A stretch of DNA of 36,399 nucleotides from Methanobacteriota archaeon. Its GTDB lineage: Archaea > Halobacteriota > Methanosarcinia > Methanosarcinales > Methanogasteraceae. This document shows, piece after piece, positions 1 to 36,399 of the stretch. How positions within the stretch are numbered: position 1 is the stretch's first letter; every line of letters begins with the position of its first letter. Under the pieces are notes generated by a model, which saw nothing but the letters and a program-made list of their open reading frames with translations, made no database searches and was not told the DNA's origin. The stretch spans positions 1 to 36,399 of the forward strand of contig JAYEGI010000159.1 in assembly GCA_034659035.1 (NCBI GenBank). The letters are read 5' to 3'. The position numbers and the translations under genes are program-made.

Positions 1-1
1 G

Positions 2-345
2 GTTACAATCTCTGTTGTTGGGTCGGTTATGGGGAAACGGACGCTCGGACTATATCTTGCAACCATCGCAGGGACGGGCAATTGTACTTAGGCGTGCTTC
101 TGGATCTGATTTACAACATTACTGACATACCTATCCCGGGATTGGACGGATCCATATCAATACTGCCGGAGTGGGCATACATTGCAGCATCGATTCTTTT
201 TGCGCTCCTGATGGTAATCGTGTTCGCACGAAAGTACGTGGCACACCGTTCCGGAGCCGATGTGGACGGTGCTTCTGAGTCCGCGGCGTGTGGCTGCGGG
301 TTATGCGGGGATATAGACAAAGAAAACCGAAATTATAGGTTTTAA
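2..345 (+). pseudogene. 3' part of a predicted permease (ArsP/DUF318, SO_0444-like metal transporter), cut by the window edge, with apparent frameshifts near 77-90
   Basis: Frame 2 reads VTISVVGSVMGKRTLGLYLATIAGT. Removing one base near 77 and one near 90 joins it to AIVLGVLLDLIY, two hydrophobic segments and a CGCGLC tail. Family call is from remembered motif similarity. The frameshifts could be sequencing errors. Confidence 0.5.
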
Positions 346-389
346 GGTCAAAGCCTAACTTTTTTAGGGGATTTTACTTATACACCTAA
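335..389 (+). promoter_or_regulatory. Operator/promoter array ATAGG-N14-CCTAA-N5-TTAGG-N16-CCTAA upstream of the His-rich ORF
   Basis: ATAGG 335-339, CCTAA 354-358, TTAGG 364-368, CCTAA 385-389. The N16 spacer contains AT-rich TTTTACTTATA. Mirror image of the five minus-strand copies. Confidence 0.8.
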
Positions 390-418
390 CAACTAACGAG
401 ATGGGCGGAGGTAAAAAT

Positions 419-595
419 ATGGCAGAAGTACAGGAACTCGTAAAGCATGTGAACGAAGACGTGAAGCATGTTCACGACGATATCGAACACGTGCAAAGGG
501 ATATAGAAGAGGTAAGTGCGCATCTGAAAAATCTTGATGAGCACATGCATAACCTGATGGAACATACGGAAACAATGCAAAAAGAGATTTCGTAA
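419..595 (+). CDS. Small His/Glu/Asp-rich heptad-repeat (coiled-coil) protein, 58 aa, putative metal-binding
   Basis: GGAGG at 407-411 precedes ATG 419. Heptads KHVNEDV/KHVHDDI/EHVQRDI/EEVSAHL/KNLDEHM; 8 His. Has its own operator upstream and a terminator-like hairpin downstream. Confidence 0.75.
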   Translation: MAEVQELVKHVNEDVKHVHDDIEHVQRDIEEVSAHLKNLDEHMHNLMEHTETMQKEIS

Positions 596-627
596 GGTTT
601 GAGTTTTCGTAACCATCTCTTCTTTTG

Positions 628-670
628 GATGCAGGGGATTGTTTCAAGCTTTCCTGCATCTTTTTATTTT
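628..670 (+). terminator. Hairpin plus T-tract between convergent genes
   Basis: GATGCAGG (628-635) pairs with CCTGCATC (653-660), followed by TTTTTATTTT. Confidence 0.55.
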
Positions 671-792
671 AGATCGCACTTTCTCGAGGGTCCATCAGTG
701 AGAATGGTCTGGCTTTGAGCATACTCCTCTTATCATCATTCCATAACCACCCCCCTCGCTCTGAAATGCAGGCAAACCTGTAGCAGCTTTAA

Positions 793-1191
793 CTATGCTC
801 CTGCATCCGGTTCCAGTGTCGGAAAGGAGAGGATGTGTACGCTGACACAGACCGCCATCAGAATCAGCGCAACCTTGCCGATGAAGAACGGGACTACGAA
901 CGCTGCTGAATACCCTATCGTTAAGATCAGGAACAGAATCGACAACGCCTTCGTCTTCATCGGAATTCCCCTCCCTTCGTGCCAGTTCCTGAGGTACTCC
1001 CCAAACCAGCGGTTGTAGATGAGCCAGCGGTACCACCTCTCCGAGCTCCTGGCATAGCATGCAGCAGCAAGCAGGAGAAACGGAGTTGTCGGCAGGAGTG
1101 GGAGAACGATCCCCACACCCCCGATTATCAGGGATAACGTGCCCACTATTTTCAGAAGTAACCCCGCTGCACTGTTTGGTCGTTTGTACAT
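793..1191 (-). CDS. ybaN: YbaN/DUF454 family inner-membrane protein
   Basis: Signature GGVGIVLPLLPTTPFLLLAAACYARSSERWYRWL...FGEYLRNWHEGRGIPMKTK and hydrophobic C-terminal helices. Confidence 0.9.
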   Translation of the reverse strand: MYKRPNSAAGLLLKIVGTLSLIIGGVGIVLPLLPTTPFLLLAAACYARSSERWYRWLIYNRWFGEYLRNWHEGRGIPMKTKALSILFLILTIGYSAAFVVPFFIGKVALILMAVCVSVHILSFPTLEPDAGA

Positions 1192-1208
1192 AAGATTATC
1201 TCTGTCTG

Positions 1209-1263
1209 GTAGGTAAACAAATAACCTTCCCTAATTTTTTAAGGGGAAAACGGTTTTTCCTAA
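1209..1263 (-). promoter_or_regulatory. Operator/promoter array upstream of ybaN
   Basis: Plus-strand reading GTAGG(1209-1213)-N16-CCTAA(1230-1234)-N5-TAAGG(1240-1244)-N14-CCTAA(1259-1263). Confidence 0.8.
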
Positions 1264-1402
1264 CTTATTGGTGCCTGCCCAGGTATCCGGCGGGACTCTC
1301 CCACCACATCACCGCCGACTGTGTTCACTGGAGAGACTTTTCAGGGAGGCGTACTGCTCGATCTGTTCCTTCATCCGGGACTTGAGTGGAACCGGCACCA
1401 TG

Positions 1403-1771
1403 CTACTTAGTTTCAGTCGTATTATCGGGCACATAGACCACCTCGCCGCTATCCAGTAGATATGTGGTACCCAGAACCTTTCCCATGCCGTAAACGTCCA
1501 CATCTGTTATCTTCTGGACCTCTACCGTCTCGCCCTGCTTGATTATGATCTCCATATCCGGTGTCCCAGGGTTCTTCACAATCGTCACATTCGATGTGGA
1601 TGAGACCAGTTCGGGGAGGCTGTGGTAGGTCACAAGCGCAAGCATCAGAGCAACCGCAAAGACGATCGCCACATCAAATAGGTTTGCCACGCCACTTAAG
1701 GGGTCGTCGTCCACGCCCGAACGTCCTCCGAAGTCTGATCGTCGTTTCCTTCCCATAAATCTTGTTTTCAT
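1403..1771 (-). CDS. DUF2149 family membrane protein (HmuV-like, ExbD-analogue)
   Basis: Motif DDDPLSGVANLFDVAIVFAVALM, IVKNPGTPDMEIIIKQG and C-terminal G.VVYVP. Overlaps the upstream MotA/ExbB gene by 4 nt. Confidence 0.9.
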   Translation of the reverse strand: MKTRFMGRKRRSDFGGRSGVDDDPLSGVANLFDVAIVFAVALMLALVTYHSLPELVSSTSNVTIVKNPGTPDMEIIIKQGETVEVQKITDVDVYGMGKVLGTTYLLDSGEVVYVPDNTTETK

Positions 1772-2352
1772 CGATCAGTCACCCCCTCCTTCGCAATCGA
1801 TAATTCTGCCATGTACTCCATGTCATCCAGGTCCTGCGAGTACCACCGCTGCCTGACGCTTGCAACCGTGAGCGCGACCGCACCGATCAGAAGCCCGACC
1901 ACAGTCGATGTGAACGCAATCACGAGATTGTTTGCCAGTTGTTCGATGTTTCCTGCAGTGAGTCCGAGGAGGGCCGGACCCAGTGGTATCAGCGTTCCCA
2001 TCAGGCCCAGCATCGGACCAATCCGTATCAGAAGGCGGGTATTTCCGAGTTTCCTTCCGGCTTCTGCCTCATACTCCTGGAGCAGCCGTCCGATCTTCAC
2101 AGAGAGCACGTTTTCATCGAGGGAGTTTTGGTGCTCTGCGACCAGTCTCTTCACTGCCCCACAAAAACCACTCAGATGGCCTCCGTTAAACTTGTCATTG
2201 AATACTTTGCTCCGTTTTGAGTATTCAGCGATCATATCGCCTGCGAACACGAAACAGAGAGCAACCAACAATATCAGCAATATCAGCACAGGATACAGCA
2301 TTGCATTGTTGATCGTAAGCAGAATCTTCATAAGCTCGTCCAGCAGTTCCAT
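1768..2352 (-). CDS. MotA/TolQ/ExbB proton-channel family protein (HmuU-like)
   Basis: RIGPMLGLMGTLIPLGPALLGL...LANNLVIAFTSTVVGLLIG signature with three predicted TM segments. Confidence 0.92.
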   Translation of the reverse strand: MELLDELMKILLTINNAMLYPVLILLILLVALCFVFAGDMIAEYSKRSKVFNDKFNGGHLSGFCGAVKRLVAEHQNSLDENVLSVKIGRLLQEYEAEAGRKLGNTRLLIRIGPMLGLMGTLIPLGPALLGLTAGNIEQLANNLVIAFTSTVVGLLIGAVALTVASVRQRWYSQDLDDMEYMAELSIAKEGVTDR

Positions 2353-2475
2353 TTTATATCACCTTTCCACATATTCCAGACAAAAACATCCCGGTCAGTT
2401 CTTTGTAGTTGAGAGCATAATTGAAAACTTCAATAAAAACACTCTGATTTTTATGGTGGTATGCACATGTTCGAA

Positions 2476-2597
2476 CATTCGTGCAATTCGCGTCATTCGC
2501 TACCATTCGTGATCTCTTGGTGTCGATTTTATGCCAACGGCTACGCTCGCTACGCTCACAGTCACGAATGCCATATTTGAACGAATGGCACGAATTG
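2476..2597. repeat. Imperfect inverted-repeat (REP/MITE-like) element built from ATTCG/CGAAT units
   Basis: Left arm CATTCGTGCAATTCGCGTCATTCGCTACCATTCGTGA (2476-2512); right arm TCACGAATG...ACGAATGGCACGAATTG (2562-2597); GCTACGCTC duplicated in the loop. Confidence 0.6.
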
Positions 2598-2712
2598 AGT
2601 AAATCGACAGAAATCTGCTGTGGTCGAATCGATCTCACACAAGCGGTAAAAGCCACCGGATTGCATTCCCTACCGATGTCGTTTATGTCAATCGCGTTGT
2701 TATGCCTCTGCT

Positions 2713-3852
2713 TCATCGTCTGCTCCTGTTAGCGATTCTGATTCTCCCTCGCATAAATCCGATACTGGTCATGAGCAGGATGAAGAGAAATCCCGGGATC
2801 ATATCGCTCACCGGAAATCCCTTGATCGATATATCCATCTCGCTTACGGGCAGATACGCGGGGACGAGCAGGATCGAGAGGAAATAGAGAAGCCCGAAGA
2901 ATATCATCATGCTTCCCAGATTCGAGGGCTTCTTGCTGAACCGGGTTCTTCGTAAAACCGTGGTTATCACGATAATCGTCGAAAAGAACACACCCCCAAC
3001 TAGTAAACCAGTTTTGAGAGCACTCATACCCGCGATCATAAGAAATGCACAGGTCAGAAAGATCGTTGCAAGCGATACAGGACATGGTAGCGCCATCAAG
3101 AGAAACGTTCTCCTACTGACATCTTTTTTTGTCTGGTTCCACTTCCTGACAGTGTAGAATCCAACAACAAGGAGCGATATCGCTATCGTCAGTTGAAACA
3201 CCCCGAATGCAAGCCCCATCCCAAAGAGGGTGCTTATCGATTCGTAAAGTGCATCACCAGCAACACTGATCACTGCACACATCAGAAACGGAACAACAAG
3301 GTAGACCGATGCGACTGCGAGAATCTCACGTGTATTCAGTCTGGAAAATCCCATCCCAAACGCTGCCTTGCTTGAGAACTTGAGCATACCGACGAATATC
3401 CCGAAGATCATAATGCCGCTTATGAGTGACTTCTCCTTGCACTCCCGTATCTTCGCATCGATCCACGAGTCGTCATAATCCAAATTGTTCTTTCTGTAGC
3501 CATCTCTTGCGAGTTCGTAGTATCTAAGAGCGGTATCACACTCTTTCTGTCCGGTGCAACAGTCACCTGCAAGACGGTAGCTTGAAGCAGCGGATATATG
3601 GTCCCCCGCCAACTCGAAATTTTCGGCTGCAAGAACGTAATGCATTGACGCATTCGTAAGGTCACTTGCGTCTCTGTAGCGCAGGGCAATTCTCCCATAC
3701 AAGACGCCTGCACCATCATAATTTTCCAATTCCGATAACTGTTCGGCATATCCGATGAGTTCCCCTGTGTCGGCATCCGCCTGATCCGCCTGACCGCTTG
3801 CAATCGCCATCGATGAGACGAGCAGGAGTAGTATGCATATTATCCTCTTTAT
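2713..3852 (-). CDS. DUF2162-like (HmuT-like) multi-pass membrane protein with an N-terminal signal peptide and TPR/alpha-SNAP-like helical domain
   Basis: C-terminal ~230 aa has about seven TM segments with K..FG.G and ALPCPV motifs and lies before MotA+DUF2149. N-terminal part has Ala/Tyr helical repeats. Start uncertain: ORF track gives 3909, but the signal peptide begins at ATA 3852 (IKRIICILLLL). Confidence 0.7.
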   Translation of the reverse strand: MKRIICILLLLVSSMAIASGQADQADADTGELIGYAEQLSELENYDGAGVLYGRIALRYRDASDLTNASMHYVLAAENFELAGDHISAASSYRLAGDCCTGQKECDTALRYYELARDGYRKNNLDYDDSWIDAKIRECKEKSLISGIMIFGIFVGMLKFSSKAAFGMGFSRLNTREILAVASVYLVVPFLMCAVISVAGDALYESISTLFGMGLAFGVFQLTIAISLLVVGFYTVRKWNQTKKDVSRRTFLLMALPCPVSLATIFLTCAFLMIAGMSALKTGLLVGGVFFSTIIVITTVLRRTRFSKKPSNLGSMMIFFGLLYFLSILLVPAYLPVSEMDISIKGFPVSDMIPGFLFILLMTSIGFMRGRIRIANRSRR

Positions 3853-3856
3853 CTCA

Positions 3857-5779
3857 TCACTTCCTTCTCGAATATCCGAATATTGTAAACACCAATAACC
3901 CCACCACAATCAGTGTCGCCATCATTGGCGTAGCCTTGATCGATGGAATCTCGATTCCCGAATCGAACCTCTTGATCGTCTTCACCTTCCCGGCCACCTT
4001 CTTCCCGCGAACCATCTCGCCCTTCTCCGAAGTATCCGCATAATTCGAGGCGGTCTCGTAGGTGTTGTTGGAACCGGCGATCTCGGAAAGCCCCTTCTTC
4101 ACATACACATCCTCTGCATCATTGCCTGTGACGGTATTCCCAACAAGCGTGGTGTCGTGCGCCTCGGTTGAGATGCGGATTCCGTTGGCAACAGAGGCAT
4201 CATCATTGTATGTGGAACCTTCTTTGTTCTCTGATGCGTTATTGTACCGGAGCGTGTTGCCGGGACCTCCCACGTAGATTCCGGGACCTTTGTTGTTGTT
4301 TACGATGTTGTTCTCGATAGCAAAGAAACTTGAGAGCTTGCACCGCAGAACGATTCCACCCGCCCCGTTTTCAGTCACCCTGTTGCCGGTTATGTTGTTG
4401 TACTTCGGCTTCATCTTCGTGTATATCCCGGCTTTTGTATTACCATAAACCGTGTTATTTGAGAGCGTGTTGTACTCTCCACCGTAGATAAAAATCCCAT
4501 TCCCCCCGTTCTCACAGCTCGTGCCCCTGCCTTTGTTGTGATGCACGAGATTGTTGCTGATCGTGCTCTCGTACACATACTGCATCTTGATGCCGTGAGT
4601 CGTCGTATCATCGATGTCGTTGCCGTTGTGATGCACGTTGCAATAATCGATCGTATTGTTCTTGACGATATCTCCTTTGATGTCATTTCCCCTGAGGTGA
4701 ATCCCATTGCAGAAGTTTTTGATCTCCAAATCTTTTATAACCAGATCATCGTGTCCTGAATTAAAGATTCCCGCACGCTCGGTCTCACTATCAGTGCAAT
4801 CTCCGGAAATCACGCCGTCCAGCGTGTATCCATTGCCATCGATCACGACACCATCCGCACCGATCACGAGACCGTGTCCTGACATGCAGTTAAGATCATA
4901 GTTAAAGGTGTAGCTCTCAGTAACGATATCGCCACACGCAAATATCATTCCGGGATCGCTCAGAGCTACGCACCCGCAGGTGGGGCTGCCGCGTTCTGTT
5001 TCATCCAGCACCCCGTCACTGGATTGCGTCCCTGATGCGGGGCAGGGATGCGTGCAGGGACAGCCACCGCCGCTGGAATCGGAATCGAGATTAGAATCGT
5101 TGTAGCCCTGCGCAATCGCACAGGAATTGTCACTGCCTGTGTTGCCTGTCCCTGATTCCACCACGATGTCGCCGCGTCGATTGTTGCAGACCGTGTTTCC
5201 GTGGAGAATATTTTCGCTTGAGTTGTCTATGTTTACCCCCATGCCGTTTACCGTCGTTATGCTGTTGTATCCGAGCATGTTTCCATTTGCAGCGTTTGAG
5301 AGAAGGATTCCGTGTCCACCATCGCCATAACCGACGGTATTTCCTGTTATGTTGGTGTGTGTCGAAGAAAATAGCCAGATGCCGCTTCCTTGCGTGTAAT
5401 CGATGATATTATCCCTGATCTCTCCGTTTTTGGCGTCTTTGAAATATATTCCGGAGCAGAACCCGCTTATCGTGAGGTTCATTATCATCACCCTGTCGCA
5501 TCCATCGTTGTGGATGCCTTCCCCGTCGTCGCCATGCTCATTGATTGTGATACTGTGTCCTGCGCCATCTACCGTGATCCCGTCCGCACCGATCGCGAGA
5601 CCGTATTGTTCCTGGCAGATCATGTCTTCGTTGAATATGCAGCTTTCAATCACGGTGTCGCCGCATCCGTAGTCTGTTCCTGTGACAACGCCGATGCAGC
5701 CTGCATGCGCGTTTCCGGCCAGAAAGAGCAGTAGCAGCACCGCAGACATCCGCATCCAGCCATTCATTCTTCGTTCCAT
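3857..5779 (-). CDS. Secreted Cys-rich right-handed parallel beta-helix protein (two beta-helix units, NosD/PbH1-like) with a C-terminal TM anchor
   Basis: Signal peptide ending GNAHA; GI.L/N.I..N repeats; CGD.V.ES..FN.D..C caps; ends LIVVGLLVFTIFGYSRRK. Start placed at ATG 5779 after a GGAGGGGAG RBS. Confidence 0.85.
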   Translation of the reverse strand: MERRMNGWMRMSAVLLLLFLAGNAHAGCIGVVTGTDYGCGDTVIESCIFNEDMICQEQYGLAIGADGITVDGAGHSITINEHGDDGEGIHNDGCDRVMIMNLTISGFCSGIYFKDAKNGEIRDNIIDYTQGSGIWLFSSTHTNITGNTVGYGDGGHGILLSNAANGNMLGYNSITTVNGMGVNIDNSSENILHGNTVCNNRRGDIVVESGTGNTGSDNSCAIAQGYNDSNLDSDSSGGGCPCTHPCPASGTQSSDGVLDETERGSPTCGCVALSDPGMIFACGDIVTESYTFNYDLNCMSGHGLVIGADGVVIDGNGYTLDGVISGDCTDSETERAGIFNSGHDDLVIKDLEIKNFCNGIHLRGNDIKGDIVKNNTIDYCNVHHNGNDIDDTTTHGIKMQYVYESTISNNLVHHNKGRGTSCENGGNGIFIYGGEYNTLSNNTVYGNTKAGIYTKMKPKYNNITGNRVTENGAGGIVLRCKLSSFFAIENNIVNNNKGPGIYVGGPGNTLRYNNASENKEGSTYNDDASVANGIRISTEAHDTTLVGNTVTGNDAEDVYVKKGLSEIAGSNNTYETASNYADTSEKGEMVRGKKVAGKVKTIKRFDSGIEIPSIKATPMMATLIVVGLLVFTIFGYSRRK

Positions 5780-5790
5780 CTCCCCTCCAT

Positions 5791-6681
5791 TCACCCTCCG
5801 AAACTCCCGACCCGCTCTGCAGACGCCATCTCGATGAACCAATCCCACCCCTCCCACACCATCCCGCTCTCCATCACCTCATCAGGCACCGGAACATCAG
5901 GGATCACCGGCACAAAACCCGCGTTCTGGGAAAATGACCTCTGCATACCGGGAGAAATCAGATAATCAGCCACCTTCTTCACGTCTTCGCCATACCCTTT
6001 CTTCAGCAGCATCACCTGCGGGAGTGCGAGCGCACCCTCTTCCGGCAGGCAGAAGGAAGTATTTGCCCCCCTCGAAAACTTTGCAAACGCGAGTGGCATG
6101 ATGCCGATCTCGTACTCGCCATCACCCACCGCACGATTGACATCTACAGGAGCGCCTTTGTATGAAACATCGTCCGCAACAAACTCCCTCCCCTGCTCGC
6201 CATGGCGATGGCTGAAGAAATTTCGAAACAGGATCGCTGGCGGCGTAGTCTTGCCTGTGCAGAGCACTTTGCCCCTGAACCGCTCATCAAGGAGCGACCT
6301 CCACGAGTCAGGAGGGTTCTCCACGTCTTTGTTATGGAATATGAGAAGCGGCATGACAAATACCGGTTTTAAGACCCACTCGCAATCAACAAAGCCTCCT
6401 GATTCAACAAAACTACCTGTGTCATACCTGTAATCCGTATCAAAGTAACCGGTCTCCACCAGATAATCCCGCTCTCTCATGATCTCCGGGCGGGTGACGA
6501 TGAGAAGATCAGGTATCCTATCCACGTTACCAGCCATTATCTCTTTCAGCATGCCATAATCATCTGCACGATGCCCTTTGGACGGGATTATCACCTCGGA
6601 ATCGGGACAACGTCTCTTTATATCAGTCGTCACATTCCTGCTAATATTTACAGGAACTGAAACATATATTCTACTGCACAT
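5791..6681 (-). CDS. ABC-type solute-binding-fold protein (AfuA/PotD-like) lacking an evident signal peptide
   Basis: PPDSWRSLLDERFRGKV, AVGDGEYEIGI, PEEGALALP and DYLISPGMQ are typical of class II SBPs. Start ATG 6681 follows GGAGGT. Confidence 0.75.
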   Translation of the reverse strand: MCSRIYVSVPVNISRNVTTDIKRRCPDSEVIIPSKGHRADDYGMLKEIMAGNVDRIPDLLIVTRPEIMRERDYLVETGYFDTDYRYDTGSFVESGGFVDCEWVLKPVFVMPLLIFHNKDVENPPDSWRSLLDERFRGKVLCTGKTTPPAILFRNFFSHRHGEQGREFVADDVSYKGAPVDVNRAVGDGEYEIGIMPLAFAKFSRGANTSFCLPEEGALALPQVMLLKKGYGEDVKKVADYLISPGMQRSFSQNAGFVPVIPDVPVPDEVMESGMVWEGWDWFIEMASAERVGSFGG

Positions 6682-7486
6682 AGTTACCTCCTGATAACTC
6701 CTTAAGTATAAGTGCTCTATCCGCACCCCAATCCGTATCATCCAGCACCCTCCCCCCTCTTAACTCCTGCCTCATGTCCACAAGGAACCTGTCAATACAA
6801 ACAAGAAACCTTAGTTGCTCCCTCTCGGTGCCGTTGGGTCGGATGAGTTTTAACATCGACCCGTTCTTCATTATCAGTCTCTTCTGTGCGGTAAGCATGA
6901 TTGTTGGATCGTGTGTTGCAATAAGAACCATCTTCCCCTCGGTTGCGAGCAGTTTTATCCCTCTCGTCTTGTCGATGCCCGCATTCTCGATCTCGTCTAT
7001 CAGAACGACAGGCGCATCGCTTATGAGTGCTGCATCGGCTATCATCAATGCTCTCGACTGCCCGCCGCTGAGCGAAGAGAGATGAGTATCCATCGAGATA
7101 GGCTCTCCTGCAAGCTCGTTTGTAAGCGCTATCACCTTTCGCCCGATCTCACCGTCTCTTATCATTAGCCCTCTGCTATTCGCATGGAGATTTACAAAGT
7201 CCCCAACATTCAGGTCCATCACAAAGTGCATATTCTGCGAGAGACTCGCGGTTATCCGGGTGCTGAATGGGTCTGCCACCGCACCATCAACGAGCACCTT
7301 TCTTCCGGACTGCGAGTCTCCGTTTGCAAGCTGCTCGATGTCAGAGAGGAGAAGACTCTTCCCGGAACCTGTGGGACCAGCTATCGCCATGACATCGCCC
7401 CTTCGGATCACCACCTCCTCTATTCCTTCCGGTTCCCCGTTTTTACCAGTTCCTGATAATATTCTCAGTTCATTGATGCCCATCAT
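6671..7486 (-). CDS. ABC-family ATPase
   Basis: Walker A GPTGSGKS, signature LSGGQ, Walker B VLIDEIE, H-loop ATHD. RBS GAGGTGA before ATG 7486. Confidence 0.9.
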   Translation of the reverse strand: MMGINELRILSGTGKNGEPEGIEEVVIRRGDVMAIAGPTGSGKSLLLSDIEQLANGDSQSGRKVLVDGAVADPFSTRITASLSQNMHFVMDLNVGDFVNLHANSRGLMIRDGEIGRKVIALTNELAGEPISMDTHLSSLSGGQSRALMIADAALISDAPVVLIDEIENAGIDKTRGIKLLATEGKMVLIATHDPTIMLTAQKRLIMKNGSMLKLIRPNGTEREQLRFLVCIDRFLVDMRQELRGGRVLDDTDWGADRALILKELSGGNYVQ

Positions 7487-7499
7487 GCCTGATATCACC

Positions 7500-8195
7500 T
7501 CAAACCTCCTGCACATCCATCTTTATCACGTTTCCCATCTGGTACTCCGGACCGATCAATGTCGCGCCTTCACAGTACGAGCAGACGGCAGCAGGCATAT
7601 CAGACCTGAGTTCCCTCTCGGTAAGCGTGTCCACTTCCGGCGCATCCGCAACCAGCCGCTTGAGGTTCAGCGCACCCATCCCGGTCAAGCCGTTCATCTC
7701 GACTATTTTCGCGTGGGGGTTGACCTTCTCGACGTTGGCACGGAAGACTTCCCGCTCTGCCTGCGATACCATGTCGCCCTTCGTTATGATCACCACATCC
7801 GCGGTTGTGAGCATGGGGCCGATCTTTCTGGGCGTCTCAATCCCGCTTAAGTTGTCAACGACTGCGATAGCCATGCAGCCCTTGATTGCGGGCGCACACC
7901 GGTGGCACAATCCCGCAGTCTCTACGATGGTGATATCCGCATCATGCACCTTACCGAATTTGAATATCTCCTCCACGTTGACGACACCATAATGGTCCGG
8001 GCAGACGTAATCGCTCAGCCCCACCACAACAGGAATTCCGAGCTTCTCCTTGTAGGTTGCGCCGTCAGAGGTCTCGAGGCAGTCTATCTTTCCGACGACC
8101 ACCTTCAAACCGTCCTGCTGCTGCAGCCTGATCAGATGTATCATGGAGAGCGTCTTACCTGAAGAAGGGGGTCCTGCTACGGTTATGAACTTCAT
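7500..8195 (-). CDS. HypB/UreG/CobW (G3E) family P-loop GTPase, putative metallochaperone
   Basis: GPPSSGKT, CPDH, ETAGLCHRCAP, TKGD (G4) and C-terminal CSYC. Confidence 0.88.
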   Translation of the reverse strand: MKFITVAGPPSSGKTLSMIHLIRLQQQDGLKVVVGKIDCLETSDGATYKEKLGIPVVVGLSDYVCPDHYGVVNVEEIFKFGKVHDADITIVETAGLCHRCAPAIKGCMAIAVVDNLSGIETPRKIGPMLTTADVVIITKGDMVSQAEREVFRANVEKVNPHAKIVEMNGLTGMGALNLKRLVADAPEVDTLTERELRSDMPAAVCSYCEGATLIGPEYQMGNVIKMDVQEV

Positions 8196-8292
8196 CTTGC
8201 TCCGAATGATTCGCGCTTTGAGACTTTGTATGTAAAAGTGGTATGTAAAAGTCTTTTAGTATCTTTTGGAATTAGATTCGGAAAAATACATG

Positions 8293-8364
8293 GAATACAG
8301 GAAGCACAGATGGATACATAGGAAAACAACAACTCTCTGTTAACCTCTGTGTCCTCTGTGGTTA
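8293..8364. repeat. Degenerate inverted-repeat element of the CACAGA/CTCTGTG type
   Basis: CTCTCTGTTAACCTCTGTGTCCTCTGTGGTT on the right, with a degenerate partner AATACAGGAAGCACAGATGGATACATAGGA on the left. Confidence 0.5.
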
Positions 8365-8397
8365 ATCTTCGTTGCCATGACCCAAAATATCCTTGTC

Positions 8398-9147
8398 TCA
8401 TCTTCCCCTCATCAGAAAGACGGCGATAACCACTGCCAGCAGTGCGAATGCAGACTCAAAGCCGGTCGTGGCTGGCGATGTTGACATCGCAGTGGTCGGT
8501 GTCGGGGCCGGATGCGCTGCCCGGTAATTGCTCACAAGTCCGGAAAGTCTTGTTAAATTGTGGTATCCCGGATGAAGCGTACTATCCGGGGAAACCCAGC
8601 ACGGAATACCTTCAATACCTGCGTATATGTCCGTCTTATCACCCTCCTTCTCAACTTTCAGGTAGTGGGCTCTACCACCGATTTGCAGGATCGCTACTCC
8701 ACTACCCTCATCAAGCGTTATTCCAGCCGAGTTATTCTCATCAAAGATGTGGATGGTCATATCGTCGTCTGATTTGTCGATTTCTGCGCTTTTTACCCAA
8801 CCTGCATGATAAGTATTCTCAAGATACTCAAAAAGTCTACTACCCTCTCCTGTGACATCGTCCCAGCTACACAGGTACATGCTCACATTTCGGCATGCTG
8901 CCCCATTCTTATTGCAGTCTATATGAGTCACATTCGCAAAAGCATCGCCAAACTCCTCCTTCTGCCTGGCGCACCACCCGCACTGCTCGGTGCCATACAT
9001 CGCCCAGCCATCGGCAGTCAATTCATCAGCCAGTTCGCGTGTATCGATGCTGGAATTTAAAATTGCATCGGTCGCACAAGCGTTTCCTGTCAGTAATGTT
9101 AAAAACAGTGCGATTACCAATATCTTGCAGATTACATCTCCTTTCAT
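8398..9147 (-). CDS. Secreted thioredoxin-like (CxxC) protein with an inserted 85-aa module and a PGF-CTERM-like tail
   Basis: MYGTEQCGWCARQKEEFG...IDC...C and GIEGIPCW...GY resemble the VKOR-associated Trx-like domain. PT linker, then TGFESAFALLAVVIAVFLMRGR. Confidence 0.8.
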   Translation of the reverse strand: MKGDVICKILVIALFLTLLTGNACATDAILNSSIDTRELADELTADGWAMYGTEQCGWCARQKEEFGDAFANVTHIDCNKNGAACRNVSMYLCSWDDVTGEGSRLFEYLENTYHAGWVKSAEIDKSDDDMTIHIFDENNSAGITLDEGSGVAILQIGGRAHYLKVEKEGDKTDIYAGIEGIPCWVSPDSTLHPGYHNLTRLSGLVSNYRAAHPAPTPTTAMSTSPATTGFESAFALLAVVIAVFLMRGR

Positions 9148-9209
9148 ATTATTATGCCTCTTCTATTACCCGATATCCGGGGTCGTCATATTTCAACCGC
9201 ATTTACCTG

Positions 9210-9264
9210 TTAGGTATACAATAACCCTGTCCTAAAAAAATTAGGTTTTGAGGGAAAAACCGAA
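9210..9264 (-). promoter_or_regulatory. Operator/promoter array upstream of the Trx-GTPase-ATPase-SBP-beta-helix-DUF2162-MotA-DUF2149 unit
   Basis: TTAGG(9210-9214)-N16-CCTAA(9231-9235)-N5-TTAGG(9241-9245)-N14-CCGAA(9260-9264). Confidence 0.85.
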
Positions 9265-9301
9265 CCATTCTCTTCTGTGCTACTGCATGAAACAGCTTCA
9301 C

Positions 9302-11200
9302 CTACCGCCATTTCATGAACCTTCCGATCAGAAACACACCGGCAAACATGCAGATCACAAGTAACATCTCGTAGAAAGACACATCAACCCGGCGGAACGA
9401 TGTCTCGGTGTTGAGAGTGGAGCCTTCAGTGGACCTGGATGTTGGCATCGCAGACGGTTCCTCTGCCAGGCCGGTAACCTCGATTACAGGCACATCGGTT
9501 GAGGCTGCATAACAGTAACCACTACCCGCGAGTGATACCCACGGCGCGCCGAGAACTACCTGTCCGGGAGTTGTAAGCACAATCACATACTCAGTCTCGT
9601 TCGTCTGGTTCGCAGCAAGAAGGGTATGTATCGTCGGGTCTCCTGATATCAGTTCCGCACCCGGTGGCAGGACATCTGCCAGGTTGATAGTCGCGTCCAT
9701 ATTCCCTGCGTTTCTGACACTCAGCGTAACCGTAACCGTGTCGCCTTCCCGTATCTGCTCAGGATGCGCCGTCTTGTTAACAGTGATACATACCCCGTCC
9801 ACGGTTATCACATGACCATTCGACCGCACGCTGATATTCGTTTCACCCATCACAAACTCTGCGACCGCACCCGGAACCTCAAATACCCCTGGTCTTTCCG
9901 GCGCTATGTGATATGAGAAGCACAGAGACTCCGATGGTGCGATATTAAACATCCATCCCGGAGTCTCGTTGCCACTCAATCTGAAACCGGTTGGGACGGT
10001 ATCGTTCAATCTAACTTCGAGATCTCTTCTCCCAGTATTCTCGAGATCGATGCGCACCCATACCGATCGATCCATCGATATATGATCGTTCACCGTTTTT
10101 GTAAGTTTCAGATCAAATCTCGGCAGCACCAAAATCTCGGTTGAGGCAGACTCGGTGTACATCACACCCTTCTCGTCGAATCCTGTGACGTTGACCGAGA
10201 TTGTATATGGCTCTCCTTCGATATCATTGATCCCTGTTGGGACACGCAAACGTGCGTAAACCAATTTTTCAGACTCCTCGGCATTTTCCGAAGGAGCATA
10301 TATCCTTCGCTTGCTACCCTCGCCCGTAACCTCCATAGTAGGGATGTCGTTATGGAGATCTCCATCCCTGATTTTTATGGTTGCTGTGTCCCCACTGATC
10401 TTTATCTCGACGTTATTATCACCGCTCTTGACCGTGATTTTGTCATCATCTGATAATCTCAGAACTCGTTGACTACTCAGATAACCCACCCAGCCGAGTT
10501 TAAGATCTTCCCTGAGATACTTCAGGACGTCAGCGTCATCGCCCCAGTTGAACAGATAATCCCCCTCCTCCTCCGCGAGGAGGTTGCTGGGATGGTTGGT
10601 GAGATCACTTACCGCCTGAAGATCGCCGGGGTCAATCACAACATGCACATTCTTGAGTTCAGTATCGCCGATGTTCTCGATCTCGACAGTGACACGGATC
10701 TCTGAATCCTGTGGAGAGTAGACCTCACAGCCGGTTGTAATCTCAAGCGAGATCTCCGGCTTTGCCCGCTCGTAGAACGTGATTTGTATCAAAGGGTCAT
10801 CCCACTGTGTCGGAGTTTCCGACTCCGGATACTCATCAGTCTCGTTTACTATCGCGATTATGATTTCATCTTCCCAGTTCAGCCAGTCGCATACGTCCAT
10901 ATTCGGATCTATATGAAATGTCATCTCATTCACGCATGATGCGTTCAAGCACGACTCGTCGAGCAACTCGTCGCCTCGCGAAAGTTTCAGATATACCAGA
11001 TCAGTCTCTGGCACATAGTCTGTAAACTTGACTGTGTAGTTATTCACACGGTATGTTTCGCCTTTGTGGAGCGACTCACGTCCCGTGTCCGCCCAGTAAT
11101 CCGAATCGTCGGGATCAAGTGCGGACGCGGCGTCCACGAACACAAGGCACATCATGACCATTAGCATCAGCACCAGTCGGTGCACCGCTCGATCATTCAT
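9302..11200 (-). CDS. Cell-surface BatD/DUF11-like multi-Ig-domain protein with a C-terminal TM anchor
   Basis: Signal peptide; repeated V.V.I.N.G...L.D.VP.GF Ig-like modules; Ser/Thr linker; TM plus basic tail. Confidence 0.7.
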   Translation of the reverse strand: MNDRAVHRLVLMLMVMMCLVFVDAASALDPDDSDYWADTGRESLHKGETYRVNNYTVKFTDYVPETDLVYLKLSRGDELLDESCLNASCVNEMTFHIDPNMDVCDWLNWEDEIIIAIVNETDEYPESETPTQWDDPLIQITFYERAKPEISLEITTGCEVYSPQDSEIRVTVEIENIGDTELKNVHVVIDPGDLQAVSDLTNHPSNLLAEEEGDYLFNWGDDADVLKYLREDLKLGWVGYLSSQRVLRLSDDDKITVKSGDNNVEIKISGDTATIKIRDGDLHNDIPTMEVTGEGSKRRIYAPSENAEESEKLVYARLRVPTGINDIEGEPYTISVNVTGFDEKGVMYTESASTEILVLPRFDLKLTKTVNDHISMDRSVWVRIDLENTGRRDLEVRLNDTVPTGFRLSGNETPGWMFNIAPSESLCFSYHIAPERPGVFEVPGAVAEFVMGETNISVRSNGHVITVDGVCITVNKTAHPEQIREGDTVTVTLSVRNAGNMDATINLADVLPPGAELISGDPTIHTLLAANQTNETEYVIVLTTPGQVVLGAPWVSLAGSGYCYAASTDVPVIEVTGLAEEPSAMPTSRSTEGSTLNTETSFRRVDVSFYEMLLVICMFAGVFLIGRFMKWR

Positions 11201-11535
11201 CAGCCACCCTCCGGGACATACACCGTTGCACCATCCGCAGTCTCGCCGATCATCCCCATCACATTCGATATCTCAACCTCGACCATCTCATCAGTGACAT
11301 TAAGCATCTCGATCTCCTCGCCGTGTTTCACGATCACCTGCATATCAGGTGTTCCGGGGTTCCTCACGACCACAACATCCTCTTGTGTCAGAAGTTCGGG
11401 TATGCTCATGTGGATCAAGAGCATTACCATCAGTCCGAGAGCAAAGACCATCGCGGCATCAAAGAGGTTTGCAACGCCCGATAGCGGATCCTCATCCTCT
11501 TCTGCCGTTTCCGTCTTCCTATGCATATATTTCAT
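11200..11535 (-). CDS. DUF2149 family membrane protein (second copy)
   Basis: DEDPLSGVANLFDAAMVFALGLM, VVRNPGTPDMQVIVKHG, TVYVPE. Confidence 0.9.
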   Translation of the reverse strand: MKYMHRKTETAEEDEDPLSGVANLFDAAMVFALGLMVMLLIHMSIPELLTQEDVVVVRNPGTPDMQVIVKHGEEIEMLNVTDEMVEVEISNVMGMIGETADGATVYVPEGG

Positions 11536-12257
11536 TCTTCGCCTCCGAATAGCACCTCGCAGATGTACTGTATATCGTTCATGTCCTGCCTGTACCAGCG
11601 TGTCCTTGTTGTCGTGATCAGGTATGCCACAGAACCGATCAAGAGTCCGACAACGGTAGTTCCAAACGCTATGATCAGGCTTCCTGCAAGCGCCTCCACA
11701 TCACCCTTCGTAAGTGCAAGAAGCGCAGGTCCCATCGGTATCAGGGTTCCCATCAGCCCGAACATCGGGCCAAGTCGTACCATCGACTTTGACTTCTCAA
11801 GCTGCTTTGAGATCAGGAGATCGCATCGCTGGAGCAACTTCTCAATGTTTACCGGAAACAGCTTTTTGTAGGTTCCGGGGTTGTCCAGTCTGGTCTCCTT
11901 CTCTTTTATCGTGAGGAATCCGTCTAAGAACATGTATACAAACCGGCTTGTTGTGCAGTTGTTGAGTACATTGATTCCTTCCCTGAACTTGCCATCATCG
12001 ACAAGCATCTTCGCCTCGATGATCTCTCTTTCGATATCCGGTGACTCCTTCTTTGAGAGAACACCAGTCCCGGTACTCCTTCCTAACCTGCCCATTCTCG
12101 ACAGATACTCGACCGTAAAAACGCCGATCTCTGTTATGAGCCACAGCGTGAGTCCGAGCAGTACGATTATCACAGGATACATCAGTGATGTCGATATGGT
12201 ATATATCGCAGATTGCAGTATCTGCGGAAAGTGTGTTATGATTGATATAATGCTCAT
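11532..12257 (-). CDS. MotA/TolQ/ExbB proton-channel family protein (second copy)
   Basis: RLGPMFGLMGTLIPMGPALLALTKGD...LIIAFGTTVVGLLIG. Translationally coupled to both neighbours by 4-nt overlaps. Confidence 0.92.
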   Translation of the reverse strand: MSIISIITHFPQILQSAIYTISTSLMYPVIIVLLGLTLWLITEIGVFTVEYLSRMGRLGRSTGTGVLSKKESPDIEREIIEAKMLVDDGKFREGINVLNNCTTSRFVYMFLDGFLTIKEKETRLDNPGTYKKLFPVNIEKLLQRCDLLISKQLEKSKSMVRLGPMFGLMGTLIPMGPALLALTKGDVEALAGSLIIAFGTTVVGLLIGSVAYLITTTRTRWYRQDMNDIQYICEVLFGGEE

Positions 12258-15200
12258 CTGTTATTTCTCCTGTGTGTGATCAGTTCGCCACGGAATCCAA
12301 CGTAGAACAGTAGTAGCAGGGATAATGCAATTGCAACCGTAATCCCGCTGTGCGAGACCACCACCTCCGTAACCGCGCCAAAGAAAGGATTACTTCTGAA
12401 TAGCTGAGCTGAAACACGTTTCTTTGCAGCACGCCCTGATGCACTCTCGTTTCCAACGGTTTCATCATAGTTCCATGCCCCACCCACCCCATCTCCAGTG
12501 TTGACTTCACCAGGTTGAATTAAATCTTCGAGAGGTGTACCATCTCTCGGATCTACATGTGGACCTTTGACAGTATCATTTAAACCACCGATCTCGCCTA
12601 CCGATGTCGTATTGGTGTTGTTATTCTCATCCGATTCCTCTATCACATATCCGGAATCGGCAAATACTTCCAGTTCGTTTAACTCAAGCGCTGACGTCCA
12701 TGTGAACTTCACCTCGGTGTCTGTGCCCACTGCAAGATTTGGTTTGACCAGCGCAGTGCCTGCAGGATCTTTATTGACGGAGAGCTCGACCTCGAACGCT
12801 TCTTTAGTCTCAACGGTGCCAATGTTTGCAACCATAGCGGTGGCATCGTTTGGCAGAAACATGGAGATCTTATCAGGAACATCGATCCTAGTTATGATAA
12901 GGTCAGGGCGAGCATACCATTCGATGTTCATACAGTTGTTATCCTCGTCGAACTCAGAAATTATGCTATTGTAGTCTGCACAGACTTCAATCTCAGCACT
13001 GGAGTCTTCTGACATCGTGAACGTATGCTGTACTGTGGTGGTGCTGCTCTCATTCGCCCTCAATTCCTGAATTTCCATATCATACTCGGGATTTTTATCT
13101 ACATCGATGCGCACTGAGATGTTTGACGCATCCGCATTTCCGATGTTCTTCATTGTGTATTCGATCTCATATCCCGCATCAAGATTATCAGGGTTGACCC
13201 ATGTCGGTGAGATTTCAGTGATTGTGAGGTCTGGCATTTTGCCGCATAGATAGGTGCATCCGGCAGCAACACCGTCATCCCTGTAATTCTCTGTCGTGTC
13301 GCAGGTGTTCTCGTCGCCAGTGGTACCTGAGCCAGGCCCATACACCATGATATCACACACTTCATTTCCGCAGACCGTATTCTCCTGTAATTCATTGTTG
13401 TACGACCCGTCGCTCCTGCCCATATTGATTCCATTCCCCGTGTTATCGTTCACCGTATTATAGCTGATGGTATTTTCCCCACTGCCAATATATATCCCAT
13501 CGCCATAGTTCTTCTTCACAATATTGTCAGCGATTGTGTTATAATTTGAGCTACTGCACTTCAACACGATTCCCCCGGTCAAGTCATCAGTTACACCTGG
13601 ACCGTTGCCATTGCAAGATACTTCGTTGTCTGTGATCTTGGTGTGCTGCAGCCCCCTCTTACACCAAAACCCAGCTTTGTCGTTGTCGTGGAGAATGTTT
13701 TCCGTGATGACGTTATCGCCATATCTACTGCCACCTGCATAGATGAATATCCCGTTGCCGCCGCCATCACAGAAGCTGCCTGTTCCTTTGTTGCGGTATA
13801 TCTCGTTGTCCCGTATCGTGGTCTTGCTTACATAACACAGATGGATTCCGTGCGTTTTTATCTCTGATCCGGTATCAAAACCGTTGTCATATATGTCGCA
13901 GTTCTCTATGAGATTACCTTTGACCGGATCGCCTGAAACACCTTTAAGCGCGATTCCCGTGCAAAATCCCACAATCTCCAGATCGGTTATCGTAACGCCA
14001 TCGTGCTTCGCGTTGTATATCCCACTCGCCGTACATGGCGCTTCTTCGCCTGCATACGTACAGTCCGCACAGGTCACCCCTCCAATTATCGCAGATCCGT
14101 TGCCATCAATCGTGATATCATCCGCCCCGATAATCAATCCCGGTCCAGATGCACATTCCATAGTCCCATTGAATGTGCAGCTCTTCATCACCAGGTCTCC
14201 GCAGAAGTATGCATCACCTGACCCATCATCAGCAACACACGCCGCACCCTCGTTTGAGGGGGGCATGTATATATACTCCAGCGTATTCGGACGGCAGTTA
14301 TTCGCTTCGCGGTCCACCCAGAGTTCCTTCACAGTGTAGTTGCCAAATCCGATTTTGTGATAGAATATGTCTGCCGCATTGTTCTCAAGGACATTATCAG
14401 CACCGTCTGCACAGACCCAGATCCGGTCCTTGTTATAGTCGTCAGACAGCTCGTGTTCGTAATCGAATGTTTTATGCCGGGTATCACCTGGTCCCAATTT
14501 GTCAACCGGATCTTCTGCAATGCAACGGAACCTATCATCGATATGCAGGTATGTCGTGCTCGGATAGGCTTCACGAGACTTGTTTCTGTCGTTCTTTATC
14601 CTGTAACTGACGTTGTATCTTTTCTCGGTATGATTTACCCATTCCTCTCTCTTCCATGTAATTCTGAGGTCAGGCGGGGTCCATGGATATGTGCACCCGT
14701 AGATCATGCCCATAGGGCTACAATCCCAGTATTCCCGGGTGCGGTCACATGTGTTCTCGTAGCCTGAGTTCGTTCTATTAGTCGAGGTCTCGTCATTGAA
14801 GATATCCCCGGCATCGTTGTCGCCGATCGCACTTGCATTTATTGTGTTGTTTGTTGCATAAGGGCTGAAATAGATTCCATAACCCATGTTCCGTGCCACG
14901 GTGTTATTCAGAAGTAAGTTGTAACTCCCGCCAACAACGACGCCTGCGATACCGGTTCCGCGAGTATCATAGATTCTGCTGTTGCGCACTGTGCTATAAT
15001 CCGCAGTGAGGTTGATCCCGCTTTGAAGGTTCTTGCGCAGATTGCAGTTCTCAATCGTGCTGTCCCTTGCATTCTTTATCGCAATCCCGGTAGAGAAGTC
15101 CTTTACCTGCAGGTTCTTTACCGTAACGTTTGTCTGGTTGCTGAAGATTCCAATGCCTGTAAAATCCCCGATGATCGTATAGCCTGAGCCGTCGATTACG

Positions 15201-18172
15201 ATATCATCAGCACCAGCGATCAAGCCACCATTTGATAGGCAGTTCATGCTCCGGTTGAATATACAACTCTCGTTTACCACCATCCCGCAACTGAAGTTGT
15301 ACGTCTTGCCCACACAGACGCCGTTTGCGCCACCGCAATAGAAGATACATCCAACCGTTCCCTCGTCATTATAGTTGTCTGTCGTGTCACATGTGTTATC
15401 ATCGCCGAATGTTGAGGACTCATTTGCAGTGTCGATGATGTCCGCACCCTCGTTACCACAGACTGTATTGTTATATAAGAAGGTGACTCGGCCACCGTCG
15501 ATGAGGATTCCATCGCCAGTAACATTAGTACCGTTACCGTTCTTGCACCCGCTAACGATGTTGTCCGCGATCGTGGCATATCCCTGAGCCACACGGATTC
15601 CTGAGCCGGTGTTGCTTTGTACCAGATTCTTCGAGACGGTAGAGTTCGTTGTTCGGTCATACCCTATTTCCCAGCCCAGATTGACGCCGGTGCAGAAATT
15701 CACCAATTCGCCGCAATACCCGTTATCCTCTATCCGGTTACCTGTGATATTGAGGCACTTACAGGTAGAGGGCGCATAGATGCCTGAGTGGTAATTGTGA
15801 AATATGAGGCTATTTATAATGCTACAATAACTGCTGCCATCACCGATACCGTCATCGAAGTTGATCCCGTGACCCCCGCATACGGTTCCACCGCCTCCGG
15901 GGTAAATGCCTCCGGTATTATTGTAAACTTTGCAATCGTCTATGATGACATTGTGTGAGTTAACTATGGAGATTCCATAAGTGTATCTGCCCACAGCGCC
16001 GTTGTCGTGAACCGAGCAGTTCTCTATCCTGTTGTCATCTGCATAACCGATACCAATCCCGGTACAGAAGTTCCTAATATCCAGGTTCTTAATTGTCACG
16101 TTGTCATGTCCGAAGGGGATGCCAAGTTCAAAATCACAATTACGAATTCCGCTTCTTCGATAGTGGTGCGCCAAGTTCTCTGAACATCCGGACCGTTCTC
16201 CCAATACGCCAAAGCCCTTGCCGTCTATGACAACATCATCTGCTACTATTGACACACCTTTCGGGCAGTACATGTCACCGATGAGCGTGCAACTCTTGCA
16301 TATCTCCGCCGGATATGTGTGGACAGCACCCCAGCCCCCTCCACATGTGAAGCGTGTGCCATCAGCAGCCACACATGCACCACCCCCAAAGGTACCGTTC
16401 AGGCAGTGTCTGCCATCCTCCCACCCTATGCAGATAGCACAGGCAACGATCTCCTTATCTCCAGGCATCGTGAACGGTCCGATTGTGTGTCTATAACCAT
16501 CCCAGTAAAACGTGTCATATCCTATAGGTGGGACGGCCTCGGTTTCACTGAGATTGCCATCGATATAAACGGACAACGTGCTTTCATTCGAAGCAGCAGC
16601 TCCTATTTTAGCATTGTTACACACCTGGTATGTGATTTCAAACGTCTTATTTTTGCCATCGACCCATCTGCTCCATGCCGAGTGAACGAAGAGATATGCC
16701 AATCCGAACCTGTGTGATCGGAAGTTATTATCCTCATTACCCTCATTAACCACCTCCTCGTTGTCCGCACGGATCTTGATTGTTGTGGAATACTTTTTTT
16801 TTCCACGCAGTTCGAATGGACCGACTGTACTTGTATAGTTCTCACCTGACGCCAGTGCCGGAACCTGATCAAATCTCTCTTCGATACCAAGCAATCCTGA
16901 ATTGTGGAGGTGTGTTGTACTGCTACTCGCATTCGCAAGCCCGGCATTCTTTACTGTATACATGATCTCGAATGTTCGGTTTGTACGGTTGATCCATGTC
17001 TCTTTGTGGTCGGTGATCGCCAGGTCGGGCTTGCCGGTTGCAGGGCAGTCAAACGATTCTATATAACAATTGTTGGTTTCATCGCTTTCTAAAACCTCTT
17101 TATCAGTATCTGCGCAAAGCATAGCCACAACCTTTGTATTAGGTGAACAGGTGAACGGTCCTGAGATATTCTTGTACATATTGTCCGGGTAACTACCATG
17201 TGGCACCTCTATTGGATACGTTATATTAAAAGAAGAAACAACAGATCCATTAATTAAATCCGTAATATTGAGGGTTGCATTGCTGGGACCTACATTTACT
17301 TCTCCACAATTTGATATCCGATAGCAGATATTATACCTCCCATTTGCCCTATCAACCATTTCCACGAAACCACTCCGAGGATATGTGCTGGCTTGCAGGT
17401 CTGGCAGAGGACAATCCAGCTCTGCCTCATTGCAGTTGTTTGACTCATTGAACTCCTCGACCACACATCCACTGTCAGCACATACCGTAATCCATACGGA
17501 GTTATGTGGAAAGTCAAGTGGACCTACGGTGCTGCTATGGCTCTCACCCGCTGATAGTGGTCCGACAGCGTCGTTTGATACAGGAATGTCATCGATACGG
17601 ATGGTTGTGTCGCTCTCACCTGCATCTGCAGTCCCGGCGTTCTTCACCGTATAGGTGATGCTTAAAGTCTTGTTCTCCGGATCAACCACGTTTGCTGAGC
17701 AGTTGGTGATCTTCAGGTCAGGATATGGCTCAGCGAACTCGATTTCGAGGTTCCGTACAAATCCACCATAGCCAATATCATCTGCGGTTATGTTGTAAAC
17801 GGTCTCACTTGATGTCAGCCCATTGCTTGCATTGAATCTGATTATATCGCCTGTGCTAACATTCATTGAATTGGTCGGCATCTGATAATAGTTTGAAGTG
17901 GTATTTGTCCTCACCTCAAAGTTCTCACCCGTGTTCAGATTCATTACCGACACTATAATGTTCGATACCGGCTCATCATTGACGTAGGTGACACGTCCTG
18001 TGATGGCGAAAGGAGCTGTGTGATTCCAGCAGGAATCCAAAGACGCATCACGCAGGGTAATGTCCTCTACCGCGCTGTCACTGGTGATCAACGATGGCTG
18101 TGCGATTGCAAATGCAACACCTGCCAGGCACACCACTAGGAGGAACAGTGCGATCGACGGTCTCTCGCTCAT
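12254..18172 (-). CDS. Giant (1972 aa) surface protein: N-terminal 'X' module, multiple CARDB domains, three Cys-rich beta-helix units and a C-terminal TM anchor
   Basis: PDL.IT...N.G...CAD....V.E..E.NNC (CARDB) recurs; PbH1-like repeats; ends ALSLLLLFYVGFRGE...RRNNR. Confidence 0.88.
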   Translation of the reverse strand: MSERPSIALFLLVVCLAGVAFAIAQPSLITSDSAVEDITLRDASLDSCWNHTAPFAITGRVTYVNDEPVSNIIVSVMNLNTGENFEVRTNTTSNYYQMPTNSMNVSTGDIIRFNASNGLTSSETVYNITADDIGYGGFVRNLEIEFAEPYPDLKITNCSANVVDPENKTLSITYTVKNAGTADAGESDTTIRIDDIPVSNDAVGPLSAGESHSSTVGPLDFPHNSVWITVCADSGCVVEEFNESNNCNEAELDCPLPDLQASTYPRSGFVEMVDRANGRYNICYRISNCGEVNVGPSNATLNITDLINGSVVSSFNITYPIEVPHGSYPDNMYKNISGPFTCSPNTKVVAMLCADTDKEVLESDETNNCYIESFDCPATGKPDLAITDHKETWINRTNRTFEIMYTVKNAGLANASSSTTHLHNSGLLGIEERFDQVPALASGENYTSTVGPFELRGKKKYSTTIKIRADNEEVVNEGNEDNNFRSHRFGLAYLFVHSAWSRWVDGKNKTFEITYQVCNNAKIGAAASNESTLSVYIDGNLSETEAVPPIGYDTFYWDGYRHTIGPFTMPGDKEIVACAICIGWEDGRHCLNGTFGGGACVAADGTRFTCGGGWGAVHTYPAEICKSCTLIGDMYCPKGVSIVADDVVIDGKGFGVLGERSGCSENLAHHYRRSGIRNCDFELGIPFGHDNVTIKNLDIRNFCTGIGIGYADDNRIENCSVHDNGAVGRYTYGISIVNSHNVIIDDCKVYNNTGGIYPGGGGTVCGGHGINFDDGIGDGSSYCSIINSLIFHNYHSGIYAPSTCKCLNITGNRIEDNGYCGELVNFCTGVNLGWEIGYDRTTNSTVSKNLVQSNTGSGIRVAQGYATIADNIVSGCKNGNGTNVTGDGILIDGGRVTFLYNNTVCGNEGADIIDTANESSTFGDDNTCDTTDNYNDEGTVGCIFYCGGANGVCVGKTYNFSCGMVVNESCIFNRSMNCLSNGGLIAGADDIVIDGSGYTIIGDFTGIGIFSNQTNVTVKNLQVKDFSTGIAIKNARDSTIENCNLRKNLQSGINLTADYSTVRNSRIYDTRGTGIAGVVVGGSYNLLLNNTVARNMGYGIYFSPYATNNTINASAIGDNDAGDIFNDETSTNRTNSGYENTCDRTREYWDCSPMGMIYGCTYPWTPPDLRITWKREEWVNHTEKRYNVSYRIKNDRNKSREAYPSTTYLHIDDRFRCIAEDPVDKLGPGDTRHKTFDYEHELSDDYNKDRIWVCADGADNVLENNAADIFYHKIGFGNYTVKELWVDREANNCRPNTLEYIYMPPSNEGAACVADDGSGDAYFCGDLVMKSCTFNGTMECASGPGLIIGADDITIDGNGSAIIGGVTCADCTYAGEEAPCTASGIYNAKHDGVTITDLEIVGFCTGIALKGVSGDPVKGNLIENCDIYDNGFDTGSEIKTHGIHLCYVSKTTIRDNEIYRNKGTGSFCDGGGNGIFIYAGGSRYGDNVITENILHDNDKAGFWCKRGLQHTKITDNEVSCNGNGPGVTDDLTGGIVLKCSSSNYNTIADNIVKKNYGDGIYIGSGENTISYNTVNDNTGNGINMGRSDGSYNNELQENTVCGNEVCDIMVYGPGSGTTGDENTCDTTENYRDDGVAAGCTYLCGKMPDLTITEISPTWVNPDNLDAGYEIEYTMKNIGNADASNISVRIDVDKNPEYDMEIQELRANESSTTTVQHTFTMSEDSSAEIEVCADYNSIISEFDEDNNCMNIEWYARPDLIITRIDVPDKISMFLPNDATAMVANIGTVETKEAFEVELSVNKDPAGTALVKPNLAVGTDTEVKFTWTSALELNELEVFADSGYVIEESDENNNTNTTSVGEIGGLNDTVKGPHVDPRDGTPLEDLIQPGEVNTGDGVGGAWNYDETVGNESASGRAAKKRVSAQLFRSNPFFGAVTEVVVSHSGITVAIALSLLLLFYVGFRGELITHRRNNR

Positions 18173-19512
18173 CTCTTACGCTTTCCTAGCCTTTTACGGC
18201 GCGATTCAAGCCCCGGAACCAGTACAATCAGAAGCAGCCCTGCTATCGAAAACGCCGCCGTAAATCCAGGTACTGTTGCGAAGGTCTCGGTGGACTCGGA
18301 TGCTTCGGTTGCCCCGGTCGTTTCGGCCTCGGCCTCGGCCTCGGCATTGGTTTCGGTCTTGGTTTCGGTCTTGGTTTCCGTTCCTGTTGCCGCGGTTACC
18401 TCGCCACCGCAGTCACGGTTACATCCGGCAACCCCGTCATCATGGTAATTTTCTGTCGTGTCGCAGGTGTTGTCGCTGCCGTGATTTCCAACGCAGTCCT
18501 GCGTCACATCTATATCCGTACCTTCGTTTCCGCATACCTCATTTAAGGTTAGGTCATTGTTATTGGACTCTTTGCCTCTGCCCATATCTATCCCGTCACC
18601 ATCCCCAATAGCATCTCTTGGCTTGATCTTAAAACCGGCTATGTTATCCGTAATGACGTTATTCCGGATGGTGTTATACTGGGCGCCTATGAAGATCCCA
18701 TCCCCAAAGTTTGCGGACGCGTTGTTGCCCTCGATCAGATTGTAGCTTGACGAACTGCACCGTAGTAGGATACCACCCTGACCGTTTCCATATATATGGT
18801 TCTCGGTGATCTTCGCATAGTGCAGACCTTTCTTGGTGAAGAACCCGCCCTTTCGGTTGTCGTAGATCTCGTTTTTGGTGATAAGGTTATCTGTAAAATT
18901 TTTACTACCTGCATAGAGAAAGATGCCGTTGCCGCCGTCACCGCAACCTGCACCGGTGCCGGTGTTCTTATAAATCCTGTTGTTCTTTATCGTGGATGCT
19001 TTTATATAACAGGCATGAATCCCGTGTGTTGAGGTGTCGGTTGAACAGTCTGCGTCGCCATTGCCATGTATCTCACAGTTATCGATAGTGTTGTTAGTAA
19101 CAGGGTTTTTTCCGGAACCCTGGAGCCCGATTCCCGTGCAGAATCCAACGACTTCCAGATTCTTTATCACCACGTTACCGTACTCCTTATTGAAAACCCC
19201 GCAGTATCCTGCATTGGGATTGGTTTCGCCAACCCAGTCGCATACCTCAGCAGTCTCGCTCCCCATTATCTTGAAACCTGCACCATCAATCGTGATACCA
19301 TCCGCTCCGATAGTCAAGCCATGCACTCCTGCCACTCCTGCTGGGCAGGTTAAATCTCCTGTGAATGTCCAGTTTGTAACAACTGTATCGCCGCATTCGC
19401 AGGGCGCGATTCCGTTGCCGCAGTCTTTAGCAATCGCGGTTCCTGATGCGAAGATCATGATCAATGCCATTATCGCAATTAAGTTCATCAAATCTTTCTG
19501 AATTCTACTCAT
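18169..19512 (-). CDS. Single-unit Cys-rich beta-helix protein with PGF-CTERM sorting signal
   Basis: Signal peptide; one beta-helix unit paralogous to those of the neighbours; (ETKT)n/(EA)n linker; VPGFTAAFSIAGLLLIV plus basic tail. Confidence 0.88.
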   Translation of the reverse strand: MSRIQKDLMNLIAIMALIMIFASGTAIAKDCGNGIAPCECGDTVVTNWTFTGDLTCPAGVAGVHGLTIGADGITIDGAGFKIMGSETAEVCDWVGETNPNAGYCGVFNKEYGNVVIKNLEVVGFCTGIGLQGSGKNPVTNNTIDNCEIHGNGDADCSTDTSTHGIHACYIKASTIKNNRIYKNTGTGAGCGDGGNGIFLYAGSKNFTDNLITKNEIYDNRKGGFFTKKGLHYAKITENHIYGNGQGGILLRCSSSSYNLIEGNNASANFGDGIFIGAQYNTIRNNVITDNIAGFKIKPRDAIGDGDGIDMGRGKESNNNDLTLNEVCGNEGTDIDVTQDCVGNHGSDNTCDTTENYHDDGVAGCNRDCGGEVTAATGTETKTETKTETNAEAEAEAETTGATEASESTETFATVPGFTAAFSIAGLLLIVLVPGLESRRKRLGKRKR

Positions 19513-19671
19513 ATCGTATCTCCTTTTTTTGGATTATGTTATTCAAACAAGTAGGTGTGCGGATTGCTGCCAGCCATATCGATAGTGTTTAGTGGTATTT
19601 ACCTGATTCCGTACACCTATGTTGCTGTTACAGCGAGACTATGAATCTCGTGTAAGATCGCACTTAGGCTG

Positions 19672-19736
19672 TTAGGTGTACATAAACCGTACCCTACAGA
19701 TGTTTGGTTTTTGATTAAAAACCTAATAAAGTTAGT
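19672..19736 (-). promoter_or_regulatory. Operator/promoter array upstream of the beta-helix-MotA-DUF2149-BatD unit
   Basis: TTAGG(19672-19676)-N16-CCTAC(19693-19697)-N5-TTTGG(19703-19707)-N14-CCTAA(19722-19726)-N5-TTAGT(19732-19736). The sense-strand N16 spacer contains TTTATGTA. Confidence 0.8.
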
Positions 19737-19937
19737 TTTACTGAAAAATCTCTCGTAAAAGGTAGGTTACCTGCTTGCAGTACTTATAGCCACTGGTGAA
19801 AAACGATTTTTTCACAAAAAATCGAGTGAAAACTGCTCTTCGGGTGGGGGCTGACGATATAATTTTTCGTAAATGGAAATGGTGCGTAGAGTGACCGGAT
19901 ATTATAGTATATATAACATAAAAAAATAAAAGGGGAT

Positions 19938-20300
19938 TTACCCCCTTTCATTCATCCATACTCCCCCACACGAGCTCTGTAAGCCCGAATAATCCAATCT
20001 ATACCAAAACAACACCTGGAAGTTCTGGTATCGGTGCAGTAATAGCGTATGTGGCCGCGGAGCCGATGCCGTGGCTTTTTTGGCATCCTCGCTCACGCCC
20101 GTGTTCGTATTTGTTACCACAACACTTGGATCGGTGCATGGATCTCCATCTGAGTTATATGCATATCCGCTGATCGTAAACGGCGATGCCGGTTCCTGTG
20201 CCGTAGCGGGGGCTATCATTACAATACCTATCACCGCAACAAGCACGATACTTGATATATTCCTATTTGTCGGTCCTACCATCCTTTTACTTATTTTCAA
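19938..20300 (-). pseudogene. Internally deleted surface-protein gene: signal peptide and half an 'X' module, joined out of frame to a PEF-CTERM-like tail
   Basis: PFTISGYAYNSDGDPCTDPSVVVTNTNTG matches the X module of neighbours and then breaks off. Another frame reads ITAPIPELPGVVLV*IGLFGL, with an internal stop. Confidence 0.65.
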
Positions 20301-20354
20301 TCTTCTTTTCCGGATTTGAACTGGGTAGGAGATGGAGAATGGAGATAAAGGAGA

Positions 20355-20480
20355 TCAGACCCCCCCATCGCTTACGACATCGCTATCCAGCACGAACCGA
20401 TAATAGCTCGATGTTGCAGCCGTCATTACAGGTGCAACCATGCACATCGGTGTCAGTGCGAAGCACCAATTACAACTTTA
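20355..20480 (-). pseudogene. Short remnant of another 'X'-module gene
   Basis: Reads ALTPMCMVAPVM-TAATSSYYRFVLDSDVV, resembling the signal peptide of 20646..21251 (ALLVCMVGATLVM) fused to TAESSNYYRLVL of the X module. Confidence 0.45.
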
Positions 20481-20645
20481 TCTGTCCAAACTCCCTGAAA
20501 AAGAAAAAAGAGGGATTTATGAACACGCCATTTGCAGCTATTTTTTTTGCCGCAACTTTCGCACCCATTTCCCTTCTCCTTGCGTCTGTTCACCACTCCT
20601 TTCAGAGTAGTTTTCAGACTTCGCTTTATCCGCTTACCCAATCCA

Positions 20646-21251
20646 TCAACAACAATTCAACGGGTATTGATCGTTCTCCGGATGCGCCGGATCATCATGT
20701 AGCAGATGCATGAAGATCTGCCTGCCATCGTTCGTTGTGATGCCATCACAGAGACCATCGCAGTCAGCAGCCCAGAGCGTGTCCTCGTCGATAGAAAATG
20801 GTTCTGCACCATTATAGAGCAGATACATAAATATGTGCCTGCCGTCGTTCGTTGTGATACCAGGAAGCCCATCCACATCACCACAGACACCGGTCTGTCC
20901 GACCGTGAGGTTCTGCTCAAAGCCACCGTCGTCCATCTCGTCCTGGGTGACCGGGTGGGTGGCTGCTGTGACACCGTCCACATCGAAACTCAGCACATGT
21001 CCTGCATTTACATTACCAGAGCAGGTCACGACTTTGTAGTAGTCCGAACCAGCTGCGGTATCTACAACGAACCCCTCTCCGGTGTCCGTGTTTGTCACCG
21101 AAACATTCGGACCATTTACCGGGTCTCCGCTGCTGTCACTGACCCAGCCATTTACCGCGAATGGTGCTGGCTGTGCCATGACAAGCGTAGCACCCACCAT
21201 GCAGACGAGAAGTGCAAGAAGCACTCCCACTCCTTTGTTCATCTTGTTCAC
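20646..21251 (-). CDS. Secreted 'X' module + dockerin protein
   Basis: Duplicated dockerin-like segments GDVDGLPGITTNDGRHIFMYLL and ADCDGLCDGITTNDGRQIFMHLL. Confidence 0.8.
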   Translation of the reverse strand: MNKMNKGVGVLLALLVCMVGATLVMAQPAPFAVNGWVSDSSGDPVNGPNVSVTNTDTGEGFVVDTAAGSDYYKVVTCSGNVNAGHVLSFDVDGVTAATHPVTQDEMDDGGFEQNLTVGQTGVCGDVDGLPGITTNDGRHIFMYLLYNGAEPFSIDEDTLWAADCDGLCDGITTNDGRQIFMHLLHDDPAHPENDQYPLNCC

Positions 21252-21277
21252 CCCCTAAAAAAATAAAGAGAGGAAGT

Positions 21278-22288
21278 TTATGGATACGTCAGCGTGCAAC
21301 TATCTGTTGCCGCAACGAAGTATCCTACTCCTCTCTCCATCGTTGTGAAGTCGATGAACTCAGGTCCTTCTGTTTCTCCTACCGGATCATACAACTCGTA
21401 CTTCTGCTCCGCTGCATTCCAGCGTGAAACATACCTGTAGTCGCCCGCTATCGAGTCAATCGCACCAGGAAGATCCGCACTCGTGTTCGTCCAGCCGATG
21501 CAGTTTAAGCTAGGCGAGAGGGGAGTGCTCATCGAATCGACGGCATAACCCTCATACGACCATGTGCCGGCAGTCGTGACATCCGCGAAGTAGCCGACTC
21601 CCGTCTCCATCGTGCCAGTGGTGACCGCCACAAACTGGTTTGTAGATGCATCGTAGCTGTACACCTCGCCGTACACGATCGTGCAATCGCCGTTGCCGAG
21701 TACTGCGCTCGTGCTGCTATCCGACGGTGTCAGCGGCAGCGAGATTAGGTTCCAGCCGAGGTCGAGGGACTTCGTGAAGATCTCTGATGATCCTGTGAAC
21801 GTGAATGTGCCATTCGTGTAGGAGTTGGTGACATCATCACCATCTGGGTCTACCGTTATGTTTTTTGCAAAGCCAAGTTCTGATACACAACTTCCAGACT
21901 CACATTCACAATGGGCGGTCAAGGTCGCCATCTTATAAAGACCGGGAGCGATGACCGCCTCCTGCTCTCCCGCAATACGAATGTGATTTGGAGGATCATA
22001 CAGTTCGCGTGTCCCGAATCCATTCCAACTAAACGGGCTTTCTGAGAAGTCTGCATCCGTTATATTGATGCAACTCGGGTCGAAATAGATATCCACCTGA
22101 TAGCCACTGCAACCTGTCCCCCATCCTTCATAATTTACCCAGAACTCAACGAATTTATCATCTCCGCCGCATATTCCAGTACCGTCCTGTGGGATAAGAT
22201 ACCCGTCCCACGGATCTGCTGCTGCCTGCGCTGTAAGCACTGCTAATACTGCCAGTACTATCCCTATTCCAAATGTTATTCTTTTCAT
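21278..22288 (-). CDS. Secreted cohesin-like domain plus a C-terminal GWNLISLP-type domain
   Basis: GYQVDIYFDPSCINIT...MATLTAHC...SELGF fits a cohesin-like pattern. The C-terminal half has two internal repeats (GWNLISLP...METGVGYF and NCIGW...MERGVGYF). Confidence 0.65.
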   Translation of the reverse strand: MKRITFGIGIVLAVLAVLTAQAAADPWDGYLIPQDGTGICGGDDKFVEFWVNYEGWGTGCSGYQVDIYFDPSCINITDADFSESPFSWNGFGTRELYDPPNHIRIAGEQEAVIAPGLYKMATLTAHCECESGSCVSELGFAKNITVDPDGDDVTNSYTNGTFTFTGSSEIFTKSLDLGWNLISLPLTPSDSSTSAVLGNGDCTIVYGEVYSYDASTNQFVAVTTGTMETGVGYFADVTTAGTWSYEGYAVDSMSTPLSPSLNCIGWTNTSADLPGAIDSIAGDYRYVSRWNAAEQKYELYDPVGETEGPEFIDFTTMERGVGYFVAATDSCTLTYP

Positions 22289-22327
22289 TCTATTTACCTC
22301 CTTCTGTCTTTATTCCAGTATATTCTA

Positions 22328-24517
22328 CTACAGGTCACATCCCTTGCAGCAGTTCAGCACATAGTTTGGTACTACCATGCGTTTCCGAACCTTCTTCACA
22401 TCCCTGATATCTATATCATCATCGCACTTTGCATTCGCAGCCCATGGACAATCGAGAGCATAGTTTGGTACTACCATGCGTTTCCGAACCTTCTTCACAT
22501 CCCTGATATCTATGTCCTCATCGCAGTTCACATCACCGCACTGAGTAATGTCGCCATTGACATCCCAGCACGGTCCGGTTTCCGGATAGTTCTCCGTAAA
22601 CCTGGTGCGGTCGTGGTGCAGGATGTTCCAGTTGTTCACCGGACACGCGTGATCAAAGTTGGCCCATTCTTCGATCCAATTCTCATCGCCTCCCATCGTG
22701 AAGGGACCGGCTGTGAGCACCCCGGTTTCTGCACCGGCTGCAAGCCCTGCAGGAATAGACACCGGATTGACACAATCATTCCATTCACCATGGAGTTCTG
22801 TGAAGTTCACCAGGACATCGTCTGTTGTTGCGATGTCTCCGACATTCTCCACAGTGTAGAGCAGATTGTATGTCTTCCATGATTCATCGATCCACTCCAC
22901 ATAACCCACAGTAAGTGGATGGATCACGAGGTCAGGTCCGCCGAAGTTGTTACTCATGCAGTTGTTGGACTTATCGTCTCTCGGCTCCTCGTTGTTTACG
23001 TCCGCACAGACTGTGACATTATCGATGTATGTTGCACCATTCACCGATACACCGGTATTTACCGGATGAGGGCCGCTCGTGAGGGTCTGCGTACCAAATC
23101 CAGGAATTGCCGGGACGGCTTGCGTAGCTACCGATGTTCCATCTATCGAGATGCCCGCATGGGTCGGATTCGACGCAGCGTAGCCTCTGTTCATTATCGT
23201 ATAGTGTACGGTGTATGTCGAACCCGGATCGTTCCATGTCTCGTTCTTGCCGATGACTTCAAGGTCTACTTCCGGCGTACTAGGACAGTGATGCGGGTGA
23301 AGGATGTTATTGCAACTATCATCCTCATCACAGTTAAGGCAGATATCACAGGTGTTGTTAGTACCATAATTTCCGCAGCAACCCATCGGTGCAGGTCCTG
23401 CACCTTCGCATGCCCCTATATCGGCCCTATTAAAGCAGCAGCAGCCCTTATTTCCACAGGCAGTATTGCTACTCACATTGTTGTAGTCCGAACCATCGCT
23501 CCGGCCCATGCAGATTCCACTGGCAGTGTTGTTATTCGCTATGTTGTCAAAGATGGTGTTGTTGGATCCGCCTACATATATCCCGTGTCCAACGTCATTA
23601 CCCAAGTGGTCGCAGCATCCTACGTTGTTTGACGCGTTGTTGTATGCGATGAAGTTCTCGTTTGACATCATGCATCGCAGTACGATTCCACCTCGTATGG
23701 TATCTGTCGTACCGTGACCGTTTTCCCATGCATGGTTGTGGGTGATGTCACACCTGGAAAGCATCATCTTTGTCCAGATGCCGGCTTTGGCATTGTGATG
23801 CAGGTCATTGTAGCTGATATTGCAGTACTCGTGCTTGGAGTCCGGGGCGCCCGCAAAGATATAGATGCCGTTGCCACCATCGTCGCAGCCAGCGCCCGTA
23901 CCATCATTATGATGGATTTCATTGTTGGTTATCGTGATCGCAGGCGCACCTAGAGCACCTTCTGCTACATTGCAAACGTGGACGCCATGGGTTACCCTAA
24001 GCCCTGCATTAATCCCGTTGTGATGGATGTTGCAGTTGTCTACTGTGTTGTTATAAACCCTGTCATCTCCGAAACCACCTTTAAAGGCAACCCCTGTGCA
24101 GAACCCTTCAATCTCCAGGTTCTTTACCGCCACATCGTCGTGGTACTCGTTGTAGATCCCACTTATGGTGCAGGGATTGGTCCCACCCCCATCTGAACAG
24201 TCATCGAATGTTACGCTTCCTGTTATCTTGTAACCAGCGCCATCAATGGTGACACCATCAGCTCCGATGATATAACCAGCCTGTCCTGCCGGGACTATGT
24301 AGCTTTGATCAAGCGTGCAACTTGCCGTTATCACCGTATCTCCGGGTGCAGGGCATGAATCATATGCGCTTGCGCTTCCTGCCGCCACCAGCAGTACGAT
24401 TCCTGCAAGTGTTAGCGTCGTTATACCAGTCGAGAGTCGTCTCGTTTCTGGTAGTCGTCTCTTCATCGATACCAGCATCAATGCCAGCATCAAACGAATC
24501 TTCTCAATTCCTTTCAT
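22328..24517 (-). CDS. Secreted Cys-rich beta-helix + two CARDB + dockerin protein
   Basis: Beta-helix unit paralogous to 18169..19512; two CARDB-like modules; C-terminal GDVNCDEDIDIRDVKKVRKRMV and ANAKCDDDIDIRDVKKVRKRMV. AAGGAGG RBS. Confidence 0.88.
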   Translation of the reverse strand: MKGIEKIRLMLALMLVSMKRRLPETRRLSTGITTLTLAGIVLLVAAGSASAYDSCPAPGDTVITASCTLDQSYIVPAGQAGYIIGADGVTIDGAGYKITGSVTFDDCSDGGGTNPCTISGIYNEYHDDVAVKNLEIEGFCTGVAFKGGFGDDRVYNNTVDNCNIHHNGINAGLRVTHGVHVCNVAEGALGAPAITITNNEIHHNDGTGAGCDDGGNGIYIFAGAPDSKHEYCNISYNDLHHNAKAGIWTKMMLSRCDITHNHAWENGHGTTDTIRGGIVLRCMMSNENFIAYNNASNNVGCCDHLGNDVGHGIYVGGSNNTIFDNIANNNTASGICMGRSDGSDYNNVSSNTACGNKGCCCFNRADIGACEGAGPAPMGCCGNYGTNNTCDICLNCDEDDSCNNILHPHHCPSTPEVDLEVIGKNETWNDPGSTYTVHYTIMNRGYAASNPTHAGISIDGTSVATQAVPAIPGFGTQTLTSGPHPVNTGVSVNGATYIDNVTVCADVNNEEPRDDKSNNCMSNNFGGPDLVIHPLTVGYVEWIDESWKTYNLLYTVENVGDIATTDDVLVNFTELHGEWNDCVNPVSIPAGLAAGAETGVLTAGPFTMGGDENWIEEWANFDHACPVNNWNILHHDRTRFTENYPETGPCWDVNGDITQCGDVNCDEDIDIRDVKKVRKRMVVPNYALDCPWAANAKCDDDIDIRDVKKVRKRMVVPNYVLNCCKGCDL
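22360..22513. repeat. Perfect 55-bp direct repeat encoding the two dockerin halves
   Basis: 22360-22414 is identical to 22459-22513 (CATAGTTTGG...GATATCTAT). Confidence 0.95.
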
Positions 24518-24744
24518 TCATACCTCCTTTGTTGTATGTTTCCGGTCACTAGCGTGATCACGCATCAAGACGTGCACAATCACGCCATCTGGAGTGATTC
24601 GCACTTTCCGGTGCGCCGATTCGTCGTACTGTGAACGCCGCGAGTACGGCCATCCCTGCAATGTTGCGTCGGGTTTCCACCTGCTCTCAGCACCTTCACA
24701 AGTTTGCTGCGATACCGCAAATCTCGCGCAAAATCTATAAGATG

Positions 24745-24869
24745 TTAGGTATATATGAACCATGCCCTAACAATGTTAGATTTTTGATAAAACCCATAAA
24801 AAAGTTAGGTTTCCGAAAGAGTCTCTCTATGAACGCTCGATTAAATCCAAAAATCCGAAATATGTTAGG
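24745..24869 (-). promoter_or_regulatory. Operator/promoter array upstream of the beta-helix-dockerin unit
   Basis: TTAGG(24745-24749)-N16-CCTAA(24766-24770)-N5-TTAGA-N14-CATAA-N5-TTAGG(24805-24809), plus a further CCGAA-N5-TTAGG at 24855-24869. Confidence 0.85.
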
Positions 24870-24947
24870 TCATCCAAAAATTCTGCAGGAATTACAAAAA
24901 GAGTTCATAACAAGATTTATTCACCGCCATTCCAATGATCGCAGTGG

Positions 24948-25631
24948 TCACTTTCCTCTGCCCCTCCTTAATATCCCCACCATCCCAAAAACCACCGTTA
25001 TCATAACGATCCCAGCGATCGGAGATAAAATAGGGGATGCTCCGGTATGGAATGTTGTGACGTTCTCCGGTGCTGGTGTGATCGCTCTGATTGAAGTCTC
25101 TCCTTCGACTGGTGTTATCCGTGGTCTGGATGATGTCGTTTGAGACGCTGCTGGTGTCGATGTTGGTGCTGGTAGGTACCCTGCGTTACCACCCACACCT
25201 CCGGAATCGACGGGGATGCGGATAATGACACTCCGATCGTACAACCATCAATCGCGTATGAGATCGGATTACACTGTGGGGTCGCATTCTTGAGGGTATT
25301 AACAGTCATGCTCAGCGAACCAAAATCATCGGAATCGCAATCAAGCGTGATGCTGGCAAGATTAATCCGTCCGTTCAGTCCAAATTATTGGTCTGGAATG
25401 CCCCGATGCGTACAACCCCTTCACGGACACGCTCAAGATTTTTTATGGTAACATCGAAATCCCATCTTCCGCACCCGTGACGTTCACAACCGATGCATTA
25501 TACCGGAGTGTTACATCAACAGTACCAACATTTGCAGCATCTTCGATGATGAGTGGCTTGATCACCTTGCAGGAGGCGGGAACGACAAACAGCGACATGA
25601 TCAAAACGGTTTTTATTAGATTTTTCAGCAT
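24948..25631 (-). pseudogene. Frameshifted cohesin + Pro/Thr linker + TM-anchor gene
   Basis: Stitching across about four frameshifts gives IEDAANVGTVDVTLRYNASVVNVT...DFDVTIKNLERVREG.VRIGAFQTNN.GLNG...TVNTLKNAT, collinear with cohesin 2 of 25678..26724. Ends IAGIVMITVVFGMVGILRRGRGK. Confidence 0.8.
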
Positions 25632-25677
25632 AAATAAAAGATGAGGTGATGATGAACACCACCTTCTGTCTCTCCTA

Positions 25678-26724
25678 TTATCTCAGTTCCTCAAATCCGG
25701 TAATTCCGAGCACATGCTTCGCAAGATACATCGCATCAGCGATATCGATCACCTTATCGTCATTGACATCTGCCGCTTCAACGATGGTCACCTCGAATCC
25801 TGTAATCCCAAGTACGTGCTTTGCGAGATACATGGCATCGTGGATGTCCACTACGTCGTCGTCATTGACATCGCCGTTTAACAACAATACCGTATACGTC
25901 CCATTTCTCACAAGGTACGGCATCTCGTTGCCTATCGAAGTCGCATCCTTAAACGTAGTCACGCTCAGGTTCAAGGAGCATGTATCTCCGATGTTCCCAA
26001 CCGGTTCGAACGTAACATTCGCGAATGCGATGTTTCCGCTCATCCCTGGGTTATCGGTCTGGAATGTGCCGATGCGCACAAACCCTTCATGTACATGCTC
26101 AAGATTTGCCATGGTAACATCCATATCTCCGCAGGTCACGTCCGTGACATTCACGACCGATGCGTTGAACGTGAGCGTTATGTCACATGCACACACGTTT
26201 GCGCCATCTTCGATTGCGATCGATGTGGTCATGATGTCGCTGCCATTGCCGATGCTGATTGTGGCAACACCCGACGGCAGGACTGTAAACGACCCATTAC
26301 GCGTCACGCATGGCGTTCTGTTGTAGTCTGTGTCAAATAGGGTAACGGCTGTGATGTTTAGTGGGCTCACATCGGCCACATCCCCCACCGCGGTGAGATT
26401 GACGCATGCAAGGGTTGCATCGCCGTTCTGTCCTGATACGTTGATAGCATTCACATACACCCATCCGAACTCGTTGTCGATGTTATATGCGAGCAGATTC
26501 ATATCCCCCGGAGTAACACCGGTCACATAGACAACCGAGGAGTTATATGTGATATTGATCTCGCATCCACCCAGGATCGTTGCATTGGCGATCCGGATAG
26601 GTGCTATGATCGTGCTGCCGTATTCAACATCAACATCAGCGATGCTGATGGTTGTGGCAGATACCAGCGGTATCGAAAGAAACACGATCACGCTCAGGCA
26701 GATCAGTCTTATCCATCCGGACAT
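25678..26724 (-). CDS. Adaptor scaffoldin: two cohesins + dockerin
   Basis: Two cohesin-like modules (I.YNSSVV.V and LTFNASVV.V); dockerin GDVNDDDVVDIHDAMYLAKH / ADVNDDKVIDIADAMYLAKH. Confidence 0.88.
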   Translation of the reverse strand: MSGWIRLICLSVIVFLSIPLVSATTISIADVDVEYGSTIIAPIRIANATILGGCEINITYNSSVVYVTGVTPGDMNLLAYNIDNEFGWVYVNAINVSGQNGDATLACVNLTAVGDVADVSPLNITAVTLFDTDYNRTPCVTRNGSFTVLPSGVATISIGNGSDIMTTSIAIEDGANVCACDITLTFNASVVNVTDVTCGDMDVTMANLEHVHEGFVRIGTFQTDNPGMSGNIAFANVTFEPVGNIGDTCSLNLSVTTFKDATSIGNEMPYLVRNGTYTVLLLNGDVNDDDVVDIHDAMYLAKHVLGITGFEVTIVEAADVNDDKVIDIADAMYLAKHVLGITGFEELR

Positions 26725-26750
26725 AGCACTAAAAATAAAAAAAAAAGAGG

Positions 26751-29700
26751 TTAAGGCTTGATCTCCAAGCCAGCCTCATACCTCGCTATGTACACTGCAT
26801 CCATCAGGTCCACAATGCCGTCACCCTCCGGGTCTCCGGATGTGCCTACAACATCTCCAACCAGTACCATTTCAGCCGGCGGACTTGAGCATTCCGGTTC
26901 AAGACCTGCCAAATATCTGGCTATGTACATCACATCATTGCCGTCGATAATATTATCCCTGTGCACGTCACCCCTCCTGAGGACGGTCAGTTCGATGGCA
27001 ACCGTGTTGTTATAGTTCCCTTCGTTATCGGTTGCATTGATGGTCAACTGATGGGTGAGATTGACGCCATCCGTTGCATTCGTGGTCACTGTCCAGACAT
27101 CGGTTCCGGTAATGCGCTCCATCGGCTGGACAGGAGATCCACCTATTGATGATAGATCGATGGTGACATTTGCAACTTCGCCCTCTTCATCGGTCACCGT
27201 GACATCCAGCACAGTCACATTCGTTCCAGGCGCTCTTGGTCTGTCGTTGCCGTTTAATATCGCATCCCTGCTTGCCGATGCATCCGTAACCAGTGGCGGT
27301 TCGGTGTCTGCTCCTATGGTGAACGTTCCATCGATCACCGTGTGTGTGACTTTGTCATAACCCACATCAAACAGATCCTTAACTGTGATATCCAACAGAC
27401 TCGCATCACCCTTACTGCCCATAGCAGTGAGATTGACATAAGCAAAGACCACGTCTCCGTCCAATCCTGATGCGTTGATCGCATTTGCATACATCCAGCC
27501 AGAACCATTGTCGAAGGTAGATACAAGCAAATCCAAATCTCCTGGCGTAACGTCAGTCACATGAACGACTGATTCGTTGTAGGTCATATTGAGCTCGCAG
27601 CCACCCAGATTCGTCACGTAATTGACCATGATCGGCACGACGATGCTCTCTCCTAGCGATACGGTGACATCTTCGATGGATACGGTTGTCGAACCCGGCA
27701 CCACAGTCCCAGTCGTGAAGTTGCATGTGAATAGCTCTGCCAGTTGATTGCCTGCAAGATCCTTTGCACCGGTGCTGATGGTTACATCGTATGTGGTGTT
27801 ATCAGCAAGGTCGGCACCAGGCGTGAAGGTCATGATATTCCCGCTCCAGCTGAATGCTCCATCCACATCCGGCGTGATCGAGAATGCGCCTTCTGCCGAG
27901 GTCTGATTCATCGCCTCATCGAATGTTACGGTTACGTCAGTGGCTACTGGAACATCGGTTCCGGTAGGTAAATTGCCGATGACCGTTGGTGGTGTGGTGT
28001 CTGCTGCGCCATCCGTTACATTGACAACTCCATTCTTCGTCACCATATCCACGGGCTGTGGTGGTGTGTCATTTGTATATGCCTCAGCCTCCAGGGCAAG
28101 TACGTAGCTATCGCCAGTGTCACCACCGACCACATCGAATGTTACGATAAACAACTCGCCATCGCCATTGATCGCTTCAAGTGTTATACAACTGATGTTT
28201 ACATCCACATAGCCGGCATGGTACGCCACGAGTGGTGCAGATAGGCTCCCTATCATCGATCCATTCGCAACATCTGTTGCATTCAGGATGCTTGCATTGT
28301 AGGCCACTCTGATATCCATGGCACATATAGCCAATGCGTCCGTGATATTGATCGATACATTCACAGTATCCCCAACGCTGCCCTCTGCACTTCCGATACT
28401 CACCGTGGGCATTTCTGTTGCAGCGATGACCTCGATGGTGTTCGTATCATTATACGGTGACAACCCTGATGTTGAATTGTTCAGGGACACGTTTACGATG
28501 TAGGTTCCGGCAGGGGTTCTGATGGTAGTGTTCCACCACTTCGGAGCCGGATTCGTTGCAGTTCCGCTGCCAATATTCTCGATCAATGCACCTGTAGCAT
28601 CCTCGATGCGGATCTCATAATCCACATCCTCCGAGAAGAGACAATCGACCGATACGTTGGTGCCCCGTACGACCGGTGGAGTCGGAGTTATCACGCAGGA
28701 GACAAGTTCCGGCGGGTTTACCGATTCTGCTGCTGCTGTCATGAAGCTATGCTCCTCGCTCTCGTTCGAATTACCGCTTGCATCAGTACTGTTCACCACG
28801 AAGTAGTAGCTCGTATCCGAACTCAATCCGGTCAGCGTGACGCTGTGTGCGGTCACCATCGTTGCATTGGTTTCACTTTTCGTGTAAGTGCCGGATGTAT
28901 TGCCATACTTGACCAGACTGTCGCTTGCTTCATCAGTACCCCATGTGATAATCACCGAACTATCTGTTGGTGTGCCGTTTGCGACATTGGTGATCACAGG
29001 CGGATCGATGTCAGCAGTACTCGATGTCGTGAAACTGTGTTCAACACTCTCGTTTGGATTGTCACTGGCATCAGTGCTGTTCACCACAAAGTAATATGTA
29101 GTACCTTCAATTAGCCCGGAAAGATCAATGCTGTGCGAGGTGGTCATCACCACATCAGATATATCATCCGTATAAACACCGGATATGGTGCCATACTTGA
29201 CCAGACTGTCACTTGCTTCGTCAGTGGTCCATGTGATAGTCACCGAACTATTTGCTGGTGTGCCGTTTGCGACATCCGTGATGACAGGTGGTGTAGTGTC
29301 TGGCTCGGCAGTTTCAAGAGTGATGTTACACTCAAAACCACCAGCAACCACTTCAGCCTGAGTGACGGTGTGTGATGTGGTGTTCGACTGCGAGCACCCT
29401 GCGACATCGAACCGCAGGATATCGTCTGCAATGGCATCAGCGCAGCTTGCAAGTGTGAGCTGGTAGTAGTTCGAGCTTTCAGCCACAACAGCCGCCCAGT
29501 CCCCGCATGTATTCAGGTTTGTTACGGTGACCGCCGGATTGGTGCATGCGATTTCGTCTTCATTGAAAACATATCCACTGATCGTGAAAGGGGTCAACGG
29601 CTTGCCGATCCCAACACGTCCATCGCAGATAGCAACATTTTTAATTTTGTTGCCGTCGGGATCGCTCAACAGGACATGCTCGAAGTGAAGTTCACTGATA

Positions 29701-30083
29701 CCGGTGCTTATCGCCTCAAACCGGATCGTCGTCAGCACACCGGGGTCAGTTACACCACCGTCTGTTCTGTATTCGCCATAATCGAGACTGCCATTGGGAT
29801 TATCGGTAATGTTCGCCATTTCCATGCCGCCGAGAAACGTCCCCTTGTTTTGGCATATTGCACTCGATACGGCATTGTTGAAGTGAATAATGTAGTCAAT
29901 ACCCGCTACCTCAGTACCATCCGGGTCCACTGTTATGTTTAGTGTGAATGTATCTCCGGGTGATACGCTCTGGTACGACGGTTCGACACATATCGTCGGT
30001 GCAGCAGAAGCTGCCTGTATTGTTGCAATTATTATGCATAGTGCAATAATTGTGCCTGTTGAATGTAGTCTTTTCAATTCCAT
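26751..30083 (-). CDS. Large scaffoldin: cohesin, X, two FN3-like, Ig-like, cohesin, Ig-like (SbsA/Big-type), cohesin, 'Y' module, dockerin
   Basis: Three cohesin-like modules; tandem ITW.TDEASDSLVKYG...YYFVVNSTDAS repeats; V.VTFDEAMN Ig module; dockerin GDVHRDNIIDGNDVMYIARY / GDGIVDLMDAVYIARY. Start 30083 follows GGAGG. Confidence 0.88.
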   Translation of the reverse strand: MELKRLHSTGTIIALCIIIATIQAASAAPTICVEPSYQSVSPGDTFTLNITVDPDGTEVAGIDYIIHFNNAVSSAICQNKGTFLGGMEMANITDNPNGSLDYGEYRTDGGVTDPGVLTTIRFEAISTGISELHFEHVLLSDPDGNKIKNVAICDGRVGIGKPLTPFTISGYVFNEDEIACTNPAVTVTNLNTCGDWAAVVAESSNYYQLTLASCADAIADDILRFDVAGCSQSNTTSHTVTQAEVVAGGFECNITLETAEPDTTPPVITDVANGTPANSSVTITWTTDEASDSLVKYGTISGVYTDDISDVVMTTSHSIDLSGLIEGTTYYFVVNSTDASDNPNESVEHSFTTSSTADIDPPVITNVANGTPTDSSVIITWGTDEASDSLVKYGNTSGTYTKSETNATMVTAHSVTLTGLSSDTSYYFVVNSTDASGNSNESEEHSFMTAAAESVNPPELVSCVITPTPPVVRGTNVSVDCLFSEDVDYEIRIEDATGALIENIGSGTATNPAPKWWNTTIRTPAGTYIVNVSLNNSTSGLSPYNDTNTIEVIAATEMPTVSIGSAEGSVGDTVNVSINITDALAICAMDIRVAYNASILNATDVANGSMIGSLSAPLVAYHAGYVDVNISCITLEAINGDGELFIVTFDVVGGDTGDSYVLALEAEAYTNDTPPQPVDMVTKNGVVNVTDGAADTTPPTVIGNLPTGTDVPVATDVTVTFDEAMNQTSAEGAFSITPDVDGAFSWSGNIMTFTPGADLADNTTYDVTISTGAKDLAGNQLAELFTCNFTTGTVVPGSTTVSIEDVTVSLGESIVVPIMVNYVTNLGGCELNMTYNESVVHVTDVTPGDLDLLVSTFDNGSGWMYANAINASGLDGDVVFAYVNLTAMGSKGDASLLDITVKDLFDVGYDKVTHTVIDGTFTIGADTEPPLVTDASASRDAILNGNDRPRAPGTNVTVLDVTVTDEEGEVANVTIDLSSIGGSPVQPMERITGTDVWTVTTNATDGVNLTHQLTINATDNEGNYNNTVAIELTVLRRGDVHRDNIIDGNDVMYIARYLAGLEPECSSPPAEMVLVGDVVGTSGDPEGDGIVDLMDAVYIARYEAGLEIKP

Positions 30084-30270
30084 AATTATACCTCCCATTT
30101 ATTCTTGAGTTGTTCTCTACTTGAAATACCAAACTACGGGAAAAGTCCCGAGATTGTCTTGCCACAAACGCGTTGGTACACGGCTCTGGCAGCTGTTGTC
30201 AGGGTTAGTAATGTTTCATTGATCACCCCCAGTAAATTTATTTTATTCATAGTATAATGCATATTACATG

Positions 30271-31245
30271 CTATGAAATGTCTATATTATTAGCTGCCGC
30301 TTGCAGGATAATGAGGGCGTCGAGCGATGTTACGCTACCGTCACCGTTGACGTCAGCAATCTTGTTATTGTCTCCACAAACTGCCATCTGCAGTACAATC
30401 GCAGCGTCAGCGGACGTGATTTTACCATCGCCATTAACATCACCCGGTGGACAAAACTCAGGCGTGATGTCATGCTCAAAGCCGCCAGCAGTTACATCAT
30501 CACGGGTAACGGTGTACTCTGTGACAATGCACCCATCCGGACTTGTGGCATTAAACCGGAGCGTATCGTTTGCAATGACGTCACCGCAGCTTGCAAGCAC
30601 GAGCCGGTAGTAGTTTGAACTTTCAGCCGTAACATCCACCCATTCCATGCACGTATTCAGGTTTGTTATTGTAACCGCCGGATTGTTGCATACACTTTCG
30701 TCCTCATTAAAGACGTGTCCACAGATCATAAACGAGGATGGCGGCTGGTCAATCCCAACACGTCCATTGCAGATAGCAACGCCTCGAATCCTGGAACCAT
30801 CGGGATCGCTCAACAGGACATGCTCGAAGTGAAATTCACTGATACCTGTGCTTATAGCCTCAAACTCTATCGTCGTCAGCACACCCGGATCAGTTACACC
30901 ACTGCTGTCTTTTCTATATTCGCCGTAATCTACACTGCCATTGAGATTATCGGTAATGTTCACCATTATATCGCCGCCAAGAAACTGTCCTTTATTTTGA
31001 CTTAGTACATTCAACACAGCATTATCAAAACGAAGGATGTAATCAACACCGGCTATCTCAGTACCGTCCGGATCTACCACTATGTTCACCGTGAACGTAT
31101 CCCCTTGTGAGACACTTAGATAGGGCGGTTCAACATTTATTGTTAGTCCTGTCTGTGATCCAGTCGATGTCGTAGCTGCAAATCCAATTTGCACAGAAAC
31201 GATTATACCTACAGTAGCAATCGCTACTATCAAAGCTTTATTCAT
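30271..31245 (-). CDS. Cohesin + X module + dockerin adaptor
   Basis: Class-A cohesin; dockerin GDVNGDGKITSADAAIVLQ / ADVNGDGSVTSLDALIILQ. Start is 31245 or 31257. Confidence 0.88.
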   Translation of the reverse strand: MNKALIVAIATVGIIVSVQIGFAATTSTGSQTGLTINVEPPYLSVSQGDTFTVNIVVDPDGTEIAGVDYILRFDNAVLNVLSQNKGQFLGGDIMVNITDNLNGSVDYGEYRKDSSGVTDPGVLTTIEFEAISTGISEFHFEHVLLSDPDGSRIRGVAICNGRVGIDQPPSSFMICGHVFNEDESVCNNPAVTITNLNTCMEWVDVTAESSNYYRLVLASCGDVIANDTLRFNATSPDGCIVTEYTVTRDDVTAGGFEHDITPEFCPPGDVNGDGKITSADAAIVLQMAVCGDNNKIADVNGDGSVTSLDALIILQAAANNIDIS

Positions 31246-31247
31246 TT

Positions 31248-32051
31248 TTACTTCCACCTTTTTTCTTTTAATATTAGATGTGCTATCATAACCAATCCGG
31301 TTATTGCAAACGAAGCTCCAAATCCGGGAAGTTTATTACTCTTCTCTTCTGACTGGGACGTTGAAGCTCCTGGATTCTGTGATGTAGCCGTGGTTGGAGA
31401 TGCCGACGGCAAAGAGGTTGCCGTTAGAGTTGGCGTTGATGTCAGACCTGCTGTTTGAGTTGGCAAAGGAGTAGAAGTTGGAATCGGATTTTGGGTATGC
31501 GATGCAGATCGCCGCCCATTGTCGCCACTACCTCCCGAAGTTTGAGTGGGCGTAGCTGTGGGTGTTTGTCCTGCAGATTCTATATTGCAGGTTCCATCAT
31601 TGACCCAAACGCCTGAAATCTCGATCGCACCGGGATCGCTTAATATAGCCGACTCGAAGTGAAGTTCACTGATACCGGTGCTTATCGCCTCAAACTCTAT
31701 CGTCGTCAGCACACCAGAGTCAGTCGCACTACCTATTTTCCATTCGCCGTAATCGAGACTGCCATTGGAATTATAAATATCGTTTGCCACTATATTACCG
31801 CCGAGGAACGGTCCTTGACTTTGACTTAGTGCCTTCAACACAGCATTATCAAAATAGAGGATGTAACCACCACCAGCTATCTCAGCACCGTCCGGATCCA
31901 CCGTTATATTCACCGTAAAGGACTCTCCAGGTGAAACTGTTAAGTAGGATGGTTCGACGCTTATTGTTGGCTCTGCAGAGCACATTTGTACGGATGAAAT
32001 AAAAAACATGCTTAATAGAGTGATCACAATAACTAACAGGGCTTTATTCAT
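31248..32051 (-). CDS. Anchoring scaffoldin: cohesin + Ser/Thr/Pro linker + PGF-CTERM
   Basis: Class-A cohesin; tail LPGFGASFAITGLVMIAHLILKEKRWK. Confidence 0.88.
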   Translation of the reverse strand: MNKALLVIVITLLSMFFISSVQMCSAEPTISVEPSYLTVSPGESFTVNITVDPDGAEIAGGGYILYFDNAVLKALSQSQGPFLGGNIVANDIYNSNGSLDYGEWKIGSATDSGVLTTIEFEAISTGISELHFESAILSDPGAIEISGVWVNDGTCNIESAGQTPTATPTQTSGGSGDNGRRSASHTQNPIPTSTPLPTQTAGLTSTPTLTATSLPSASPTTATSQNPGASTSQSEEKSNKLPGFGASFAITGLVMIAHLILKEKRWK

Positions 32052-33109
32052 CTTCTATTCCCCCTCCTTGTTATGAAGCTGTATGATATTGCAAGCAATC
32101 CCGTCACTGCAAGTGCCGCTTCAAATCCGGGCAAGTTTCGTTTTCCTTCTGGTGGGTTTCCTTCTGGTGGGTTTCCTTCTGGTGGGTTTCCTTCTGGTGT
32201 AGGCGAGGTAGTAGAAGCTGGTGGGGATGGTGCGGGAGTTGCTGTTATCGCAGGCGTGGGTGCAATCCGTGTAGATACCGGAAAACTGATCCTCCATTCC
32301 ACCATTCCACCAAGCATATTGTAAACGTCTTTAAAGCCATTTTGGACAAGTGTGTCACTTGCGGTTCTACTATCAGCGCCATCTCCAGAGTAGACGATGA
32401 CTTTTTTGGACTTGTCCAGTTCACCAAGCCTGCTTTCCAGCTCAGCTATAGGTATATGTTTGAGTAAAACACCCTGCACCTGTATGTGTTCGGCATCGTG
32501 TTCCTCCTTTGCCCTGACATCCAGAAGAGTGATCTCTTCCGGATTTTCTTCCATCATCGTATATGCTTCTTCGACTGTGACATCCGCGACAGGCTCACCT
32601 GTAGCAGTTCCTATGGTGCATCTCCCGCCATCGATCTCAGCTCCAATATTCTTGCCATTCCGATCGACTAAGATCACGTCACTCAACTTTAAATCGCACA
32701 TTGCAGACTCTTCGACCACCTCAAAGCTGATTGACGCCAGAATTCCCGAAGTGGTTACGCCATGCTCCAGACCTTCATCTGTCCTGATTTCACCATACTC
32801 GATCTTACCAGCGGTGTTATCGATTATATTCGCTATCTCGAGTGTTCCTATGCCGTCCTGACTGAGGAAAGTTCCCTGAGATTGCGAAGTGGCATTCAGG
32901 ATGCGCTGATCGAAATACAGAACATATTGAGCTGCACAGATCTCATTGCCCCCCGGATCTACGTTTATGGTTACCGTAACTGTCTGTCCGTATGACGCTT
33001 CTATGCTTAGTGGTGACACGCTCACAACCGCTGGTTCGGCTTGCACGATCACGGCTGCTGTGCTGATGATTAATACAATATATACAAAACCTATCGATAT
33101 TCTCTTCAT
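32048..33109 (-). CDS. Anchoring scaffoldin: cohesin + rhodanese-like domain (catalytic Cys replaced by Ser) + PGF-CTERM
   Basis: LLDVRAKEEH...HIP...VIVYSGDGADS...GFKDVYNMLGGMVEW rhodanese pattern; LPGFEAALAVTGLLAI tail. Start is 33109 or 33133. Confidence 0.85.
   Translation of the reverse strand: MKRISIGFVYIVLIISTAAVIVQAEPAVVSVSPLSIEASYGQTVTVTINVDPGGNEICAAQYVLYFDQRILNATSQSQGTFLSQDGIGTLEIANIIDNTAGKIEYGEIRTDEGLEHGVTTSGILASISFEVVEESAMCDLKLSDVILVDRNGKNIGAEIDGGRCTIGTATGEPVADVTVEEAYTMMEENPEEITLLDVRAKEEHDAEHIQVQGVLLKHIPIAELESRLGELDKSKKVIVYSGDGADSRTASDTLVQNGFKDVYNMLGGMVEWRISFPVSTRIAPTPAITATPAPSPPASTTSPTPEGNPPEGNPPEGNPPEGKRNLPGFEAALAVTGLLAISYSFITRRGNRR
32142..32199. repeat. 15-bp tandem repeat (about 3.9 copies) encoding a (PEGNP)n linker
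   Basis: TTTCCTTCTGGTGGG repeated perfectly. Confidence 0.95.
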
Positions 33110-33126
33110 TTTCCCAGGTTTATCTC

Positions 33127-34083
33127 CTACCATGCAGTTTTCCTCCAGTTCGCTCCTATGATCACGGCGTCAAGGATGTTTATATCACAATCGTTGTTCA
33201 GGTCTGCTCTGTCTGCTCCCTCATCATCCCAGACATAGTCGCCACATCCACCGCATGTCGCTCTCCAGTACTTCCCTGCAATGACCGCATCAAGGATATT
33301 GACTTCGCCGTCTCCGTTCACATCACCTGCGATATAAACGTTGACCGGCATGAGAGTCGAGTTTGGGAGATCTCCATTGTCATTCACTGTCAAGCAGACC
33401 GTGAAATGTTCATAACCTGCCCCATTCCATGGACTGCTCGAATAAACATGCTCAACCGTCTCACCTGTTCCGTTCTCCCCATCACCAAAGTTCCATCCAT
33501 AGTTTATGACGCTCCCATCGGTGCTTGGGTCGTAGGATGCGGAGCCATTAAAGATCGCCCTGCCGAGGTCGCCTATGTTGTTATAGCGATGCAGAGATCG
33601 CGGGACGGCAACAGGGGGACGATTCAGAACCGCTGTGCCACTATCCACCGTTGACGGTATGGTGGTTTCAGTCGCGCTTGCTTCTTTTAACTCATTGACA
33701 GTCAGGTTAAGCGTGCTTGTTTCGCAAGCGTCGCCGACTGCTTCTATTAGAAGGTCTGCAAGTTTAACATCACCACTTAATCCATCGCCGTAATCCACAC
33801 CTCCAACCTTCACAAGACCGATTGTGTTATTGATCACCGGATAGAGATTACCAAAATCACTGTTATTGACGGCAGTAATATAAACTACGGAAGGATCGTA
33901 ATCAATATTGATGTTAGCAACCCCGAGATTGCTCACGTTATTGATTACGACCGAGATGGTGGCATCATCGCCTGGTTCAAAGAAGACATTACTTACTGAA
34001 ACGGTGGTTGCGGCAGAGACTGGCACGATTAGCAATGCCAGAAGCAGCACAACGGACACCGTTATCGAACTTTTCACATTCAT
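33127..34083 (-). CDS. Cohesin + PKD + dockerin adaptor
   Basis: FNGSASYDP...YGWNFGDG...H.Y PKD motif; dockerin GDVNGDGEVNILDAV / ADLNNDCDINILDAV. Confidence 0.88.
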   Translation of the reverse strand: MNVKSSITVSVVLLLALLIVPVSAATTVSVSNVFFEPGDDATISVVINNVSNLGVANINIDYDPSVVYITAVNNSDFGNLYPVINNTIGLVKVGGVDYGDGLSGDVKLADLLIEAVGDACETSTLNLTVNELKEASATETTIPSTVDSGTAVLNRPPVAVPRSLHRYNNIGDLGRAIFNGSASYDPSTDGSVINYGWNFGDGENGTGETVEHVYSSSPWNGAGYEHFTVCLTVNDNGDLPNSTLMPVNVYIAGDVNGDGEVNILDAVIAGKYWRATCGGCGDYVWDDEGADRADLNNDCDINILDAVIIGANWRKTAW

Positions 34084-34103
34084 ATATCATCACCTCTTTT
34101 ATC

Positions 34104-36107
34104 TCAGTGAAGCACCTCAAATCCAGATTCGCCCATCACATACTTGGCAAGATACATCGCATCATAGAGCGTCACCTTCCCATTTCCACTCACTTCGCCG
34201 ATCCCTGCACTCATCGCCTCAAATCCGGGTTTTCCAAAGAGATGCTTGCCAAGATACATCGAATCATAAAGTGCTACTTCACAGTTCTCGCTCACATCTC
34301 CGTTTAATATGACCTTTAATTGTACACTTATCGATCTGTTCACGTTTCCAAAGACATCGGTTGCACACACGGTCAGGTTGTGCGGCAGGTAACTTTCATT
34401 GTGGCAGATCGTAGTCCCGACAGGCGCATTAGTAGCCGCAGTCCACACATCAGTGCCCGGAACACGAGTCATGGGCTGATCGGGTAGACCGCCGATTGTG
34501 GTAAGATTGATTGTTACGTTAACAACTTCGCTTTCATCTATCACGGTAGCATTCAGTCGGGATGTTTCTCCCCATCTCGGGTCAAAATCCGTATCTTCGG
34601 GAATGGACACAGGAGATGCTATCTGGTGTATCACTGAAGGTGGGGTTAGTTCTGTTACGACAAATGTCCCATTGAGTGAAACTGTCGGTATGGATATCTC
34701 GCCGGGTCCTGCTTCCTTTAATTCAGTGATGGTCAGGTTCAGGGCACAGGTGTCCCCCATATTGCTTATCGATTGTAAGGTGACATCCGCAAGTTTCACC
34801 TCGCCGCTTTGTCCTGGCGAAGATATCTGGTATACACCGATCCGTGTCACGCCTGACGAATTATCGATGGTTGAGACCGCGAAATCAAAATCGCTGTTGT
34901 CAACGCAGGTGACGTGAACCACCGATTGATTGTAGCTGAGAAAGATGTCCGCGGTTCCGACATTGGTGATATTGTGAATCATGATAGAGGTGGTAGCGTT
35001 CTCCCCTGCTATCAGAGTAACATCGCCGATGCCGATGATTATCACCGGATGAGTAGTGAAGTTGTGTCCTGCACTCTGTACGGAATTGCTGCTTGGGTCT
35101 GTGCTATTTACAACGTAGTAATAGGTGGTGTTCGGGAGCAGTTCGACAAGAACGATGCTGTGATCGATCACATACGATGCATTGTGCGCCACCTTTGTGT
35201 AATTGCCCGCCTGTGTGCCATACCTGACCAGACTATCACCGGGTTCGCTGGTCTCCCATGATATGATTGCGGAATCCTTTGTTATCGATGTAACACCTAT
35301 GTTGGCAATCACGGGAGCTGTTATATCTATGGTTATATTCTGCACAAATCCGACTGCATCCATCTCTGCTTGCGTTACTCTGTGTTCAAGCCCGGTGAAA
35401 TTACCTGTGCGGTCGCTGGCGTTGAAATGAAGTATGTTCCCCAATCCGATATGGGCGAAGTTTGTAGAGAGGAGGTAGTAGTTGGAGCTTTCGTTTGTCT
35501 CGGCAATGAAGACTTCGCTGGTGTTCAGATTCGTTATCGTCACATTGGGATTGTTCACAGGTATACCATCGCTATAATCAACAAAACCAGAGATATCGAG
35601 CTGGGTTCCATTAATTTTTACTGTGCCATCATTGACCAGAACACCCGGGATTCTTACGCCAAGCGGATCGCTTATTATAATATTGGTCAGGGATAAATTG
35701 GCGGTTCCCGGTTCTATCGCCTTAAACGTGATCGTTGCAAGAACACCTGGATCGAGTGCACCGTTTTCCACGCCCATTCGCATTTCACCATATCCAACCA
35801 GTCCGAGGGTGTTGTTGATCTCGTTTGTTATTATCATGGTTGATGCGCCGTCATGGCTCAGGAATGTACCGCTGACCTGATCGGTTGCGTTTAACAGCAT
35901 GTTACTAAAGTACAGGTCATATTGTGCACCCATCACCTCGTCGCCTGCCGGGTCCACCGTTATATTCACGGTGAATAGGTCCCCTTGCAAAACATTCTGG
36001 TTAGAAGGTTCAACGTTTATCACCGATGCTGCATAAGCCGACAGGGGGATAAGCGCGATTATAAATAAGATCGATACAAGCGCCGATCTTTTTATCTTTA
36101 TTTTCAT
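34104..36107 (-). CDS. Scaffoldin: cohesin, X, FN3-like, cohesin, 'Y' module, dockerin
   Basis: Same modules as 26751..30083; dockerin GDVSENCEVALYDSMYLGKH / GEVSGNGKVTLYDAMYLAKY. Confidence 0.88.
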   Translation of the reverse strand: MKIKIKRSALVSILFIIALIPLSAYAASVINVEPSNQNVLQGDLFTVNITVDPAGDEVMGAQYDLYFSNMLLNATDQVSGTFLSHDGASTMIITNEINNTLGLVGYGEMRMGVENGALDPGVLATITFKAIEPGTANLSLTNIIISDPLGVRIPGVLVNDGTVKINGTQLDISGFVDYSDGIPVNNPNVTITNLNTSEVFIAETNESSNYYLLSTNFAHIGLGNILHFNASDRTGNFTGLEHRVTQAEMDAVGFVQNITIDITAPVIANIGVTSITKDSAIISWETSEPGDSLVRYGTQAGNYTKVAHNASYVIDHSIVLVELLPNTTYYYVVNSTDPSSNSVQSAGHNFTTHPVIIIGIGDVTLIAGENATTSIMIHNITNVGTADIFLSYNQSVVHVTCVDNSDFDFAVSTIDNSSGVTRIGVYQISSPGQSGEVKLADVTLQSISNMGDTCALNLTITELKEAGPGEISIPTVSLNGTFVVTELTPPSVIHQIASPVSIPEDTDFDPRWGETSRLNATVIDESEVVNVTINLTTIGGLPDQPMTRVPGTDVWTAATNAPVGTTICHNESYLPHNLTVCATDVFGNVNRSISVQLKVILNGDVSENCEVALYDSMYLGKHLFGKPGFEAMSAGIGEVSGNGKVTLYDAMYLAKYVMGESGFEVLH

Positions 36108-36152
36108 TTTGAATATCGCCTCTTTTGTATCCGGAGAATGAAAGATAGATTG

Positions 36153-36217
36153 TTAGGTGGATAAATATCATACCCTAAAAAAATTCGGGCTTGCTGACAA
36201 AACCTAATGATATTCGG
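36153..36217 (-). promoter_or_regulatory. Operator/promoter array upstream of the scaffoldin operon
   Basis: TTAGG(36153-36157)-N16-CCTAA(36174-36178)-N5-TTCGG(36184-36188)-N14-CCTAA(36203-36207)-N5-TTCGG(36213-36217). Confidence 0.85.
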
Positions 36218-36222
36218 TTTTT

Positions 36223-36399
36223 CTACCATGCCACGTGTCTCCAGTTCGCTCCTATGATCACGGCATCGAGAATGTTTATCTCGCAGTCGTTGTTCAGGTC
36301 GGTCCCATCTTTCTGCTCGTCATCCCAGAGATGACCCTCACAGTCACCACATCCGCAGTAATCAGTAAGATTGTCCGGATCATCAGGATACGGGTTGCA
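36223..36399 (-). CDS. 3' end of a dockerin-bearing protein, cut by the window edge and absent from the ORF track
   Basis: My translation: CNPYPDDPDNLTDYCGCGDCEGHLWDDEQKDGTDLNNDCEINILDAVIIGANWRHVAW*, closely similar to the C-terminus of 33127..34083. Confidence 0.9.
   Translation of the reverse strand, partial: CNPYPDDPDNLTDYCGCGDCEGHLWDDEQKDGTDLNNDCEINILDAVIIGANWRHVAW

What the first reader, a model, noticed from the sequence alone, without database searches (positions are those of the whole stretch)
335..36399. Candidate new system: co-regulated archaeal cohesin-dockerin surface complex linked to an ExbBD-like motor and metal-handling proteins
Seen: about 13 cohesins, 8 dockerins, PGF-CTERM anchors, four paralogous beta-helix proteins (one carrying a dockerin), two MotA/ExbB+DUF2149 pairs, a DUF2162-like protein, a G3E GTPase, an ABC ATPase, an SBP, YbaN and a His-rich peptide, with the same operator before every transcription unit. 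Established: cohesin-dockerin pairs assemble cellulosomes and also occur in archaea with poorly known function; MotA+DUF2149 genes occur in Bacteroidetes hmu haem-use operons and next to methanogen cobN-like genes; G3E GTPases are metallochaperones. Inference: a cellulosome-like scaffold without glycoside hydrolases that displays beta-helix ligand-capturing proteins to scavenge a metal or tetrapyrrole (iron/haem, cobamide or F430) and hand it to an ion-driven membrane complex.
Basis: partly seen in the sequence, partly recalled or inferred. Interest (0 to 1): 0.92.

Follow-up and report, generated by a model that had tools for sequence, protein, structure and literature searches.

The report
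Iron-regulated archaeal surface scaffold with motors
A methane-cycling archaeon puts a cellulosome-like set of surface proteins and two ion-driven membrane motors under the switch that in its close relatives controls the iron-uptake genes, pointing to an undescribed way of gathering iron.

Summary
The window is a whole 36.4-kb contig. It encodes 11 full cohesin modules plus one fragment and one weak hit, and 6 profile-supported dockerins plus 2 seen by motif only. It also encodes four NosD-like beta-helix proteins, two MotA/ExbB+DUF2149 pairs, a TPR-DUF2162 protein, a G3E GTPase, an ABC ATPase, an SBP-like protein, YbaN and a His-rich peptide. A ~55-nt composite operator lies over a TATA-like box at 6 places in the window (7 core matches against 0.78 expected).

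New here: the operator has 17 clean sites in this genome and occurs in 27 of 27 genomes of the family. The linkage of cohesin, beta-helix and motor genes recurs across three genera. In congeners the operator precedes feoA-feoA-feoB, and that operon ends in a DtxR-family repressor gene. It also precedes triple-FeoA genes, secreted CbiX-FmdE(-dockerin) genes and CobN-like genes that sit beside DUF2162-MotA-DUF2149. The half-sites, TTAGG and CCTAA, match the outer bases of the published DtxR box.

My reading is an iron-starvation regulon that builds an anchored scaffold carrying capture proteins, served by stator-like motors. The ligand, the transport route and the operator's response to iron are all inferred. 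The SBP-ABC-G3E trio appears to be a cytoplasmic, lineage-specific insertion. Most of this is not described in the papers I could search.

The parts
365..389 (+). Operator site A (core of the composite motif), oriented toward the His-rich peptide gene
   Evidence: (PWM 67.3)
401..595 (+). His-rich 64-aa coiled-coil-like peptide (8 His), the only plus-strand gene of the set
   Evidence: only coiled-coil-type Pfam noise
793..1191 (-). YbaN/DUF454 inner-membrane protein, preceded by operator site B at 1210-1234
   Evidence: 132 bits; PWM 35.4. YbaN orthologues follow operator sites in G004, G006 and G052
1403..1771 (-). DUF2149 protein a: one TM helix with an invariant Asp33, then a beta-rich outer domain
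   Evidence: 97 bits; Asp invariant in 16/16
1768..2352 (-). MotA/ExbB-family channel protein a
   Evidence: 39.9 bits, cut-off 22.9; 83-93% identical orthologues
2713..3909 (-). TPR + DUF2162 multi-pass membrane protein
   Evidence: 134 bits; 78-85% identical orthologues in G019, G023, G020, G006, G003 and G009 (92-95% in fragments from G011); hydropathy
3857..5857 (-). NosD-like double beta-helix protein with signal-like N-terminus and C-terminal TM anchor
5791..8195 (-). SBP_bac_6-like protein without signal peptide, ABC-type ATPase without a permease, and G3E GTPase: an insertion specific to this genome
   Evidence: absent from 6/6 related loci; paralogous cassette elsewhere
8398..9147 (-). 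249-aa secreted protein with a CGWC motif (thioredoxin/glutaredoxin-like lead) and a PGF-CTERM-like anchor; first gene after operator site C (9211-9235)
   Evidence: lead only, score 0.89; 76-80% identical orthologues in G023 and G020
9302..11200 (-). DUF11/CARDB surface protein with C-terminal TM anchor, directly after DUF2149 b
   Evidence: the same order occurs on contig C115
11200..12257 (-). Second MotA/ExbB + DUF2149 pair (b)
   Evidence: 74-78% identical orthologues in G019, G023 and G020
12254..19512 (-). 1972-aa protein (7 CARDB + beta-helix, C-terminal TM) and 447-aa beta-helix protein (PGF-like anchor); operator site D at 19672-19696
20646..24517 (-). 729-aa beta-helix + CARDB protein with a dockerin-like C-terminus; 336-aa secreted protein with a weak cohesin-like N-domain; 201-aa protein with a dockerin-like C-terminus. 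Operator site E at 24745-24769, with a partial tandem copy at 24806
   Evidence: positional homologues carry canonical dockerins
25678..36107 (-). Seven cohesin-bearing genes: two PGF-CTERM anchors (31248-32051 and 32048-33133, the latter with a rhodanese-like domain) and five with dockerins (348, 1115, 328, 318 and 667 aa). Operator site F at 36153-36177
36223..36399 (-). 3' end of a further dockerin-bearing gene, cut by the contig end
   Evidence: (repeat D9)

Best explanation
The window is the largest block of an iron-starvation regulon in an uncultured, McrA-bearing archaeal family.

The operator has two palindromes: TTAGG-N-TTTT-N5-AAAACCTAA, then TTAGGG-N14-ACCTAA. The second palindrome encloses a TATA-like box. 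It is most likely bound by the small DtxR-family repressor that congeners encode at the end of their operator-controlled feoA-feoA-feoB operon. When Fe(II) is plentiful the repressor would block the promoter. When iron is scarce all units are transcribed.

The cell then builds a layered scaffold. Two PGF-CTERM-anchored cohesin proteins would hold cohesin-dockerin adaptors. The adaptors would hold dockerin-bearing cargo: beta-helix proteins here, and CbiX-FmdE proteins encoded elsewhere.

NosD-like, giant CARDB/beta-helix and DUF11 proteins are tethered to the membrane. They sit beside two MotA/ExbB + DUF2149 units, which I take to be ion-driven stators in the manner of ExbB-ExbD. One unit is paired with a TPR-DUF2162 membrane protein. 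The motors would supply energy outside the cell, where there is no ATP. That energy would strip or pass on a bound iron species (aqueous or mineral FeS, or a metallated tetrapyrrole). The iron would then enter through Feo or DUF2162.

Shown: the domains, the operator, its conservation, the synteny, and the content of the regulon.
Inferred: which protein binds the operator, that iron is the signal, that the motors work as motors, what the ligand is, and how it enters.
For: Operator:
- A 64-nt weight matrix gives 17 sites at 35-78 bits in the genome, and the next best scores 20.
- Six of the 17 lie in the window, each oriented toward the next gene.
- Across 92 distinct sites, information content is concentrated on the half-sites.
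- The core occurs in 27 of 27 family genomes at 1-16 copies each, against 0-3 for the reversed control.

Iron:
- In G004 the operator precedes feoA-feoB(N)-feoB(C), a triple-FeoA gene, DUF3793 and a YbaN-like gene.
- In G008 and G003 the feo operon ends in a 152-aa protein with Fe_dep_repress + Fe_dep_repr_C.
- A gene of that kind is present in 26 of 26 other family genomes. In 10 of them it lies about 3.3 kb downstream of an operator site on the same strand.
- The DtxR consensus TTAGGTTAG(G/C)CTAACCTAA shares the outer TTAGG and CCTAA (PMC1382209, passages).
- In other families a lone operator precedes feoAB (G048) or a CbiX-FmdE gene with DUF2325 and triple-FeoA genes close by (G029).

Linkage.

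Selectivity: the other two DUF2149 loci of this genome (one with DUF2162 and MotA), its CobN fragments and 5 other cohesin contigs have no site.

Motor:
- MotA_ExbB scores above the Pfam cut-off in both copies.
- DUF2149 has one TM helix with an Asp that is invariant in 16 of 16 sequences.
- DUF2162-MotA-DUF2149 sits next to CobN-like genes in 3 of 3 genomes examined from another family, and also in G004, where the operator controls it.
- Four of four CobN-like proteins with an intact N-terminus (the G004 1429-aa ORF, which starts without one, is left out) have a signal-like N-terminus and a C-terminal TM anchor.
- In Bacteroidota the iron-induced hmu operon joins a CobN-like haem de-chelatase to MotA and DUF2149 genes (PMC10434189 and PMC12583661, passages).
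Against: - No expression or binding data exist. No RNA run was listed, so the response to iron rests on which genes sit behind the operator.
- feoAB and the DtxR gene were not found in this genome itself, which is 85% complete.
- The operator's half-site spacing (N14 and N16) differs from the 19-bp DtxR box. DtxR-family proteins can also sense Mn.
- DUF2149 shows no sequence match to ExbD or TolR in the PDB, and its model was too poor to compare (pLDDT 53).
- MotA a has no PDB match at E<=0.1.
- The beta-helix proteins have no known ligand and no PDB relative by sequence.
- The rhodanese-like domain has Ser where I recall the catalytic Cys should be.
- The dockerins of the two cargo proteins in this window are not supported by profiles.
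- Module b has no DUF2162.
Confidence: 0.55

Rival explanations
1. Surface remodelling rather than uptake. Under iron stress the cell displays adhesin-like beta-helix, CARDB and cohesin proteins to attach to iron minerals, to its partner bacteria or to an electron acceptor. The MotA/DUF2149 units would power export, anchoring or movement of these giant surface proteins, as GldLM/PorLM motors do in Bacteroidota (recalled).
For: - Each of the three MotA/DUF2149 modules with visible neighbours lies beside very large, anchored, repeat-rich proteins: 1972 aa with 7 CARDB, 632-aa DUF11, and on C115 a 2034-aa protein with 8 CARDB + DUF3344.
- The genome holds about 40 ORFs with a Dockerin_1 match over the cut-off (55 matches at E<=0.01) and 19 cohesin matches.
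- Chadwick et al. proposed roles in cell-cell contact (PMC9012536, passages).
- Methanogens need direct contact to use pyrite (PMC9124975, passages).
Against: - In other families and in G004 the same motor triad sits beside CobN-like proteins. These belong to an enzyme family, not to adhesins.
- The regulon's conserved core is uptake-type: feoAB, FeoA and CbiX-FmdE.
- No secretion-system components were seen in the window.
Confidence: 0.2
2. Salvage of a tetrapyrrole or of cobalt or nickel (cobamide, F430 or their precursors). The chelatase-type proteins (CbiX, CobN) and the G3E GTPase would handle Co or Ni, and the regulator would sense that metal.
For: - CbiX and CobN families are named for Co, Ni and Mg chelation.
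- CbiX-FmdE-dockerin and CobN-like genes carry the operator.
- The G3E protein is closest to HypB and UreG, which are Ni chaperones.
- The peptide is His-rich.
Against: - The operator controls feoAB and a DtxR-family gene in congeners. No Ni or Co transporter was seen behind any site I examined.
- The G3E-ABC-SBP trio is a lineage-specific insertion and is absent from 6 of 6 related loci.
- The one CobN-like relative with a tested function beside MotA/DUF2149, HmuS, removes iron from haem (PMC12583661, passages).
Confidence: 0.15
3. No common system. The shared motif would be a promoter copied along with duplicated surface-protein genes, and the gene neighbourhood would be chance clustering of abundant paralogues.
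For: - The four beta-helix genes and the cohesin genes are paralogues with long DNA repeats.
- A conserved leader follows the operator only in the beta-helix paralogues.
Against: - The motif precedes unrelated genes: His-peptide, YbaN, cohesins, the thioredoxin-like protein, FeoA, CbiX, DUF3793, a methyltransferase and feoAB.
- It keeps palindromic half-sites while its centre varies.
- It is conserved in three families.
- It is absent from the genome's other cohesin and MotA loci.
Confidence: 0.03

Closest known systems
Cellulosomes and non-cellulosomal cohesin-dockerin systems, including those reported in ANME archaea (Chadwick et al. 2022, PMC9012536)
   Same: Cohesin and dockerin modules are present. 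There are anchoring proteins (cohesin + PGF-CTERM in place of SLH or sortase), adaptor proteins with several cohesins plus a dockerin, and dockerin-bearing cargo. ANME genomes were already known to have scaffoldin-like proteins with up to 5 cohesins, and dockerins on metal-uptake binding proteins (passages).
   Different: There are no glycoside hydrolases. The cargo is beta-helix and CbiX-FmdE proteins. This subset is under one iron-type operator and is physically linked to MotA/DUF2149 modules. The passages I read do not mention either point.
ExbB-ExbD/TonB, TolQ-TolR and MotA-MotB ion-driven stators
   Same: A MotA_ExbB-family protein is encoded next to a small single-pass protein that has an invariant Asp at the start of its TM helix. 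In congeners the pair is co-regulated with iron uptake genes.
   Different: The host is an archaeon without an outer membrane. DUF2149 has no detectable sequence similarity to ExbD or TolR. No TonB- or TolA-like protein was recognised. The partners are DUF2162, NosD-like, DUF11 or CobN-like proteins.
Bacteroidota hmu haem-use operon (HmuYRSTUV)
   Same: It is iron-induced. It combines a CobN-like extracytoplasmic protein (HmuS, a haem de-chelatase) with MotA/ExbB-family and DUF2149 genes (PMC10434189 and PMC12583661, passages). In this archaeal order the same pair, plus DUF2162, sits beside secreted and anchored CobN-like proteins.
   Different: There is no HmuY hemophore and no TonB-dependent receptor. 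In this window a NosD-like beta-helix protein stands where CobN stands elsewhere. DUF2162 does not match Bacteroides thetaiotaomicron in the control search. The HmuS paper itself says the archaeal homologues are unexplained.
DtxR/IdeR iron boxes and regulons
   Same: The outer half-sites TTAGG and CCTAA are shared. A DtxR-family gene sits in an operator-controlled feo operon. The regulon holds iron uptake genes.
   Different: The operator has four half-sites at N14 and N16 spacing and wraps an archaeal TATA-like box. The repressor is 152-158 aa and lacks the SH3-like third domain, while separate triple-FeoA proteins belong to the regulon. Binding has not been tested.
NosDFY maturation system of nitrous oxide reductase
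   Same: A NosD-family periplasm-type beta-helix protein lies next to an ABC-type ATPase.
   Different: It scores 57.5 bits against a family cut-off of 300 for the NosD subfamily model. No NosY permease, NosZ or NosL was seen in the window. In relatives the ATPase is not adjacent.

Membership tests
Cohesin-dockerin (cellulosome-like) assembly | Cohesin modules | tested here: met
   Pfam Cohesin is above the cut-off in 6 proteins, 9 stretches. An own profile finds 11 full modules in 7 proteins.
Cohesin-dockerin (cellulosome-like) assembly | Dockerin modules on partner or cargo proteins | tested here: met
   Dockerin_1 is above the cut-off in 3 window proteins, and 6 are found by own profile. 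It is also above the cut-off on the operator-controlled CbiX-FmdE protein of C273. The two cargo proteins of this window (729 aa and 201 aa) are not supported.
Cohesin-dockerin (cellulosome-like) assembly | A cell-surface anchor on at least one cohesin protein | tested here: met
   PGF-CTERM is above the cut-off on 31248-32051 and 32048-33133.
Cohesin-dockerin (cellulosome-like) assembly | Specific cohesin-dockerin binding | not testable with these tools
   This needs pull-downs or arrays. The one complex job gave no verdict (see Tried and rejected).
ExbB-ExbD / TolQ-TolR / MotA-MotB type stator | A MotA/ExbB/TolQ-family channel subunit | tested here: met
   PF01618 scores 39.9 and 38.6 bits against a cut-off of 22.9.
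ExbB-ExbD / TolQ-TolR / MotA-MotB type stator | A single-pass partner with a conserved acidic residue in its TM helix | tested here: met
   DUF2149 has one hydrophobic segment, and Asp33 is invariant in 16 of 16 sequences. That this Asp corresponds to ExbD Asp25 is recalled, not tested.
ExbB-ExbD / TolQ-TolR / MotA-MotB type stator | The partner is homologous to ExbD, TolR or MotB | tested here: inconclusive
   There is no PDB sequence match at E<=0.1. The AlphaFold model had pLDDT 53 and was not searched.
ExbB-ExbD / TolQ-TolR / MotA-MotB type stator | 5:2 assembly and ion-driven work | not testable with these tools
   This needs structure determination or physiology.
Hmu-type haem-iron harvesting system | A CobN-like de-chelatase next to MotA + DUF2149 | tested here: not met
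   There is no CobN domain in the window. The feature is met in G004 and in 3 genomes of another family. The CobN fragments of this genome lie on other contigs without an operator.
Hmu-type haem-iron harvesting system | HmuY hemophore and a TonB-dependent receptor | tested here: not met
   No such Pfam match was found among the window's proteins.
DtxR-controlled iron regulon | A DtxR-family regulator encoded in the genome | tested here: inconclusive
   None was found in this 85%-complete genome. One is present in 26 of 26 other family genomes.
DtxR-controlled iron regulon | The operator resembles the DtxR box and controls iron uptake genes | tested here: met
   The outer pentamers are shared, though the spacing differs. 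feoAB follows the operator in G004, G008, G003, G048 and G052.
DtxR-controlled iron regulon | Fe(II)-dependent binding and repression | not testable with these tools
   This needs EMSA or footprinting and expression data.
NosD of the NosDFY system | A match to the NosD subfamily model above its cut-off, with NosF, NosY and NosZ neighbours | tested here: not met
   TIGR04247 scores 57.5 bits against a cut-off of 300. There are no NosY or NosZ matches in the window.
G3E metallochaperone GTPase | A cobW/HypB/UreG nucleotide-binding domain | tested here: met
   PF02492 scores 46.2 bits against a cut-off of 20.7. HypB and UreG equivalog models fall far below their cut-offs. Matches to UreG and HypB structures are weak.

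The most novel reading that the evidence does not exclude
Archaea have their own counterpart of TonB-dependent uptake. MotA/DUF2149 stators, with DUF2162, would carry ion-motive force to proteins tethered outside the membrane (NosD-like beta-helices, CobN-like and CbiX-like chelatase-fold proteins). These proteins would pull iron out of FeS clusters or minerals, or out of metallated tetrapyrroles. In this family the capture proteins are concentrated on a DtxR-controlled, cellulosome-like scaffold. That would name the transporter-side machinery that studies of methanogen iron nutrition still call unidentified.
Probability: 0.25. Interest if true: 0.9.

Novelty: new variant of a known kind. Interest (0 to 1): 0.78.

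Why it matters
How methanogens and methane-oxidising archaea obtain iron in sulfidic sediments is an open question. Papers on pyrite-grown methanogens speak of FeS species taken up by 'as-yet-unidentified transporters' (PMC8516115, passages).

Why these archaea carry dozens of cohesin and dockerin genes is also open (PMC9012536). So is the role of their many CobN/HmuS homologues (PMC12583661).

This locus ties all three puzzles to one operator. That operator has a named candidate regulator and a named signal. The result is a short list of genes and a DNA site that can be tested directly in enrichments or with recombinant proteins.

If the motors do energise work outside the membrane, that would be an unreported role for ExbB-like stators in cells that lack an outer membrane.

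Tried and rejected
- Rfam gathering-score scan of the window: 0 matches. tRNA scan: 0.

- Sigma-70 promoter and intrinsic-terminator scans were at or below shuffle level. One hairpin followed by a T-run at 19953-19924 fits the end of a unit.

- PadR as the regulator: the PadR-MFS pair follows the operator only in G000 and G008. In the other genomes the site is followed at once by the methyltransferase gene. Rejected as the general regulator.

- The HD-domain protein on C95 and the wHTH protein on C72, which were weak Fe_dep_repress hits, are not DtxR-like.

- The DUF2325 protein as a DNA-binding regulator: the model had pLDDT 72.7. Foldseek against the PDB gave only generic flavodoxin- or CheY-like matches for the C-terminal domain, none at E<=0.001. 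No conclusion.

- The DUF2149 model had pLDDT 53 and was not searched.

- PDB sequence searches gave nothing useful for DUF2149, MotA a or the 447-aa beta-helix protein. Matches were only weak for the G3E and SBP-like proteins.

- Complex prediction of residues 25-175 of the 336-aa protein with residues 645-729 of the 729-aa protein: no verdict. It is not evidence either way.

- Sequencing runs: no RNA holder was listed, and read laying was not used. Expression is therefore untested.

- Rhodanese as an active sulfurtransferase: the loop reads Ser where I recall the catalytic Cys. Dropped.

- The 120-aa ORF at 2354-2716 has no family, no TM segment and no tblastn match in relatives. I treat it as spacer.

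- One search used the wrong spacing (N15) and found nothing, even in this genome. It was repeated with N14.

- Literature searches: 'DUF2162' returned 0 papers. 'DUF2149' returned 7, none archaeal judging by the listing. 'DUF2325/DUF3793' returned 6, none relevant by title. 'CobN + ExbB + methanogen' returned 5, none on this by listing. The ANME-2 iron search returned nothing on this by listing.

- Supplements, including the dockerin/cohesin tables of PMC9012536, were closed. They may list these very proteins.

Full report
What is there

The window is the whole of contig C159 of a 293-contig, 2.41-Mb genome rated 85% complete. Almost all genes run on the minus strand.

- YbaN/DUF454.
- Two DUF2149 + MotA_ExbB pairs.
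- A TPR-DUF2162 fusion.
- Four NosD/Beta_helix proteins of 666, 1972, 447 and 729 aa.
- An SBP_bac_6 protein, an ABC-type ATPase and a cobW-type G3E GTPase.
- A DUF11/CARDB protein.
- Seven cohesin-bearing genes between 25678 and 36107.

A profile iterated on the window's own proteins finds 11 full cohesin modules, one 53-residue fragment and one weak hit. The same approach finds six dockerin-bearing proteins, one of them the gene cut by the contig end.

The two remaining 'dockerins' are the C-termini of the 729-aa beta-helix protein and of the 201-aa protein. They are visible only as duplicated GDV(N/D)...D segments. They fail Pfam at E<=0.05 and reach hhalign probabilities of only 24% and 6%. 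Even so, they occupy the positions where relatives carry canonical dockerins. The beta-helix orthologues in G019 and G023 end in a segment 57-63% identical to a window dockerin. The G004 counterpart of the small protein has Dockerin_1 above the cut-off.

A His-rich 64-aa peptide is encoded on the plus strand at 401-595.

The operator

A repeat search first showed a shared 42-nt element (family D12). Read in the direction of transcription, the full element is TTAGG-N-TTTT-N5-AAAACCTAA, then about five T-rich bases, then TTAGGG-N14-ACCTAA(C). The centre of the second palindrome looks like an archaeal TATA box.

The core matches 7 times in the window against 0.78 expected. Six matches are full sites, each pointing at the next gene:
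- the His-peptide (365),
- YbaN (1210),
- the 249-aa protein that heads the NosD/DUF2162/MotA/DUF2149 unit (9211),
- the 447-aa beta-helix protein that heads the second motor unit (19673),
- the 729-aa beta-helix protein (24746),
- the first cohesin gene (36154).

No site lies before 30098 or before 8195.

A 64-nt weight matrix gives 17 sites in the genome at 35-78 bits, and the next best scores 20. Across 92 distinct sites from this genome and from the fetched loci of relatives, information content sits on the half-sites while the centres vary. That pattern is what a binding site shows, and a copied promoter would not show it.

The other two DUF2149 loci of this genome (one of them with DUF2162 and MotA), its CobN fragments and five other cohesin contigs have no site at all.

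Conservation

Orthologues of the TPR-DUF2162 protein at 78-85% identity occur in G019, G023, G020, G006, G003 and G009, with 92-95% identical fragments in G011, spanning three genera.

On G023 contig C53 the whole order recurs: cohesin genes, operator, beta-helix with dockerin, beta-helix, giant beta-helix, MotA b, DUF2149 b, DUF11, operator, the 249-aa protein, NosD, TPR-DUF2162, MotA a, DUF2149 a, operator. G003 and G009 have cohesin genes directly upstream of their beta-helix/NosD/motor block. G006 has dockerin-bearing beta-helix genes there instead. The contigs from G019, G020 and G011 are too short to tell.

The SBP-ABC-G3E trio is absent from 6 of 6 related loci. Its G3E and ABC genes are 44-52% identical to a G3E-ABC cassette found elsewhere in the order, and in two genomes of another family that cassette includes an SBP-like gene. 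The SBP-like protein lacks a hydrophobic N-terminus. I read the trio as a cytoplasmic, lineage-specific insertion.

What the regulon says

Elsewhere in this genome the operator precedes:
- a 963-aa secreted protein with two CbiX stretches, FmdE and a dockerin,
- a second CbiX-FmdE gene,
- a PadR-MFS-methyltransferase unit,
- a small zinc-ribbon protein,
- a triple-FeoA gene followed by a DUF2325 gene,
- a DUF3793 gene,
- further beta-helix paralogues at contig ends.

The core motif occurs in 27 of 27 genomes of the family, at 1-16 copies, against 0-3 for a reversed control.

In G004, a congener rated 94% complete, the operator precedes:
- feoA-feoB(N)-feoB(C),
- a triple-FeoA gene,
- DUF3793,
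- a YbaN-like gene,
- two CobN-like genes, together with a small dockerin protein and a DUF2162-MotA-DUF2149 triad.

In G008 and G003 the feo operon ends in a 152-aa protein with both DtxR domains. A gene of that kind is present in 26 of 26 other family genomes. In 10 of them the listings show it about 3.3 kb downstream of an operator site, on the same strand and contig. In the remaining 16 the listing was cut short or the contigs are short.

Neither feoB nor the DtxR gene was found in this genome. They lie together in relatives, so one missing contig would explain both absences.

The published DtxR box TTAGGTTAG(G/C)CTAACCTAA shares the outer pentamers (PMC1382209, passages), although the spacing here differs.

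Outside the family the motif is enriched only in one genus of a second family. Single conserved sites precede feoAB in G048, and a CbiX-FmdE gene in G029 with DUF2325 and triple-FeoA genes close by. Two further families are at control level.

The ancestral core therefore looks like feoAB, FeoA, DUF2325, CbiX-FmdE, DUF3793 and YbaN. This family added the scaffold, the beta-helix proteins and the motors.

The motors

Both MotA proteins score above the Pfam cut-off. DUF2149 has one TM segment, and an Asp at its start is invariant in 16 of 16 sequences. This recalls the essential Asp of ExbD, TolR and MotB; that point is recalled, not tested. Homology to ExbD could not be shown.

In three genomes of another family the DUF2162-MotA-DUF2149 triad sits beside CobN-like proteins of 1543-2006 aa. 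Those three, and the 1552-aa one from G004, all have a signal-like N-terminus and a C-terminal TM segment (by simple hydropathy).

An extracytoplasmic chelatase-family protein has no ATP to draw on, and a stator beside it offers a source of energy. That is my inference.

It parallels the iron-induced hmu operon of Bacteroidota. There the CobN-like HmuS removes iron from haem and is encoded with MotA-family and DUF2149 genes (PMC10434189 and PMC12583661, passages). The HmuS paper states that its many archaeal homologues are unexplained.

In this window, NosD-like and DUF11/CARDB proteins with the same kind of membrane tether stand where CobN stands elsewhere.

Most likely mechanism and its rivals

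I put 0.55 on an iron-starvation regulon that builds an anchored cohesin scaffold for capture proteins, with ion-driven motors serving membrane-tethered partners.

Within that reading my estimates are:
- one shared regulator: about 0.9,
- iron as the signal: about 0.7,
- extraction of iron from a complexed form: about 0.4.

The rivals are:
- surface remodelling or attachment, with motors that export or move giant adhesin-like proteins (0.2),
- cobalt, nickel or tetrapyrrole salvage (0.15),
- no common system (0.03).

Weak points: there are no expression data (no RNA run was listed). Neither the regulator nor feoAB is present in this assembly. The ligand of the beta-helix proteins is unknown. 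The rhodanese-like domain appears to be inactive. The dockerins on this genome's own cargo proteins are unsupported.

Comparison with what is known

Cohesin and dockerin proteins in ANME archaea are in print, including scaffoldin-like proteins and dockerins on metal-uptake binding proteins (PMC9012536, passages).

I found nothing in the searchable library on the operator, on a DtxR link, on DUF2162 (0 papers), or on archaeal DUF2149 (7 papers, none archaeal by listing).

McrA is present in 17 of 27 family genomes, and in 3 of 3 of high quality, but it was not found in this one.

The components are of known kinds. Their combination under one iron-type operator in an archaeon is new, so I rate this a new variant of a known kind, with high interest.

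Noticed in passing
window 24948-25677: Remains of a decayed cohesin gene. There is a 62-aa cohesin fragment (25443-25631), whose DNA is 83% identical to 26051-26127. There is also a 98-aa ORF ending in a Pro/Thr-rich linker and a hydrophobic anchor-like tail (24948-25244), in a different frame.
   Followed up: partly
window 19938-20300: A 120-aa ORF whose first ~70 residues resemble the N-terminus of the 201-aa dockerin-like protein and then run into unrelated sequence. It is probably a frameshifted paralogue. A hairpin followed by a T-run at 19953-19924 looks like a terminator.
   Followed up: partly
window 24518-24744 and 19513-19671; also C66, C184 and G006:C83: The beta-helix paralogues share a conserved leader about 15 nt after the operator (TTGCRCGRGATTCAC...GTCTCG) within 150-230-nt 5' regions. 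It has no Rfam match. It could be an RNA element or only shared ancestry.
   Followed up: partly
G000:C25 793-2789 (L001), with orthologues in 10 loci: A triple-FeoA protein and a DUF2325 protein are encoded together and follow the operator in this family; in two further families both genes lie at or next to an operator site. The DUF2325 protein has a helical N-domain, a long coiled coil, and a C-domain with invariant Cys and His. It is a candidate iron or FeS sensor that could work with the short DtxR.
   Followed up: partly
G000:C273 15770-19400 (L006): Further operator-preceded genes: a PadR-MFS pair (seen only here and in G008), a SAM methyltransferase conserved behind the site in 8 loci, and an 88-aa zinc-ribbon protein conserved in 4 loci.
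   Followed up: partly
window 5791-8195: The SBP-like, ABC-like and G3E genes form a cassette without a permease or a signal peptide. A paralogous G3E-ABC(-SBP) cassette is conserved in 30 of 61 genomes of the order. Its function is unknown.
   Followed up: partly
window 32048-33133: This cohesin + PGF-CTERM anchor protein carries a rhodanese-like domain. Its active-site loop reads Y-S-G-D-G, with Ser where I recall the catalytic Cys.
   Followed up: no
window 2354-2716: A 120-aa ORF between TPR-DUF2162 and MotA a. It has no family and no TM segment, and relatives have nothing similar; in G003 the gap there is only 16 nt. It is probably non-coding spacer.
   Followed up: partly
G008:C91 (L075): An operator site here is followed, after about 700 nt, by a 555-aa ORF with a weak DDE transposase match. 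This may be an insertion into a regulated unit.
   Followed up: no
G000:C115 1-8400 (L034): A fourth DUF2149 gene, at a contig start, is followed by a 508-aa DUF11 protein, a 2034-aa protein with 8 CARDB + DUF3344, and two short CobN-like fragments. There is no operator.
   Followed up: partly

What the first reader, a model, noticed from the sequence alone, without database searches (positions are those of the whole stretch)
335..36217. One phased operator array at all six promoters: TTAGG-N16-CCTAA-N5-TTAGG-N14-CCTAA
Six copies (335-389, 1209-1263, 9210-9264, 19672-19736, 24745-24809, 36153-36217) keep the same 16/5/14 spacing. Orientation follows the downstream gene: the N16 spacer is always gene-proximal and AT-rich, suggesting a TATA box clamped between half-sites. 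The period is 29-31 bp, about three helical turns, which suggests cooperative binding on one DNA face. The half-sites match those of the DtxR/IdeR box (TTAGG-N9-CCTAA) but with different spacing, so a DtxR-family or other metal-responsive repressor is inferred. No regulator gene lies in the window.
Basis: partly seen in the sequence, partly recalled or inferred. Interest (0 to 1): 0.85.

Follow-up and report, generated by a model that had tools for sequence, protein, structure and literature searches.

The report
Iron-regulon operator array at archaeal promoters
Six promoters in this archaeal DNA stretch carry the same 56-base control module, built from the short words that iron-sensing DtxR-type repressors read. 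The module marks a large set of probable iron-uptake genes whose likely regulator sits in a ferrous-iron transporter operon in related genomes.

Summary
The 55-bp pattern TTAGG-N16-CCTAA-N5-TTAGG-N14-CCTAA occurs six times in the window at the stated starts, with 1-2 mismatches each, against 0 in 100 shuffles. The N16 side always faces the gene.

It is a conserved promoter-operator module of a Methanosarcinales MAG. There are 17 copies in this 85%-complete genome. It is present in 26/26 genomes of the same family and in parts of two others, and in 0/34 and 2/33 genomes of two further families.

Downstream genes point to iron: feoAB, triple-FeoA, flavodoxin, CbiX-like, CobW, ABC, ExbB/DUF2149/DUF2162, and NosD/CARDB/cohesin surface proteins.

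The likely regulator is a 152-aa DtxR/MntR-type protein. It is absent from this assembly. In 22 related genomes it lies about 3 kb behind a module, in a feoA-feoA-feoB-FeoC-dtxR operon. One of these genomes belongs to a family that otherwise lacks both.

The canonical one-dimer site TTAGG-N4-CCTAA occurs in 12 of 77 leaders behind modules. None lies in this window.

How a DtxR dimer reads words 14-16 bp apart around the TATA box is unexplained. Binding, iron response and transcription starts are untested. I rate it a new variant of a known kind.

The parts
322..393 (+). Module 1 (72 alignment columns, gene orientation). Words: ATAGG 335-339, CCTAA 354-358, TTAGG 364-368, TATA-like N16 spacer 369-384, CCTAA 385-389. 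It drives a His-rich 58/64-aa coiled-coil peptide (401 or 419 to 595).
   Evidence: (nhmmer E 2.9e-13). GGAGG lies 6 nt before the ATG at 419. A homologous peptide follows a module in G050.
1205..1276 (-). Module 2, the weakest of the six (+ strand words GTAGG 1209-1213, CCTAA 1230-1234, TAAGG 1240-1244, CCTAA 1259-1263). It drives the DUF454 gene 793-1191. The ATG at 1191 falls on alignment column 86, so the mRNA is probably leaderless.
   Evidence: (E 3.3e-08). The same module-to-ATG distance is seen for the DUF454 gene in G050 of family f2.
9206..9277 (-). Module 3 (+ strand TTAGG 9210-9214, CCTAA 9231-9235, TTAGG 9241-9245, CCGAA 9260-9264). It drives the operon 9147 down to 1403: Trx-like 249 aa, CobW GTPase, ABC ATPase, SBP_bac_6, NosD 666 aa, TPR-DUF2162, a 120-aa protein, ExbB-like, DUF2149.
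   Evidence: (best hit, E 1.2e-14). The module is kept in the orthologous promoters of two named MAG records.
19668..19739 (-). Module 4. It drives the operon 19512 down to 9302: NosD 447 aa, CARDB/beta-helix 1972 aa, ExbB-like 241 aa, DUF2149 111 aa, DUF11 632 aa. The leader is 155 nt.
   Evidence: (E 1.6e-13).
24741..24812 (-). Module 5. It drives the operon 24517 down to about 19938: beta-helix/CARDB 729 aa, then 336-, 201- and 120-aa proteins without clear family. The leader is 224 nt. Further TTAGG words stand at 24806 and 24866, which are 60 and 120 bp from the word at 24746.
   Evidence: (E 1.2e-12).
36149..36220 (-). Module 6. It drives the operon 36107 down to 25678: a 667-aa protein with a Pur_ac_phosph_N/fn3-like domain, then cohesin/dockerin/PKD/rhodanese/PGF-CTERM proteins and a 1115-aa cohesin/Big_5 protein.
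   Evidence: (E 4.2e-13).
19629..19654 (-). Conserved 5' leader hairpin (GCGAGA-N7-TCTCGC type) just after the predicted start of the module-4 transcript.
   Evidence: There are 11 predicted pairs and only 1 has a both-sides change, so support from covariation is weak.
24705..24730 (-). The same leader element after module 5.

Best explanation
**What it is.** The six sites are copies of one promoter-operator module of an iron-starvation regulon in a Methanosarcinales archaeon. It is probably an ANME-2-like methanotroph, because it has large multihaem cytochromes.

**Anatomy in gene orientation.** The conserved core is 56 bp: TTAGGTTTT-N5/6-AAAACCTAA-(T-rich N5)-TTAGGG-N16-CCTAAC.
- The N16 spacer contains the BRE/TATA region (TATTTnTA).
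- If the start is taken as the leaderless DUF454 ATG, the four CCTAA-type words sit at about -72/-68, -53/-49, -43/-39 and -22/-18. The TATA box sits at about -32/-25.
- Word centres are 19, 10 and 21 bp apart, so all four lie roughly on one face of the helix.

**Proposed mechanism (inferred).**
1. When Fe(II) is plentiful, a two-domain DtxR/MntR-type repressor of about 152 aa binds the words. It is encoded at the end of a feoA-feoA-feoB-FeoC-dtxR operon that itself carries the module.
2. Several dimers assemble over about 60 bp and cover BRE/TATA, so that TBP and TFB cannot load.
3. When iron is scarce the apo-protein leaves, and all operons, its own included, are transcribed.
4. Some promoters in relatives add a canonical one-dimer operator, TTAGG-N4-CCTAA, in the leader as a second block.

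**Shown here.** The module exists, its geometry is fixed, it lies before genes, it is conserved across genera, the regulon has an iron-related content, and the module is linked to the DtxR-family gene.

**Inferred.** That this protein binds the module, that iron is the signal, that the effect is repression, and how many dimers bind.
For: **The module is real.**
- nhmmer finds 17 copies at E<=2e-6 on 6 contigs.

**It sits before genes.** For 16 of the 17 copies an ORF of 50 aa or more starts within 400 nt on the same strand. The exception is C273:19337.

**It is conserved.**
- Model R1 matches 44 of 121 genomes of the order: f1 26/26, f6 5/6, f2 10/20 (genera g12 8/8, g16 2/2, g5 0/8), f3 0/34, f4 2/33, f5 0/1.
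- The strict pattern with up to 1 mismatch matches 30 of 41 genomes. The reversed-pattern control gives mostly 0 per strand per genome and at most 3.
- Orthologous promoters keep the module.

**The regulon content points to iron.**
- Triple-FeoA protein, seen in all three families.
- feoA-feoB.
- Flavodoxin.
- CbiX-FmdE secreted proteins.
- CobW GTPase.
- ABC transporter with SBP_bac_6.
- DUF2325, DUF454 and DUF3793 proteins.
- His-rich and Cys-rich peptides.
- ExbB/DUF2149/DUF2162 sets.

**The regulator link.**
- 26 of 26 family genomes have one DtxR-family gene.
- It matches Pfam Fe_dep_repress and Fe_dep_repr_C above cut-off.
- The nearest solved relative is B. subtilis MntR, E 1e-22.
- In 13 genomes whose loci I read, it lies 2.9-3.3 kb behind a module on the same strand, as the last gene of the feo operon.
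- In 9 more genomes the same holds by coordinates alone (searches set).

**Co-occurrence over the 120 other genomes, with 'ortholog' meaning at least 58% identity.**
- Module and ortholog: 36.
- Module only: 7. Six are MAGs 57-87% complete; one is complete, has only weak hits and carries a 52% paralog.
- Ortholog only: 2, which are MAGs 57% and 61% complete.
- Neither: 75.

**The informative exception.** G040 is the only one of 33 f4 genomes with the ortholog (67% identity). Its single module has exact 14/5/16 spacing and stands directly before that operon.

**The words are the family's words.**
- Each IdeR monomer reads one CCTAA word. One dimer reads TTAGGNNNNCCTAA (PMC8464063, passages read).
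- The haloarchaeal TroR motif is TTTAGGC-NNN-CCTAAA (PMC10783522, passages read).
- That 14-bp site, with up to 1 mismatch, occurs in the 54 nt behind 12 of 77 modules. For each of the other spacings N0-N12 the count is 0-1 of 77.

**The protein looks iron-tuned.** D8, E11, H77, C99, E102 and H103 are invariant in 13 orthologs. C99 aligns with a Glu of MntR. A Cys at this position in DtxR/IdeR is recalled, not tested here.
Against: - No experiment of any kind supports this. No RNA run was available, so starts and iron response are unmeasured.
- The regulator gene, and feoB as well, are not in this assembly. The assembly is 85% complete, so loss from this strain cannot be excluded.
- The window has no canonical TTAGG-N4-CCTAA operator: 6 matches at up to 2 mismatches against 8.35 expected. 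The own genome shows no enrichment either.
- Inside the module the words stand in the canonical orientation but 14-16 bp apart, or 5 bp apart in the opposite (everted) orientation. A DtxR-type dimer as seen in crystals fits neither arrangement. Two dimers anchored on the distal pair would collide. The binding mode is therefore unexplained.
- A FeoC-like winged-helix gene shares the operon, and so shares nearly the same distribution.
- The genomes are kin, so the co-occurrence table overstates independence. It amounts to about four clades.
- Sites were collected with a model built from gapless sites. This favours fixed spacing and inflates conservation inside the 72 columns.
- The sign of regulation (repression or activation) is assumed from the behaviour of the family.
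Confidence: 0.68

Rival explanations
1. The module is read by a different, multimeric regulator, for example an Lrp/FFRP-type protein or an unknown activator. Dimers would sit on the 15-bp palindromes CCTAA-N5(A/T)-TTAGG spaced three helical turns apart, with the promoter-proximal one just upstream of BRE. The DtxR-type protein would bind only the canonical N4 operators in leaders.
For: - CCTAA-N5-TTAGG is rigid: 54 exact pairs, with none at N4 or N6.
- The spacer is A/T-rich, with T40 and T41 at 95-96%.
- Palindrome centres lie 29 and 31 bp apart.
- Archaeal Lrp-type regulators bind regularly spaced sites two or three turns apart. Activators of this kind have a dimer site a few bp upstream of BRE. 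Ss-LrpB wraps about 100 bp around three dimers (PMC2995911, passages read).
- A canonical DtxR dimer does not fit the spacings in the module.
Against: - The half-sites are exactly the DtxR-family word. This reading needs that to be chance.
- In G040 the only module of the genome stands before the feo-dtxR operon, in a family that otherwise lacks modules.
- I saw no Lrp-type gene in any module-controlled operon that I read. I ran no genome-wide search for one.
Confidence: 0.14
2. The FeoC-like winged-helix protein (85-95 aa, Cys-rich), encoded just before the DtxR gene in the same operon, is the module-binding factor, alone or together with the DtxR-type protein.
For: - It sits in the same operon in f1, f2 and G040.
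- It matches Pfam FeoC, E 3.4e-05, above cut-off.
- It would be co-transferred with the module, just as the DtxR gene would.
Against: - It was not found with this query in 4 of 4 f6 genomes that carry modules. One of them is a single-contig genome 94% complete. Three of the four have the DtxR ortholog at 58-61% identity; the fourth, G033, has only a 50% hit with an in-frame stop.
- A short, fast-evolving protein can be missed by a single query.
- The words match the DtxR family, and no FeoC site is known. The statement that DNA binding by FeoC has never been shown is recalled.
Confidence: 0.07
3. The module is a lineage-specific core-promoter architecture with no dedicated metal sensor. For example, its flanking words could be read by a variant TFB/TBP, or it could be intrinsically bent DNA with phased A/T tracts that makes a strong promoter.
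For: - The most invariant element, ACCTAAC (C64, C65, T66, A67 at 100%), lies between TATA and the start, where core-promoter elements lie.
- T- and A-tracts recur about every 10 bp, at columns 19-23, 29-32 and 39-42.
Against: - There are only 17 copies in the genome, all before a functionally coherent set of genes.
- A tRNA promoter of the same genome has an ordinary BRE/TATA and no words.
- The link to the DtxR gene, and the canonical N4 operators behind the modules, would be left unexplained.
Confidence: 0.06
4. The copies are remnants of a small mobile repeat and have no regulatory role.
For: The sequence is repeated at many places in the genome.
Against: - There is no similarity beyond the 56-bp core.
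- Orientation is strictly coupled to the downstream gene, and the distance to the start is fixed.
- The module is conserved at orthologous promoters across genera and families.
Confidence: 0.01

Closest known systems
IdeR/DtxR iron box of Actinobacteria (19-bp TTAGGTTAGSCTAACCTAA; one-dimer unit TTAGGNNNNCCTAA)
   Same: - The 5-bp word CCTAA/TTAGG is identical. In IdeR each monomer reads one such word (PMC8464063, passages read).
- The expected logic is the same: the metal-loaded protein represses iron-uptake genes.
- The canonical 14-bp unit is present behind 12 of 77 modules in relatives.
   Different: - Inside the module the words are 14-16 bp apart in the inverted orientation, or 5 bp apart in the everted orientation, instead of 4 bp apart.
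- No 19-bp box was found. The own genome has 2 hits at up to 4 mismatches, and none is near a module.
- The associated protein has two domains and no SH3-like third domain.
- The target is an archaeal TATA/BRE promoter.
Haloarchaeal TroR/Idr/SirR network and the predicted archaeal DtxR-family regulons (FetR of Leyn and Rodionov 2015)
   Same: - These are archaeal DtxR-family regulators that repress iron-uptake genes.
- The TroR motif TTTAGGC-NNN-CCTAAA uses the same words (PMC10783522, passages read).
- feoAB is a predicted core target of 'FetR'. I recall this from the abstract; the paper was not held.
   Different: - Those motifs are single short palindromes, as far as I could read.
- Here four to six words are set in fixed register around the TATA box.
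- The regulon reaches far into surface-protein and ExbB-like gene sets.
- I could not check whether the 2015 study lists this motif.
MDR1 of Archaeoglobus fulgidus (archaeal DtxR homologue)
   Same: It is a metal-dependent repressor of its own operon (PMC3074139, passage read). That it binds several adjacent operators is recalled.
   Different: - The MDR1 consensus is GTT-N8,9-AAC (PMC3074139).
- It blocks RNA polymerase recruitment while TBP and TFB stay bound (PMC2995911, passage read).
- Here the words flank and lie upstream of TATA, which suggests occlusion of TBP and TFB.
Lrp/FFRP-type operator arrays (Ss-LrpB, Ptr2)
   Same: - The sites are 15-bp palindromes with an A/T-rich centre.
- Centres are spaced two to three helical turns apart.
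- One site abuts BRE.
- Binding is cooperative and wraps the DNA (PMC2995911, passages read).
   Different: - The half-site sequence is that of the DtxR family.
- I saw no Lrp gene linked to the regulon.
- The gene content points to a metal sensor, not to an amino-acid sensor.

Membership tests
DtxR/IdeR-type operator | Half-site word CCTAA (TTAGG on the other strand) | tested here: met
   In 77 unique sites the proximal CCTA is 100% conserved and the TAGGG 96-100%.
DtxR/IdeR-type operator | Two words inverted with a 4-bp spacer (TTAGGNNNNCCTAA), one dimer per unit | tested here: not met
   Not met in the window (6 matches at up to 2 mismatches against 8.35 expected), in the modules themselves, or in the own genome. 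It is met only in leaders behind 12 of 77 modules, all in relatives.
DtxR/IdeR-type operator | 19-bp two-dimer box | tested here: not met
   2 hits at up to 4 mismatches in 2.41 Mb and 2 in 466 kb of fetched loci. No hit with fewer than 4 mismatches was found.
DtxR/IdeR-type operator | A cognate DtxR-family regulator is encoded and linked to the sites | tested here: inconclusive
   It was not found in this assembly. It is present in 26/26 genomes of the family and lies behind a module in 22 genomes.
DtxR/IdeR-type operator | Metal-dependent binding of the regulator to the site | not testable with these tools
   This needs EMSA or footprinting.
DtxR/MntR protein family (the candidate regulator, in relatives) | N-terminal winged-helix domain plus a metal-binding dimerisation domain, with conserved ligand positions | tested here: met
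   - PF01325 scores 63.4 bits and PF02742 58.4 bits, both over cut-off.
- The nearest solved relative is MntR, E 1e-22.
- D8, E11, H77, C99, E102 and H103 are invariant in 13 orthologs.
- The role of these positions as metal ligands is recalled.
Archaeal BRE/TATA core promoter | A/T-rich TATA box about 25-30 bp upstream of the start | tested here: inconclusive
   - TATTTnTA lies at columns 54-61.
- The DUF454 ATG falls at column 86 in two families.
- A tRNA promoter of the same genome shows the same geometry.
- No start was measured; no RNA run was listed.
Lrp/FFRP-type operator array | 15-bp palindromes with an A/T centre, regularly spaced, and an Lrp-family gene linked to them | tested here: inconclusive
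   The geometry fits. I saw no Lrp gene in the operons I read. I ran no genome-wide Lrp search.
Known RNA families (riboswitch or leader) | Match to an Rfam model | tested here: not met
   One search found only a tRNA and a group II intron fragment in 88.9 kb. Neither is near a module.

The most novel reading that the evidence does not exclude
A two-domain DtxR-type iron sensor has evolved a new way of reading DNA. Several dimers would assemble on CCTAA words set two helical turns apart on either side of the TATA box, and one turn apart back to back. This would give a fixed 56-bp nucleoprotein 'clamp' that competes with, or traps, TBP and TFB.

The regulon it controls would reveal a so far undescribed archaeal iron-acquisition apparatus in methane-oxidising archaea. 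That apparatus would be built from ExbB/ExbD-like motors (MotA_ExbB + DUF2149 + DUF2162), NosD/CARDB beta-helix surface proteins, cohesin-dockerin assemblies, secreted CbiX-type chelatases and a triple-FeoA protein.
Probability: 0.3. Interest if true: 0.8.

Novelty: new variant of a known kind. Interest (0 to 1): 0.6.

Why it matters
- Iron is a major need of cytochrome-rich methane-oxidising archaea, and I found nothing in print on how they sense or acquire it.
- The module is a ready-made marker. Scanning for it lists the iron-starvation genes of uncultured lineages, including many surface proteins and ExbB-like motor sets of unknown role.
- It ties those genes to one candidate regulator that can be purified and tested.
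- For archaeal transcription it offers a natural case in which the words of a bacterial-type repressor are locked in register with the TATA box. The case is suited to asking how such repressors compete with TBP and TFB.
- For the DtxR family it poses a concrete structural puzzle: familiar words at the wrong spacing.

Tried and rejected
**Searches and tests that gave nothing usable.**
- Rfam search of the window and five loci found no riboswitch or known leader.
- A DtxR gene was sought in the own assembly with PF01325. Only two weak winged-helix matches appeared, in unrelated 540-aa and 261-aa proteins. PF02742 and the ortholog itself gave nothing, and FeoB was not found either.
- RNA runs for mapping starts: no RNA holder was listed.
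- Complex prediction of the DtxR ortholog (2 copies) with the triple-FeoA protein. This tested the idea that a free three-SH3-like protein bridges dimers on the phased words. The result was no answer, score 0.00, which is no evidence either way.
- ESM Atlas look-up for the DUF2325 protein returned only other DUF2325 clusters and gave no lead on function.

**Literature.**
- Leyn and Rodionov 2015 (PMC4285986) is not held. What I say of it is recalled from its abstract.
- Searches for FetR+DtxR+archaea (2 irrelevant papers), for DtxR/ANME/Methanoperedens/FeoB (no listed paper holds both DtxR and ANME terms) and for MDR1 found no description of this module.

**Readings considered and dropped.**
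- Bacterial -10/-35 reading of the spacer. The organism is archaeal, as shown by PGF-CTERM domains, S-layer PF07752 and the named relatives.
- Small RNA genes behind the two modules C273:18849 and C273:19337. At least the first is followed by a conserved small zinc-ribbon ORF.
- The PadR gene near the Cys-peptide module as regulator. It is not adjacent in G005, where the next module follows directly. I did not pursue it further.
- A geometric model with canonical dimers anchored on every word. Dimers on the distal pair would overlap by 4 bp on the same face. This rests on reasoning only.

Full report
**1. The observation.**
- With the four words and the 16/5/14 spacers fixed, and up to 3 mismatches allowed, the window holds exactly six matches. 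They start at 335 (- strand), 1209, 9210, 19672, 24745 and 36153, with 1-2 mismatches each. None occurred in 100 shuffles.
- The exact pair TTAGG-N14..18-CCTAA occurs 4 times against 0.06 expected.
- I read all six places.
- Put in the direction of the downstream gene, the six sites align with six further sites of the genome without a gap.
- In the whole 2.41-Mb assembly (293 contigs, GC 49.1%) CCTAA is rare, with 566 copies.
- The spacing spectrum has sharp peaks: TTAGG-N16-CCTAA 8, CCTAA-N5-TTAGG 6, CCTAA-N26-CCTAA 7. Of the other spacings from 0 to 40, the first two series give 0-1 and the CCTAA-Nx-CCTAA series gives 0-3.

**2. Where we are.**
- The window is contig C159 of a MAG that is 85% complete.
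- Its genes carry PGF-CTERM, cohesin/dockerin, CARDB and NosD/beta-helix domains. An S-layer protein of family PF07752 lies elsewhere in the genome.
- The nearest named records are MAGs titled 'Methanosarcinales archaeon' and 'Methanobacteriota archaeon', at 80% and 88% identity to the Trx-like protein.
- The genome encodes large multihaem cytochromes. Eleven ORFs have at least 4 CxxCH motifs, and one ORF of 2319 aa has 32. From this I infer, without showing it, an ANME-2-like methanotroph.

**3. The module.**
- An nhmmer profile of 12 sites finds 17 copies at E<=2e-6. Six are in the window, five on C273, two each on C66 and C184, and one each on C218 and C25. The next hits are weak self-overlaps.
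- I then collected 77 unique gapless sites from the own genome and from fetched loci of relatives.
- The conserved block runs from column 14 to column 69: TTAGG-TTTT-N5/6-AAAA-CCTAA-yTTTt-TTAGGG-cA-...-TATTTnTATA-CCTAAC.
- Columns outside this block carry almost no information. A further CCTAA at columns 4-8 is weak.
- These sites were picked with the model, so conservation inside it is inflated.
- Among 97 unique regions, exact word pairs stand at these spacings:
  - TTAGG-Nx-CCTAA: N16 (74), N14 (19), N13 (8), N15 (3) and N4 (8).
  - CCTAA-Nx-TTAGG: N5 (54), with none at N4 or N6.
- The N5 and N16 spacers are therefore rigid and the distal spacer is flexible.
- At divergent promoter pairs, such as G050 L041:6258-6351, the two modules share the distal palindrome. 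Its dyad is at column 25.5.

**4. Relation to the core promoter.**
- The N16 spacer holds TATTTnTA at columns 54-61.
- The DUF454 gene begins with its ATG at column 86 both here (window 1191) and in G050 of another family. This fits a leaderless mRNA and puts the TATA centre near -28.
- A tRNA-Lys promoter of the same genome has an ordinary BRE/TATA (aaaag-tttatatc) 29 nt before the mature end and no CCTAA words.
- The other five window genes have leaders of about 25-225 nt with GGAGG-type ribosome sites.
- No start was measured, because no RNA holder was listed.

**5. What the modules control.**
- In the window:
  - a His-rich coiled-coil peptide;
  - a DUF454 protein;
  - operon 9147-1403: Trx-like, CobW GTPase, ABC ATPase, SBP_bac_6, NosD, TPR-DUF2162, ExbB-like and DUF2149;
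  - operon 19512-9302: NosD, a 1972-aa CARDB/beta-helix protein, ExbB-like, DUF2149 and DUF11;
  - operon 24517-19938: beta-helix/CARDB and three proteins without family;
  - operon 36107-25678: seven cohesin/dockerin/PKD/rhodanese/PGF-CTERM proteins.
- Elsewhere in the genome:
  - two CbiX-FmdE-dockerin proteins;
  - a 28-aa Cys-rich peptide;
  - a triple-FeoA protein followed by a DUF2325 protein;
  - DUF3793 followed by the S-layer gene;
  - a small zinc-ribbon protein.
- In distant relatives (f6: G029, G033; f2: G050, G042, G046) the modules stand before the following genes:
  - triple-FeoA, in 4 of these 5 genomes;
  - feoA-feoB and CbiX-like proteins;
  - a flavodoxin;
  - DUF2325, DUF454 and DUF3793 proteins;
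  - a Trx-like protein and NosD;
  - the His-rich peptide.
- This is the content expected of an iron-starvation regulon: ferrous-iron uptake, a flavodoxin as an iron-free electron carrier, and metal handling.

**6. Distribution.**
- The sequence-only model R1 matches 44 of 121 genomes sampled from the order: f1 26/26, f6 5/6, f2 10/20 (g12 8/8, g16 2/2, g5 0/8, g14 0/2), f3 0/34, f4 2/33, f5 0/1.
- The strict pattern CCTAA-N5-TTAGG-N16-CCTAA, with up to 1 mismatch, matches 30 of 41 genomes. The reversed control gives mostly 0 per strand per genome and at most 3.
- The promoters of the Trx-like gene in the two named MAGs keep the module.

**7. The regulator.**
- The window has no regulator gene. 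The assembly has no DtxR-family gene, only weak winged-helix matches, and no FeoB.
- Every other genome of the family has one DtxR-family gene (26/26).
- It is a 152-aa two-domain protein. PF01325 and PF02742 both score over cut-off. The nearest solved relative is B. subtilis MntR.
- In the loci I read, it is the last gene of an operon that runs: module, feoA, feoA, feoB (GTPase part), feoB (membrane part), a 150-aa membrane protein, FeoC-like, dtxR.
- This holds for G001, G003, G004 (there interrupted by stops), G005, G006, G011, G013, G016, G020, G014, G059, G050 and G040.
- By coordinates alone, the same distance of about 3.1 kb and the same strand hold in G008, G046, G034, G094, G022, G101, G017, G042 and G024 (searches set).
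- Among the loci fetched for this question:
  - in G012 the gene starts 481 bp from a contig end;
  - in G029 (f6) the gene is not in a feo operon and has no module within 4.2 kb;
  - one fetched locus held a paralog.
- Orthologs of at least 58% identity occur in 26/26 f1 genomes, 4/6 f6, 7/20 f2, 1/33 f4, 0/34 f3 and 0/1 f5. The next best hits are at most 52% identical.
- Crossed: 36 genomes have both module and ortholog, 7 have the module only, 2 have the ortholog only and 75 have neither. The mismatches are incomplete MAGs, except G085.
- The genomes are kin, so this is a handful of events, not 120.
- The telling case is G040, a complete genome of family f4. It has the ortholog at 67% identity, a FeoC-like gene and exactly one module. 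That module has perfect 14/5/16 spacing and stands directly before this operon. Whatever reads the module is therefore most simply encoded in the operon.
- The FeoC-like gene was not found with my query in 4 of 4 f6 genomes that carry modules. This favours the DtxR-type protein, though a short protein is easily missed.

**8. The words belong to the DtxR family.**
- In the IdeR-DNA structures each monomer reads one CCTAA word. One dimer takes words 1 and 3 of the 19-bp box. The authors redefine the unit as TTAGGNNNNCCTAA (PMC8464063, passages read).
- Haloferax TroR has TTTAGGC-NNN-CCTAAA (PMC10783522, passages read).
- In the 54 nt behind the 77 modules, TTAGG-N4-CCTAA with up to 1 mismatch occurs 12 times. 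For each of the twelve other spacings N0-N12 it occurs 0-1 times.
- These twelve sit before feoA operons of f2 and g4, a CbiX-like gene, the DUF2325 gene, a small peptide gene of G029 and some unnamed genes. Their distance from the module varies, from column 77 to column 93.
- The window and the own genome have no such operator above chance.
- The orthologs keep D8, E11, H77, C99, E102 and H103, a PPSV.EM recognition segment and a C-terminal FC..G.H.C tail.
- C99 aligns with a Glu of MntR. As I recall, DtxR/IdeR have a Cys there and prefer iron.

**9. How it may work, and what does not fit.**
- The simplest reading has three steps:
  - the Fe(II)-loaded protein occupies the words from about -72 to -18 and hides BRE/TATA;
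  - at low iron it leaves;
  - its own operon is under the same control.
- Word centres (columns 16, 35, 45, 66) are 19, 10 and 21 bp apart, so they lie on about one face.
- A canonical dimer spans 9 bp between inverted words. In the module the inverted pairs are 19-21 bp apart, and the 10-bp pair is everted.
- Dimers anchored on each word and reaching inward would overlap on the distal pair.
- Three possibilities remain, and sequence cannot tell them apart:
  - dimers bind back to back, each with one good word, with contacts between dimers fixing N5;
  - the oligomer is of another kind;
  - another protein reads the module.
- The Lrp-like geometry (15-bp palindromes with an A/T centre, three turns apart, one abutting BRE; PMC2995911, passages read) keeps a rival alive.
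- A test of the idea that the triple-FeoA protein bridges dimers gave no answer.

**10. Comparison and novelty.**
- It works like a DtxR/IdeR iron box and like the archaeal DtxR homologues:
  - MDR1 represses its own operon in a metal-dependent way. Its consensus is GTT-N8,9-AAC, and it blocks polymerase recruitment (passages in PMC3074139 and PMC2995911).
  - TroR is described in PMC10783522.
  - The 'FetR' regulons are recalled.
- As an operator it fails the defining spacing test of the family. I therefore file it as a new variant of a known kind, not as a standard iron box.
- My searches found no description of this module or of iron regulation in ANME-type archaea. The key 2015 paper and all supplements were out of reach.

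**11. Verdict.**
- My confidence in each step:
  - real regulatory module: about 0.95;
  - iron-responsive: about 0.75;
  - read by the feo-operon DtxR-type protein: about 0.65-0.7;
  - repression by occlusion of TBP and TFB: about 0.55.

Noticed in passing
window 19629-19654 (-) and 24705-24730 (-); also L003:about 4200-4230, L003:about 3240-3270, L004:about 2025-2050, L077:about 1755-1785: A conserved element TGCGCGAGATTCAcaGTCTCGCTGTAA stands right after the predicted start of the operons that begin with beta-helix/NosD/CARDB proteins. It can form an 11-pair hairpin (consensus -7.0 kcal/mol). Only 1 pair shows a both-sides change, so it could equally be a DNA palindrome for a second factor.
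   Followed up: partly
window 1403-19512: Two sets of MotA/ExbB-like plus DUF2149 genes lie in module-controlled operons with NosD/CARDB surface proteins, a CobW GTPase and an ABC importer. One set also has TPR-DUF2162. This looks like an energised uptake machine of unknown substrate.
   Followed up: partly
window 401-595 (+); L046 (G050:C54): A His-rich 52-64-aa coiled-coil peptide (…VKHVHDDIEHV…HLKNLDEHMHNL…) follows a module both here and in a genome of family f2. Other short coiled-coil peptides follow modules in f6.
   Followed up: partly
L001:9834-9920 (G000:C273): A 28-aa Cys-rich peptide (7 Cys; begins MGCECDGNCAHC) follows a module. The same gene follows modules in several genomes of the genus and, in variant form, in other genera (leaders). 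It may be a metal-binding peptide.
   Followed up: partly
L001:12848-13410 (G000:C273:18848-19410); L017:1878-2311: Two modules stand 490 bp apart with long leaders that share GGTAGACTCGAAAAAA. The first is followed by a conserved zinc-ribbon ORF of about 45 aa (CPKC...CSTC). The second has no ORF of 50 aa or more within 400 nt.
   Followed up: partly
alignment A2 (DtxR orthologs), columns 129-144: All 13 orthologs keep a C-terminal tail W-L-x-H-F-x-x-F-C-x-x-G-x-H-x-C that B. subtilis MntR lacks. It may be an extra metal or redox site.
   Followed up: no
G000:C181 (2319-aa ORF), C7, C15, C244, C83, C292: Large multihaem cytochromes (32, 16, 16, 13, 11 and 11 CxxCH motifs) are encoded in the genome. 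This fits an extracellular-electron-transfer lifestyle and a high iron demand.
   Followed up: no
G000:C134:8675-8693 and C186:6180-6198: Two near-canonical DtxR-type boxes share TTAGGTGAA(C/T)CTA (4 mismatches to the 19-bp consensus, 1 to the 14-bp unit). They lie away from any module and could be operators for another target.
   Followed up: no
window 24806-24810 and 24866-24870: Extra TTAGG words stand 60 and 120 bp upstream of the proximal word of module 5. The one at 24865-24878 is a one-mismatch TTAGG-N4-CCAAA. This is not above chance by itself.
   Followed up: no
L002:8988-9091 (G000:C218): Rfam match to the group II intron catalytic domain (46 bits, over cut-off).
   Followed up: no
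G004:C100:19026-19482: The DtxR ortholog of this sister genome is read with two in-frame stops (TAG, TAA) and in two pieces. It is either a pseudogene or an assembly error.
   Followed up: no

Follow-up and report, generated by a model that had tools for sequence, protein, structure and literature searches.

We find that a methane-oxidising archaeon encodes two small, putatively proton-driven motors, each beside a large membrane-anchored surface protein. Because surface proteins stand where related motors have a chelatase, the comparison suggests that the same type of motor can work with different partners. We take the window, that is the whole analysed stretch of DNA (positions 1 to 36,399 of contig JAYEGI010000159.1, assembly GCA_034659035.1), to hold an ANME-type surface locus that is conserved and has two motors powered by the proton-motive force. 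Each is probably made of a MotA/ExbB-family channel and DUF2149 and is encoded together with large extracellular proteins, one or two per motor, that a lone C-terminal helix would anchor in the membrane. Our preferred reading, to which we give about an even chance of being right, is that cluster 1 of this double-motor locus is a CobN/HmuS-type module with a swapped ectodomain, whose tail would dock the partner to the motor.

The genes of both motor clusters lie on the minus strand (Table 1). Open reading frames (ORFs) and Pfam searches reproduced the gene orders given in the first-pass annotation, namely beta-helix protein, TPR-DUF2162, MotA and DUF2149 in cluster 1, and CARDB/beta-helix giant, MotA and DUF2149 in cluster 2. 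The latter continues past DUF2149 with a DUF11-repeat gene, absent from that annotation. According to the ORF coordinates, adjoining genes overlap by 4 nt (giant/MotA, MotA/DUF2149 in both clusters, 447-aa beta-helix/giant) or by 1 nt (DUF2149/DUF11 in cluster 2).

Table 1. Features of the two motor clusters and the genes between them.
Position	Strand	Feature	Support
1403-1771	-	DUF2149, motor 1, 122 aa	PF09919 97.4 bits
1768-2352	-	MotA/TolQ/ExbB-family channel protein, motor 1, 194 aa	PF01618 39.9 bits (cut-off 22.9)
2353-2712	.	Spacer with 120-aa ORF (2354-2716) between DUF2162 and MotA	
2713-3909	-	TPR domain fused to polytopic DUF2162 membrane protein	DUF2162 134.1 bits; start codon uncertain
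3857-5779	-	Two-lobed parallel beta-helix protein, 640 aa, signal peptide, partner of motor 1	NosD 104.8 bits, Beta_helix 104.3 bits
5791-6741	-	SBP_bac_6 solute-binding protein	Pfam, NCBIfam
6671-7516	-	ABC ATPase	Pfam, NCBIfam
7500-8195	-	CobW/HypB/UreG-family GTPase	Pfam, NCBIfam
8398-9147	-	Secreted 249-aa protein, CGWC motif, C-terminal anchor	Conserved locus member
9302-11200	-	Surface protein with DUF11 repeats, 632 aa, encoded after motor 2 as a second anchored partner	PF01345 46.7 bits
11200-11535	-	DUF2149, motor 2, 111 aa	PF09919 79.1 bits
11532-12257	-	MotA/TolQ/ExbB-family channel protein, motor 2, 241 aa	PF01618 38.6 bits (cut-off 22.9)
12254-18172	-	Giant surface protein, 1972 aa, partner of motor 2	CARDB 246.7 bits in 7 stretches, Beta_helix 136.7 bits in 5 stretches
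18169-19512	-	Secreted beta-helix protein, 447 aa, PGF-like C-terminal anchor, first cluster-2 gene	Beta_helix 67.5 bits, NosD 52.3 bits

The trio of CobW, ABC ATPase and solute-binding protein (5791-8195) separates the clusters in the window only and is missing at this place in the related records L089, L090, L092 and L095. The same four records hold homologues of the 249-aa CGWC protein, which has no Pfam or NCBIfam match, at the equivalent position, and in L036, L037 and L046 its homologues are joined to a beta-helix. Within the spacer, the 120-aa ORF is probably no gene; relatives encode a 150-aa ICMT/PEMT-like membrane methyltransferase there (in L090, Pfam scores of 40 bits for PEMT and 35.3 bits for ICMT), of which the window holds a remnant of only 13 residues (tblastn, E 0.04). 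By Pfam, surface-protein genes (cohesin, dockerin, CARDB, PGF-CTERM) are abundant in the window, and a CbiX-FmdE-dockerin protein is encoded downstream in L089 and L090.

Both channel genes score above the curated PF01618 cut-off and are thus MotA family members, and directly downstream of each lies DUF2149, a small single-TM protein with a conserved acidic helix residue. The motor-1 MotA is 62-93% identical to its homologues of class C, the class of cluster 1, and the motor-1 DUF2149 is 83-91% identical to ANME-2c relatives and 68% to ANME-1. DUF2149, described here for the motor-2 protein, consists of a single N-terminal TM helix followed by a small beta-rich outer domain, and in the alignment the Asp of the NLFD motif in this helix is invariant (18/18 sequences, all classes). 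DUF2149 would occupy the place of ExbD, TolR or MotB in known motors. As an ExbD it is undetectable at the sequence level: the DUF2149 proteins have no Pfam match to PF02472 (ExbD/TolR), hhalign gives a probability of 0.3% (117 DUF2149 versus 9 bacterial ExbD sequences), and no PDB sequence matches DUF2149 below E=1. The AF2 model predicts the TM helix and five strands but its quality (mean pLDDT 58.4) is insufficient for fold comparison, and the Atlas structure search returned DUF2149 clusters alone. Profile searches of the own genome (completeness 85%) found four MotA and four DUF2149 genes, in line with a single motor partner for each channel, with adjacent pairs twice in the window and once on contig C259; on contig C97, MotA is followed by a gene other than DUF2149, and on C115, DUF2149 lies at the contig start.

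The 640-aa partner of motor 1 belongs to an ORF that extends open to 5857, and the ATG at 5779 yields a signal-peptide-like N-terminus. It is 56% identical to an ANME-1 homologue over 624 aa, and its translation ends as previously quoted (TIFGYSRRK; ...LLVFTIFGYSRRK). Among NCBIfam models, a generic parallel beta-helix repeat alone exceeds its cut-off; assignment as NosD was rejected, NosD_copper_fam scoring 57.9 bits against a cut-off of 300. The giant has a signal peptide and contains CARDB repeats as well as three beta-helix modules. Its C-terminal TM helix ends in FYVGFRGE...RRNNR, again in agreement with the earlier quotation (...LLLLFYVGFRGELITHRRNNR), and the protein has relatives at the equivalent position in L056, L062, L089, L090, L095, L097 and L098. 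The anchor of the DUF11 protein ends FLIGRFMKWR, and a DUF11 gene lies downstream of DUF2149 in classes E and F. Neither motor partner has a PGF-CTERM (no PF18204 match in Pfam), as had been stated; within the window such matches occur only in two other proteins, at 31248-32051 and 32048-33133.

Both clusters form one conserved double-motor locus, seen in three ANME-1 genomes as well as in Methanogaster-like (ANME-2c) ones. The two motors share a contig in the window, L089, L090, L092, L095 and the ANME-1 records L097 and L098, while L120 (ANME-1) has the cluster-1 part only. In a gene-neighbourhood census of MotA+DUF2149 modules, the beta-helix adjacency first noted in the window recurs in relatives: a beta-helix gene lies upstream in 10/11 rows of the cluster-1 motor clade, the remaining row ending at a contig edge, and in 8/8 rows of the cluster-2 motor clade. 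On a tree of 117 such modules, mostly archaeal with five bacterial ones, each partner type (CobN, beta-helix, CARDB giant, DUF11) occupies a separate well-supported clade. The beta-helix+DUF2162 clade (11 rows) has an SH-aLRT branch support of 100, and a set of 70 rows (support 90) unites cluster 1 with CobN-linked modules. A DUF2162-free superclade (27 rows, support 100) splits into beta-helix/CARDB (8 rows, 99), CARDB-giant (9 rows, 97) and DUF11 (10 rows, 99) modules. The tree shows 17 changes of partner label, compared with 48-67 in 200 shuffles, and only two for beta-helix versus the rest; these statistics overstate independence because related genomes inherit labels by descent. In 34/117 modules, no partner gene is recognisable next to the motor.

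The window holds no CobN/HmuS, as the first-pass annotation had noted: PF02514 is absent from the 27 ORFs scanned, and the hallmark of an Hmu-type operon, CobN/HmuS beside MotA and DUF2149, is not found. A cobN gene just outside the window had been considered as well; none adjoins these motors, and CobN pieces occur in the genome only on contigs C120, C97 and C115. The generalisation that cobN typically precedes the membrane genes stood for the five bacterial 'upCobN' modules and for the Bacteroidota hmu operon, where hmuS precedes them (PMC11681262), but not for our mostly archaeal sample, in which CobN follows DUF2149 in 27/117 modules and precedes it in 13/117. Archaeal CobN is thus downstream of the motor genes more often than upstream. 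According to PMC13227078 and PMC12583661, Bacteroidota HmuS has TM helices at its N- and C-termini, whereas cytoplasmic CobN and ChlH are without them.

Motor-linked partners have a common junction where the C-terminal helix reaches the cytoplasm, G-[FYW] directly preceding the first basic residue; the motif, of which G-[FYW] is the strict form, was defined after inspecting the data. The strict junction is present in 42/51 anchored CobN tails, bacterial ones included, and in 14/28 anchored beta-helix/CARDB partners (23/28 in the loose form), but in only 2/72 other anchored proteins of the same loci; in the own genome, 10/179 anchored ORFs have it. Placing a slash at the junction, the giant reads LLFYVGF/RGELI and the DUF11 protein AGVFLIG/RFMKW. 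Class D junctions follow the loose form alone (G-I/M-R), and the strict one is absent from the tail of the 447-aa beta-helix protein (...VPGFTAAFSIAGLLLIVLVPGLESRRKR). Exceptions are the PGF-like anchors in L076 and L056 and the C97 partner, which ends in a dockerin and has no anchor.

A profile built from 53 CobN tails, with zero beta-helix sequences in its training set, was searched against 10,932 ORFs. At E<4 it returned CobN proteins, three short unlabelled ORFs and 14 class-C beta-helix proteins (E 6.6e-5 to 3.7e-3). The window's 640-aa protein matched profile positions 19-70 at E 2.2e-3 (21.8 bits with filters off), and its CobN-type tail, at about 3857-4030, reads VRGKKV...ATPMMATLIVVGLLVFTIFGYSRRK. 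Among 22,835 ORFs of the own genome there were two matches, and the window beta-helix (E 4.6e-3) was the sole one spanning linker and helix. The profile misses the cluster-2 giant at database scale (8.2 bits with filters off), so that this protein resembles CobN tails through the junction motif alone. The comparison with CobN-like anchors that had been proposed earlier therefore gives a G-[FYW]-basic junction common to both and a profile that retrieves the cluster-1 class. Since a CobN-only tail profile retrieves this class, cluster 1 has the appearance of a module of the CobN/HmuS type in which the enzyme body was replaced and the tail kept.

These data also bear on whether the adjacency means anything at all. 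The motors might sit in a variable surface-protein island and the tails be ordinary positive-inside anchors; the window is full of surface proteins (cohesin, dockerin, CARDB, PGF-CTERM), and a short post hoc motif may recur randomly, its strict form being present in those 10 of 179 anchored genomic ORFs. We disfavour this explanation as highly improbable, given that gene order is kept between ANME-2c and ANME-1 at 56% protein identity, that reading frames overlap, that every partner type falls in a motor clade of its own and that a beta-helix-free CobN-tail profile specifically retrieves class-C tails.

Alternatively, the tail could be a sorting signal and the motors could act in the biogenesis of the giants, pushing them through the S-layer, placing them or releasing them. 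The analogy would be type IX secretion, in which the GldLM/PorLM motor drives the export of cargo that bears a C-terminal signal. The very large size of the partners (up to 3173 aa), the C-terminal signature common to unrelated ectodomains and the one to two cargo genes adjoining each motor would fit such a role. The partners, however, have ordinary signal peptides and stop-transfer anchors, and their signature sits where the helix meets the cytoplasm, unlike that of sortase-type signals. Moreover, a genome-wide search with the CobN-tail profile yields a single tail of this kind, so that a dispersed cargo set is absent, and CobN/HmuS-type partners are enzymes that remain membrane-bound (PMC12583661). 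We consider a biogenesis role quite improbable.

DUF2162 raises a further alternative, a proton-driven importer with DUF2162 as the putative channel, through which MotA/DUF2149 would energise the uptake of a metal, tetrapyrrole or other small molecule; the ectodomains would capture or process the substrate nearby, with no mechanical coupling through the tail. The polytopic DUF2162 protein has an invariant PCPxC motif as well as an almost invariant His and further Cys, and its neighbours are of metal/cofactor type (CobW, ABC ATPase and solute-binding protein in the window, CbiX-FmdE-dockerin in L089 and L090). HmuTUV has likewise been proposed (PMC12094164 and PMC13227078) to carry heme or iron over the inner membrane. 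Yet motors and anchored partners occur without DUF2162 throughout the 27-row superclade that includes cluster 2, the five bacterial modules of the tree have no DUF2162 match, and a conserved tail on unrelated ectodomains would be needless for a mere neighbour. The AF2 model of the TPR-DUF2162 protein is all-helical (mean pLDDT 84.8), and a structural search with the DUF2162 model gave no informative match. An importer thus appears rather unlikely. The TPR domain of this protein scores 29.5 bits for TPR_12, narrowly below the cut-off of 30.1, and 32.4 bits in the L089 homologue.

In the preferred reading, that of a swapped ectodomain, cluster 1 would derive from a CobN/HmuS-type module of chelatase, DUF2162, MotA and DUF2149, in which the two-lobed beta-helix would have taken the place of the chelatase body. 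The retained CobN-type tail (V-x-G-x-x-M, linker, [AT]-P-[LM]-M, TM helix, G-[FY]-x-basic) would dock the partner onto the motor. Proton flow via MotA/DUF2149 could then move the partner helix and drive a conformational cycle of the ectodomain outside the cell, where ATP is absent; we infer this coupling, and with it any substrate and function of the beta-helix, from the comparative pattern. Cluster 2 would belong to another motor superclade, in which DUF2162 was lost and the partners are CARDB/beta-helix giants and DUF11 proteins. That MotA/DUF2149 accepts interchangeable C-terminally anchored partners, as the first-pass annotation proposed, is borne out at the comparative level by the partner-by-clade map, the common junction and the CobN-tail profile. 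Its "TonB-like" energising of a putative beta-helix receptor can be kept as an analogy only, because no profile links DUF2149 to ExbD and the own genome (85% complete) has 0 matches to PF03544 (TonB_C).

Among known systems, ExbB-ExbD-TonB and TolQ-TolR-TolA likewise combine a MotA/TolQ/ExbB-family channel, here above the PF01618 cut-off, with a small single-TM protein bearing an essential-looking helix Asp and a third protein on one TM helix, the putative receiver of motor output. They differ in that DUF2149 is undetectable as ExbD and that a TonB_C match is lacking in the own genome. In addition, TonB and TolA have an N-terminal helix, whereas the helix of the window partners is C-terminal, with the N-terminus outside. 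With NosD of NosDFY, which acts in nitrous-oxide-reductase maturation, the 640-aa protein has in common the periplasmic parallel beta-helix fold family (PF05048, 104.8 bits); it is encoded next to a MotA/DUF2149 pair as energiser rather than an ABC transporter, and Pfam finds no NosY-type permease among the window ORFs scanned.

The Bacteroidota hmu operon (hmuY-R-S-T-U-V) encodes HmuS, a CobN-like heme de-chelatase, the MotA/ExbB-like HmuU and the DUF2149 protein HmuV. It resembles the window in its MotA/ExbB and DUF2149 gene pair (PMC11681262) and in an extracytoplasmic partner that has both a signal peptide and a TM helix at the C-terminus (PMC13227078). The bacterial and archaeal CobN-like partners sampled here carry the G-[FYW]-basic junction too. 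The window, by contrast, is without the CobN/HmuS body, HmuY and HmuR, its partner is a beta-helix protein or a CARDB/beta-helix giant, and the organism, like other archaea of this group, is not known to have an outer membrane. The CobN-linked modules of methanogens and ANME run DUF2162, MotA, DUF2149 and a CobN-like protein of 1466-2042 aa. Relative to these, cluster 1 has a beta-helix ectodomain, a DUF2162 that gained a TPR domain and a partner gene upstream, where archaeal CobN is mostly downstream; it retains DUF2162, MotA, DUF2149 and the CobN-type partner tail.

In archaea, a motor of the MotA/ExbB type seems to have been put to new use with several giant surface proteins that are unrelated to one another. 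In the window, ORFs and Pfam searches bear out the two clusters described in the first-pass annotation, in which a beta-helix protein takes the place of CobN/HmuS beside MotA and DUF2149 (see the feature table). Adjacent reading frames share 1-4 nt where giant, MotA, DUF2149 and DUF11 meet in cluster 2 and where MotA meets DUF2149 in cluster 1. Both motor partners have a signal-peptide-like start and end in a single hydrophobic helix followed by a basic tail; translation returns the two tails exactly as first quoted, and neither partner has a Pfam match to PGF-CTERM, though two other window proteins do. By their domain content, the window's beta-helix proteins are generic parallel beta-helix proteins; orthology to NosD was rejected by the NCBIfam test.

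Features of the window and of related loci (L-numbers, sampled neighbourhoods; C-numbers, contigs of the window's own genome)
Feature	Location	Strand	Evidence or remark
Beta-helix protein, 447 aa	18169-19512	-	Cluster 2, first in gene order
Giant, 1972 aa	12254-18172	-	Cluster 2; CARDB 246.7 bits in 7 stretches; Beta_helix 136.7 bits; NosD 106.9 bits
MotA_ExbB	11532-12257	-	Cluster 2; Pfam 38.6 bits, cut-off 22.9
DUF2149	11200-11535	-	Cluster 2; Pfam 79.1 bits
DUF11 protein, 632 aa	9302-11200	-	Cluster 2; Pfam
249-aa protein	8398-9147	-	Cluster 2; no Pfam family
CobW-family GTPase	7500-8195	-	Ahead of cluster 1; Pfam
ABC ATPase	6671-7516	-	Ahead of cluster 1; Pfam
SBP_bac_6	5791-6741	-	Ahead of cluster 1; Pfam
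Beta-helix protein	3857-5779	-	Cluster 1; NosD 104.8 bits; Beta_helix 104.3 bits
TPR+DUF2162	2713-3909	-	Cluster 1; Pfam 134.1 bits
Site of lost PEMT-like gene	2353-2712		13-residue trace left
MotA_ExbB	1768-2352	-	Cluster 1; Pfam 39.9 bits
DUF2149	1403-1771	-	Cluster 1; Pfam 97.4 bits
DUF454 (YbaN-like) small membrane protein	793-1191	-	132.4 bits
Run of secreted proteins	25678-36107		Cohesin, dockerin, PKD, fn3, Big_5
PEMT/ICMT-like membrane methyltransferase, 150 aa	L090:7953-8405
Beta-helix fused to 249-aa homologue, 484-486 aa	L036:1967-3421; L037:15544-17001; L046:7908-9368
CbiX-FmdE-dockerin protein	L089:9652-11490; L090:9652-12765		Three CbiX stretches
CbiX-FmdE-dockerin orthologue	C273:9711-12653		Own genome
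DUF11-linked class with long MotA	L053:4281-7861
CARDB giant	L040:7044-14213		PQQ-type beta-propeller, 111 bits
CobN-like fragments, two	C115:8066-8387 (L010)		60.7 and 29.8 bits

Gene order in relatives, which keep the same arrangement, marks the two window clusters as parts of a single conserved locus. In the ANME-2c-type loci L089, L090 and L095, its first half reads beta-helix/CARDB protein, MotA (~250 aa), DUF2149 (116 aa), DUF11 (632 aa) and a 249-aa homologue, and its second half beta-helix protein (~635 aa), TPR-DUF2162 (~400 aa), the PEMT/ICMT-like gene, MotA (~194 aa) and DUF2149 (120 aa); the L092 locus starts inside the first DUF2149. Both motors and their beta-helix partners are also present in the ANME-1 loci L097 and L098, with two methyltransferase genes replacing the DUF11 and 249-aa genes, and a third ANME-1 locus (L120) holds the cluster-1 part. 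The beta-helix proteins of the window and of ANME-1 share 56% identity over 624 aa, with 16 of their last 25 residues (helix and junction) identical; the corresponding DUF2162 proteins share 49%. Compared with its relatives, the window has gained the CobW-ABC-SBP trio as an insertion and lost the PEMT-like gene; in the same-genus loci L036, L037 and L046, no gene separates DUF2162 from MotA. On this comparison the locus is a lineage-restricted surface system common to ANME-2c and ANME-1.

Several features surround it. The secreted 249-aa protein carries a CGWC motif and a C-terminal anchor, and its homologue is fused behind a beta-helix domain in the three same-genus loci. The DUF454 gene comes immediately after the cluster-1 DUF2149, in the same orientation. 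The run of secreted proteins elsewhere in the window, two with PGF-CTERM anchors and one with a rhodanese domain, looks like a cellulosome-like surface scaffold adjoining the motor locus. DNA datasets matching window positions 1403-11400 are brine, marine-sediment, cold-seep and vent metagenomes, with mostly small word shares; for the same positions no RNA dataset was listed.

DUF2149 occurs in 101 of the 151 genomes of the class, mostly in single copy, and in 17 of the 18 other genomes of the window's family, with up to 8 matches per genome. The sample took in about 56 neighbourhoods within the family and its order, 20 from other families of the class and, out of 367 loci detected across 185,579 species genomes, the best 80; locus ORFs were labelled with HMMs built from Pfam-checked own-genome proteins, which are less sensitive than Pfam. 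Among 117 non-redundant MotA+DUF2149 modules, counts that reflect a sample enriched for the window's family and not archaea-wide frequencies, the partner was CobN downstream in 27 and upstream in 13, a beta-helix-containing protein upstream in 18, a CARDB giant upstream in 10 and DUF11 downstream only in 9; no partner was recognised in 34, and a contig end cut 6. The usual order in Methanosarcinaceae, Methanoculleus, Methanoregulaceae and ANME-1 is DUF2162, MotA, DUF2149 and a CobN-like protein of 1466-2042 aa, and bacterial loci (Planctomycetota, Myxococcota, Gammaproteobacteria) read CobN, MotA, DUF2149. Among the best 80 of the 367 loci from the 185,579 species genomes, the beta-helix/CARDB versions were confined to ANME-2c and ANME-1.

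A quick IQ-TREE of concatenated MotA+DUF2149 from the 117 modules (LG+G4, SH-aLRT only, several long branches flagged) places the bacterial CobN modules apart from the rest. The 11 rows of the cluster-1 type, two of them from ANME-1, form a clade (support 100, stem 1.03) that falls with the CobN-linked modules of archaea in a set of 70 rows (support 90). A 27-row superclade without DUF2162 (support 100) contains the cluster-2 type (8 rows, two of them ANME-1, support 99), the CARDB-giant type (9 rows, support 97) and modules with a long MotA followed by DUF2149 and DUF11 (10 rows, support 99). The tree requires 17 changes of partner label, where 200 shuffles gave 48-67, a figure to be read knowing that kin share labels by descent; beta-helix versus the rest takes 2 changes. 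The comparison shows, at the level of sequence, motors and partners diversifying together, with one clade per partner type. That motor and surface protein have no functional link at all is, in our estimate, scarcely credible. As to the DUF11-linked class, its MotA is twice as long (417-463 aa) and is preceded in several genomes by a KaiC-like ATPase (318.9 bits) and two ORFs of about 100 aa without family, the second with a tail that looks membrane-spanning.

The window's own assembly (2.41 Mb, 293 contigs, 85% complete) holds four DUF2149 and four MotA genes and yielded no match to TonB_C. Contig C259 carries DUF2162, MotA and DUF2149 with no partner on the contig. This module is 92-94% identical to that of L153 (Candidatus Methanogaster sp.) and 90-93% to L160, against 44-52% for DUF2162 and MotA and 62-70% for DUF2149 in Methanocomedens, Methanovorans and Methanosarcina, identities that indicate an ANME-2c-like host. 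Contig C115 reads, from its start, DUF2149, DUF11 and a 2034-aa CARDB/DUF3344 giant; in L044 (G153:C233) the same order of DUF2149, DUF11 and CARDB giant has an ABC ATPase gene upstream instead of MotA. Two short CobN-like fragments directly follow the C115 giant and may be the remnant of a former CobN partner. Contig C120 has a ChlD-like protein and then the N-terminal part of CobN, and C97 the C-terminal part followed by an 864-aa DUF3344/CARDB/dockerin protein and MotA. Since CobN pieces lie only on C120, C97 and C115, and no window ORF matches CobN, as the first-pass annotation had it, a CobN gene is present in the genome but does not adjoin the window motors. Joining C97, with MotA at its end, to C115, with DUF2149 at its start, was considered and rejected: the contigs do not overlap and another gene follows the C97 MotA.

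For the partner tails, we located the C-terminal helix by hydropathy and read the seven residues before the first Lys/Arg past the helix centre.

Glycine-aromatic junctions at C-terminal anchors (strict, G-[FYW] within 0-2 residues of the first basic residue; loose, G-[FYWLIM]; rule chosen after seeing the data)
Set	n	Anchored	Strict	Loose
Distinct CobN-like tails (>=800 aa)	60	51	42	50
Beta-helix/CARDB directly upstream of MotA or DUF2162	29	28	14	23
Other anchored proteins, same loci	72	72	2	5
Own-genome ORFs >=150 aa with such a tail	179	179	10	19

The nine unanchored CobN tails are mostly cut by locus ends, or belong to second or oppositely oriented copies. The typical CobN junction is IYVGF/RRK (slash before the first basic residue) and the bacterial form ...GY/RxRRG; DUF11 proteins downstream of DUF2149 end in the variant YLIG/RFR. 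Four further beta-helix/CARDB partners read GF[HY]GEI and are missed by the rule, their first basic residue lying further on. CobN fragments account for one of the two strict and two of the five loose matches among the 72 other anchored proteins, and three of the ten strict own-genome matches are the window's two partners and its DUF2162.

Because the junction rule was chosen after seeing the data, we added a test independent of it: a profile built solely from the C-terminal 70 residues of 53 CobN-like proteins, searched against 10,932 locus ORFs (>=50 aa). It retrieved 14 beta-helix proteins of the cluster-1 class (E 6.6e-5 to 3.7e-3; the window's, 2.2e-3) and three short unlabelled ORFs, probably CobN ends, with nothing beyond these and CobN among the locus ORFs until E=4. 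Against 22,835 stop-to-stop own-genome ORFs there were two matches, the window beta-helix protein (E 4.6e-3, profile positions 19-70) and a 173-aa protein on contig C292, rejected as an ArsR-type HTH protein matched in its TM helix only. In the alignment, the CobN consensus ..eeVeGkvMe..SfSgaPLmgivlVllalgliyaGFrrkr pairs with ..eMVRGKKV..IKATPMMATLIVVGLLVFTIFGYSRRK of the window protein. With filters off, the cluster-2 giant reaches 8.2 bits and the CARDB giants of the superclade 4.5 bits. The comparison with CobN tails proposed at first pass divides the partners: the cluster-1 beta-helix protein is shown by the profile to carry a CobN-type tail, and the cluster-2 giant and these CARDB giants share only the junction. 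Cluster 1 has the look of a neat exchange of the protein body with the tail kept in place. The tails of the CARDB giants have the invariant end ...HGIRKERGRYRR, and these proteins also contain the PQQ-type propeller and a weak squalene-hopene-cyclase-like stretch. A role of the motor in biogenesis or sorting strikes us as very unlikely. Three independent comparative lines back the central proposal of the first-pass annotation, that the motor would accept interchangeable anchored partners.

DUF2149 consists of a short acidic cytoplasmic stretch, one helix with an invariant NLFD aspartate and about 60 outer residues; this layout and the gene position are those of ExbD, TolR and MotB. Compared with ExbD, it gave no PF02472 match and an hhalign probability of 0.3%; a PDB sequence search gave no match below E=1, an ESM Atlas structure search returned DUF2149 clusters only, and the AF2 model (pLDDT 58) is too poor for a fold search. 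A complex prediction of MotA, DUF2149 and a 75-aa tail, run at 1:1:1 instead of 5:2, scored 0.01 (mark 0.32) and speaks neither for nor against binding. DUF2162 is all-helical and polytopic (AF2 pLDDT 84.8); Foldseek with this model found nothing in the PDB at E<=0.001, and the best hit of a wide VIA-align search (Z 7.9) lies within the helical-bundle background, so that the fold gives no function. Its invariant P-C-P-x-C motif in a helix and nearly invariant Cys and His (34-sequence alignment) suggest metal or thiol chemistry in the membrane. Two sets of neighbours hint that the beta-helix proteins handle a metal or cofactor: the CobW-ABC-SBP trio inserted in the window, and a gene for a large CbiX (class II chelatase)-FmdE-dockerin protein in L089 and L090; neither is class-conserved. 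The latter gene follows a cluster-1-type module, and its own-genome orthologue lies on another contig. An importer driven by protons, with the surface proteins as tethered helpers, is an unlikely alternative reading of the locus.

We hypothesize, as first proposed, that the motor energises the beta-helix protein. The C-terminal tail would dock the partner on the MotA/DUF2149 motor, proton flow would move the docked tail, and the moved tail would drive the partner's ectodomain; we rate the chances of such a tail-docked, proton-driven ectodomain as about even. CobN and ChlH take their drive from the ChlI/ChlD AAA+ motor, as NosD does from the NosFY ABC transporter. Docking and drive fit this background, in that both ectodomain prototypes are NTPase-driven when NTPases are accessible, and the versions here lie outside the membrane. 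To our knowledge, ANME archaea have no outer membrane. More tentatively, and with some doubt on our part, an ExbB/ExbD-like proton motor may have grown in them into a family of five or more classes, each giving mechanical drive to its own giant surface protein by way of a common C-terminal docking helix. If true, a modular motor plug would let cells perform work beyond the membrane, on enzymes and on adhesin-like proteins, and the same logic would explain HmuS-HmuUV of gut Bacteroidota. The beta-helix/CARDB versions might act on matrix or partner contacts of methane-oxidising consortia.

In the literature, supplements aside, we found no account of these motors with beta-helix, CARDB or DUF11 partners, or of the shared tail, and no papers on DUF2162. 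A term search of a large ANME genome comparison (PMC9012536) returned no mention of MotA, TolQ, CobN, ExbB, CARDB, beta-helix, chelatase or DUF11. PMC9425974 describes DUF2149 (arCOG03208) as TolQ-linked and membrane-located. Closest among the systems already described is the hmu operon of Bacteroidota, in which hmuS (CobN-like), hmuT, hmuU (MotA/ExbB family) and hmuV (DUF2149) come after hmuY and hmuR (PMC11681262). According to two further papers (PMC12583661, PMC13227078), HmuS, a heme de-chelatase, is bound to the membrane and predicted to have a helix at either terminus; the papers call the roles of HmuTUV unclear, and published models assign HmuUV to the outer-membrane receptor or to inner-membrane transport. 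The archaeal modules have the same motor pair, but in cells without an outer membrane and without TonB. Together with a conserved C-terminal helix as the sole common feature of the partners, this difference suggests that what the motor serves is the anchored enzyme itself, an idea that bears on the role of HmuUV.
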